A stretch of DNA of 64,000 bases from Squalus acanthias (GCA_030390025.1 CM059431.1:146260001-146324000); one strand, 5' to 3'; shown: positions 1 through 64,000, counted from the first letter of the stretch. Numbers and translations are program-made. Notes: generated from the sequence alone by a model not told the origin.

Positions 1-3000
1 TTGACTCAGATACACACTCGTCCTGGAGATGGACTGGGGAGAAAGTTCAGAGAGTGTCCCATTGACTCAGATACACACTGGTCCTGGAGATGGACTGGGG
101 AGAAAGGTCAGAGAGTGTCCTATTGACTCAGATACACACTGGTCCTGGAGATGGACTGGGGAGAAAGTTCAGAGAGTGTCCCATTGACTCAGATACACAC
201 TGGTCCTGAAGATGGACTGGGGAGAAAGGTCAGAGAGTGTCCTATTGACTCAGATACACACTGGTCCTGGAGATGGAATGTGGAGAAAGTTCAGAGGGAT
301 TCACTTTGGCTCAGCTACACACTTCTCCTGGAGATGGACAGGGAAGAATGGTCAGAGAGTGTCCCATTGACTCAGATACACGCTGGTTATGGAGATGGAC
401 TGGGGAATAATGACAGACAGTGTCCTATTGACTCAGATACACACTGGTCCTGGAGATGGACTGGGGACAAAGGTCAGAGAGTGTCCTATTGACTCAGATA
501 CACACTGGTCCTGGAGATGGACTTGGGAGAAAGGTCAGAGAGAGTCCCATTGACTCAGATACACACTGGTCCTGGAGATGGACTGGGGAGAAAGGTCAGA
601 GAGAGTCCCTTTGACACAGATGGGCACTGGTCCTGGAGATGGACTGGGGAGAAAGGTCAGAGAGAGTCCCATTGACACGGATACACACTGGTCCTGGAGA
701 TGGACTGGGGAGAAAGGTCAGAGAGAGTCTATTTGACTCAGATACACACTGCTCCAGGAAATGGATTCGGGTGAAAGTTCAGAGAGTGTCGCCTTAACTC
801 AGATACACACTGTTCCTGGAGATGGACCGGGGCGAAAGGTCGGAGAGATACCCATTGACTCAGATACACACTGGTCCTGGAGATGGAAAGTGGGACAATG
901 TTCAGAGAGATTCCCATTGACTCAGATACACGCTGGTCCTGGAGATGTACAGGGGAGAAAGTTCAGAGAGAGTCCTATTGAAACAGATGGACACTGGTCC
1001 TGGAGTTTGATTGGGGAGAAATGTCAGACAGAGTCCTATTGACACAGATTCACAGTGGTCCCGGAGATGGACTGGGGAGAAATGTCAGAGAGAGCCCCAG
1101 TGACTCAGATACACACTTCTCCTGGAGATGGACCGGGGAGAAATGTCAGAGAGAGTCCCATTGACTCAGATACACACTCGTCCTGGAGATGGACTGGGGA
1201 GAAAGTTCAGAGAGTGTCCCATTGACTCAGATGCACACTGGTCCTGGAGATGGACCGGGGAGAAAGGTCAGAGAGTGTCCTATTGACTCAGATACACACG
1301 GGTCCTGGAGATGGACTTGGGAGAATGGTCAGAGAGAGTTCCATTGACACAGATACACACTTTTCCTGGAGATGGACTGTGGAGAAAGGTCAGAGATAGT
1401 CCCATTGACTCAGATACACACTGCTCCTGGAGATGGACTGTGGAGAAAGGTCAGAGGGATTCCCTTTGGCTCAGCTACACATTTCTCCTGGAGATGGACA
1501 GGGAAGAAAAGTCAGAGAGAGTCCCATTGACTCAGATACACACTGGTTCTGGAGATGGACTGGGGAGAAATGTCAGAGAGTGTCCCATTGACTCAGATAC
1601 ACACTGTTCCTGGAGATGGACCGGGGCAAAAGGTCAGAGAGATACCAATTGACTCAGATACACACTGGTCCTGGAGATGGACTTGGGAGAAAATTGAGAG
1701 AGAGTCCCATTGACTCAAATACACACTGGTCCTGGAGATGGACTGGGGAGAAAGGGCAGAGAGTGTCCTATTGACACAGATACACACTGGTCCTGGAGAT
1801 GGTCTTGGGAGAAAGGTCAGAGAGAGTCCCATTGACTCAGATACACACTGGTCCTGGAGATGGACTGAGGAGAAAGGTCAGAGAGAGTCTATTGGAAACA
1901 GATACACACTGCTCCAGGAAATGGACTCGGGTGAAAGTTCAGAGAGTGTCCCATTAACTCAGATACACACTATTCCTGGAGATGGACCGGGGCGAAAGGT
2001 CAGAGAGATACCCATTGACTCAGATACACACTGGTCCTGGAGATGGACTTGGGACAATGTTCAGAGAGATTCCCATTGATTCAGATACACGCTGGTCCTG
2101 GAGATGTACAGGTGAGAAAGTTCAGAGAGAGTCCTTTTGACACAGATGGACACTGGTCCTGGAGTTTGATTGAGGAGAAATGCCAGACAGAGTCCGATTG
2201 ACACAGATTCACAGTGGTCCCGGAGATGGACTGGGGAGAAAGGTCAGAGAGAGTCCCATTGACTCAGATACACACTGGTCATGGAGATGGACAGGGGAGA
2301 AAGTTCAGAGAGAACCCCATTTACTCAGATACACACTGGTCCTGGAGATTGACTGGGGAGAAATATCAGAGAGTGCCTCGTTGACTGAGATAGACAATGG
2401 TCCTGGAGATGGGCCGGGGATACATGTTAGACAGAATCCCATTTACTCAGATCCACGCTGGTCCCGGAGATGGACAGCGGAGATATGTCAGTGGGAGTCT
2501 CATTGACTCAGATACATACTGGTCCTGGAGATGGACGTGGGAGAAATGTCAGAGAGTGTCGCATTGACACAAATGTACACTGGTCCTGGAAATGTACTGG
2601 GTAGAAAGGTCAGAGAGTGTCCTATTGACTCAGATACACACTGGTCCTGGAGATGGACTTGGGAGAAAGGACAGAGAGAGTCCCATTGACACAGATACAC
2701 ACTGGTCCTGGAGATGGACTGGGGAGTAAGGTCAGAGAGAGTCCCATTGACACTGATGGACACTGGTCCTGGAGATGGGCTGGGGAGAAAGGTCAGAGAG
2801 AGTCCCATTGACACAGATACACACTGGTCCTGGAGATGGACTGTGGAGAAAGTTCAGAGGGATTCACTTTGGCTCAGCTACACACTTCTCCTGGAGATGG
2901 ACAGGGAAGAATGGTCAGAGAGTGTCCCATTGACTCAGATACACGCTGGTTATGGAGATGGACTGGGGAATAATGTCAGACAGTGTCCTATTGACTCAGA

Positions 3001-6000
3001 TACACACTGGTCCTGGAGATGGACTGGGGACAAAGGTCAGAGAGTGTCCTATTGACTCAGATACACACTGGTCCTGGAGATGGACTTGGGAGAAAGGTCA
3101 GAGAGAGTCCCATTGACTCAGATACACACTGGTCCTGGAGATGGACTGGGGAGAAAGGTCAGAGAGAGTCCCTTTGACACAGATGGGCACTGGTCCTGGA
3201 GATGGACTGGGGAGAAAGGTCAGAGAGAGTCCCATTGACACGGATACACACTGGTCCTGGAGATGGACTGGAGAGAAAGGTCAGAGAGAGTCTATTTGAC
3301 TCAGATACACACTGCTCCAGGAAATGGATTCGGGTGAAAGTTCAGAGAGTGTCGCCTTAACTCAGATACACACTGTTCCTGGAGATGGACCTGGGCGAAA
3401 GGTCGGAGAGATACCCATTGAATCAGATACACACTGGTCCTGGAGATGGAAAGTGGGACAATGTTCAGAGAGATTCCCATTGACTCAGATACATGCTGGT
3501 CCTGGAGATGTACAGTGGAGAAAGTTCAGAGAGAGTCCTATTGAAACAGATGGACACTGGTCCTGGAGTTTGATTGGGGAGAAATGTCAGACAGAGTCCT
3601 ATTGACACAGATTCACAGTGGTCCCGGAGATGGACTGGGGAGAAATGTCAGAGAGAGCCCCATTGACTCAGATACACACTTCTCCTGGAGATGGACCGGC
3701 GAGAAATGTCAGAGAGAGTCCCATTGACTCAGATACACACTCGTCCTGGAGATGGACTGGGGAGAAAGTTCAGAGAGTGTCCCATTGACTCAGATACACA
3801 CTGGTCCTGGAGATGGACTGGGGAGAAAGGTCAGAGAGTGTCCTATTGACTCAGATACACACTGGTCCTGGAGATGGACTTGGGAGAAAGTTCAGAGAGT
3901 CCCATTGACTCAGATGCACACTGGTCCTGGAGATGGACTGGGGAGAAAGGTCAGAGAGAGTCCCTTTGACACAGACGGACACTGGTCCTGGAGATGGACT
4001 GGGGAGAAAGGTCAGAGAGAGTCCCTTTGACACAGATGGGCACTGGTCCTGGAGATGGACTGGGGAGAAAGGTCAGAGAGAGTCCCATTGACACGGATAC
4101 ACACTGGTCCTGGAGATGGACTGGGGAGAAAGGTCAGAGAGAGTCTATTTGACTCAGATACACACTGCTCCAGGAAATGGATTCGGGTGAAAGTTCAGAG
4201 AGTGTCGCCTTAACTCAGATACACACTGTTCCTGGAGATGGACCGGGGCGAAAGGTCAGAGAGATACCCATTGACTCAGATACACACTGGTCCTGGAGAT
4301 GGAAAGTGGGACAATGTTCAGAGAGATTCCCATTGACTCAGATACACGCTGGTCCTGGAGATGTACAGGGGAGAAAGTTCAGAGAGAGTCCTATTGAAAC
4401 AGATGGACACTGGTCCTGGAGTTTGATTGGGGAGAAATGTCAGACAGAGTCCTATTGACTCAGATTCACAGTGGTCCCGGAGATGGACTGGGGAGAAATG
4501 TCAGAGAGAGCCCCATAGACTCAGATACATACTTCTCCTGGAGATGGACCGGGGAGAAATGTCAGAGAGAGTCCCATTGACTCAGATACACACTCGTCCT
4601 GGAGATGGACCGGGGAGAAATGTCAGAGAGAGTCCCATTGACTCAGATACACACTCGTCCTGGAGATGGACTGGGGAGAAAGTTCAGAGAGTGTCCCATT
4701 GACTCAGATACACACTGGTCCTGGAGATGGACTGGGGAGAAAGGTCGGAGAGTGTCCTATTGACTCAGATACACACTGGTCCTGGAGATGGACTTGGGAG
4801 AAAGTTCAGAGAGTCCCATTGACTCAGATGCACACTGGTCCTGGAGATGGACTGGGGAGAAAGGTCAGAGAGAGTCCCTTTGACACAGACGGACACTGGT
4901 CCTGGAGATGGACTGGGGAGAAAGGTCAGAGAGAGTCCCTTTGACACAGATGGGCACTGGTCCTGGAGATGGACTGGGGAGAAAGGTCAGAGAGAGTCCC
5001 ATTGACACGGATACACACTGGTCCTGGAGATGGACTGGGGAGAAAGGTCAGAGAGAGTCTATTTGACTCAGATACACACTGCTCCAGGAAATGGATTCGG
5101 GTGAAAGTTCAGAGAGTGTCGCCTTAACTCAGATACACACTGTTCCTGGAGATGGACCGGGGCGAAAGGTCAGAGAGATACCCATTGACTCAGATACACA
5201 CTGGTCCTGGAGATGGAAAGTGGGACAATGTTCAGAGAGATTCCCATTGACTCAGATACACGCTGGTCCTGGAGATGTACAGGGGAGAAAGTTCAGAGAG
5301 AGTCCTATTGAAACAGATGGACACTGGTCCTGGAGTTTGATTGGGGAGAAATGTCAGACAGAGTCCTATTGACTCAGATTCACAGTGGTCCCGGAGATGG
5401 ACTGGGGAGAAATGTCAGAGAGAGCCCCATAGACTCAGATACATACTTCTCCTGGAGATGGACCGGGGAGAAATGTCAGAGAGAGTCCCATTGACTCAGA
5501 TACACACTCGTCCTGGAGATGGACTAGGGAGAAAGTTCAGAGAGTGTCCCATTGACTCAGATACATACTGGTCCTGGAGATGGACTGGGGAGAAAGGTCA
5601 GAGAGTGTCCCATTGACTCAGATGCACACTGGTCCTGGAGATGGACTGGGGAGAAAGGTCAGAGAGAGTCCCTTTGACACAGCCGGACACTGGTCCTGGA
5701 GATGGACTGGGGAGAAAGGTCAGAGAGAGTCCCATTGACACAGATACACAATGATCCTGGAGATGGACCGGGGAGAAATGTCAGAGAGAGTCCCATTGAC
5801 TCAGATACACACTCGACTGGAGATGGACTGGGGAGAAAGGTCAGAGAGTGTGACATTGACTCAGATACACACTGGTCCTGGAGATGGACTGGGGAGAAAG
5901 GTCAGAGAGTGTCCCATTGACTCAGATACACACTGGTCCTGGAGATGGACTTGGGAGAAAAGTCAGAGAGAGTCCCATTGACACAGATACACACTGGTCC

Positions 6001-9000
6001 TGGAGATGGACCGGGGAGAAAGGTCAGAGGGATTCCCGTTGGATCAGCTATACACTTCTCCTGGAAATGGACGGGGAAGAAAGGTCAGAGAGAGTCCCAT
6101 TGACTCAGATACACACTGGTTCTGGAGATGGACTTGGGAGAAAGGTCAGAGAGTGTCCCATTGACTCAGATACACACTGTTCCTGGAGATGGACTTGGGA
6201 GAAAGGTCAGAGAGAGACCATTGACGCAGTTACAAACTGGTCCTGGAGATGGACTGGGGAGAAAGGTCAGAGAGAGTCCCATTGACACAGATGGACACTG
6301 GTCCTGGAGATGGACTGGGGAGAAAGGTCAGAGAGAGTCCCATTGACACAGATACACAATGATCCTGGAGATGGACCGGGGAGAATGGTCAGAGAGACTC
6401 CCACTGACTCAGATACACACTGGTACTGAAGATGGACCGGGTATAAAGCTCAGAGAGAGTCCCATTTACTCAGATACACACTGGTCCTGGAGATGGACCG
6501 GGGTGAATTGTCAGAGAGAGTCCCATTGACTCAGATACACTGGTCCTGGAGATGGACTGGGGAGAAAGGTCAGAGAGCCCCATTGACTCAGATACACACT
6601 GGTCCTGGAGATGGACCGGGGAGAAATGTCAGAGAGAGTCCCATTGAGTGAGATACACACTGGTCCTGGAGATGGACTGGGGACAAAGGTCAGAGAGTGT
6701 CCTATTGACTCAGATACACACTGGTCCTGGAGATGGACTTGGGAGAAAGGTCAGAGAGAGTCCCATTGACTCAGATACACACTGGTCCTGGAGATGGACT
6801 GGGGAGAAAGGTCAGAGAGAGTCCCTTTGACACAGATGGGCACTGGTCCTGGAGATGGACTGGGGAGAAAGGTCAGAGAGAGTCCCATTGACACGGATAC
6901 ACACTTGTCCTGGAGATGGACTGGAGAGAAAGGTCAGAGAGAGTCTATTTGACTCAGATACACACTGCTCCAGGAAATGGATTCGGGTGAAAGTTCAGAG
7001 AGTGTCGCCTTAACTCAGATACACACTGTTCCTGGAGATGGACCTGGGCGAAAGGTCGAGAGATACCCATTGAATCAGATACACACTGGTCCTGGAGATG
7101 GAAAGTGGGACAATGTTCAGAGAGATTCCCATTGACTCAGATACATGCTGGTCCTGGAGATGTACAGTGGAGAAAGTTCAGAGAGAGTCCTATTGAAACA
7201 GATGGACACTGGTCCTGGAGTTTGATTGGGGAGAAATGTCAGACAGAGTCCTATTGACACAGATTCACAGTGGTCCCGGAGATGGACTGGGGAGAAATGT
7301 CAGAGAGAGCCCCATTGACTCAGATACACACTTCTCCTGGAGATGGACCGGGGAGAAATGTCAGAGAGAGTCCCATTGACTCAGATACACACTCGTCCTG
7401 GAGATGGACTGGGGAGAAAGTTCAGAGAGTGTCCCATTGACTCAGATACACACTGGTCCTGGAGATGGACTGGGGAGAAAGGTCAGAGAGTGTCCTATTG
7501 ACTCAGATACACACTGGTCCTGGAGATGGACTTGGGAGAAAGTTCAGAGAGTCCCATTGACTCAGATGCACACTGGTCCTGGAGATGGACTGGGGAGAAA
7601 GGTCAGAGAGAGTCCCTTTGACACAGACGGACACTGGTCCTGGAGATGGACTGGGGAGAAAGGTCAGAGAGAGTCCCTTTGACACAGATGGGCACTGGTC
7701 CTGGAGATGGACTGGGGAGAAAGGTCAGAGAGAGTCCCATTGACACGGATACACACTGGTCCTGGAGATGGACTGGGGAGAAAGGTCAGAGAGAGTCTAT
7801 TTGACTCAGATACACACTGCTCCAGGAAATGGATTCGGGTGAAAGTTCAGAGAGTGTCGCCTTAACTCAGATACACACTGTTCCTGGAGATGGACCGGGG
7901 CGAAAGGTCAGAGAGATACCCATTGACTCAGATACACACTGGTCCTGGAGATGGAAAGTGGGACAATGTTCAGAGAGATTCCCATTGACTCAGATACACG
8001 CTGGTCCTGGAGATGTACAGGGGAGAAAGTTCAGAGAGAGTCCTATTGAAACAGATGGACACTGGTCCTGGAGTTTGATTGGGGAGAAATGTCAGACAGA
8101 GTCCTATTGACTCAGATTCACAGTGGTCCCGGAGATGGACTGGGGAGAAATGTCAGAGAGAGCCCCATAGACTCAGATACATACTTCTCCTGGAGATGGA
8201 CCGGGGAGAAATGTCAGAGAGAGTCCCATTGACTCAGATACACACTCGTCCTGGAGATGGACCGGGGAGAAATGTCAGAGAGAGTCCCATTGACTCAGAT
8301 ACACACTCGTCCTGGAGATGGACTGGGGAGAAAGTTCAGAGAGTGTCCCATTGACTCAGATACACACTGGTCCTGGAGATGGACTGGGGAGAAAGGTCGG
8401 AGAGTGTCCTATTGACTCAGATACACACTGGTCCTGGAGATGGACTTGGGAGAAAGTTCAGAGAGTCCCATTGACTCAGATGCACACTGGTCCTGGAGAT
8501 GGACTGGGGAGAAAGGTCAGAGAGAGTCCCTTTGACACAGACGGACACTGGTCCTGGAGATGGACTGGGGAGAAAGGTCAGAGAGAGTCCCTTTGACACA
8601 GATGGGCACTGGTCCTGGAGATGGACTGGGGAGAAAGGTCAGAGAGAGTCCCATTGACACGGATACACACTGGTCCTGGAGATGGACTGGGGAGAAAGGT
8701 CAGAGAGAGTCTATTTGACTCAGATACACACTGCTCCAGGAAATGGATTCGGGTGAAAGTTCAGAGAGTGTCGCCTTAACTCAGATACACACTGTTCCTG
8801 GAGATGGACCGGGGCGAAAGGTCAGAGAGATACCCATTGACTCAGATACACACTGGTCCTGGAGATGGAAAGTGGGACAATGTTCAGAGAGATTCCCATT
8901 GACTCAGATACACGCTGGTCCTGGAGATGTACAGGGGAGAAAGTTCAGAGAGAGTCCTATTGAAACAGATGGACACTGGTCCTGGAGTTTGATTGGGGAG

Positions 9001-12000
9001 AAATGTCAGACAGAGTCCTATTGACTCAGATTCACAGTGGTCCCGGAGATGGACTGGGGAGAAATGTCAGAGAGAGCCCCATAGACTCAGATACATACTT
9101 CTCCTGGAGATGGACCGGGGAGAAATGTCAGAGAGAGTCCCATTGACTCAGATACACACTCGTCCTGGAGATGGACTAGGGAGAAAGTTCAGAGAGTGTC
9201 CCATTGACTCAGATACATACTGGTCCTGGAGATGGACTGGGGAGAAAGGTCAGAGAGTGTCCTATTGACTCAGATACACACTGGTCCTGGAGATGGACTT
9301 GGGAGAAAGTTCAGAGAGAGTCCCATTGACTCAGATGCACACTGGTCCTGGAGATGGACTGGGGAGAAAGGTCAGAGAGAGTCCCTTTGACACAGCCGGA
9401 CACTGGTCCTGGAGATGGACTGGGGAGAAAGGTCAGAGAGAGTCCCATTGACACAGATACACAATGATCCTGGAGATGGACCGGGGAGAAATGTCAGAGA
9501 GAGTCCCATTGACTCAGATACACACTCGACTGGAGATGGACTGGGGAGAAAGGTCAGAGAGTGTGACATTGACTCAGATACACACTGGTCCTGGAGATGG
9601 ACTGGGGAGAAAGGTCAGAGAGTGTCCCATTGACTCAGATACACACTGGTCCTGGAGATGGACTTGGGAGAAAAGTCAGAGAGAGTCCCATTGACACAGA
9701 TACACACTGGTCCTGGAGATGGACCGGGGAGAAAGGTCAGAGGGATTCCCGTTGGATCAGCTATACACTTCTCCTGGAAATGGACGGGGAAGAAAGGTCA
9801 GAGAGAGTCCCATTGACTCAGATACACACTGGTTCTGGAGATGGACTTGGGAGAAAGGTCAGAGAGTGTCCCATTGACTCAGATACACACTGTTCCTGGA
9901 GATGGACTTGGGAGAAAGGTCAGAGAGAGACCATTGACGCAGTTACAAACTGGTCCTGGAGATGGACTGGGGAGAAAGGTCAGAGAGAGTCCCATTGACA
10001 CAGATGGACACTGGTCCTGGAGATGGACTGGGGAGAAAGGTCAGAGAGAGTCCCATTGACACAGATACACAATGATCCTGGAGATGGACCGGGGAGAATG
10101 GTCAGAGAGACTCCCACTGACTCAGATACACACTGGTACTGAAGATGGACCGGGTATAAAGCTCAGAGAGAGTCCCATTTACTCAGATACACACTGGTCC
10201 TGGAGATGGACCGGGGTGAATTGTCAGAGAGAGTCCCATTGACTCAGATACACTGGTCCTGGAGATGGACTGGGGAGAAAGGTCAGAGAGCCCCATTGAC
10301 TCAGATACACACTGGTCCTGGAGATGGACCGGGGAGAAATGTCAGAGAGAGTCCCATTGAGTGAGATACACACTGGTCCTGGAGATGGACTGGGGAGAAA
10401 GGTCAGAGAGAGTCCCATTGACTCAGATACACACTGGTCCTGGAGATGGACTGGGGAGAATGTTCAGAGAGTGTCCTATTGACTCAGATACACACTGGTT
10501 CTGGAGATGGAATTGGGAGAAAGGTCAGAGAGAGTCCCATTGACTCAGATACACACTGGTCCTGGAGATGGACGGGGGAGAAAGGTCAGAGAGTGTCCTA
10601 TTGACTCAGATACACACGCGTCCTGGAGATGGACTTGGGAGACTGGTCAGAGAGAGTTCCATTGACTCAGATACACACTGTTCCTGGAGATGGACTGTGG
10701 AGAAATGTCAGAGATAGTCCCATTGACACAGATACACACTGGTCCTGGAGATGGACTGTGGAGAAAGGTCAGAGGGATTCCCTTTGGCTCAGCTACACAT
10801 TTCTCCTGGAGATGGACAGGGAAGAAAATTCAGAGAGAGTCCCATTGACTCAGATACACACTGGTTCTGGAGATGGACTGGGGAGAAAGGTCAGAGAGTG
10901 TCCCATTGACTCAGATACACACTGTTCCTGGAGATTGACCGGGGCGAAAGGTCAGCGAGACACCCATTGACTCAGATACACACTGGTCCTGGAGATGGAC
11001 TTGGGAGAAAATTGAGAGAGAGTCCCATTGACTCAAATACACACTGGTCCTGGAGATGGACTGGGGAGAAAGGGCAGAGAGTGTCCTAGTGACACAGATA
11101 CACACTGCTCCAGGAAATGGACTCGGGCGAAAGTTCAGAGAGTGTCCCATTAACTCAGATACACACTGTTCCTGGAGATGGACCGGGGCGAAAGGTCAGA
11201 GAGATACCCATTGACTCAGATACACACTGGTCCTGGAGATGGACGTGGGACAATGTTCAGAGAGATTCCCATTGATTCAGATACACGATGGTCCTGGAGA
11301 TGTACAGGTGAGAAAGTTCAGAGAGAGTCCTATTGACACAGATGGACACTGGTCCTGGAGTTTGATTGAGGAGAAATGCCAGACAGAGTCCGATTGACAC
11401 AGATTCACAGTGGTCCCGGAGATGGACTGGGGAGAAAGGTCAGAGAGAGTCCCATTGACTCAGATAAACACTGGTCATGGAGATGGACAGGGGAGAAAGT
11501 TCAGAGAGTGCCTCGTTGACTGAGATAGACAATGGTCCTGGAGATGGGCCGGGGAGACATGTTAGACAGAATCCCATTTACTCAGATCCACGCTGGTCCC
11601 GGAGATGGACAGCGGAGATATGTCAGTGGGAGTCTCATTGACTCAGATACATACTGGTCCTGGAGATGGACGTGGGAGAAATGTCAGAGAGTGTCGCATT
11701 GACACAAATGTACACTGGTCCTGGAGATGTACTGGGTAGAAAGGTCAGAGAGTGTCCTATTGACTCAGATACACACTGGTCCTGGAAATGGACTTGGGAG
11801 AAAGGTCAGAGAGAGTCCCATTGACACAGATACACACTGGTCCTGGAGATGGACTGGGGAGTAAGGTCAGAGAGAGTCCCATTGACACTGATGGACACTG
11901 TTCCTTGAGATGGACTGGGGAGAAAGGTCAGAGAGAGTCCCATTGACACAGATACACACTGGTCCTGGAGTTGGACTGTGGAGAAAGTTCAGAGGGATTC

Positions 12001-15000
12001 ACTTTGGCTCAGCTACACACTTCTCCTGGAGATGGACAGGGAAGAAAGGTCAGAGAGTGTCCCATTGACTCAGATACACACTGGTTATGGAGATGGACTG
12101 GGGAGAAAGGTCAGAGAGTGTCCTATTGACCCAGATACACACTGGTCCTGGAGATGGACCGGGGAGAAATGTCAGAGAGAGTCCCATTGACTCAGATACA
12201 CACTCGTCCTGGAGATGGACTGGGGAGAAAGTTCAGAGAGTGTCCCATTGACTCAGATACACACTGATCCTGGAGATGGACTCGGGAGAAAGGTCAGAGA
12301 GTGTCCTATTGACTCAGATACACACTGGTTCTGGAGATGGACTTGGGAGAAAGTTCAGAGAGAGTCCAATTGACTCAGATGCACACTGGTCCTGGAGATG
12401 GACTGGGGAGAAAGGTCAAAGAGAGTCCCTTTGACACAGACGGACACTGGTCCTGGAGATGGACTTGGGAGAAAGGTCAGAGAGAGTCCCATTAACTCAG
12501 ATACACACTGTTCCTGGAGATGGACCGGGGCGAAATGTCAGAGAGATGCCCATTAACTCAGATACACACTGGTCATGGAGATGGACGTGGGGCAATGTTC
12601 AGAGAGATTCCCATTGACTCAGATACACGCTGGTCCTGGAGATGTACAGGGGAGAAAGTTTAGAGAGAGTCCTATTGAAACAGATGGACACTGGTCCTGG
12701 AGTTTGATTGGGGAGCAATGTCAGACAGAGTCCTATTGACTCAGATTCACAGTGGTCCTGGAGATGGACTGGGGAGAAATGTCAGAGAGAGCCCCATTGA
12801 CTCAGATACACACTGATCCTGGAGATGGACTTGGGAGAAAGGTTAGAGAGAGTCCCATTGACACAGATACACACTGGTCCTGGAGATGGACTGGGGAGAA
12901 AGGTCAGAGGGATTCCCGTTAGCTCAGCTATACACTTCTCCTGGAGATGGACGAGGAAGAAAGGTCAGAGAGAGTCCCATTGACTCAGATACACACTGGA
13001 TCTGGAGATGGACTTGGAAGAAAGGTCAGAGAGTGTCCCATTGACTCAGATACAAACTGGTCCTGGAGATGGACTGGGGAGAAAGGTCAGAGAGAGTCCC
13101 ATTGACACAGATGGACACTGGTCCTGGAGATGGACTGGGGAGAAAGGTCAGAGAGAGTCCCATTGACACAGATACACAATGGTCCTGGAGATGGTCTGTG
13201 CAGAAAGTTCAGAGGGATTCCCTTTGGCTCAGATACACACTTCTCCTGGAAATGGACAGGGAAGAAAGGTCAGAGAGAGTCCCATTGACTCAGATACACA
13301 TTGGTTCTGGAGATGGACTGGGGAGAAAGGTCAGAGCGTGTCCCATTGACTCAGATACACCCTGGTCCTTGAGATGGACTGGGGAGAAATGTCAGAGAGT
13401 GTCCTATTGACTCAGATAAACACTGGTCCTGGAGATGGACTTGGGAGAAAGGTCAGAGAGAGTCCCATTGACTCAGATACACACTGGTCCTGGAGATGGA
13501 CTGGAGTGAAAGTTCAGAGAGAGTCCCATTGACACAGATGGACACTGGACCTGGAGATGGACTGGAGAGAATGGTCAGAGAGAGTCCCATTCACACAGAT
13601 ACACACTGGTCCTGGAGATGGACTGGGGAGAAAGGTCAGAGAGAGTCTATTTGACTCAGATACACATTGCTCCAGGAAATGGACTCGGGTGAAAGTTCAG
13701 AGAGTGTCCCATTAACTCAGATACCAACTGTTCCTGGAGATGGACCGGGGCGAAAGGTCAGAGAGGTACCCATTGACTCAGATACACACTGGTCCTGGAG
13801 ATGGACGTGGGACAATGTTCAGAGAGATTTCCATTGACTCAGATACACGCTGGTCCTGGAGATGTACAGGGGAGAAAGTTCAGAGAGAGTCCTATTGACA
13901 CAGATGGACACTGAACCTGGAGTTTGATGGGGGAGAAATGTCAGACAGAGTCCTATTGACTCAGATTCACAGTGGTCCCGGAGATGGACTGGGGAGAAAG
14001 GTCAGAGAGAGTCCCATTGACTCAGATACACACTGGTCATGAAGATGGACCGGGGAGAATGTTCAGAGAGAACCCAATTTACTCAGATACACACTGGTCC
14101 TGGAGATTGACTGGGGAGGAATGTCAGAGAGTGCCTCGTTGACTGAGATAGACAATGGTCCTGGAGATGGGCCGGGGTGACATATCAGAGAGAATCCCAT
14201 TTACTCAGATCCACGGTGGTCCCGGAGATGGACAGCGGAGAAATGTCAGTGGGAGTCTCATTGACTCAGATACATACTGGTCCTGGAGATGGACTTGGGA
14301 GAAATGTCAGAGAGAGTCGCATTGACTCAGATGTAAACTGGTCCTGGAGATGTACTGGGTAGAAAGGTCAGAGAGTGTCCTATTGACTCAGATTCACACT
14401 GGTCCTGGAGATGGACTTGGGAGAAAGGTCAGAGAGAGTCCCATTGACACAGATACACACTGGTCCTGGAGATGGACTGTGGAGAAAGGTCAGAAGAGTC
14501 CCATTGACACAGATGGACACTGGTCCTGAGATGGACTGGGGAGAAAGGTCAGAGAGAGTCCCATTGACACAGATACACACTGGTCCTGGACATGGCCTGG
14601 GGAGAAATGTCAGAGAGAGTCCCATTGACACAGATGGACACTGGTCCTGGAGATGGATTGGGGAGAAAGGTCAGAGAGAGTCCCATTGACAGAGATACAC
14701 ACTGGTCCTGGAGATGGACTGTGGAGAAAGGTCAGAGGGATTCCCTTTGGCTCAGCTACACACTTCTCCTGGAGATGGACAAGGAAGAAAGGTCAGAGAG
14801 AGTCCCATTGACTCAGATGCACAATGGTCCTGGAGATGGACTGGGGAGAAAGGTCAGAGAGAGTCCCATTGACACAGATACACACTGGTCCTGGAGATGG
14901 AATGGGGAGCAAGGTGAGAGAGAGTCTATTTGACTCAGATACACACTGCTCCAGGAAATGGCCTCGGGTAAAATTTCTGAGAGTGTCCCATTGACTCAGA

Positions 15001-18000
15001 TACACGCTGGTCCTGGTGATGTACAGGGGAGAAAGTTCAGAGAGAGTCCTATTGACACAGATGGACACTGGTCCTGGAGTTTGATTGGGGAGAAATGTCA
15101 GACAGAGTCCTATTGACTCAGATTGACAGTGGTCCCGGAGATGGACTGGGGAGAAAGGTCAGAGAGAGTCCCATTGACTCAGATACACACTGGTCATGAA
15201 GATGGACCGGGGAGAAAGTTCAGAGAGAACCCAATTTACTCAGATACACACTGGTCCTGGAGATTGACTGGGGAGAGATGTCAGAGAGTGCCTCGTTGAC
15301 TGAGATAGACAATGGTCCTGGATATGGGCCGGGAAGACATATCAGAGAGAATCCCATTTACTCAGATCCACGCTGGTCCCGGAGATGGACAGCGGAGAAA
15401 TGTCAGTGGGAGTCTCATTGACTCAGATACATACTGGTCCTGGAGATGGACTTGGGAGAAATGTCAGAGAGAGTCGCATTGACTCAGATGTACACTGGTC
15501 CTGGACATGTACTGGGTAGAAAGGTCAGAGAGTGTCCTATTGAGTCAGATTCACACGGGTCCTGGAGATGGACTTGGGAGAAATGTCAGAGAGAGTCCCA
15601 TTGACACAGATACACACTGGTCTTGGAGATGGACTGTGGAGAAAGGTCAGAGAGAGTCCCATTGACACAGATGGACACTGGTCCTGAGATGGACTGGGGA
15701 GAAAGGTCACAGAGAGTCCCATTGACACAGATACACACTGGTCCTGGAGATGGACTGTGGAGAAAGGTCAGAGAGTGTCCTATTGACTCAGATACACACT
15801 GGTCCTGGAGATGGACTTGGGAGAAAGGTCAGAGAGAGTCCCATTGACTCAGATGCACACTGGTCCTGGAGATGGACTGGGGAGAAAGGTCAGAGAGAGT
15901 CCCTTTGACACAGACGGGCACTGGTCCTGGAGATGGACTGGGGAGAAAGGTCAGAGAGAGTCCCATTGACACAGATACACACTGGTCCTGGAGATGGACT
16001 GGGGAGCAAGGTCAGAGAGAGTCTATTTGACTCAGATACACAGTGCTCCAGGAAATGGACTCGGGTGAACTTTCTGAGAGTGTCCCATTAACTCAGATAC
16101 ACACTGTTCCTGGAGATGGACCGGGGCGAAATGTCAGAGAGATACCCATTGACTCAGATACACACTGGTCCTGGAGATGGACGTGGGACAATGTTCAGAG
16201 AGATTCCCATTGACTCAGATACACGCTGGTACTGGAGATGTACAGGGGAGAATTGTCAGAGAGAGCCCCTTTGACTCACATACACACTGATCCTGGAGAT
16301 GGACCGGGGAGAAATGTCAGAGAGAGTCCCATTGACTCAGAAACACACTCGTCCTGGAGATGGACTGGGCAGAAAGGTCAGAGAGTGTCCCATTGACACA
16401 GATACACACTGTTCCTGGAGATGGACCGGGGCGAAAGGTCAGAGAGATACCCATTGACTCAGATACACACTGGTCCTGGAGATGGACGTGGGACAATGTT
16501 CAGAGAGATTTTCATTGACTCAGATACACGCTGGTTCTGGAGATGTACAGGGGAGAAAGTTCAGAGAGAATCCTATTGACACAGATGGACACTGGTCCTG
16601 GAGTTTGATTGGGGAGAAATGTCAGACAGAGTCCTATTGACTCAGATTCACAGTGGTCCCGGAGATGGACCGGGGAGAAATGTCAGAGTGAGCCCCATTG
16701 ACTCAGATACACACTGATCCTGGAGATGGACCGGGGAGAAATGTCAGAGAGAGTCCCATTGACTCAGATACACACTGGTCCTGGAGATGGACTGGGGAGA
16801 ATGTTCAGAGAGAGTCCCATTGACACAGTTACACACTGGTCCTGGAGATGGACTGGGGAGAAAGGTAAGAGAGAGTCCCATTGACACAGATGGACACTAG
16901 TCCTGGAGATGGACTGCGGAGAATGGTCAGAGAGAGTCCCATTGACACTGATACACACTGGTCCTGGAGATGGACTTGGGAGAAAGTTCAGAGAGAGTCC
17001 CATTGACACAGATGGACACTGGTCCTGGAGATGGACTGGGGAGAAAGGTCAGAGAGAGTCCCATTGACACAGATACACACTGGTCCTGGAGATGGACTTG
17101 GGAGAAAGGTCAGAGAGAGTCTATTTGACGCAGATGCACACTGCTCCAGGAAATGGACTCGGGTGAAAGTTCAGAGAGTGTCCCATTAACTCAGATACAC
17201 ACTGTTCCTGGAGATGGACCGGGCCGAAAGGTCAGAGAGATACCCATTGACTCAGATACACACTGGTCCTGGAGATGGACGTGGGACAATGTTCAGAGAG
17301 ATTTCCATTGACTCAGATAAAAGCTGGTCCTGGAGATGTACAGGGGAGAAAGTTCAGAGAGAGTCCTATTGACACAGATGGACACTGGTCCTGGAGTTTG
17401 ATTGGGGAGAAATGTCAGACAGAGTCCTATTGACTCAGATTCACAGTGGTCGCAGAGATGGACTGTGGAGAAAGGTCAGAGAGAGTACCATTGACTCAGA
17501 TACACTCTGGTCATGAAGATGGACCGGGGAGAAAGTTCAGAGAGAACCCAATTTACTCAGATACACACTGGTCCTGGAGATTGACTGGGGAGAAATGTCA
17601 GAGAGTGGCTCGTTGACTGAGATAGACAATGGTCCTGGAGATGGGCCGGGGAGACATATCAGAGAGAATCCCATTTACTCAGATCCACGCTGGTCCCGGA
17701 GATGGACAGCGGATAAATGGCAGTGGGAGTCTCATTGACTCAGATACATACTGGTCCTGGAGATGGACTTGGGAGAAATGTCAGAGAGAGTCGCATTGAC
17801 TCAGATGTACACTGGTCCTGGACATGTACTGGGTAGAAAGGTCAGAGAGTGTCCTATTGAGTCAGATTCACACGGGTCCTGGAGATGGACTTGGGAGAAA
17901 GGTCAGAGAGAGTCCCATTGACACAGATACACACTGGTCCTGGAGATGGACTGTGGAGAAAGGTCAGAGAGAGTCCCATTGACACAGATGGACACTGGTC

Positions 18001-21000
18001 CTGAGATGGACTGGGGAGAAAGGTCAGAGAGTGTCCTATTGACTCAGATACACACTGGTCCTGGAGATGGACTTGGGAGAAAGGTCAGAGAGAGTCCCAT
18101 TGACTCAGATGCACACTTGTCCTGGAGATGGACTGGGGAGAAACGTCAGAGAGAGTCCCTTTGACACAGACGGACACTGGTCCTGGAGATGGACTGGGGA
18201 GAAAGGTCAGAGAGAGTCCCATTGACACAGATACACACTGGTCCTGGAGATGGACTGGGGAGCAAGGTCAGAGAGAGTCTATTTGACTCAGATACACATT
18301 GCTCCAGGAAATGGACTCGGGTGAAATTTCTGAGAGTGTCCCATTAACTCAGATACACACTGGTCCTGGAGATGGACTTGGGAGAAAGGTCAGAGAGAGA
18401 CCATTGACACAGATACACACTGGTCCTGGAGATGGACTGGGGAGAAAGGTCAGAGAGAGTCCCATGGACAAAGATGGACACTGGTCCTGGAGATGGACTG
18501 GGTGAGAAACGTCAGAGAGAGTCCCATTGACACTGATACACACTGGTCCTGGAGATGGACTGTGGAGAAAGGTCAGAGAGAGTCCCATTCAGACAGATAC
18601 ACACTGGTCCTGGAGATGGACTGGGGAGAAAGGTCAGAGAGAGTTTATTTGACTCAGATACACACTGGTCCTGGAGATGGACTGTGCAGAAAGGTCAGAG
18701 GGATTCCCTTTGGCTCAGCTACACACTTCTCCTGGAGATGGACAGGGAAGAAAGGTCAGAGGGAGTCCCATTGACTCAGATACACAGTGGTTCTGGAGAT
18801 GGACTGGGGAGAAAGGTCAGAGAGTGTCCCATTGACTCAGATACACACTGGTCCTGGAGATGGACTGGGGAGAAAGGTCAGTGTGTGTCCTATTGACTCA
18901 GATACACACTGGTCCTGGAGATGGACTTGGGAGAAAGGTCAGAGAGAGTCCCATTGACTCAGATACACACTGGTCCTGGAGATGGACTGGGGAGCAATGT
19001 CAGAGAGAGTCCCATTGACACAGATGGGCACTGGTCCTGGAGATGGACTGGGGAGAAAGGTCAGAGAGAGTCCCATTCACACAGATACACACTGGTCCTG
19101 GAGATGGACTGGGGAGAAAGGTCAGAGAGAGTTTATTTGACTCAGATACACACTGCTCCATGAAATGGACTCGGGTGAAAGTTCAGAGAGTGTCCCATTA
19201 ACTCAGATACACACTGTTCCTTGAGATGGACCGGGGCGAAAGGTCAGAGAGATACCCATTGACTCAGATACACACTAGTCCTGGAGATGGACGTGGGAAA
19301 ATGTTCAGAGAGATTCCCATTGACTCAGATACACGCTGGTCCTGGAGATGTACAGGGGAGAAAGTTCAGAGAGAGTCCTATTGACACAGATGGACACTGG
19401 TCCTGGAGTTTGATTGGGGAGCAATGACAGACAGAGTCCTAATGACTCAGATTCACAGTGGTCATGGAGATGGACTGGGGAGAAATGTCAGAGAGAGTCC
19501 CATTGACACAGATACACACTGGTCCTGGAGATGGACTGGGGAGAAAGGTCAGAGGGATTCCCGTTGGCTCAGCTACACACTTCTCCTGGAGATGGACGGC
19601 GAAGAAATGTCAGAGAGAGTCCCAATGACTCAGATACACACTGGTTCTGGAGATGGACTGAGGAGAAAGGTCAGAGAGTGTCCCATTGACTCAGATACAC
19701 ACTGGTCCTGGAGATGGACTTGGGAGAATGGTCAGAGAGAGACCATTGACACAGATACACAGTGGTCCTGGAGATGCACTGGTGAGAAAGGTCAGAGGGA
19801 TTCCCGTTGGCTCAGTTTCACACTTCTCCTGGAGATGGACGGGGAAGAAAGGTCAGAGAGAGTCCCATTGACTCAGATACACACTGGTTCTGGAGATGGA
19901 CTGAGGAGAAAAGTCAGAGAGTGTCCCATTGACTCAGATACACACTGGTCCTGGAGATGGACTGGGGAGAAAGGTCAGAGAGAGTCCCATTGACACAGAT
20001 GGACACTGGTCCTGGAGATGGACTGGGGAGAAACGTCTGAGAGAGTCCCATTGACTCTGATACACACTGGTCCTGGAGATGGACTGTGGAGAAAGGTCAG
20101 AGAGAGTCCCATTGACACAGATGGACACTGGTCCTGGAGATGGACTTGGGAGAAAGGTCAGAGAGTCTCCCATTGACTCAGCTACACACTGGTCCTGGAG
20201 ATGGACTGAGGAGAAAGGTCAGAGAGTGTCCCATTGACTCAGATACACACTGGTCCTGGAGATGGACTTGGGAGAATGGTCAGAGAGAGACCATTGACAC
20301 AGATACACACTGGTCCTGGAGATGGACTGGGGAGAAAGGTCAGAGAGAGTCCCATTGACACAGATGGACACTGGTCCTGGAGATGGACTGGGGAGAAACG
20401 TCTGAGAGAGTCCCATTGACTCTGATACACACTGGTCCTGGAGATGGACTGTGGAGAAAGGTCAGAGAGAGTCCCATTGACACAGATGGACACTGGTCCT
20501 GGAGATGGACTGGGGAGAAAGGTCTGAGAGAGTCCCATTGACACAGATACACACTGGTCCTGGAGATGGACTGTGCAGAAAGGTCAGAGGGATTCCCTTT
20601 GGCTCAGCTACACACTTCTCCTGGAGATGGACAGGGAAGAAAGGTCAGAGAGAGTCCCATTGACTCAGATACACAGTGGTTCTGGAGATGGACTGGGGAG
20701 AAAGGTCAGAGAGTGTTCCATTGACTCAGATACACACTGGTCCTGGAGATGGACTGGGGAGAAAGGTCAGAGAGTGTCCTATTGACTCAGATACACGCTG
20801 GTCCTGGAGATGGACTGGGGAGAAAGGTCAGAGAGAGTCCCATTGACTCAGATACACACTGGTCCTGGAGATGGACTGGGGAGAAAGGTCAGAGAGAGTC
20901 CCATTGACACAGATGGGCACTGGTCCTGGAGATGGACTTGGGAGAAAGGTCAGAGAGAGTGCCATTCACACAGATACACACTGGTCCTGGAGATGGACTT

Positions 21001-24000
21001 GGGAGAAAGGTCAGAGAGAGTCTATTTGACACAGATACACACTGCTCCAGGAAATGGACTTGGGTGAAAGTTCAGAGAGTGTCCCATTAACTCAGATACA
21101 CACTGTTCCTTGAGATGGACCGGATCGAAAGGTCAGAGAGATACCCATTGACTCAGATACACAATAGTCCTGGGGATGGACGTGGGAAAATGTTCAGAGA
21201 GATTACCATTGACTCAGATACACGCTGGTCCTGGAGATGTACAGGGGAGAAATTTCAGAGAGAGTCCTATTGACACAGATGGACACAGATCCTGGAGTTT
21301 GATTGGGGAGAAATGTCAGACAGAGTCCTATTGACTCAGATTCACAATGGTCCCGGAGATGGACTGGGGAGAATTGTCAGAGAGAGCCCCATTGACTCAG
21401 ATACACACTGATCCTGGAGATGGACCGGGGAGAAATGTCAGAGAGAGTCCCATTGACTCAGATACACACTGGTCCTGGAGATGGACAGGGGCGAAAGGTC
21501 AGTGGGATTCCCTTTGGCTCAGCTACACACTTCTCCTGGAGATGGACGGGGAAGAAAGGACAGAGAGAGTCCCATTGACTCAGATACACACTGGTTCTGG
21601 AGATGGACTGGGGAGAAAGGTCATAGAGTGTCCCATTGACTCAGATACACACTGGTCCTGGAGATGGACTGGGGAGAATGGTCAGAGAGTGTCCTATTGA
21701 CTCAGATACACACTGGTCCTGGAGATGGACTTGGGAGAAAGGTCAGAGAGTCTCCCATTGACTCAGCTACACACTGGTCCTGGAGATGGACTGGGGAGAA
21801 ATGTCAGAGAGAGTCCCATTGGCACAGATACACACTGGTCCTGGAGATGGACTGGGGAGAAAGGTCAGAGAGAGTCCCATTGACTCAGATGCACACTGGT
21901 CATGGAGATGGCCGGGGAGAAATTTCAGAGAGAGCCCCATTTACTCAGATACACACTGGTCCTGGAGATGGACTGGGGAGAAATGTCAGAGAGTGCCTCG
22001 TTGACTGAGATAGACAATGGCCCTGGAGATGGGCCGGGGAGACATGTCAGAGAGAATCCCATTTACTCAGATCCACGCTGGTCCCGGAGATGGACAGCGG
22101 AGAAATGTCATTGGGAGTCTCATTGACTCAGATACATACTGGTCCTGGAGATGGACTTGGAAGAAATGTCAGAGAGAGTCGCATTGACTCAGATGTACAC
22201 TGGTCCTGGAGATGTACTGGGTAGAAAGGTCAGAGAGTGTCCTATTGACTCAGATATACACTGGTCCTGGAGATGGACTTGGGAGAAAGGTCAGAGAGAG
22301 TCCCATTGACACATATACATACTGGTCATGGAGATGGACTGTGGAGAAAGTTCAGAGAGAGTCCCATTGACACAGATGGACACTGGTCCTGGAGATGGAC
22401 TGGGGAGAAAGGTCAGAGAGAGTCCCATTGACACAGATACACAATGATCCTGGAGATGGACTGTGGAGAAAGGTCAGAGAGAGTCCCATTGACACAGATG
22501 GACACTGGTCCTGGAGATGGACTGGGGAGAAAGGTCAGAGAGAGTCCCATTGACACAGATACACGCTGGTCCTGGAGATGGACTGTGGAGAAAGGTCAGA
22601 GGGATTCCCTTTGACACAGCTACACACTTCTCCTGGAGATGGACAGGGAAGAAAGGTCAGAGAGAGTCCCATTTACTCAGATACACACTGGTTCTGGAGA
22701 TGGACTGGGGAGAAAGGTCAGAGAGTGTCCCATTGACTCAGATACACACTGGTCCTGGAGATGGACTGTGGAGAAAGGTCAGAGAGTGTCCCATTAACTC
22801 AGATACACACTGTTCCTGGAGGTGGACCGGGGCGAAAGGTCAGAGAGATTGCCATTGACTCAGATACACAATGATCCTGGAGATGGACGTGGGACAATGT
22901 TCAGAGAGATTCCCATTGACTGAGATACACACTGGTCCTGGAGATGGACTGGGGAGAAAGGTCAAAGAGAGTCCCATTGACTCAGATACACACTGGTCCT
23001 GGAGATGGACAGGGGAGAAAGGTCAAAGAGAGTCCCATTGACTCAGATACACACTGGTCCTGGAGATGGACTGGGGAGAAAGGTCAGAGAGAGTCCCATT
23101 GACACAGATGGACACTGGTCCTGGAGATGGACTGGGGAGAAAGGTCAGAGAGAGTCCCATTGACACAGATACACACTGGTCCTGGAGATGTTCTGGGGAG
23201 AAAGGTCAGAGAGAGTCTATTTGACTCAGATACACACTGCTCCAGGAAATGGACTCGGGTGAAAGTTCAGAGAGTGTCCCATTAACTCAGATACACACTG
23301 TTCCTGGAGATGGACCGGGGCGAAAGGTCAGAGAGATACCCATTGACTCAGATACACACTGGTCCTGGAGATGGACGTGGGACAATGTTCAGAGAGATTC
23401 CCATTGACTCAGATACACGCTGGTCCTGGAGATGTACAGGGGAGAAAGTTCAGAGAGAGTCCTATTGACACAGATGGACACTGGTCCTGGAATTTGATTG
23501 GGGAGAAATGTCAGACAGAGTCCTATTGACTCAGATTCACAGTGCTCCCGGAGATGGACTGGGGAGAAATGTCAGAGAGAGCCCCCTTGACTAAGATACC
23601 CACTCGTCCTGGAGATGGACTGGAGACAAAAGTCAGAGAGTGTCCCATTGACTCAGATACACACTGGTCCTGGAGATGGACTGGGGAGAAAGGTCAGAGA
23701 GTATCCTATTGACTCAGATACACACTGGTCCTGGAGATGGACTTGGGAGAAATTTCAGAGAGAGTCCCATTGACACAGATACACACTGGTCCTGGAGATG
23801 GACTGGGCAGAAAGGTCAGAGAGTGTCCTATTGACTCAGATACTCACTGGTCCTGGAGATGCACTTGGGAGAAAGGTCAGAGAGAGTCCCATTGACTCAG
23901 ATACACACTGGTCCTGGAGATGGACTGGGCAGAAAGGTCAGAGAGAGTCCCATTGACACAGATTGAAACTGGTCCTGGAGATGGACTGGGGAGAAAGGTC

Positions 24001-25078
24001 AGAGAGAGTCCCATTGACACAGATACACACTGGTCCTGGAGATGGACTGGGGAGAAAGGTCAGAGGGATTCCCTTTGGCTCAGCTACGCACTTCTCCTGG
24101 AGATGGACGGGGAAGAAAGGTCAGAGAGAGTCCCATTGACACAGATTCACACTGGTCCTGGAGATGGACTGGGGAGAAAGGTCAGAGAGAGTCCCATTGT
24201 CACAGATACACACTGGTCCTGGAGATGGACTGGGTAGAAAGGTCAGAGAGAGTCTATTTGACTCAGATACACACTGCTCCAGGAAATGGACTCGGGTGAA
24301 AGTTCAGAGAGTGTCCCATTAACTCAGATACGCACTGTTCCAGGAGATGGTCCGGGGCGACATGTCAGAGAGATACCCATTGACTCAGGTACACACTGGT
24401 CCTGGAGATGGACGTGGGACAATGTTCAGAGAGATTCCCATTGACTCAGATCCACGCTGGTCCTGGAGATGTACAGGGGAGAAAGTTCAGAGAGAGTCCT
24501 ATTGACACAGATGGACACTGGTCCTGGAGTTTGATTGGGGAGAAATGTCAGACAGAGTCCTATTGACTCAGATTCACAGTGGTCCCGGAGATGGACTGGG
24601 GAGAAAGGTCAGAGAGAGTCCCATTGACTCAGATACCCATTGGTCATGGAGATGGACCGGGGAGAAAGTTCAGAGAGAACCCCATTTACTCAGATACACA
24701 CTGGTCCTGCAGATGGACTGGGGATAAATGTCAGAGAGTGCTTCGTTGACTGAGATAGACAATGGTCCTGGAGATGGGCCGGGGAGACATGTCAGAGAGA
24801 ATCCCATTTACTCAGATCCACGCTGGTCCCGGAGATGGACAGCGGAGAAATGTCAGTGGGAGTCTCATTGACTCAGATACACACTGGTCCTGGAGATGGA
24901 CTTGGGAGGAATGTCAGAGAGAGTCGCATTGACTCAGATGTGCACTGGTCCTGGAGATGTACTGGGTAGAAAGGTCACAGAGAGTCCCATTGACTCAGAT
25001 ACACACTGGTCCTGGGGATGGACTCGGGCGAAAGGTAAGAGAAAGTGCCATTGACTGAGATACACTTTGGTCCTGTAG
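1..25078 (+). repeat. 61-bp tandem satellite array (about 410 monomers; continues beyond the left edge)
   Basis: Consensus TTGACTCAGATACACACTGGTCCTGGAGATGGACTGGGGAGAAAGGTCAGAGAGAGTCCCA recurs head-to-tail every 61 nt, with occasional 59-60 nt units. The last degenerate unit ends ...CTTTGGTCCTGTAG at 25078. Confidence 0.99.
3001..10390 (+). repeat. Recent ~3.65-3.71 kb tandem duplication inside the 61-bp array (about 3001-6653 and 6654-10390)
   Basis: Identical ORF-track peptides recur at offsets of 3652 (3752/7404, 4177/7829, 5091/8743) and 3713 (5659/9372, 6128/9841). The rare variant TTGAGTGAGATAC is at 6644 and 10357. Each copy contains a 914-bp internal repeat (4177/5091). Confidence 0.93.
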
Positions 25079-25099
25079 ACAGTACACAAAAGTTACAAG
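25079..25099 (+). other. Candidate 21-nt microexon
   Basis: CTTTGGTCCTGTAG|ACAGTACACAAAAGTTACAAG|GTAAGG: an acceptor-like AG, 21 nt with no stop in any frame, and a strong AAG|GTAAGG donor. Motif evidence only. Confidence 0.3.
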
Positions 25100-25203
25100 G
25101 TAAGGCAGGGAATGCGACTGGGAGAGTCAGACCACCGAGCACCGTAATGCAGCATGAGGCCGTGCAATTGAGTGTGAAATGAGATCAGTTTCTTTCTCAT
25201 ACA

Positions 25204-25511
25204 CACAGTCACAGAATCCCCACAATGCAGACAGAGGCCATTTCGGCCCATCGAGCCTGCACCGACACATATCCCGCCCTATCCCCGTAACCCCACGTAT
25301 TTAATCCCCCTAACACTAAGGGTCAATTTATCATAGCCAAATCAACCTAACCCGGACATCTTTGGACTGTGGGAGGAAACCGGAGCAGCCGGAGGAAACC
25401 CACGCATACACGGGGAGAATGCGCAAACTCCACACCAACAGTCATCCGAGGGCGGGATTCGAACCCGGTTCTCTGGCGCTGTGAGGCAACAGTGCTAACC
25501 ACTATGCCACC
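25204..25511 (-). mobile_element. tRNA-derived V-SINE (elasmobranch HE1-like)
   Basis: On the minus strand: A box TGGCATAGTGG (25499-25509), B box GGTTCGAATCC (25455-25465), central V-domain GTGGAGTTTGCGCATTCTCCCCGTG...GGGTTTCCTCCGGCTGCTCCGGTTTCCTCCCACAGTCCAAAGATG, and a CR1-type 3' tail GATGGGCCGAAATGGCCTC...GGATTCTGTG. Confidence 0.92.
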
Positions 25512-26139
25512 AGTGAGTCTTGCGTGTATTTTAGAGTAAAAGGATTTGATCTAAGAGGTGACTTCAGTCTGAGGCAGAACCCAGCAGATATTAACTGACT
25601 GTCCGCCCCCAGCACCAACTCGAAAATAACCGACCATAATTTTAATTTTATAATGCGAGTTAAGATAGGACCAGACATTCAAATATATGTCATACCCAAC
25701 TCTCAAAATTAATAATCTTAAAATGCTGAACTGGTCGCTGGGTTTTAGTAAAAGTTATTTCCTCTCAGCGAATCTATTGCTGGATTTAATAATTGCAGTT
25801 GAAGTCAAAGTTTCATTTCAACATAAACTGTTGACAAAATGACACGCAAATCTTATATTTTAATTAAGATTCATAAACTTACTTCCAATTGATTTTTTGT
25901 ATGTTGTGTCAGAATAAAGGTTCTCGTTGATCACCTAATCCATTTCCCTGCCTCGGGAGCTTTTTTTAAAACTGAGAGCGATGTTTGCCCCAACAGTTTC
26001 TAGATTAATTTCCCTGCTCGTTCAACACAAACACCTGATTGTTGTGAGACCTGCATTCAGCAGGAATTAAAAACACCGTTTCTCAGCCCATTAAACACTG
26101 ACTGGAGTTTCCAGAATTGTCCTTTTCTAAATTTTGCAG

Positions 26140-26712
26140 CTTATCAGATGTACAAAGGTGACTATCAGGTATTTCACCATCGAATTCGGTATTGTGTAAT
26201 TTAAATGACCAGTTTTAACAGTTACAGATTCAGATGATTTGAGACAAGCTGATTTTCAGATGAAACGGGGCCTATTTCTAACAATGACTATTTTATTCAT
26301 GTACTTGTGTCGGTGCAGCGTTACTTAATGTTCTGTACGGCGGGAACTGCCAGTGGATTCAGTAAACCCGCAGTGTCAGGTCTGGTGGTGTAAAAAATCC
26401 ATTATTGGAATCGCAGCTTCAAGGTTAGAAACACTGGCTGAATGTTCAGGGTTAATGTTCTTCACTAAACTCAGAACATGTGATGTTGGTTTGGTTATTT
26501 CCGTTTTCAGTTATTTTCAGTGAGTGATTTCCTCTGTTGCCAGGGTAACAAACTGTCAGATCTCAGTAGAAGAGGTCTTGGCTCCAATTTATATCCGAAA
26601 GACCGTGAAACATTCAGTGTAAACTACTGTCTCTGTATTTGGCAGTCCAGGAGTGGGAACATCTTCTGGGTACAAGGAATACGTTTTAATGCAATTGTCT
26701 ACACCAGTAAAG
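26140..26712 (+). repeat. Low-copy duplicated segment, copy 1 (paralog of 57780-58285 plus 58952-58970)
   Basis: Direct homology by hand alignment: 11 differences over about 104 nt in the core 26407-26510 vs 57998-58100, with visibly lower identity in the flanks. Boundaries are approximate. Confidence 0.9.
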
Positions 26713-27039
26713 TAAGATTATTTTATTATAAGCGGCACAAATACTGTTGGCCCAATTTAACTCCTGTCACTTTTACATTCTGTTACACATCAGACATCAT
26801 AGTTCCAGTGTAATCTCTCACTCACTACTAATGGCAGAGGACCTGCTCGTTATATTTTTTTAAAAAACACCTTCTTCAAATTAAAACTGATTAGACAGAG
26901 CATTTATAAAAATGTTTGTTAATGTTGGTTCCAGATAATTAACACATGAAAGCAGTATCGGATAGTACAAGACCACAGACTGGTAGGAACAAAAAGAGCC
27001 CATGCAGCCACTCGATCCTGTTCCTCCAACAACTGGCAG

Positions 27040-27194
27040 AGTGGCCGTGCCCTCCCGCGCAGGCGCAGTGCCGCTCCCTTGCTCTCTCACGCAAGCGCAG
27101 TGCCGTTCCCTTGCTCATCCGGGGATGTGCAGTGGGCGGGGTTTGCTGTGTGCCGGGCCGGGATGCGCGGGCCGGTGTGTGAGTGACGGTAAGA
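27040..27194 (+). promoter_or_regulatory. CpG-rich promoter-like element with a probable short non-coding first exon
   Basis: Local CpG/GC enrichment against AT-rich sequence on its left. NRF1-like GCGCAGGCGCA (27057-27067) and a duplicate ACGCAAGCGCA, GC box GGGCGGGG (27134-27141), and donors GTGAGT (27179) and ACG|GTAAGA (27189). Confidence 0.6.
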
Positions 27195-30100
27195 AACAGG
27201 ATGGTTGACCGGGTTACAGGGGCCGCGCTCTGTGACTGTGGGAACTCGGCTCCATTCAGCACACGGCCTGACAGCGCGGCTGCTCAGCCCAGAGTTTATA
27301 TCACAGCGAGGGAGGGAGGGGCTTCACAGTGTCACAGACCCGGTTTGCGACTCGGCACACTCAGTCCTCCAGTGAGATCAGACAGTGTGAAACCCGGGGA
27401 ATATGGGCCCAGTGAGATCTGACTGTGGGTAACGCGGGGAGGATGGGGAATGTCATATCTGACTGTGTGTAACCCGGGGAGGATGGGCCAAGTGTGATCA
27501 GACAGTTTTTAACCCGGGGAGAATGGGCCAAGTGATATCAGTCAGTGTGTAACCCGCGGAAGAGGGGCCCAGTGAGATCAGAGAGTGTGTAACCCGGGGA
27601 TGATGGGCCCAGTGAGATCAGACAGTTTGTAACAAGGGGAGAATGGGCCAAGTGATATCAGACAGTTTCAAAACCGGGGAGGATGGGCCCAGTAAGATAA
27701 GGCAGTGTGTAACCCGAGGGGGATAGGTCGTGTGAGAGCAGACAGTGTGCAACCTGGGGAGGGTGGACCTTTGACAGCAGACAGTGTGTGTTCCGGGGAG
27801 GATGGTTCCTGTAAGAGCAGACAGTGTGTAACCCAGGGAGGATGGGCCCAGTGGAGATCACGAAATTTTAACCAGCGGAGGTTGAGTCCAATGAGATCAG
27901 ACAGTGAATATCCCGGGAAAGAATTGCCCAGTGAGATCAGACAGTGTGTAACCGCGGCAGGATGGGTCCAGTGAGATCAGACATTGTGTAACCCGGGGAG
28001 GATGGGCCCAGTGAGATCAAACAGTGTTTAACCCGGGGAGGATGGGCAGAGTGAGATCAAACAGTCTTTAACCCGGGGAGGATGGGCCCAGTGAGGTCAG
28101 ACAGTGTGTAACCCGGGGAGGATGGGCCAAGTGAGATCAGACTCAGGGTAACCCGGGAAGGATGGGCCCAGTGAGGGCAGAAAGTGTGTATCCGGGGGAG
28201 GTTCGGTCCAGTGATATCAGACAGTGTGTAACCCGGAGTAAATGGGCCCAGAGAGATCACACAATTTGTAACTCGGGGAGTTTTGGTCCTGTGAGTGCAG
28301 ACAGTGTGTAACCCGGGGAGGATGGGCCCAGTGAGATCAGACAGTGTGTAACCCGGGGAGGATGGGCCCAGTGAGATCAGACAGTGTGTAACCCGTGAGG
28401 ATGGGCCCAGTGAGAGCAAATAGTTTGTAAACTGGGGAGGATGGATCCAGTGAGAGGAGACAGTTTGTAATCCTGTGAGGATTGGCCCAGTGAGATGAGA
28501 CAGTGTGTAAGCCGGGGAGAATGGGCCCAGTGAGATCAGACAGTTGCAACCCGGAGATGATGTGCCCAGTGAAATCAGACAGTGAGTAACACGGGGAGGA
28601 AAGACCCAGTGAGATCAGACAGTGTGCATCCTGAGAGGATGGCCCAGTGAGATCGGACAGTTTGTTACCAGGGGAGGATGGGCACAGTGAGATCAGACAG
28701 AGTGTAACCCGGGGTGGATGGGCCCAGTGAGTTCAGACAGTGTGTGATACGGGATGGATGGGCCCAGTGAGATCAGACAGTGTGTAACTCAGGGAGGACG
28801 GGCCTAGTGAGATCAGACAGTGTGTAACCCCGGGAGGATGGGCCCAAATCAGACAGTGTGTAACCCGGGGAGGATGGGCCCAGTGAGATCAGACAGTGTG
28901 TAACCCGGGGAGGATGGGCCCAGTGAGTTCAGAGAGAGGGAACCTAGGGGAAGATGGGCCCAGTAAGTTCCGACAGTGTGCAACCTGGGAGGATGGCCCA
29001 GTGAGATCAGACAGCGTGTAACCCGGGGTGGATGGCCCCTGTTAGATCAGACAGTGCGTAACAAGGGGAGGATGGGCCCAGTGAGAACACACAATTTGTA
29101 AACCGGAGAGTTTTGGTCCTGTGAGTGCAGACAGTGTGTAACCCGGGGAGGACGTTCCCAGTGGGATCAGACAGTGTGTAACCCGGGAAGGAAGGGCCCT
29201 GTGAGATTAGTCAGTGTGTAACACGGGGAGGATGGGCCTATTGAGATCAGACAGTGTGTAACCCGGGGAGGATGTGCCCAGTGAGATCAGACAGTGTGTA
29301 ACCCGGGGAGGATGGGCCCATTGAGAGCAGACAGTGTATAACCCGGGGAGGAATGGCCCATTGAGATCAGACAGTGGGTAACCCGGGGAGGATGGCCCTA
29401 ATTAGATCAGACAATGCGTAACCCGGGAGGATGGGCCCAGTTATAGCAGACATTGGATAACCCGGGGAGGATGGGCCCAGTGAGAGCAGACAGAGTGTAA
29501 TCCTGGGAGGATGGGCACAGTGAGATCACAAAGTGTGTAACCTGGGGAGGATGGATCCAGTGAGAGGAGAAAGTGTTTAATCCTGTGAGGATTGGCAACG
29601 TGAGATGAGACATGGTGTAAGCCAGGGACGATGGGCCCAGTGAGATCAGTCAGTATGTAACCGACGAAGATGGGCCCAGTGAGATCATAGAACGTGTAAC
29701 ACGGGGAGGATGGGCCAAGTGAGATCAGACAGTGTGTAACCCGGGGAGGAAGGGCCCATTGAGATCAGACAGTGTGCAACCTGGGAGGATGGCCCAGTAA
29801 GATTGGACAGGGTCTTACCAGGGGAGGATGGGCCCAGTGAGATCAGACAGTGTGTAACCCGGGTAGGAATGGCCGAGTGAGATCAGACAGTGTTTAGCTC
29901 GGGGAGGATGGGTCCCGTGAGATCAGACTGTGTGTAACCCGGGGGCATGGGCCCAGTCAGATCAGTCAGTCTGTAACCCGGGGAGGTTGGGTCTTGTGAG
30001 AGCAGACAGTGTGTAACCCGGTGTGGGTGGGCCCAGTTAGATCAGAGAGTGTGTAACCCGGGGAGAATGGGCCAAATGATATCAGTCAGTGTTTAACCCA

Positions 30101-30469
30101 GGGAGGATGGGTCCTGTGAGAGCATAAATTGTGTAACCCGGGGAGGATGGGCTATGTGAGATCAGACATTGTGTGTCATGGAATGGATGGGCCCAGTGAG
30201 ATCAGACAGTGTGTAACCCGGGGAGGATGGGCCAAGTGAGATCAGACAGTGTGTAACCCGGGGAAGTTGGGCAAGTGAGATCAGACAGTGTGCAAAATGG
30301 GGTGGATGGGCCCAGTGATATCAGACAGTGTATATTCCTGGAAGGATGAGCCCAGTGAGATCTGAGAGTGGGAAACTAGGCGAGGAGCGGCCCAGTGAGC
30401 TCCGACAGTGGGCAAACAGGGAGGATGGCCCAGTGAGATTAGACAGTGTGTAACCCGGGGAGGATGGGC

Positions 30470-33400
30470 CCAGTGAAATCAGACAGTGTGGAACCCAGGA
30501 GGATGGGCCCAGTGAGATCAGTCAGTCTGTAACCCGGCGAGATTGGGTCCTGTGAGAGCAGAAAGTGTGTAACCTGGTGAGGATGGGCCCAGTGAGATCA
30601 GGCAGTGTGTAACTCGGGGAGAATGGGTGCTGTGTAAGAAGATATTGTGTAACTTGGGGAGAACGGGCACAGTGAGATCAGTCAGTGTTTAACCCGGGGA
30701 GAATGGGACAAGTGATATCAGTCAGTGTGTCACCCGGGGCGGGTCGGACCAGTGAGATCACACAATTTTTAATCCGGGGAGGTTGAGTCCAGTGAGATCA
30801 GACAGCGTATATCTCGGGAAGGAAGGTCCCAGTGAGATCAGATAGTGTATAACCCGGGGAGGATGAGTCATGTGAGAGCAGACAGTATGTGATACGGGAT
30901 GGATGGGCCCAGTGAGATCAGACAGTGTGTAACCCGGGTGGGATGGGCCCAGTGAGATCAGACAGTGTATAATCGGGGAAGGATGTGATAAGTGAGATCA
31001 GACAGTGTTTAACCCTGGGAGGATGGATCCAGTGAGATCAGACAGTGTGTAACCCGGGGAGGATGGGCCCAGTGAGATCAGACAGTGTGTAACCCGGGGA
31101 GGAAGAGCCCAGTGAGCTCAGAGAATGTGTAACCCCGGGAGGATGGGCCCAATGAAATCAAACATTGTTTAGCCCTGCGAAGTTGGGCCCAATGAGATCA
31201 GACAGTGTGTAACATGGGGTGGATGGGCCCAGTAATATCAGAGAGTGGGAAACTATGGGAGGATGGGGCCAGTGAGTTCCGACAGTGTGCAACCTGGGAG
31301 GAATGCCCAGTGAGATCAGACAGTTTGTAACCCGGGGAGGATGGGCACAGTGAAATCAGACAGTGTGTAACCTGGGGAGGATGGGCCCCGTGAGATCAGA
31401 CACTGTGTAACCCGGGATGGATGGCCCCAGTGTGATCACACAGTGTGTAACCCGGGAAGGATGGGTCCAGTGAAATCAGACAGTGGCCAACCCGTGGAGG
31501 ATGGGCCCAGTGAGATCAGACAGTGTGTAACCCGAGGAAGATGGGCCCAGTGAGATCAGACTGTGTGCCACCTGAGAGGATGGGCCCAGAGGGATCAGAC
31601 AGTGTGTAACTCAGGGAGGATGGGCTAAGTGAGATCAGACAGTGTGCAACATGGGAGGATGGGCCCAGTGAGATCAGACAGTGTGCAACCTGAGAGGATG
31701 GGCCCAGAGGGATCAGACAGTGTGTAACTCGGGGAGGATGGGCCCAGTGAGATCAGACAGTGTGCAACCTGCGAGGATGGGCCCAGAGGGATCAGACAGT
31801 GTGTAACTCGGGGAGGATGGGCCCAATGAGATCAGACAGTGTGCAACATGGGAGGATGGGCCCAGTGAAATCAGACAGTGTTTAGCTCGGGGAGGATGTG
31901 CCCAGTGAAATCAGACTGTGTGCAACCTGGGAGGATGGGCCCAGTGAGATCAGACAGTGTGTAACTCGGGGAGGATGGGCCCAGTGAGATCAGACAGTGT
32001 GTGGCCCGGGGAGGATGGGCCCAGTGAGATCAGAGAGTGTGTAATCCGGGGAGGAGGGGCCCAATGAGACCAGACAGTGTGTAACCCGGGGAGGATGGGC
32101 CCAGTGATTTCTGACAGTGTGTAACCCGGGGAGGATGGGCGCAGTGAGATCAGGCAGTGTGTAACCCGGGGAGGATGGGCCCAGTGATATCAGACAGTGT
32201 TTAACCCGGGGAGGATGGGCCCAATGAGATCAGACGATGTTTAACCCTGGGAAGTTGGGCCCAGTGAGATCAGACAGTGGGTAACCCGTGGAGGAAGAGC
32301 CCAGTGAGATCAGAGAATGTGTAACCCCGGGAGGATGGGCCCAATGAGATCAAACAGTGTTTAACCCTGGGAAGTTGGGCCCAATGAGATCAGACAGTGT
32401 GTAACCCGGGGAGGATGGGCCCAGTGAGATCAGAAAGTGTGTAATTCGGGGAGGATGGGCCCAGTGAGATCAGACAGTGTGTAAGATGGGGTGGATGGGC
32501 CCAGTGAGTTCTAACAGTGTTTCACCCGGGGAGGATGTGTACTGTGTGAGCAGACATTATCTAACCCGGGGAGGACGGGCCCAGTGAGATCAGACAGTGT
32601 TTAACCCGGGGAGGATGGGCCCAGTGACATCAGGCAGTGTGTAACCCTGGGAAGTTGGGGCAAGTGAGATCAGATAGTGTGCAACATGTCCCAGTGATAT
32701 CAGACAGTGTATAACCCGGGAAGGATGTGTCCAGTGAGATCAGAGAGTGGGAAACTACGGGAGGATGGGGCAAGTGAGATCAGTCAGTCTGTAACCCATG
32801 GAGGTTGGGTCCTGTGAGAGCAGACAGTGTGTAACCTGGGTAGGATGGGCCCAGTGAGATCAGACAGTGTGTTACCCGGGGAGGATGGGTCCTGAGTGAG
32901 AAGACATTGTGTAACCAGTGGAGGAGGGTCCTGTGAGAGCAGACAGTGTGTAACCCGGGGAGGATGGGCTCAGAGAGATCACAAAATTTTAACCCGGGGA
33001 GGATGGGCCCAGTGAGATCAGACAGTGTATATCCCGGGCAGGAAGGGCCCAGTGAGATCAGAGAGTGTGCAACCGAGGGAGGATGGGTCCTGTGAGATCA
33101 GACAGTGTGTAACCCGGGGAGGATGGTCCAAGTGAGATCAGACTTAGTGTAAGTCGGGAGGATGGGCCCAGTGAGGGCAGAACGTGTGTAACTGGGGGAG
33201 GTTCGGTCCAGTGATATCAGAGAGTGTGTATTGCAAAGAAAATGGGCCGAGTGAGATCACACAATTTGTAACCGGGGAATTTTGGTCCTGTGAGTGCAGA
33301 CAGTGTGTAACCCGGGGAGGACGTTCCCAGTGAGATCAGACAGTGTGTAACCCGGGGAGGATGGGCCCAGTGAGATCAGACAGTGTATAACCCGGGGAGG

Positions 33401-36400
33401 ATGGCCCCAGTTAGTTCACACAGTTTGTAACGCGGGGTGGTTGGGTCCAGTGAGATCAGACATTGGATAACCCGGGGTGGATGGGCCCAGTGAGATCAGA
33501 CAGTGTGTAACCCTGGGAGGATGGGCCCAGTGAGATCAGACAGTGTGTAACTCGGGGAGGATGGGCCCAGTGAGAGAAGACAGTGTGTAACCCGGGGAGG
33601 ATGGGCCCAGTGAGATCAGACAGTGTGTAACCCGGGGAGGATGGGCCCAGTGAGAGAAGACAGTGTGTAACCCGGGGAGGATGGGCCCAGTGAGATCAGA
33701 CAGTGTGTAACTCGGGGAGGATGGGCCCAGTGAGATCAGACGTTGGATAATCCGAGGAGGATGGGCCCAGTGAGAGCAGACAGTGTGTAATCCTGGGAGG
33801 ATGGCCTTAGTGAAAGCAAACAGTTTGTAACCTGGGGAGGATGGATCCAGTGAGAGGAGAAAGTGTGTAATCCTGTGAGGATTGGCACAGTGAGATGAGA
33901 CAGTGTGCAATCCGAGGACGATGGGCACAGTGAGATCAGACACTGTGCAACCGGAGGAAGATGGGCACATTGAAATCATATAATGTGTAACACGGGGAGG
34001 ATGGGCCCAGTGAGATCAGACAGTTGCAACCCGGATAGGATGTGCCCAGTGAGATCAGACAGTGTGTAGCCCGGGGAGGATGTGTATTGTGTGAGCAGAA
34101 ATTATCTAACCCGGGGAGGACGGGCCCAGTGAGATCAGATAGTGTTTAACACGGGGATGATGGGCCCAGTGAGGTCACAGAATTTTTTAACCCTGGTAGG
34201 ATGGGTCCTGTGAGAACATATCGTATGAACCCTAGGTAGGATGGGCCCAGTGTGATCAGACAGTGTGTAACCCGGAGAGGATGGGACCAGTGACATCAGG
34301 CAGTGTGTAACCGTGGGAAGTTGGGCTAAGTGAGATCAGACAGTGTGCAACATGGGCCCAGTGATATCAGACAGTGTATAACCCGGGAAGGATGTGCCCA
34401 GTGCGATCAGACAGTGGGAAACTACGGGAGGATGGGGCAAGTGAGATCAGTCAGTCTGTAACCCGTGGAGGTTGGGTCCTGTGAGAGCAGACAGTGTGTA
34501 ACCTGGATAGGATGGGCCTAGTGAGATCAGACAGTATGTTACCCGGGGAGGATGGGTCCTGAGTGAGAAGACAATGTGTAACCAGGGGAGGATGGTCCCA
34601 GTGAGATCAGACAGTGTGTTACCGGGGGAGGATGGGTCCTGAGTGAGAAGACATTGTGTAACCCGGGGAGGATGGGCCCAGTGAGATGACACAGTGTGTA
34701 AACCGGGGAGAATGGGCCAAGTGATATCAGACAGTGTATAACCCGGGAAGGATGTGCCCAGTGAGATCAGGGAGTGGGAAACTACGGGAGGATGGGGCAA
34801 GTGAGATCAGTCAGTCTGTAACCCGTGTAGGTTGGGTCCTGTGAGAGCAGACAGTGTGTAACCTGGGGAGGATGGGCTCAGTGAGATCAGACACTGTGTT
34901 ACCCGGGGAGGATGGGTCCTGAGTGAGAAGACATTGTGTAACCAGGGGAGGATGGGCCCAGTGAGATCAGACAGTGTTTTACCGGGGGAGGATGGGTCCT
35001 GAGTGAGAAGACATTGTGTAACCCGGGGTTGATGGGCCCAGTGAGATCAGACAGTGTGTAACCCGGGGAGAATGGGCCAAGTGATATCAGTCAGTGTATA
35101 ACCCGGGGCGGATGGGAACAGTGAGATCACACAATTTTTAACCCGGGGAGGTTGAGTCCAGTGTGATCAGATAGTGTGTAATCCAGGGAGGATGGGTCCT
35201 GTGAGATCAGACAGTTTGCAACGCGGGATGGATGGGCCCAGTGAGATGAGACAGTGAGTAACCCGGGGAGGATGGGCCCAGTGAGATCAGACAGTGTGTA
35301 AACCGGGGAGGATGGGCCCAGTGAGATCAGACAGTGTGTAACCCGGGGAGAATGGGCCAAGTGAGATCAGAGAGTGCGTAACGCCGGGAGGATGGGCCCA
35401 GTGAGATCACACTGCGTGCAAACCTGGGAGGATGGATCCTGTGAGAGCAGACAGTGTGTAACCCGGGGAGGATGGGCTCAGAGAGTTCACAAAATTTTAA
35501 CCCGGGGAGGATGGGCCCAGTGGGATCAGCCAGTGTATATCCCGGGCAGGAAGGGCCCAGTGAGATCAGAGAGTGTGCAACCCAGGGAGGATGGTCCCAG
35601 TGAGATCAGACTGTGTGTAACCCGTGGAGAATTGGCCAAGTGAGATCAGACAGTGTGTAAGTCGGGAGGATGGGGCCCAGTGAGGGCAGAAAGTGTGTAA
35701 CTGGGGGAGGTTCGGTCCAGTGATATCAGACAGTGTGTATTCCAAACAAAATGGGCCGAGTGAGATCACAGAATTTGTAACCGGGGAATTTTGGTCCTGT
35801 GAGTGCAGACAGTGTGTAACCTGGGGAGGATGGGCCCAGTGAGATCAGACAGTGTGTAACCTGGGGAGGATGGGCCCAGTGAGATCAGACAGTGTGTAAC
35901 CCGGGGAGGATGGGCGAATTGAGATCAGTCAGTGTGTAACCCGGGATGGATGGGCCCAGTGAGATCAGACAGTGTATAACCCGGGGGAGGATGGGCCCAG
36001 TGAGATCAGACAGTGGTTAACCCGGGGAGGATGGCCCCAGTTAGTTCACACAGTTTGTAACGCGGGGTGGTTGGGTCCAGTGAGATCAGACATTGGATAA
36101 CCCGGGGAGGATGGGCCCAGTGAGATCAGACAGTGTGTAACCCGGGGAGGATGGGCCCAGTGAGATCAGACGTTGGATAATCCGTGGAGGATGGGCCCAG
36201 TGAGAGCAGACAGTGTGTAATCCTGGGAGGATGGATCCAGTGAGAGGAGAAAGCGTGTAATCCTGTGAGGATTGGCACAGTGAGATGAGACAGTGTGCAA
36301 GCCGAGAACGATGGGCACAGTGAGATCAGACACTGTGTAATCGGAGGAAGATGGGCACATTGAGATCATATAATGTGTAACACGGGGAGGATGGGCCCAG

Positions 36401-39400
36401 TGAGATCAGACAGTTGCAACCCGGATAGGATGTACCCAGTGAGATCAGACAGTGTGTAGCCCGGGGAGGATGTGCCTAGTGAGTTCAGAGAGTGTGCAAT
36501 CCGGGGAGGATGGGCCCAGTGAGATCAGACAGTGTGGAACCCAGGAGGATGGGCCCAGTGAGATCAGTCAGTCTGTAACCCGGCGAGATTGGGTCCTGTG
36601 AGAGCAGAAAGTGTGTAACCTGGTGAGGATGGGCCCAGTGAGATCAGGCAGTGTGTAACTCGGGGAGAATGGGTGCTGTGTAAGAAGATATTGTGTAACT
36701 TGGGGAGAACGGGCACAGTGAGATCAGTCAGTGTTTAACCCGGGGAGAATGGGACAAGTGATATCAGTCAGTGTGTCACCCGGGGCGGGTCGGACCAGTG
36801 AGATCACACAATTTTTAATCCGGGGAGGTTGAGTCCAGTGAGATCAGACAGCGTATATCTCGGGAAGGAAGGTCCCAGTGAGATCAGATAGTGTATAACC
36901 CGGGGAGGATGAGTCATGTGAGAGCAGACAGTATGTGATACGGGATGGATGGGCCCAGTGAGATCAGACAGTGTGTAAGCCGGGTGGGATGGGCCCAGTG
37001 AGATCAGACAGTGTATAATCGGGGAAGGATGTGATAAGTGAGATCAGACAGTGTTTAACCCTGGGAGGATGGATCCAGTGAGATCAGACAGTGTGTAACC
37101 CGGGGAGGATGGGCCCAGTGAGATCAGACAGTGTGTAACCCGGGGAGGAAGAGCCCAGTGAGCTCAGAGAATGTGTAACCCCGGGAGGATGGGCCCAATG
37201 AAATCAAACATTGTTTAGCCCTGCGAAGTTGGGCCCAATGAGATCAGACAGTGTGTAACATGGGGTGGATGGGCCCAGTAATATCAGAGAGTGGGAAACT
37301 ATGGGAGGATGGGGCCAGTGAGTTCCGACAGTGTGCAACCTGGGAGGAATGCCCAGTGAGATCAGACAGTTTGTAACCCGGGGAGGATGGGCACAGTGAA
37401 ATCAGACAGTGTGTAACCTGGGGAGGATGGGCCCCGTGAGATCAGACACTGTGTAACCCGGGATGGATGGCCCCAGTGTGATCACACAGTGTGTAACCCG
37501 GGAAGGATGGGTCCAGTGAAATCAGACAGTGGCCAACCCGTGGAGGATGGGCCCAGTGAGATCAGACAGTGTGTAACCCGAGGAAGATGGGCCCAGTGAG
37601 ATCAGACTGTGTGCCACCTGAGAGGATGGGCCCAGAGGGATCAGACAGTGTGTAACTCAGGGAGGATGGGCCCAGTGAGATCAGACAGTGTGCAACATGG
37701 GAGGATGGGCCCAGTGAGATCAGACAGTGTGCAACCTGAGAGGATGGGCCCAGAGGGATCAGACAGTGTGTAACTCGGGGAGGATGGGCCCAGTGAGATC
37801 AGACAGTGTGCAACCTGCGAGGATGGGCCCAGAGGGATCAGACAGTGTGTAACTCGGGGAGGATGGGCCCAATGAGATCAGACAGTGTGCAACATGGGAG
37901 GATGGGCCCAGTGAAATCAGACAGTGTTTAGCTCGGGGAGGATGTGCCCAGTGAAATCAGACTGTGTGCAACCTGGGAGGATGGGCCCAGTGAGATCAGA
38001 CAGTGTGTAACTCGGGGAGGATGGGCCCAGTGAGATCAGACAGTGTGTGGCCCGGGGAGGATGGGCCCAGTGAGATCAGAGAGTGTGTAATCCGGGGAGG
38101 AGGGGCCCAATGAGACCAGACAGTGTGTAACCCGGGGAGGATGGGCCCAGTGATTTCTGACAGTGTGTAACCCGGGGAGGATGGGCGCAGTGAGATCAGG
38201 CAGTGTGTAACCCGGGGAGGATGGGCCCAGTGATATCAGACAGTGTTTAACCCGGGGAGGATGGGCCCAATGAGATCAGACGATGTTTAACCCTGGGAAG
38301 TTGGGCCCAGTGAGATCAGACAGTGGGTAACCCGTGGAGGAAGAGCCCAGTGAGATCAGAGAATGTGTAACCCCGGGAGGATGGGCCCAATGAGATCAAA
38401 CAGTGTTTAACCCTGGGAAGTTGGGCCCAATGAGATCAGACAGTGTGTAACCCGGGGAGGATGGGCCCAGTGAGATCAGAAAGTGTGTAATTCGGGGAGG
38501 ATGGGCCCAGTGAGATCAGACAGTGTGTAAGATGGGGTGGATGGGCCCAGTGAGTTCTAACAGTGTTTCACCCGGGGAGGATGTGTACTGTGTGAGCAGA
38601 CATTATCTAACCCGGGGAGGACGGGCACAGTGAGATCAGACAGTGTTTAACCCGGGGAGGATGGGCCCAGTGACATCAGGCAGTGTGTAACCCTGGGAAG
38701 TTGGGGCAAGTGAGATCAGATAGTGTGCAACATGTCCCAGTGATATCAGACAGTGTATAACCCGGGAAGGATGTGTCCAGTGAGATCAGAGAGTGGGAAA
38801 CTACGGGAGGATGGGGCAAGTGAGATCAGTCAGTCTGTAACCCATGGAGGTTGGGTCCTGTGAGAGCAGACAGTGTGTAACCTGGGTAGGATGGGCCCAG
38901 TGAGATCAGACAGTGTGTTACCCGGGGAGGATGGGTCCTGAGTGAGAAGACATTGTGTAACCAGTGGAGGAGGGTCCTGTGAGAGCAGACAGTGTGTAAC
39001 CCGGGGAGGATGGGCTCAGAGAGATCACAAAATTTCAACCCGGGGAGGATGGGCCCAGTGAGATCAGACAGTGTATATCCCGGGCAGGAAGGGCCCAGTG
39101 AGATCAGAGAGTGTGCAACCGAGGGAGGATGGGTCCAGTGAGATCAGACAGTGTGTAACCCGGGGAGGATGGTCCAAGTGAGATCAGACTTAGTGTAAGT
39201 CGGGAGGATGGGCCCAGTGAGGGCAGAACGTGTGTAACTGGGGGAGGTTCGGTCCAGTGATATCAGAGAGTGTGTATTGCAAAGAAAATGGGCCGAGTGA
39301 GATCACACAATTTGTAACCGGGGAATTTTGGTCCTGTGAGTGCAGACAGTGTGTAACCCGGGGAGGACGTTCCCAGTGAGATCAGACAGTGTGTAACCCG

Positions 39401-42400
39401 GGGAGGATGGGCCCAGTGAGATCATACAGTGTATAACCCGGGGAGGATGGCCCCAGTTAGTTCACACAGTTTGTAACGCGGGGTGGTTGGGTCCAGTGAG
39501 ATCAGACATTGGATAACCCGGGGTGGATGGGCCCAGTGAGATCAGACAGTGTGTAACCCTGGGAGGATGGGCCCAGTGAGATCAGACAGTGTGTAACTCG
39601 GGGAGGATGGGCCCAGTGAGAGAAGACAGTGTGTAACCCGGGGAGGATGGGCCCAGTGAGATCAGACAGTGTGTAACCCGGGGAGGATGGGCCCAGTGAG
39701 AGAAGACAGTGTGTAACCCGGGGAGGATGGGCCCAGTGAGATCAGACAGTGTGTAACTCGGGGAGGATGGGCCCAGTGAGATCAGACGTTGGATAATCCG
39801 AGGAGGATGGGCCCAGTGAGAGCAGACAGTGTGTAATCCTGGGAGGATGGCCTTAGTGAAAGCAAACAGTTTGTAACCTGGGGAGGATGGATCCAGTGAG
39901 AGGAGAAAGTGTGTAATCCTGTGAGGATTGGCACAGTGAGATGAGACAGTGTGCAATCCGAGGACGATGGGCACAGTGAGATCAGACACTGTGCAACCGG
40001 AGGAAGATGGGCACATTGAAATCATATAATGTGTAACACGGGGAGGATGGGCCCAGTGAGATCAGACAGTTGCAACCCGGATAGGATGTGCCCAGTGAGA
40101 TCAGACAGTGTGTAGCCCGGGGAGGATGTGTATTGTGTGAGCAGAAATTATCTAACCCGGGGAGGACGGGCCCAGTGAGATCAGATAGTGTTTAACACGG
40201 GGATGATGGGCCCAGTGAGGTCACAGAATTTTTTAACCCTGGTAGGATGGGTCCTGTGAGAACATATCGTATGAACCCTAGGTAGGATGGGCCCAGTGTG
40301 ATCAGACAGTGTGTAACCCGGAGAGGATGGGACCAGTGACATCAGGCAGTGTGTAACCGTGGGAAGTTGGGCTAAGTGAGATCAGACAGTGTGCAACATG
40401 GGCCCAGTGATATCAGACAGTGTATAACCCGGGAAGGATGTGCCCAGTGCGATCAGACAGTGGGAAACTACGGGAGGATGGGGCAAGTGAGATCAGTCAG
40501 TCTGTAACCCGTGGAGGTTGGGTCCTGTGAGAGCAGACAGTGTGTAACCTGGATAGGATGGGCCTAGTGAGATCAGACAGTATGTTACCCGGGGAGGATG
40601 GGTCCTGAGTGAGAAGACAATGTGTAACCAGGGGAGGATGGTCCCAGTGAGATCAGACAGTGTGTTACCGGGGGAGGATGGGTCCTGAGTGAGAAGACAT
40701 TGTGTAACCCGGGGAGGATGGGCCCAGTGAGATGACACAGTGTGTAAACCGGGGAGAATGGGCCAAGTGATATCAGACAGTGTATAACCCGGGAAGGATG
40801 TGCCCAGTGAGATCAGGGAGTGGGAAACTACGGGAGGATGGGGCAAGTGAGATCAGTCAGTCTGTAACCCGTGTAGGTTGGGTCCTGTGAGAGCAGACAG
40901 TGTGTAACCTGGGGAGGATGGGCTCAGTGAGATCAGACACTGTGTTACCCGGGGAGGATGGGTCCTGAGTGAGAAGACATTGTGTAACCAGGGGAGGATG
41001 GGCCCAGTGAGATCAGACAGTGTTTTACCGGGGGAGGATGGGTCCTGAGTGAGAAGACATTGTGTAACCCGGGGTTGATGGGCCCAGTGAGATCAGACAG
41101 TGTGTAACCCGGGGAGAATGGGCCAAGTGATATCAGTCAGTGTATAACCCGGGGCGGATGGGAACAGTGAGATCACACAATTTTTAACCCGGGGAGGTTG
41201 AGTCCAGTGTGATCAGATAGTGTGTAATCCAGGGAGGATGGGTCCTGTGAGATCAGACAGTTTGCAACGCGGGATGGATGGGCCCAGTGAGATGAGACAG
41301 TGAGTAACCCGGGGAGGATGGGCCCAGTGAGATCAGACAGTGTGTAAACCGGGGAGGATGGGCCCAGTGAGATCAGACAGTGTGTAACCCGGGGAGAATG
41401 GGCCAAGTGAGATCAGACAGTTGCAACCCGGATAGGATGTGCCCAGTGAGATCAGACAGTGTGTAGCCCGGGGAGGATGTGTATTGTGTGAGCAGAAATT
41501 ATCTAACCCGGGGAGGACGGGCCCAGTGAGATCAGATAGTGTTTAACACGGGGATGATGGGCCCAGTGAGGTCACAGAATTTTTTAACCCTGGTAGGATG
41601 GGTCCTGTGAGAACATATCGTATGAACCCTAGGTAGGATGGGCCCAGTGTGATCAGACAGTGTGTAACCCGGAGAGGATGGGACCAGTGACATCAGGCAG
41701 TGTGTAACCGTGGGAAGTTGGGCTAAGTGAGATCAGACAGTGTGCAACATGGGCCCAGTGATATCAGACAGTGTATAACCCGGGAAGGATGTGCCCAGTG
41801 CGATCAGACAGTGGGAAACTACGGGAGGATGGGGCAAGTGAGATCAGTCAGTCTGTAACCCGTGGAGGTTGGGTCCTGTGAGAGCAGACAGTGTGTAACC
41901 TGGATAGGATGGGCCTAGTGAGATCAGACAGTATGTTACCCGGGGAGGATGGGTCCTGAGTGAGAAGACAATGTGTAACCAGGGGAGGATGGTCCCAGTG
42001 AGATCAGACAGTGTGTTACCGGGGGAGGATGGGTCCTGAGTGAGAAGACATTGTGTAACCCGGGGAGGATGGGCCCAGTGAGATGACACAGTGTGTAAAC
42101 CGGGGAGAATGGGCCAAGTGATATCAGACAGTGTATAACCCGGGAAGGATGTGCCCAGTGAGATCAGGGAGTGGGAAACTACGGGAGGATGGGGCAAGTG
42201 AGATCAGTCAGTCTGTAACCCGTGTAGGTTGGGTCCTGTGAGAGCAGACAGTGTGTAACCTGGGGAGGATGGGCTCAGTGAGATCAGACACTGTGTTACC
42301 CGGGGAGGATGGGTCCTGAGTGAGAAGACATTGTGTAACCAGGGGAGGATGGGCCCAGTGAGATCAGACAGTGTTTTACCGGGGGAGGATGGGTCCTGAG

Positions 42401-43890
42401 TGAGAAGACATTGTGTAACCCGGGGTTGATGGGCCCAGTGAGATCAGACAGTGTGTAACCCGGGGAGAATGGGCCAAGTGATATCAGTCAGTGTATAACC
42501 CGGGGCGGATGGGAACAGTGAGATCACACAATTTTTAACCCGGGGAGGTTGAGTCCAGTGTGATCAGATAGTGTGTAATCCAGGGAGGATGGGTCCTGTG
42601 AGATCAGACAGTTTGCAACGCGGGATGGATGGGCCCAGTGAGATGAGACAGTGAGTAACCCGGGGAGGATGGGCCCAGTGAGATCAGACAGTGTGTAAAC
42701 CGGGGAGGATGGGCCCAGTGAGATCAGACAGTGTGTAACCCGGGGAGAATGGGCCAAGTGAGATCAGAGAGTGCGTAACGCCGGGAGGATGGGCCCAGTG
42801 AGATCACACTGCGTGCAAACCTGGGAGGATGGATCCTGTGAGAGCAGACAGTGTGTAACCCGGGGAGGATGGGCTCAGAGAGTTCACAAAATTTTAACCC
42901 GGGGAGGATGGGCCCAGTGGGATCAGCCAGTGTATATCCCGGGCAGGAAGGGCCCAGTGAGATCAGAGAGTGTGCAACCCAGGGAGGATGGTCCCAGTGA
43001 GATCAGACTGTGTGTAACCCGTGGAGAATTGGCCAAGTGAGATCAGACAGTGTGTAAGTCGGGAGGATGGGGCCCAGTGAGGGCAGAAAGTGTGTAACTG
43101 GGGGAGGTTCGGTCCAGTGATATCAGACAGTGTGTATTCCAAACAAAATGGGCCGAGTGAGATCACAGAATTTGTAACCGGGGAATTTTGGTCCTGTGAG
43201 TGCAGACAGTGTGTAACCTGGGGAGGATGGGCCCAGTGAGATCAGACAGTGTGTAACCCGGGGAGGATGGGCGAATTGAGATCAGTCAGTGTGTAACCCG
43301 GGATGGATGGGCCCAGTGAGATCAGACAGTGTATAACCCGGGGGAGGATGGGCCCAGTGAGATCAGACAGTGGGTAACCCGGGGAGGATGGCTCCAGTTA
43401 GTTCACACAGTTTGTAACGCGGGGTGGTTGGGTCCAGTGAGATCAGACATTGGATAACCCGGGGAGGATGGGCCCAGTGAGATCAGACAGTGTGTAACCC
43501 GGGGAGGATGGGCCCAGTGAGATCAGACGTTGGATAATCCGTGGAGGATGGGCCCAGTGAGAGCAGACAGTGTGTAATCCTGGGAGGATGGATCCAGTGA
43601 GAGGAGAAAGCGTGTAATCCTGTGAGGATTGGCACAGTGAGATGAGACAGTGTGCAAGCCGAGAACGATGGGCACAGTGAGATCAGACACTGTGTAATCG
43701 GAGGAAGATGGGCACATTGAGATCATATAATGTGTAACACGGGGAGGATGGGCCCAGTGAGATCAGACAGTTGCAACCCGGATAGGATGTACCCAGTGAG
43801 ATCAGACAGTGTGTAGCCCGGGGAGGATGTGCCTAGTGAGTTCAGAGAGTGTGCAATCCGGGGAGGATGGGCCCAGTGAGATCAGACAGT
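30470..43890 (+). repeat. 6046-bp tandem duplication in the 40-bp array; the second copy carries a nested 1351-bp duplication
   Basis: Offsets of 6046 (33536/39582, 34447/40493, 35127/41173), 1351 (40060/41411, 40493/41844), 7397 (35374/42771), and 7357 after loss of one monomer (36166/43523). Confidence 0.94.
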
Positions 43891-46800
43891 GTGTAACCCG
43901 GGGAGGATGGGACCTGTGAGATCAGACAGTTTGTGAAACGGGATGGATGGGCCCAGTGAGATCAGACAGTGTGCAAACCGGGGAGGAATAGCACAGTTAG
44001 ATTAGACAGTGTGTAACCCCGGGAGGATGGACCCAGTGAGATCAGACAGTGTGTAACCCGGGGAGGATTGGTCCTGTGAGAGCAGAGAGTGTGTAATCTG
44101 GGGAGGAAGAGCACAGTGAGATCAGACAGTGTGTAACCCGCGAGGATGGGAGCTGTGAGATCAGACAGTGTGCAACGCGGGATGGATAGGCCCAGTGAGA
44201 TGAAACAGTGAGTAACCCGTGGAGGATGGGCCCAGTGAGATCAGACTGTGTGTAACCCGGGGAGGATGGGCCCAGTGAGATCAGACTGTGTGTTACCCGG
44301 GGAGAATAGACCAAGTGAGATCAGACTTAGTGTAACCCGGGGAGAATGGGCCAAGAGAGATCAGAGATTGTGTAACCCCGGGAGGATAGGCCAAGTGAGA
44401 TCACACTGCGTGCAGCCCCGGGAGGATGGGTCCTGTGAGAGCAGACAGTCAGTAATCCGGGGAGGATGGGCTCAGAGAGATCACAAAATTTTAACCCGGG
44501 GAGGATGGGCCCAGTGAAATCAAACAGTGTATATCCCGGGGAGGAAGGGCCCAGTGAGATCAGACAGTGTGCAATTCCGGGAGGATGGCTCCTGTGAGAT
44601 CAGACAGTGTGGACCCCGGGGAGGATGGGCCCAGTGAGATCAGCCTGTGTGTAACCCGTGGAGAATTGGCCAAGTGAGATCAGACTTAGTGTTAGTCGGG
44701 AGGATGGGGCCCAGTGAGGGCAGAAAGTGTGTAACCGGGAAGGTTCGGTCCAGTGATATCAGACAGTGTGTATTCCAAAGAAAATGGGCCGAAAGAGATC
44801 ACACGATTTGTAACCGGGGAATTTTGGTCCTGTGAGTGCAGACAGTGTGTAACCTGGGGAGGATGGGCCCAGTGAGATCCGACAGTGTGAAACCCGGGGA
44901 GCACGTTCCCAGTGAGATCAGATGTGTAACCCGGGGAGGATGGGCGAATTGAGATCAGTCAGTGTATAACCCGGGGAGCATGGGACCAGTGAGATCAGAC
45001 AGTCGGTAACCCGGGGAGGATGGCTCCAGTTAGATCACACTGTTTGTAACGTGGTGTGGTTGGGTCCAGTGAGATCAGACATTGGATAATCCGGGGAGGA
45101 TGGGCCCAGTCAGAGCAGACAGTGTGTAATCCTGGGAGGATGGGCCCAGTGAGATCAGACAGTGTGTAACCGGGGGAGGATGGGCCCAGTGAGATCAGAC
45201 ATTGGATAATCCGAGGAGGATGGGCCCAGTGAGAGCAATCAGTGTGTAATCCTGGGAGGATTGGCACAGTGAAAGCAAACAGTTTGTAAACTGGGGAGGA
45301 TGGATCCAGTGAGAGGAGAAAGTGTGTAATCCTGTGAGGATTGGCACAGTGAGATGAGACAGTGTGTAGCCCGGGGAGGATGTGCCCAGTGAGATCAGAG
45401 AGTGTGTAACCCGGGGAGGATGGGCCCAGTGAGATTAGAGAGTGTGTAACCCGGGGTGGATGGGCCCAGTGAGATCAGACAGTGTGTAACCCGGTGAGGA
45501 AGCGCACAGTGAGATCAGACAGTGTGTAACCCTGGGAAGGATGGGCCCAATGAGATCAGGCAGTGTTTAACCCTGGGAAGTTGGGCCCAGTGTGATCAGA
45601 CAGCGTGTCACCCGGGGAGGATGGGCCCAGTGATATCAAAGAGTTCATAGCCCGGGAAGGATGTGCCCAGTGAGATCAGAGAGTGGCAATCTAGGGCATG
45701 ATGGGACCAGTGAGTTCCGACAATATGCAACCTGGGAGGATGGGCCCAGTGAGATCAGACAGTGTGTAACCCGGGGAGGATGGGCCCAGTGAGATCAGAC
45801 AGTGTGTAACCCGGGGAGGATGGGACCAGTGAGATCAGACATTGTGTAACCCGGGGAGGATGGGTCCAGTGAAATCCGACAGTGTGTGACCGGGGGAGGA
45901 TGGGCCCCGTGAAATCAGACACTGTTTTACCCGGGATGGATGGGCCCAGTGAGATAAGACAGTGTGTAACCCGGGGAGGATGGGCCCAGTGAGATCAGAT
46001 AATATGTAACCCGGGGCGGTTGGGTCCAGTGAGATCAGTCAGTGCATATCCTGGGGAGGTAACGCCCAGTGAGATCAGACAGTGTGTAACCCGGGGAAGA
46101 TGGGTCCAGTGAGAGCAGACAGTGTCTAACCCTGGGTGGATGTGCCCAGTGAGATCAGACAGTGTGTAACCCGGGGAGGATGGGCCCAGTGAGATCAGAC
46201 AGTATGTAACCCGGGGAGGATGGGCCCAGTAAGATCAGACAATGTGTAACCCGTGGAGGAAGAGCACAGTGAGAACAGACAGTGTGTAACCCCGGGAAGG
46301 ATGGTCCCAATGAGATCAGACAGTGTTTAACCCTGGGAGGTTGGGCCCAGTGTGATCAGACAGCGTGTAACCCGGGGAGGATGGGCCCAGTGAGATCAGA
46401 GAGTGGCAATCTAGGGGATGATGGGACCAGTGAGTTCCGACAGTGAGCAACCTGGGAGGATGGCCCAGTAAGATCAGACAGTGTGTATCCCAAACAAAAT
46501 GGGCCCAGTGAGATCACACAATTTGTAACCCGGGAGTTTTGGACCTGTGAGTGCAGACAGTGTGTAACCCGGGGAGGATGGGCCCAGTGAGATCAGACAG
46601 TGGGTAACCCGGGGAGGATGGCCCAGTGAGATCCGACAGTGTGTAACCGGGGAGGATGGCCCCAGTTAGATTTCACACAGTTTGTAAATCGGGGAGGTTG
46701 GGTCCAGTGAGATCAGACATTGGATAACCCGGGGAGGATAAGCCCAGTGAGGTCACACATTGTGCAATCCTGTGAGGATTGGCACAGTGAGATCAGACAG

Positions 46801-47083
46801 TGTGTAACCCGGGGAGGATGGCCAAGTGAGACAGTGTGTCACCCGGGTTAGATGGGCCCAGTGAGATCAGACAGTGTGTAACCCGGGCAGGATGGGCCCA
46901 GTGAGATCAGATAATATGTAATCCGGGGCGGTTGGGTCCAGTGAGATCAGTCAGTGTATATCCTGGGGAGGTTGGGCCCAGTGAGATCAGACAGTGTGTA
47001 AGGCGGGATGGATGGGCCCAGTGAGATCAGACAGTGTGTAACCCGAGCGGATGGTTCCTGTAAGAGCAGAGAGTGTGTAACCC

Positions 47084-47114
47084 AGGGTAAAAGGGTTAGG
47101 GTTAGAGTTAGGGT
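47084..47114 (+). repeat. Short interstitial telomere-like (TTAGGG) tract, copy 1
   Basis: AGGGTAAAAGGGTTAGGGTTAGAGTTAGGGT replaces part of one monomer. Confidence 0.8.
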
Positions 47115-49759
47115 GAGAGCAGACAGTGTGTAACTCGGGGAGGATGGGCCCAGTGAGATGAGACAGTGTGTGACACGGGATGGATGGGCCCAGTGAGATG
47201 AGACAGTGTGTAACCCGAGCGGATGGTTCCTGTAAGAGCAGAGAGTGTGTAACCCGGGGAGGATGGGCCAAGTGAGATCAGACAGTTTGCAACATAGGGT
47301 GGATGGGCCAAGTGATATCAGACAGTGTATAACCCAGGAAGGATGTGCCCAGTGAGATCAGAGAGTGGGAAACCTGGGGAGGATGGGCCCAGTGAGTTCC
47401 GACAGTGTGCAACCTGGGAGGATGGACCAGTGAGATCAGACAGTGTGTAACCCGGGGAGGATGGGCTGAGTGAGATCAGACAATGTGCAACCCGGGGAGG
47501 TTGGGTCCTATGAGATCAGACAGTGTGTAACCCGGGGAGGATGGGCCCAGTTTGATCAGACAGTGTCTAACCCGGGGAGGATGGGCCCAGTGAGATCAGA
47601 CAGTGTGTACCCCGGCGAGGTTGGGCCCAGTGAGATCAGACAGTGTGTAACCCGGGGAGGAACACCCCAGTGAGATCAGACAGTGTGTAACCCGGGGAGG
47701 ATGAGCCCAGTGAAATCAGACACTGTGTAACCCGGGATGGATGGGCCCAGTGTGATCAGACAGTGTGTAACCCGAGGAGAATGTGCCCAGTGAGATAAGA
47801 CAGTGAGTAACCCCGGGAGGATGGGCTCAATGAGATCTGACAGAGGTTAACCCTGGGAAGTTGGGCTCAGTGAGATCAGACAGTGTGTAACATGGGGTGG
47901 ATGGGCCCAGTGAGATCAGACAGTGCGAAACTAGGGGAGGATGGGGACAGTGAGTTCCGACAGTGTGCAACCCGGGATGGATGGGCCAATGTGATCAGAC
48001 AATGTGTAACCCGACGAGAAGGGCTCCTGTGAGAGCAGACAGTGTATAACCCGGAGAGGACGGGGCCAGTGAGATCAGACAGTGTGGAACCCGGGGAGAA
48101 TGGGCCAAGTGATATCAGTCAGTGAGTAACCCGGGGAAGATGGATCCAGTGACAGCAGACAGTGTCTAACCCGGGGAGGATGGGCCCAGAGAGAGCAGAC
48201 AGTGTGTATCCCGGGGAGGATGGGCCCAGAGAGAGCAGACAGTGTGTATCCCGGGGAGGATGGGCGCAGTGAGATCAGACAGTGTGTAATCCGGGGAGGA
48301 TGGGCACAGTGAGATCAGACAGTGTGTAACCCGGGGAGGATGGGCGCAGTGAGATCAGACAGTGTGTAACCCGGGGAGGATGGGCACAGTGAGATCAGAC
48401 AGTGTGTAAGCCTGAGACGATGGGCCCAGTGAGATCACACAGTGTATAAACCTGGGAAGGATGTGCCCAGTGAGATCAGAGAGTGGGAAACTAGGGGAGG
48501 ATGGGCCCAGTGAGTTCCGACACTGTGCAAACTGGGAGGATGGTCCAGTGAGATCAGACAGTGTATAACCCGGGGAGGATGGGCCCATTGAGGTAAGACG
48601 TGTGTAAGCCTGAGACGATGGGCCCAGTGAGACCAGACAGTGTATATCCCGAGAGGAAGGGCCCAGTGAGATCAGACAGTGTGGAACCCGTGGAGGATGG
48701 GTCCTGTGAGAGCAGACAGTGTGTAACCCGGGGAGAATGGGCCAAGTGAGATCAGACAGTGTGTAACACAGGGAGGATGGATCCTTTGTAAGAAGACATT
48801 GTGTAACCCGGGGAGGATGGGTCCAGTGAGATCAGACAGTGTGTAACCCGGGGCGGTTGGGTCCAGTGAGATCAGACAGTGTGTAACCCGGGGAGGATGG
48901 TTCCTGTGAGAGCAGACAGTGTGTAACCCGGGGAGGATGGGCCCAGTGAGATCAGACAGTGTGCAATCCGGGGAGGAAGAGCCCAGTGAGATCAGACAGT
49001 GTGTAACCCTGGGAAGTTGGGCTCAGTGATATCAGACAGTGTTTAACCCTGGGAGGTTGGGCCCAGTGTGATCAGACAGCGTGTAACCCGGGGAGGATGG
49101 GCCCAGTGAGATCAGAGAGTGGCAATCTAGAGGATGATGGGACCAGTGAGTTCCGACAGTGAGCAACCTGGGAGGATGGCCCAGTAAGATCAGACAGTGT
49201 GTATCCCAAACAAAATGGGCCCAGTGAGATCACACAATTTGTAACCCGGGAGTTTTGGACCTGTGAGTGCAGACAGTGTGTAACCCGGGGAGGATGGGCC
49301 CAGTGAGATCAGACAGTGGGTAACCCGGGGAGGATGGCCCAGTGAGATCCGACAGTGTATAACCGGGGAGGATGGCCCCAGTTAGATTTCACACAGTTTG
49401 TAAATCGGGGAGGTTGGGTCCAGTGAGATCAGACATTGGATAACCCGGGGAGGATAAGCCCAGTGAGGTCACACATTGTGCAATCCTGTGAGGATTGGCA
49501 CAGTGAGATCAGACAGTGTGTAACCCGGGGAGGATGGCCAAGTGAGACAGTGTGTCACCCGGGTTAGATGGGCCCAGTGAGATCAGACAGTGTGTAACCC
49601 GGGCAGGATGGGCCCAGTGAGATCAGATAATATGTAATCCGGGGCGGTTGGGTCCAGTGAGATCAGTCAGTGTATATCCTGGGGAGGTTGGGCCCAGTGA
49701 GATCAGACAGTGTGTAACCCGAGCGGATGGTTCCTGTAAGAGCAGAGAGTGTGTAACCC

Positions 49760-49790
49760 AGGGTAAAAGGGTTAGGGTTAGAGTTAGGGT
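49760..49790 (+). repeat. Short interstitial telomere-like tract, copy 2
   Basis: Identical to 47084-47114, 2676 bp downstream. Confidence 0.8.
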
Positions 49791-52435
49791 GAGAGCAGAC
49801 AGTGTGTAACTCGGGGAGGATGGGCCCAGTGAGATGAGACAGTGTGTGACACGGGATGGATGGGCCCAGTGAGATGAGACAGTGTGTAACCCGAGCGGAT
49901 GGTTCCTGTAAGAGCAGAGAGTGTGTAACCCGGGGAGGATGGGCCAAGTGAGATCAGACAGTTTGCAACATAGGGTGGATGGGCCAAGTGATATCAGACA
50001 GTGTATAACCCAGGAAGGATGTGCCCAGTGAGATCAGAGAGTGGGAAACCTGGGGAGGATGGGCCCAGTGAGTTCCGACAGTGTGCAACCTGGGAGGATG
50101 GACCAGTGAGATCAGACAGTGTGTAACCCGGGGAGGATGGGCTGAGTGAGATCAGACAATGTGCAACCCGGGGAGGTTGGGTCCTATGAGATCAGACAGT
50201 GTGTAACCCGGGGAGGATGGGCCCAGTTTGATCAGACAGTGTCTAACCCGGGGAGGATGGGCCCAGTGAGATCAGACAGTGTGTACCCCGGGGAGGTTGG
50301 GCCCAGTGAGATCAGACAGTGTGTAACCCGGGGAGGAACACCCCAGTGAGATCAGACAGTGTGTAACCCGGGGAGGATGAGCCCAGTGAAATCAGACACT
50401 GTGTAACCCGGGATGGATGGGCCCAGTGTGATCAGACAGTGTGTAACCCGAGGAGAATGTGCCCAGTGAGATAAGACAGTGAGTAACCCCGGGAGGATGG
50501 GCTCAATGAGATCTGACAGAGGTTAACCCTGGGAAGTTGGGCTCAGTGAGATCAGACAGTGTGTAACATGGGGTGGATGGGCCCAGTGAGATCAGACAGT
50601 GCGAAACTAGGGGAGGATGGGGACAGTGAGTTCCGACAGTGTGCAACCCGGGATGGATGGGCCAATGTGATCAGACAATGTGTAACCCGACGAGAAGGGC
50701 TCCTGTGAGAGCAGACAGTGTATAACCCGGAGAGGACGGGGCCAGTGAGATCAGACAGTGTGGAACCCGGGGAGAATGGGCCAAGTGATATCAGTCAGTG
50801 AGTAACCCGGGGAAGATGGATCCAGTGACAGCAGACAGTGTCTAACCCGGGGAGGATGGGCCCAGAGAGAGCAGACAGTGTGTATCCCGGGGAGGATGGG
50901 CCCAGAGAGAGCAGACAGTGTGTATCCCGGGGAGGATGGGCGCAGTGAGATCAGACAGTGTGTAATCCGGGGAGGATGGGCACAGTGAGATCAGACAGTG
51001 TGTAACCCGGGGAGGATGGGCGCAGTGAGATCAGACAGTGTGTAACCCGGGGAGGATGGGCACAGTGAGATCAGACAGTGTGTAAGCCTGAGACGATGGG
51101 CCCAGTGAGATCACACAGTGTATAAACCTGGGAAGGATGTGCCCAGTGAGATCAGAGAGTGGGAAACTAGGGGAGGATGGGCCCAGTGAGTTCCGACACT
51201 GTGCAAACTGGGAGGATGGTCCAGTGAGATCAGACAGTGTATAACCCGGGGAGGATGGGCCCATTGAGGTAAGACGTGTGTAAGCCTGAGACGATGGGCC
51301 CAGTGAGACCAGACAGTGTATATCCCGAGAGGAAGGGCCCAGTGAGATCAGACAGTGTGGAACCCGTGGAGGATGGGTCCTGTGAGAGCAGACAGTGTGT
51401 AACCTGGGGAGAATGGGCCAAGTGAGATCAGACAGTGTGTAACACAGGGAGGATGGATCCTTTGTAAGAAGACATTGTGTAACCCGGGGAGGATGGGTCC
51501 AGTGAGATCAGACAGTGTGTAACCCGGGGCGGTTGGGTCCAGTGAGATCAGACAGTGTGTAACCCGGGGAGGATGGTTCCTGTGAGAGCAGACAGTGTGT
51601 AACCCGGGGAGGATGGGCCCAGTGAGATCAGACAGTGTGCAATCCGGGGAGGAAGAGCCCAGTGAGATCAGACAGTGTGTAACCCTGGGAAGTTGGGCTC
51701 AGTGATATCAGACAGTGTTTAACCCTGGGAGGTTGGGCCCAGTGTGATCAGACAGCGTGTAACCCGGGGAGGATGGGCCCAGTGAGATCAGAGAGTGGCA
51801 ATCTAGAGGATGATGGGACCAGTGAGTTCCGACAGTGAGCAACCTGGGAGGATGGCCCAGTAAGATCAGACAGTGTGTATCCCAAACAAAATGGGCCCAG
51901 TGAGATCACACAATTTGTAACCCGGGAGTTTTGGACCTGTGAGTGCAGACAGTGTGTAACCCGGGGAGGATGGGCCCAGTGAGATCAGACAGTGGGTAAC
52001 CCGGGGAGGATGGCCCAGTGAGATCCGACAGTGTGTAACCGGGGAGGATGGCCCCAGTTAGATTTCACACAGTTTGTAAATCGGGGAGGTTGGGTCCAGT
52101 GAGATCAGACATTGGATAACCCGGGGAGGATAAGCCCAGTGAGGTCACACATTGTGCAATCCTGTGAGGATTGGCACAGTGAGATCAGACAGTGTGTAAC
52201 CCGGGGAGGATGGCCAAGTGAGACAGTGTGTCACCCGGGTTAGATGGGCCCAGTGAGATCAGACAGTGTGTAACCCGGGCAGGATGGGCCCAGTGAGATC
52301 AGATAATATGTAATCCGGGGCGGTTGGGTCCAGTGAGATCAGTCAGTGTATATCCTGGGGAGGTTGGGCCCAGTGAGATCAGACAGTGTGTAACCCGAGC
52401 GGATGGTTCCTGTAAGAGCAGAGAGTGTGTAACCC

Positions 52436-52466
52436 AGGGTAAAAGGGTTAGGGTTAGAGTTAGGGT
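52436..52466 (+). repeat. Short interstitial telomere-like tract, copy 3
   Basis: Identical to 49760-49790, 2676 bp downstream. Confidence 0.8.
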
Positions 52467-54385
52467 GAGAGCAGACAGTGTGTAACTCGGGGAGGATGGG
52501 CCCAGTGAGATGAGACAGTGTGTGACACGGGATGGATGGGCCCAGTGAGATGAGACAGTGTGTAACCCGAGCGGATGGTTCCTGTAAGAGCAGAGAGTGT
52601 GTAACCCGGGGAGGATGGGCCAAGTGAGATCAGACAGTTTGCAACATAGGGTGGATGGGCCAAGTGATATCAGACAGTGTATAACCCAGGAAGGATGTGC
52701 CCAGTGAGATCAGAGAGTGGGAAACCTGGGGAGGATGGGCCCAGTGAGTTCCGACAGTGTGCAACCTGGGAGGATGGACCAGTGAGATCAGACAGTGTGT
52801 AACCCGGGGAGGATGGGCTGAGTGAGATCAGACAATGTGCAACCCGGGGAGGTTGGGTCCTATGAGATCAGACAGTGTGTAACCCGGGGAGGATGGGCCC
52901 AGTGTGATCAGACAGTGTCTAACCCGGGGAGGATGGGCCCAGTGAGATCAGACAGAGTGTAACCCGGGGAGGATGGGCCCAGTGAGATCAGACAGTGTGT
53001 ACCCCGGGGAGGTTGGGCCCAGTGAGATCAGACAGTGTGTAACCCGGGGAGGAACACCCCAGTGAGATCAGACAGTGTGTAACCCGGGGAGGATGAGCCC
53101 AGTGAAATCAGACACTGTGTAACCCGGGATGGATGGGCCCAGTGTGATCAGACAGTGTGTAACCCGAGGAGAATGTGCCCAGTGAGATAAGACAGTGAGT
53201 AACCCCGGGAGGATGGGCTCAATGAGATCTGACAGAGGTTAACCCTGGGAAGTTGGGCTCAGTGAGATCAGACAGTGTGTAACATGGGGTGGATGGGCCC
53301 AGTGAGATCAGACAGTGCGAAACTAGGGGAGGTTGGGGACAGTGAGTTCCGACAGTGTGCAACCCGGGATGGATGGGCCAATGTGATCAGACAATGTGTA
53401 ACCCGACGAGAAGGGCTCCTGTGAGAGCAGACAGTGTATAACCCGGAGAGGACGGGGCCAGTGAGATCAGACAGTGTGGAACCCGGGGAGAATGGGCCAA
53501 GTGATATCAGTCAGTGAGTAACCCGGGGAAGATGGATCCAGTGACAGCAGACAGTGTCTAACCCGGGGAGGATGGGCCCAGAGAGAGCAGACAGTGTGTA
53601 TCCCGGGGAGGATGGGCGCAGTGAGATCAGACAGTGTGTAAGCCTGAGACGATGGGCCCAGTGAGATCACACAGTGTATAAACCTGGGAAGGATGTGCCC
53701 AGTGAGATCAGAGAGTGGGAAACTAGGGGAGGATGGGCCCAGTGAGTTCCGACACTGTGCAAACTGGGAGGATGGTCCAGTGAGATCAGACAGTGTATAA
53801 CCCGGGGAGGATGGGCCCATTGAGGTAAGACGTGTGTAAGCCTGAGACGATGGGCCCAGTGAGACCAGACAGTGTATATCCCGAGAGGAAGGGCCCAGTG
53901 AGATCAGACAGTGTGGAACCCGTGGAGGATGGGTCCTGTGAGAGCAGACAGTGTGTAACCTGGGGAGAATGGGCCAAGTGAGATCAGACAGTGTGTAACA
54001 CAGGGAGGATGGATCCTTTGTAAGAAGACATTGTGTAACCCGGGGAGGATGGGTCCAGTGAGATCAGACAGTGTGTAACCCGGGGCGGTTGGGTCCAGTG
54101 AGATCAGACAGTGTGTAACCCGGGGAGGATGGGCCCAGTGAGATCAGACAGTGTGCAATCCGGGGAGGAAGAGCCCAGTGAGATCAGACAGTGTGTAACC
54201 CTGGGAAGTTGGGCTCAGTGATATCAGACAGTGTGTAACATGGGGTGGATGGGCCCGGTGAGAACAGACAGTGTGTAACCCTGGGAAGTTGGGCTCAGTG
54301 AGATCAGACAGTGTGTAACATAGTTGGATGGGCCCAGTGAGATCAGACAGTGTGTAGCATGGGGAGGATGTGCCCAATGAGATCA

Positions 54386-54797
54386 TGATGCGGAGATGCC
54401 GGTTTTGGACTGGGGTGGACAAAAATGAGAAGTCGCACAACACCAGGTTATAGTCTAACAGATTTATTTAAAATTACAAGCTTTTGGAGCTGTTGCCCCT
54501 TCGTCAGGTAAAGGTACAATGAGGGAATCTACAGTATTATCAGTATATAAACACAGAAAGCAATTTGTCTGCAGAGATACAATCTTTCAGGGAGGCATTA
54601 CATCAAAGACACACCAGAGCACAGCCAAGACAATGGGATGGGTCACAGGGGGTCCAACGTGACAAATCCTGCCGTCTGCAGTTGATCTTTTAACCTTTTT
54701 TTTTGTTTGTTTGTTTTTCGTGTTTTTTTGTGTTTTTTGTTAAAACTGGAAAGACAGACAACGATGTCGAGTCACGTTCTGTGTGATATACACAGGT
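54386..54797 (-). mobile_element. ~410-bp insertion in the satellite; its left part resembles a Penelope-like element terminus
   Basis: Non-satellite sequence. The minus strand reads a hammerhead-like motif, then AATAAA (54463-54468), then ...TTGTCCACCCCAGTCCAAAACCGGCATCTCCGCATCA, an arrangement recalled from Penelope-like termini. A T-rich tract lies at about 54686-54741. The family assignment is from recognition, not a search. Confidence 0.65.
54474..54511 (-). ncRNA. Degenerate minimal type I hammerhead ribozyme motif
   Basis: Minus strand UUAC-CUGACGA-A-GGGGC-AACA-GCUCC-AAAA-GCUU-GUAA: stem I UUAC/GUAA, stem II GGGGC/GCUCC, core CUGACGA intact, GAAA changed to AAAA. Confidence 0.6.
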
Positions 54798-57779
54798 AGT
54801 GTATAGCCCGGGAAGGATGTGCCCAGTGAGATCAGAAAGTGGGAAACTAGGGGAGGATGGGGCCAGTGAGTTCCGACATTGTGCAACCTGGGAGGATGGC
54901 CCAGTGATATCAGACAGTGTATAACCCTGGAAGGATGTTACCAGTGAGATCAGAGAGTGGGAATATAGGGGAGGATGGGGCCAGTGAGTTCCGACAGTGT
55001 GTAAAAGGCGAAGGATGGGCCCATTGAGATCAGACAATATGTAACCCGGGGCGATTGGGTCCAGTGAGATCAGTCAGTGTATATCATGGGGAGGTAGGGC
55101 ACAGTGAGATCAGACAGTGTGCAACCCGGGGAAGATGGCTCCAGTGAGAGCAGACAGTGTCTAACCCGGGATGGATGGGCCCAGTGAGAGCAGACAGTGT
55201 GTATCCCGGGGAGGATGGGCGCAGTGAGATCAGCCAGTGCGTAACCCGGGTAGGTTGGTTCCAGTGAGATTGGACAGTGCACGCCTAGGAGGATGGGCTC
55301 AATGAGATCACACAGTTTGTAAGCCACGGAGGTTGGGTCCAGTGAGAGCAGACAGTGTGTAACCCGGGGAGGATGGGCCCAGTGAGATCAGACAGTGTGT
55401 AACCCGGGGAGGATGGGCCCAGTGAGATCACACAATGTGTAACCCGGTGACGTTGGGTTCAGTGAGATCAGACAGTGGATAACCCGGGGAGGATGGGCCC
55501 AGTGAGATCGGACAGTGTGTAATCCTGGAAGGATGGGGCCAGTGAGAGCAGACAGTGTGTAACCCGGGAGGATGGGACCAGTGAAATCAGAGATTGTGTA
55601 ACCCGGGAGGATGGGCCCAGTGTGATCAGACAGTATGTATGCCGTGGAGGATAGCCAGTGATATCACACAGTTTGTAACCCGGGGAGGTTGGGTCCAGTG
55701 AGGTGAGACAGTGTGTAACCCGGGGAGGATGGGTCCAGTGAGATCAGACAGTGTGTAACCCGGGGAAGATGGATCCAATCAGATCAAACAGTGTGGAACC
55801 CGGGGAGGATGTGCCCAGTGCGATCAGACAGTGTGTAACTCGAGGAGAATAGGTCCTGTGAGATCAGACAGTGTGTAACCCTGGGAGGATGCGCTCAGTG
55901 AGAGCAAGCAGTTTTTAATCCTGGGAGGATGGGCCCAGTGATATCAGACAGTGTGTAACCCGGGGAGGATTGGCACAGTGAGATCAGAGAGAGGGTAACC
56001 AGGGCGGAATGGCCCAGTGAGATCAGACAGTGTGTAACCCAGGGAAGATGGGCCCAGTGAGGTCAGACCCTGTGTAAGCCCGAGAGGATGGGCTCAGTGA
56101 GATCAGACAGTTTGTAACCCGGGGAGGATGGGCCCAGTAAGATCAGACAGTGTGTAACCCGGGGAGGATGAGCTCAGTGAAATCAGACAGTGGATAACCC
56201 GGGGAGGATGGGTCCAGTGAGAACGGACAGTGGATAACCCGTGGAGGATGGGTCCAGTGAGAGCAGACAGTGTGTAAACCTAGGAGGATGGGACCAGTTA
56301 GAGCACACAATTTGTAACTCGGGGAGGTTGGGTCCAGTGAGATCAGACAGTGAATATCCCGAGAGGATGGGCCCAGTGAGAGCAGACAGTGTGTATTCCT
56401 GGGAGGATGGTCCCAGTGAGAGTAGGAAGTGTCTATCCGGGGGAGGATCGGTACAGTGATATCAGACAGTGTGTAAGCCAGGGAGGATGGCCCCAGTGAG
56501 ATCACACCGTTTGTAACCCCGGCAGGTTGGTTTTAGTGAGATCGAACAGTGGATAACCCGGGGAGAATGGGCCCAGTGAGATCAGACAGTGTTTAACCCG
56601 GGGAGGATGTTCCCAGTGTAATCAGACATTGAGCAAGCCGGGAGGTTGGGCCCAGTGAGAGCAGCAAGTGTGTATCCCGCGGAGGAAGAACCCATTGCGT
56701 TCAGACAGTGTGAAATTCGGGGATGTTCGGTCCAGTGAAATCAGACAGTGTTTAACCCGTGGAGGATGGGTCTTTGGAGAGCAGGCAGCGTGTGACCCGG
56801 GGAGGACGGGACCAGTGATACCAGACAGTTTGTAACTTTGGGAGGATGGGCCCAGTGAGATCAGACAGTGTGTAACCCGGAGAGGATGGGCCCAGTGAGA
56901 TCACACAGTTTGTAACCCGGGATGTTGGGTCCAGTGAGATCAGACAGTGTGTAATCCTGGGAGGACGGGCCTAGTGAGAGCAAACAGTTTGTAACTCGGG
57001 GAGGATTGGCACAGTGAGATGAGACAGTGTGTAACCCGGGGAGAATGGGACTAGTGACATTAGATAGTGTTTAACCCGGGAAGTTGGGCCCAGTGAGATC
57101 AGACAGTGTGTAAGCCGGGGAGGATGGGCCCAGTGAGGTCAGACAGTGTGTAAGCCGGGGAGGATGTGCCCAGTGTGATCAGACAGTGTGTAACCCGGGG
57201 TGGCTAGGTCCTGTGATAGCAGACAGTGTGTAACCCGGGGAGGAGTATCCCAGTGAGATCAGACAGTGTGTTACCCGGGAAAGATGGGCCCAGTGAGATC
57301 AAACTTTTTGTAAGCCGAGAGGATGGGCCCAGTGAGAGCAGAAAGTGTGTATCCGGGGGAGGTTCGGTCCCGTGATATCAGACAGTGGGTAACCCGGGGA
57401 GGTAGGGCCCAATGAGATCACACAATTTGTAACCCGGGGAGGATGGGTCCTGTGACAGCAGGCAGTTTCAAAAACGGGGAGGATGATCCAAGTGAGATCA
57501 GACAGTGTGTGCCCCGGGATGGATGGGCCCAGTGAAATCAGACAGTGTGTAACCCGGGGAGGATTGGCCTAGTGAGATGAGACAGTGTGTAAACCGGGGA
57601 GGACGGGCCCAGTGAGATCACACAGTTTGTAACCCGGGGAGGTTGCTTCCTGGGAATTCAGACAGTGTGTAATCCTGGGAGGATGGGCCCAGTGAAATCA
57701 GACATTGTGTAAATCGGGATGGATTTGCCCAGAGAGATCAGACAGTCTGTAACCCGGGGAAGATGGGTCGTGTTTTAAC

Positions 57780-58285
57780 ATTTTCAATGTAGAAAGTTAT
57801 TGTGACGTAGAATTGGGTAAATGGGTGCGGTTAAGTTACAGATGCAGATGGTTTAGGACGATCAGATTTTCAGAGGTGACACGTTGATTTCTAATAAAGT
57901 GATTAGTTTGCCGATTTTTAATTTACTTTACAGCCAGAACTGACGGTGCAGTCAGTAAATATGCAATATCAGGACTTGTGGTGTAAAATCTGTTGCTGGA
58001 ATCGCAGCTGCAAAGTTAGAAAAACTGGCTAAATGTTCAGGGCTAATGTTCTTAACTAAACTCAGAATGCGTGATGTTGGTTTTGTTATTTCCGTTTCAG
58101 TTATTCTGCCTGAGTGATTTCCTCTATTGCCAGGGTAACAATCTGTCAGATCTCAGTATAAGAGACGTTGACACCAATTTATGTCCGGAAGACGGCTAGT
58201 CATTCAGTGTAAACTCCATTCTTTGTGTTCGGGAGTCCAGTATTAGGAACATCTTCTGGATATTTGCGATATTATTATAAAGAAG
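57780..58285 (+). repeat. Low-copy duplicated segment, copy 2 (abuts the end of the 40-bp array; cut by a CR1 insertion)
   Basis: Homologous to 26140-26695. Homology resumes after the LINE at 58952 (AATTTCTATACCAGTAA vs AATTGTCTACACCAGTAA at about 26693). Confidence 0.9.
58074..58134 (+). CDS. Candidate signal-peptide (leader) coding exon portion, MLVLLFPFQLFCLSDFLYCQ plus 1 nt
   Basis: ATG at 58074, 20 codons with a hydrophobic core, ending in phase 1 at CAGG|GTAACA. Upstream acceptor TTTACTTTACAG| ends at 57933. Out-of-frame upstream ATGs and a mediocre donor weaken the call. Confidence 0.3.
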
Positions 58286-58951
58286 CATAGAAACATAGAA
58301 GATAGGAGCAGGAGTAGGCCATTCGACCCCACGAGCCTTCTCCGCCATTTAATGAGATCATGGCTGATCATCCAAATTCAGTACCCTGTCCCTGCTTTCT
58401 CCCCATATCCCTTGATCCCTTTAGCCTTAAGAAATATATCGATCTCCTTCTTGAATATATTTAATGAATTGGCCTCAACTGCCTTCTGTGGTAGAGAATT
58501 CCACAGGTTCACCACTCTCTGGGTGAAGAAATTCCTCCTCATCTCAGTCCTAAATGGCTTACCCCTTATCCTTAGACTGTGACCTCTGGTTCTGGACTCC
58601 CCCGCCATCGGGAACATCCTTCCTGCATCTAGTCTGTCTCGTCATGTTAGAATTTTATAAGTTTCAATGAGATCCCCTCTCATTCTTCTAAACCTAGCGA
58701 ATATAAGCCTAATCGACCCAATCTCTCTTCATACGTCATTCCTTCCATCCCAGGTATCAGTCTAGTAAATCTTCGCTGCACTCCCTCCATGGCAAGAACA
58801 TCCTTCCTCAGATAAGGCGACCAGAACTGCACACAATACTCAAGGTGTGGTCTCACTAAGGCCCTGTACAACTGCAGCAAGACATCCTTGTTCCTGTACT
58901 CGAAAGACATCCTTGCTCCTGTACTCGAAGACATCCTTGCTCCTGTACTCG
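58286..58951 (-). mobile_element. 5'-truncated CR1-clade LINE (3' end of ORF2 plus tail)
   Basis: Peptides LLQLYRALVRPHLEYCVQFWSPYLRKD (58680-58934) and RTRGHSLRIRG...NFFTQRVVNLWNSLP (58378-58617), frameshifted. The 8-bp tail repeat CATAGAAACATAGAA is at 58286. Confidence 0.95.
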
Positions 58952-58987
58952 AATTTCTATACCAGTAACATTATACTATAATAGCAT

Positions 58988-59605
58988 CAGAGTAACAGGA
59001 GGAGACTATTCCACCTCTCGAGTCTGTTCCTCTATTCAATTAGATCATGGCTGATCTCTTTCTGAGCTCAAACATCCGCATTGACTCTCTAACCCAAATA
59101 CCGTAACCTTATAAATATATATCAATATTGGTTTTGTTTGTGGCTGATCTGTATCTTAACTCCTTGGACCTGCCTTGGTTCCGTAACCCTTAATGCCTAA
59201 CAAACATCTATTAATCTCAGTTTTGACATTTTGAATTGACCGAGACTCATCAGCTTTTTGAGGGAAATTGTTCCAGATTTCCACCACCATTTGTGCGAGG
59301 AAGAGATTTCTGACATCACCCCTGAACGGCCAAGCTCTAATTTTAAGTTCATGCCACCTTGTGCTGGAATCCCCCACTGGATGAAATAGTTTCTCTCCAT
59401 TTGACTGTATTAAATGCATCAATTCGATCACCCACAATCTCCTATACTAAAGGCAATAAAAGACTGGTGAATCTGCGCTGCATCCACTCCAAGGCCAGTA
59501 TATCCTTCCTGAAGTGAGGTGCCCAAAACTGAATACAATACTCCAGACGGGGACTAACCAGAGCTCTGTGCAGCTGGAGCATAAATTCTACACCTTTGGA
59601 TAAGT
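58988..59605 (-). mobile_element. Older decayed CR1 3' fragment(s)
   Basis: CR1 3'UTR-like motif TGGCTGATCT occurs twice (about 59048 and 59141). Degenerate ORF2 C-terminus STRWHELKIR...VVEIWNNFPQKA (59156-59437). A region resembling YCIQFWAPHFRKDI lies at about 59500-59540. Confidence 0.85.
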
Positions 59606-60683
59606 AGCATAGAATCATAAAATGGTTGCAGCCGGAAGAACTCCATTCGGCACGTAGAGTCCGTGCCGACTCTCAGCTTCCCCAGTCTCCTGCCCTTTCC
59701 TCGCAGCCCTGCATGTCTTTCCTTCAGATATTTATCCAACTCCCTTTTGAAAGATAAAATTGAGTCTGCCTCCACCAACCTTTCAGGCAGTGCATTCCAG
59801 ATGTTAACCACTCGCTGCGTAAAAACGTTTTTTCTTATGTCGCCTTTGGTTCTTTTGCCTATCAACTTAAATCTGTGTCCTCTGGTTCTCGACAATTCTG
59901 CCAATGGGAACAATTTCCCTCTATCTACCCTGTCCAGATCCCTCATGATTTTGAACACCTCTATCACGTTTCCTCTCAATCTTCTCTGCTTCAAGGAGAA
60001 CAACCCCAGCTTCTCCAGTCTATCAACGTAACTGAAGTCCCTCATTCCTAGAATCATTCTCGTAAATCTTTTTTACACCCTCTCCAAGGCCCTCACATCC
60101 ATCCTAAAGAGTGGTGCCCAGAATTGGAAACAATACTCCTGTTGGGGCCAAACCAGTGTTTTATACAGATTCATCATAATTTCCACACTTTTGAACTCTA
60201 TACCTCCATTTAGGAAGCACAGGTTCCTTTTTAACTGTTTTCTCAAACTGCCCTGCAGCCTTCAATTTATGCACACATGCCCCCAGGTCTCTCCGTTCGT
60301 GCACCCCTTTAAGATTGTACCATTTAATTTATATGTCCTCTCCTCTTTCTTTCCACCAAAATGCATCACATCACACTTTTCTGCGTTAACTTTCATCTAC
60401 CACATGTCCGCCCATTTCACCAGCCTGTCTATGTCTTCCTGAAGTCTATCACTCTCCTCACTGTTCACTGTACTTCCAAGTTTTGCGTCATCTGCAAATT
60501 TTAAATTTTTGCCCTTTACACCTACGTCCAAGTCATTAATATATATCAAGAAATGCAGTGGTCCTAGAACCGACCCCTGGCGAACACAATGTTTACCTTC
60601 CGCCAGTCCGAAAAACAACCGTTCACCACTAATCTCTGTTTCTTTTCACTCAGCCAATTTCGTATGCAGGCTGCCACAGTTCC

Positions 60684-61580
60684 AAAGCTAGGTGGGACAG
60701 TAAGATGCGAGGAGAACACAAAGAGTCTGCAAAGGAATATAGATAGACAAAGTCAGTAGGTAGCAAGATGGCAGATGGAGTATAACGTAGGGAAATGTGA
60801 GGTTATTCACTTTGGAGGAAGAATAGAAAAACAGAATACTTTTTAAATGGTGAGAAACTTTTAAATGTTGGTGTTCAGAGAGATTTGGGTGTCCTCGTGC
60901 AAAAAAACACAGAAAGCTAGCATGCAGGTAGAGCAAGCAAAAATGAAGGCAAATGGAATGTTCGCCTTTATTGCATGGGGGTTGGAGTATAAGAGTAAGG
61001 AACTCTTGCTACAATTGTACAGGGCCATGGTGAGACCAAACCTGGCGTACTGTACACAGTTTTGGTCTCCTTATCTAAGGAAGGATATACTTGCCTTGGA
61101 GGCGGTGCAACAAAGGTTCACTAGATTGATTCCTGGGATGAGAAGGCTGTCCTATGATGAGAGATTGTGTAGAATGGGCCTGTACTCTCTGGATTTAGAA
61201 GCATAGAGGTGATCTCATTGAAACATATAAGGTTCTGAAGGGGATTGACAGGGTAGATGCTGAGAGGTTGTTTCCCGTGCCTGGAGTGTATAGAAGTAGT
61301 TGGCATAGTCTCAGGATAAGGGGTAAACCATTTAAGACCGAGATTAGGAGGAATTTCTTCACACAGAGGGTTGTGAATATTTGGAATTCTCTGGCCCAGG
61401 GGACAGTGAATGTTGAGTCTTTGATTATATTCAAGGCTGAGATAGATAGATTTTTGGACTCTAGGGGAATCAAGGGATAGGGAGATAGGGCGGGAAAGTG
61501 GAGTTGAGGTCGATGATCAGCCATGATATTATTGAGAGGCCCTATGGCTTACTCCTGCTCCTATTTCTTTTGTTGTTATG
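60684..61580 (+). mobile_element. 5'-truncated CR1 LINE nested antisense in the long CR1
   Basis: ORF remnants 60865-61206 (LLQLYRAMVRPNLAYCTQFWSPYLRKD) and 61268-61480 (NFFTQRVVNIWNSL). The 3'UTR is GATCAGCCATGAT...CTCCTGCTCCTATTTCTTTTGTTGTTATG. Confidence 0.94.
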
Positions 61581-62000
61581 TTTTATTCCATGGGCTTCAA
61601 TTTTGCTGGCAAGCCTATTATGTGGCACTTTGTCGAAAGACTTTTGGAAATGCATGTACACTGCTTCAACCGCATGACCCTCATCAACCCTCTGTGTTAC
61701 CTCATCAAAAAACTCGATAAAGTTGTTTAAACACGATTTGCCTTTAATAAATCCGTGCTAGCTTTCATTAATTAATCCACCCCTATGCAAGTGACTGCCG
61801 TATTTTGTCCCTGATTACTGTTTCTAACAGCTTCCCCAGTACCGAGGTTAAACTGACTGGCCTGTAGTTGCTGGGTGTAGCTTCACACCCTTTTTTGAAC
61901 AATGATGTAACATTTGCAATTCTCCAGTCCTGTGGCACCACCCCCGTATCTATGGAGTATTGGAATATTATGGCCAGAAACTCTGCGATTGCCGCCCTCA

Positions 62001-62519
62001 GTATATATATATTTTTAAAATTTGTTTATGGGATGTGGGCGTCGCTGGCAAGGCCAGCATTTGTTGCCCATCCCTAATTGCCCTTGAGAAGGTGGTGGTG
62101 AGCCGCCTTCTGGATCCGCTGCAGTCTGTGTGGTAAAGTTACTCCCACAGTCCTGTTAGGGAGGGAGTTCCAGGATTTTGACCCAGCGACGATGAAGGAT
62201 CGGCGATATACTTCAAAGTCAGGATGGTATGTGACTTGGAGGTGGTGGTGTTCCCATGCGCCTGCTGCCCTTGTCCTTCGAGGTGGAAGAGGTCGCGGGT
62301 TTGTGAGGTGCTGCCGAAGAAGCCTTGGCGAGTTGCTGCAGTGCATCTTGTAGATGGTACACACTGCAGCCACTTTACGCTGGTGGTGGAGGGAGTGAAT
62401 GTTTAAGGTGCTGGATGGGGTGCCAATCAAGTGGGCTGCTTTGTCCTGGATGGTGTCGAGCTTCTTGAGTGTTGTTGGAGCTGCAGTCATCCAGGCAAGT
62501 GGATTGTATTGCATCACAA
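62001..62519 (-). mobile_element. 5'-truncated LINE of a different CR1/L2-group family nested in the long CR1
   Basis: ORF 62074-62517 (YNPLAWM...LKKLDTIQDKAAHLIG...SLHHQRKVAAVCTIYKM...SKSWNSLP) is typical of the post-RT region of ORF2. It has a distinct 3'UTR and an A/AT-rich tail at about 62002-62030. Confidence 0.88.
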
Positions 62520-64000
62520 TCCTCTCAGCATCCTATGATGCATCCCATCCGCCCCGGTGATTTATTTACTTTAAGTACAGCCAACCTTTCTCATTCCTAT
62601 TTTTAATGAAATTTTATCCTACCAAGTCTCTCTACTACCACCTCCTTCAGTATGTTCATGGCAGCATCCTGTTCCTTGGTGAAGACAGATGCTACGTACT
62701 CACCTAGTACCTCAGCTATACCCTCTGACTCCATTCGTGGATCTCCTTTTTGGTTCATAATCGGCCCACTCCTCCCCTTTCTACCCTTTTACTATGTATA
62801 TTCCTATAGATGACTTTTGGATTACCTTTTATGTTGGCTGTCAGTCTATTCTCATATTCACTCTTTGCCCCTTTTTTTTCTTTTCACTTCTCCTCTTACC
62901 TTTTATATATAGCCTGATTAACAGACGTTTATGCAACCTGAAATCTGTCATACGCTCTCTTTCTGCTTCATCATATTCTCTATATTTCTCGCCATCAAGG
63001 GAGCTCTGATTTTAGTTGCCCTACCTTTCTCCCTCTTGGGAATGTACATCGAATGTACCCGAACTATTTCCTCTTTAAAGGCAGCCCATTGTTCCACTAC
63101 AGTTTTGCCTGCCAATCTTTGATCCTAGTTTTCCCGGCCAGATCCGTTCTCAATCCACTGAAAATGGCCTTCCCCAATAAAACATTTTTACTCTAGATTG
63201 CCCCCTGTATATTTCCATAGCTAATCTAAACCTTCTGATATTATGGTCACTCTTCCCTAAATGTTCTCATACTGACACATGCTCCACTTGACCTACCTCA
63301 TTCCCCAGAACCAGATCCAGCAATGCCTCCACCCTCGTCGGGCCGGAAACATACTGATGAAGAAAGTTCTCCTGAACACACTTCAGAAATCCTTCCCTTC
63401 TCTTCCCTTAACACTATAACACTCCCAGTTTATATAAGGATATTTGAAGTCGCCCATTATTACTCCTCTATAGTCCTTGCACCTCTCTGTAATTTCTCTG
63501 CTAATTCTTTCCTCCATATCGTCGCAATATTTGGTGGTCTATGGAATACACCCAGTAGCGTAATGGCACCTCTATTATTTCTTAACTTTAGCCATATAGA
63601 TTCTGTCATTTACCCCTCCAAGACATCCTCCCTCTCCAGCGCTGTAACATTCTCCTTAAACAATAATGCTACACCACCTCCTATCTTTCCTTCCCTATCT
63701 TTCCAGACACATTATAACCAGGAATATTTAATAACCAATCCTGCCCTTTTTTGAGCCAGGCCTCAGTTACCGACACAACATCTTATTCCCGTGTGGTTAT
63801 TCGTGCCTGCAGCTCATTTACCTTGTTTAATACGCTTGGTGCGCTCACATACATACATTATAAACCCATCTTTGACCATTCTGTATTCTCTCTTTGTTGT
63901 ACCCACCTTATACCTTACTATTTCTTACTTTAGTGCTCTCTGCCTCTCCCAATCCTTTGAGCACTTTATTTCACCTTTCTAACGTTACTTACTGGTGTCC

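Follow-up and report, generated by a model that had tools for sequence, protein, structure and literature searches.

We analyzed a window of 64,000 nt on one strand of the Squalus acanthias genome (GCA_030390025.1 CM059431.1:146260001-146324000), in which a 61-bp tandem array is followed by 2.3 kb that are largely unique, then by a 40-bp tandem array and by 6.2 kb dominated by LINE fragments. The 61-bp array (1–25079, 411 copies) runs off the window and is distinct from the 40-bp unit; alignments between the two units were not above shuffles on the plus strand (92/500 as good) and were marginal on the minus strand (16/500). Derivation of the 61-bp unit from its own right flank was unsupported, as 210 of 500 shuffles scored as well. 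Between the two arrays lie a stretch that we take to be SINE-like (about 25200–25520), one copy of a duplicated sequence that we call segment E, and a CpG-rich element. The second copy of segment E borders the right side of the 40-bp array, and beyond it are nested LINE fragments (58275–64000), with reverse transcriptase and endonuclease pieces, among which no extracellular-domain exon was found.

The CpG-rich element (27040–27188, plus strand) is promoter-like in composition and motifs and is a candidate non-coding first exon. The G+C content of 27040–27190 is 70% and the observed/expected ratio of CpG is 0.87. The element contains an NRF1-like site at 27057, within a 32-nt direct repeat, and a GC box at 27134. 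The original prediction had described such an element ending in ACG and followed directly by GTAAGA, with the G at 27189, and this was borne out letter for letter. The candidate donor (27189–27194, plus strand) has 7/9 matches to U1 and is located ~180 nt before the array. The same prediction had proposed that the 30,745 nt between this donor and an acceptor at 57933 form a first intron made up almost entirely of 40-bp satellite. As a description of the interval this is accurate, with the satellite accounting for 97.5% of 27189–57933. A length of 30 kb is unremarkable for a vertebrate intron.

The 40-bp minisatellite array (27369–57767, plus strand) consists of 763 units with a period of 40. 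The 596 full-length units have a mean identity of 88% to the consensus, and this value is even along the array. At a larger scale, 21,166 of its 30,399 nt fall in blocks of at least 500 nt that are each 99.7–100% identical to another block, with offsets between the near-identical blocks of 6046, 2676 and 1351 nt, among others. Only 17,914 nt of the array are free of an exact 100-mer seen earlier in it, and ~12.5 of its 30.4 kb repeat earlier sequence. The near-identical duplicates suggest recent change in the array, with assembly error as the alternative: either an older array of ~18 kb was enlarged lately by kilobase-scale duplication or it was over-expanded in the one assembly in which it is represented. 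The array is also interrupted by a non-satellite insertion of ~415 bp at 54385–54800, whose start we take to resemble a common shark repeat.

The composition of the array differs markedly between its strands. No AATAAA or ATTAAA is present on its plus strand, and there are four acceptor-like sites on the plus strand versus 170 on the minus strand. This composition is permissive for a plus-strand intron, yet it stems from one unit repeated many times, so that its strand polarity counts as one event and not as 763. GT sites with 7/9 matches to U1 are numerous within the array (n = 111).

Segment E had been overlooked as a duplication in the original prediction. The downstream copy (57788–58273, plus strand) is low-copy family sequence and is probably a non-coding exon or UTR. 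Its portion 57834–58262 aligns to the upstream copy (26220–26672, plus strand) with 81.6% identity over 348 nt and 76% over a further 67 nt. The upstream copy is situated 370 nt upstream of the CpG-rich element and has a 54-nt deletion, which takes out the AG equivalent to that at 57792. It retains eight letters of the flank at 57772–57779, so this flank predates the duplication of E. An E copy upstream of the promoter is something that a simple two-exon gene does not account for.

Comparison of the two copies revealed 79% identity before the acceptor that had been proposed at 57933, 81% in the proposed UTR, 90% in the proposed open reading frame and 81% in the proposed second intron. This pattern indicates that the homology ignores the proposed exon borders. 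Coding constraint across E was rejected, as the 57 substitutions between the copies have no bias with regard to codon position (22/19/16). E also lacks the usual marks of a transposable element. There are no direct or inverted repeats in 57700–58400, and at most seven contigs per run share a variant (among the pieces listed), whereas depth reaches 10^5 in the LINE tail. A snoRNA or hairpin was rejected: E had no Rfam matches at gathering score, a weak C/D-box match in both copies reached ~21 bits where 52 are required, and the folding z-scores of all four E-core strands were ordinary (−0.42 to 0.60).

The core of E at 58074–58134 is 90% identical between the copies, compared to ~80% in its flanks, and yet it is frameshifted, as in a conserved regulatory element. 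This core holds ISRE-, ETS- and X-box-like motifs, of which the ISRE-like motif lies at 58089–58098 and overlaps a 20-codon open reading frame. For a possible MHC-type promoter module in E, the spacing and the CCAAT orientation differ from the usual arrangement, and the X-box-like pattern matched the upstream copy only. The conserved but frameshifted core and its motifs favor a reading in which the array is intergenic or untranscribed and belongs to a decaying, segmentally duplicated unit with the order E, promoter, array, E. In such a unit, the CpG-rich promoter would be dead or would fire leftwards, and E would be what is left of a regulatory sequence or UTR, carried along by duplication. 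The presence of E on both sides of the promoter and array argues for this reading, as do the absence of coding exons between the E copies or in 57770–64000 and the fact that donors as strong as that at 27189 are common. Against it, the strongest donor 3' of the CpG-rich element points into the array, and segment E is covered in relatives by contigs with a sharp common left edge beside an AG (see below). On balance we consider an intergenic or untranscribed array to be somewhat unlikely.

The 40-bp unit is related to E itself. In inverted orientation it matches the core of both E copies, with alignment scores of 36 and 32 for the reverse complement; the maxima in 300 shuffles of each were 28 and 22, and none of the 300 reached the observed score. 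The stretches concerned are 26534–26571 in the upstream copy (minus strand, best 24/28) and 58125–58160 in the downstream copy (minus strand, best 23/28), the latter of which holds a possible donor at 58135. When 28-mers of the array flanks were compared with the unit, 11 of 1352 resembled it and all were located in these two stretches. A direct match of the unit to either flank was not above chance (264/500 and 266/500 shuffles as good). This inverted likeness suggests that a short stretch of E-family sequence, duplicated in inverted orientation, was probably the origin of the unit. The reverse order, in which an old inverted monomer was fixed in E, is possible. A duplex between the best array unit and the E core has a computed energy of about −33 kcal/mol. 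Patterns of the E core and the unit had no matches in metagenome contigs or in viral contigs.

The original prediction had placed a leader exon at 57934–58134, coding for the signal peptide of a surface or secreted protein of Ig or SRCR type and spliced to a non-coding first exon across the array. Every signal that it named is present in the window. The acceptor motif TTTAATTTACTTTACAG ending at 57933 (57917–57933, plus strand) was found letter for letter, as were the ATG at 58074, the reading frame of 20 codons that it opens (58074–58134, plus strand), the phase-1 G and the GTAACA at 58135. The encoded peptide is hydrophobic, with a best 8-residue mean hydropathy of 2.69. It contains no basic residues, however, and four ATGs (57961, 58033, 58046 and 58067) precede 58074 within the proposed exon, which means that 58074 is not the first usable start of the proposed mRNA. 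The donor at 58135 matches the U1 consensus at 6/9 positions and lacks the G at +5. In addition, the combination of features is not rare by chance. When 57793–58273 was shuffled 1000 times with dinucleotides preserved, 106 of the shuffles contained a hydrophobic ATG-initiated reading frame of 12–30 codons that stopped in phase 1 at a GT[AG]A. The upstream copy of E has lost the AG that would correspond to the acceptor, and its reading frame, lengthened by one base, meets a stop after 13 codons.

Searches for a protein that such a leader might belong to were negative. No Ig or SRCR domain was detected in any of the 43 plus-strand reading frames of at least 45 aa in 57770–64000. Weak protein searches limited to longer proteins returned no likeness among 24 candidates for the minus-strand 66-aa frame of E, one candidate for the 47-aa frame containing the leader, or 28 candidates for a 62-codon frame over the CpG-rich element. 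A second search with the 66-aa frame gave two matches, both to unnamed repetitive proteins and without credible likeness. Pfam analysis of 39 of 60, 49 of 76 and 2 of 36 reading frames from three sets, together with one further frame, returned only LINE domains and sub-threshold noise. Overall, no parent gene or gene family was identified by protein and Pfam searches of the reading frames in the window.

Additional data on E came from contigs of related organisms. For 57800–58290, no set recorded as RNA was listed, a blank that carries no weight as evidence. Of six contig sets (shares at most 0.16), four were used, designated X1–X4, from two organisms; they are RNA by guess, their tissue of origin is not given, and they stem from relatives rather than from this locus. 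The contigs were aligned to 57775–58345, which includes the first 70 nt of the LINE tail, and contig assembly is a process that drops rare forms. In all four runs, contig cover of E was continuous through both 57933 and 58134, and several variants of E were represented, from which it follows that E is a low-copy family sequence. The counts given here concern the 32 pieces listed; a further 2,190 pieces, most of them by their depth from the LINE tail, and 149 loose ends come on top of these. Of the 32, eight extend across 57933 with no piece beginning at 57934, and 14 extend across 58134 with no piece ending at that position. Under a strict rule of 31 letters on each side, 57933 is spanned by one of the listed pieces and 58134 by none of them, the best having 64 and 30 letters. 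The listed pieces sum to the whole depth of the bins from 57915 to 57974 in all four runs, so there is no further contig that starts at 57934. In X4, the sole contig over 58095–58114 (depth 21.8) runs to 58156, which is 22 nt past the proposed donor; in the other runs, unlisted pieces could end at the donor. From the bin preceding this donor to the one following it, depth rose in three of the four runs and was halved in X2. The deepest contig of X1 carries 223 letters after 58164. No splice joints were listed among the contigs aligned to 57775–58345.

Some properties of these contigs do favor a leader exon. The closest contig in each run is free of gaps over all or most of the reading frame and keeps its frame, and the pyrimidine tract preceding 57933 is kept in the relatives. 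Conversely, the frame is broken in paralog contigs (+1, +1 and −2), including the deepest of them (depth 101.7), as it is in the upstream copy. Given these frameshifts, the passage of contigs across both proposed sites and the frequency of equivalent leaders in shuffled sequence, we found the assignment of 57934–58134 as a signal-peptide exon to be unsupported, and we regard that gene model as very improbable.

The contigs also bear on the possibility that a plus-strand intron is real and longer, extending from 27189 to an exon beyond 64000, with E being intronic and the contigs representing nascent RNA or paralogs. Consistent with this, the contigs pass every candidate site in E without a break, and the LINE debris at 58275–64000 is typical of introns. 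Their cover ends at 57788 in three runs and the positions 57775–57787 have none at all, unlike the uniform cover of nascent RNA, and a longer intron is therefore unlikely in our opinion.

The point at which cover ends draws attention to a different acceptor. There are four acceptor-like sites in 57768–58300 (57792, 57933, 58100 and 58133), and the first of these (57771–57792, plus strand) has an AG at 57791–57792 that is preceded by a pyrimidine-rich tract and lies 25 nt past the array. In X2, X3 and X4, which include both organisms, contigs diverge from the reference at 57788 and continue for 217, 176 and 15 unmatched letters, respectively. This gives weak reason to suggest that splicing may occur into 57793, in which case E would be one long non-coding exon. 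The contigs match five letters (57788–57792) inside the supposed intron, and their divergence point is 21 nt from the edge of the array. The edge at 57788 would be accounted for about as well if the genomes of the species simply differ here, and we rate splicing into 57793 as only slightly more likely than not.

Our tentatively preferred interpretation, in which our confidence is somewhat short of even, is that a minisatellite of local origin, lately re-expanded, occupies the first intron of a plus-strand transcript that starts in the CpG-rich element and has a non-coding second exon. The position of the array, between a CpG-rich element with a donor and a duplicated segment, is the observed starting point. 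We hypothesize that the promoter fires rightwards and that a short non-coding exon ends at 27188. The unit, with its observed similarity to the conserved core of E, would have originated as an inverted copy of that core, and kilobase-scale blocks of diverged units may then have multiplied, as by unequal exchange or replication slippage. An array whose plus strand lacks poly(A) signals and nearly lacks acceptors could have been tolerated within a transcript. Splicing would possibly join 27188 to 57793 rather than to 57934, a step for which the indications are weak, and E (57793 to at least 58273) would be a single non-coding or 5'-UTR exon common to several paralogs, with no signal-peptide exon. 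The length of the array would then be a by-product of its instability and is not a proven regulator. Of the original proposal of a plus-strand first intron behind a CpG promoter, what stays plausible is the intron itself, based on the composition of the array's plus strand and the divergence of contigs beside an AG close to its end; the acceptor at 57933 is contradicted by the relatives' contigs.

Repeat-filled introns have been described in several other systems. Hron et al. (2026, PMC12954441) described "sequence stuttering" of introns on the dot chromosomes of birds, for which their worked example spans 1.6–2.9 kb. The array in S. acanthias resembles the stuttering described there in having imperfect units of tens of bases that differ from their consensus by <20%, in having its own unit and reaching close to splice-like signals on either side (180 nt ahead of the array and 25 nt behind it), and in a probable local origin from neighboring unique sequence. 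It differs in that it is 30 kb long and in that its likely seed is inverted, where the avian arrays can start from the edge of a neighboring exon copied in direct orientation. Furthermore, avian stuttering as described is intronic and variable in length between individuals, whereas the shark array is known from one assembly and its intron is putative. According to the discussion of that paper, stuttering was not found in other vertebrates except gerbils; the words "shark" and "cartilaginous" are absent from its main text. The same source also mentions stuttering in intergenic DNA, which is compatible with the untranscribed alternative considered above.

A second comparison is the 30-bp VNTR in intron 3 of human CACNA1C, which, according to Song, Lowe and Kingsley (10.1101/311795), ranges from 3,000 to >30,000 bp and has grown from a single unit. 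Both arrays comprise hundreds of variable units of 30–40 bp and lie in or beside a transcription unit, which in the shark is a candidate. For CACNA1C, the gene that hosts the array is established, the array is known to be polymorphic in length and it has enhancer activity, whereas the shark array is known from its sequence alone; and the CACNA1C array takes up little of its large intron, whereas the shark array would make up 97.5% of its intron. Arrays of 30 kb within introns are thus already known from CACNA1C, and as it stands the one described here is a large minisatellite of an ordinary kind, set in a repeat-rich region of shark type. The Drosophila Y genes kl-3 and kl-5 have giant introns filled with satellite (PMC6508621, PMC11207136). 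The shared features are a long, mostly tandem-repeat intron (a candidate one here) and the idea that length affects transcription, but theirs are megabase introns in known coding genes, compared to a span of 30 kb in the shark. In sharks, the zebra shark genome paper (PMC10620051) describes the small chromosomes and chromosome ends as tandem-repeat-rich, and a high content of simple tandem repeats in GC-rich, gene-dense regions is general among sharks; its passages on these regions contain no mention of intron-filling arrays or of a 40-bp unit. Literature searches on shark intronic minisatellites and NLR expansions yielded no report of the 40-bp unit or of repeat-filled shark introns.

The array and the promoter-like element are real. 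In a more far-reaching interpretation, which we consider decidedly unlikely, intron stuttering of the avian kind also occurs in sharks and reaches a tenfold larger size there. A 30-kb first intron would have grown from an inverted copy of the conserved core of the next exon in the same transcript, and its ~760 units would be able to pair with that core in cis or with abundant paralog transcripts. Such pairing could hide the site at 58135, and the length of the array could act as an allele-level modifier of a possibly interferon-responsive family. If the intron is real, the locus would allow introns inflated by repeats to be studied cleanly in an animal other than a bird, and it would be one in which the repeat unit is tied to an inverted piece of the neighboring exon.

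The polarity of acceptor-like sites in the 61-bp tandem array (1-25079) was strongly skewed, with one such site on the + strand and 309 on the - strand, and it was the same as that in the 40-bp array (27369-57767). The 61-bp array was also observed to contain kilobase-scale duplicates of 99-100% identity, all of them within its first 10.4 kb. At its right edge, an AG at 25077-25078 formed the exact end point of the array and was separated by 21 nt from a donor at 25100 with eight of nine U1 matches. Judged on these sites, the 21 nt are a candidate micro-exon of an upstream + strand gene. The likeness between the 61-bp unit and the right flank, in the region 25060-25106, was not significant.

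Within the 40-bp array, an insertion at 54385-54800 carried a T-rich tract and an acceptor (AG at 54506-54507) immediately followed by GT. This order resembles a recursive splice site, although the arrangement is probably merely part of the inserted repeat. To the right of the array, LINE 3' fragments at 58351-58904 and 60982-61533 lay in opposite orientation, with 75% identity over 555 nt.

Repeats were also found in and around the promoter-like CpG element. A 32-nt direct repeat (81%) inside the element, at 27045-27108, carries the NRF1-like motif. The element itself lies between the arms, 791 nt apart, of a 34-nt inverted repeat (76%) formed by the core of the upstream copy of the low-copy segment E (26540-26573) and the first unit of the 40-bp array (27365-27398).

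At 26520 the upstream E copy carries the donor-like sequence GTGAGT. The equivalent position in the downstream copy, 58110, is C; in X1, one of four presumed RNA runs from two related organisms with contigs aligned to this copy, it was G in 120.5 of 144.9 of the depth. On the minus strand both copies weakly match the same C/D-box snoRNA, at 58150-58212 and 26560-26622, with scores of ~21 bits where the cut-off is 52. The two matches are not independent and are probably due to chance.

Contig depth dropped past ~58160 in all four runs. The deepest E-like contig, from X1 (368 nt, depth 101.7), matched only the core of E at 58071-58164, flanked by unmatched ends of 50 and 223 letters. This stretch may correspond to an exon of a well-expressed paralog, and would then identify the family.
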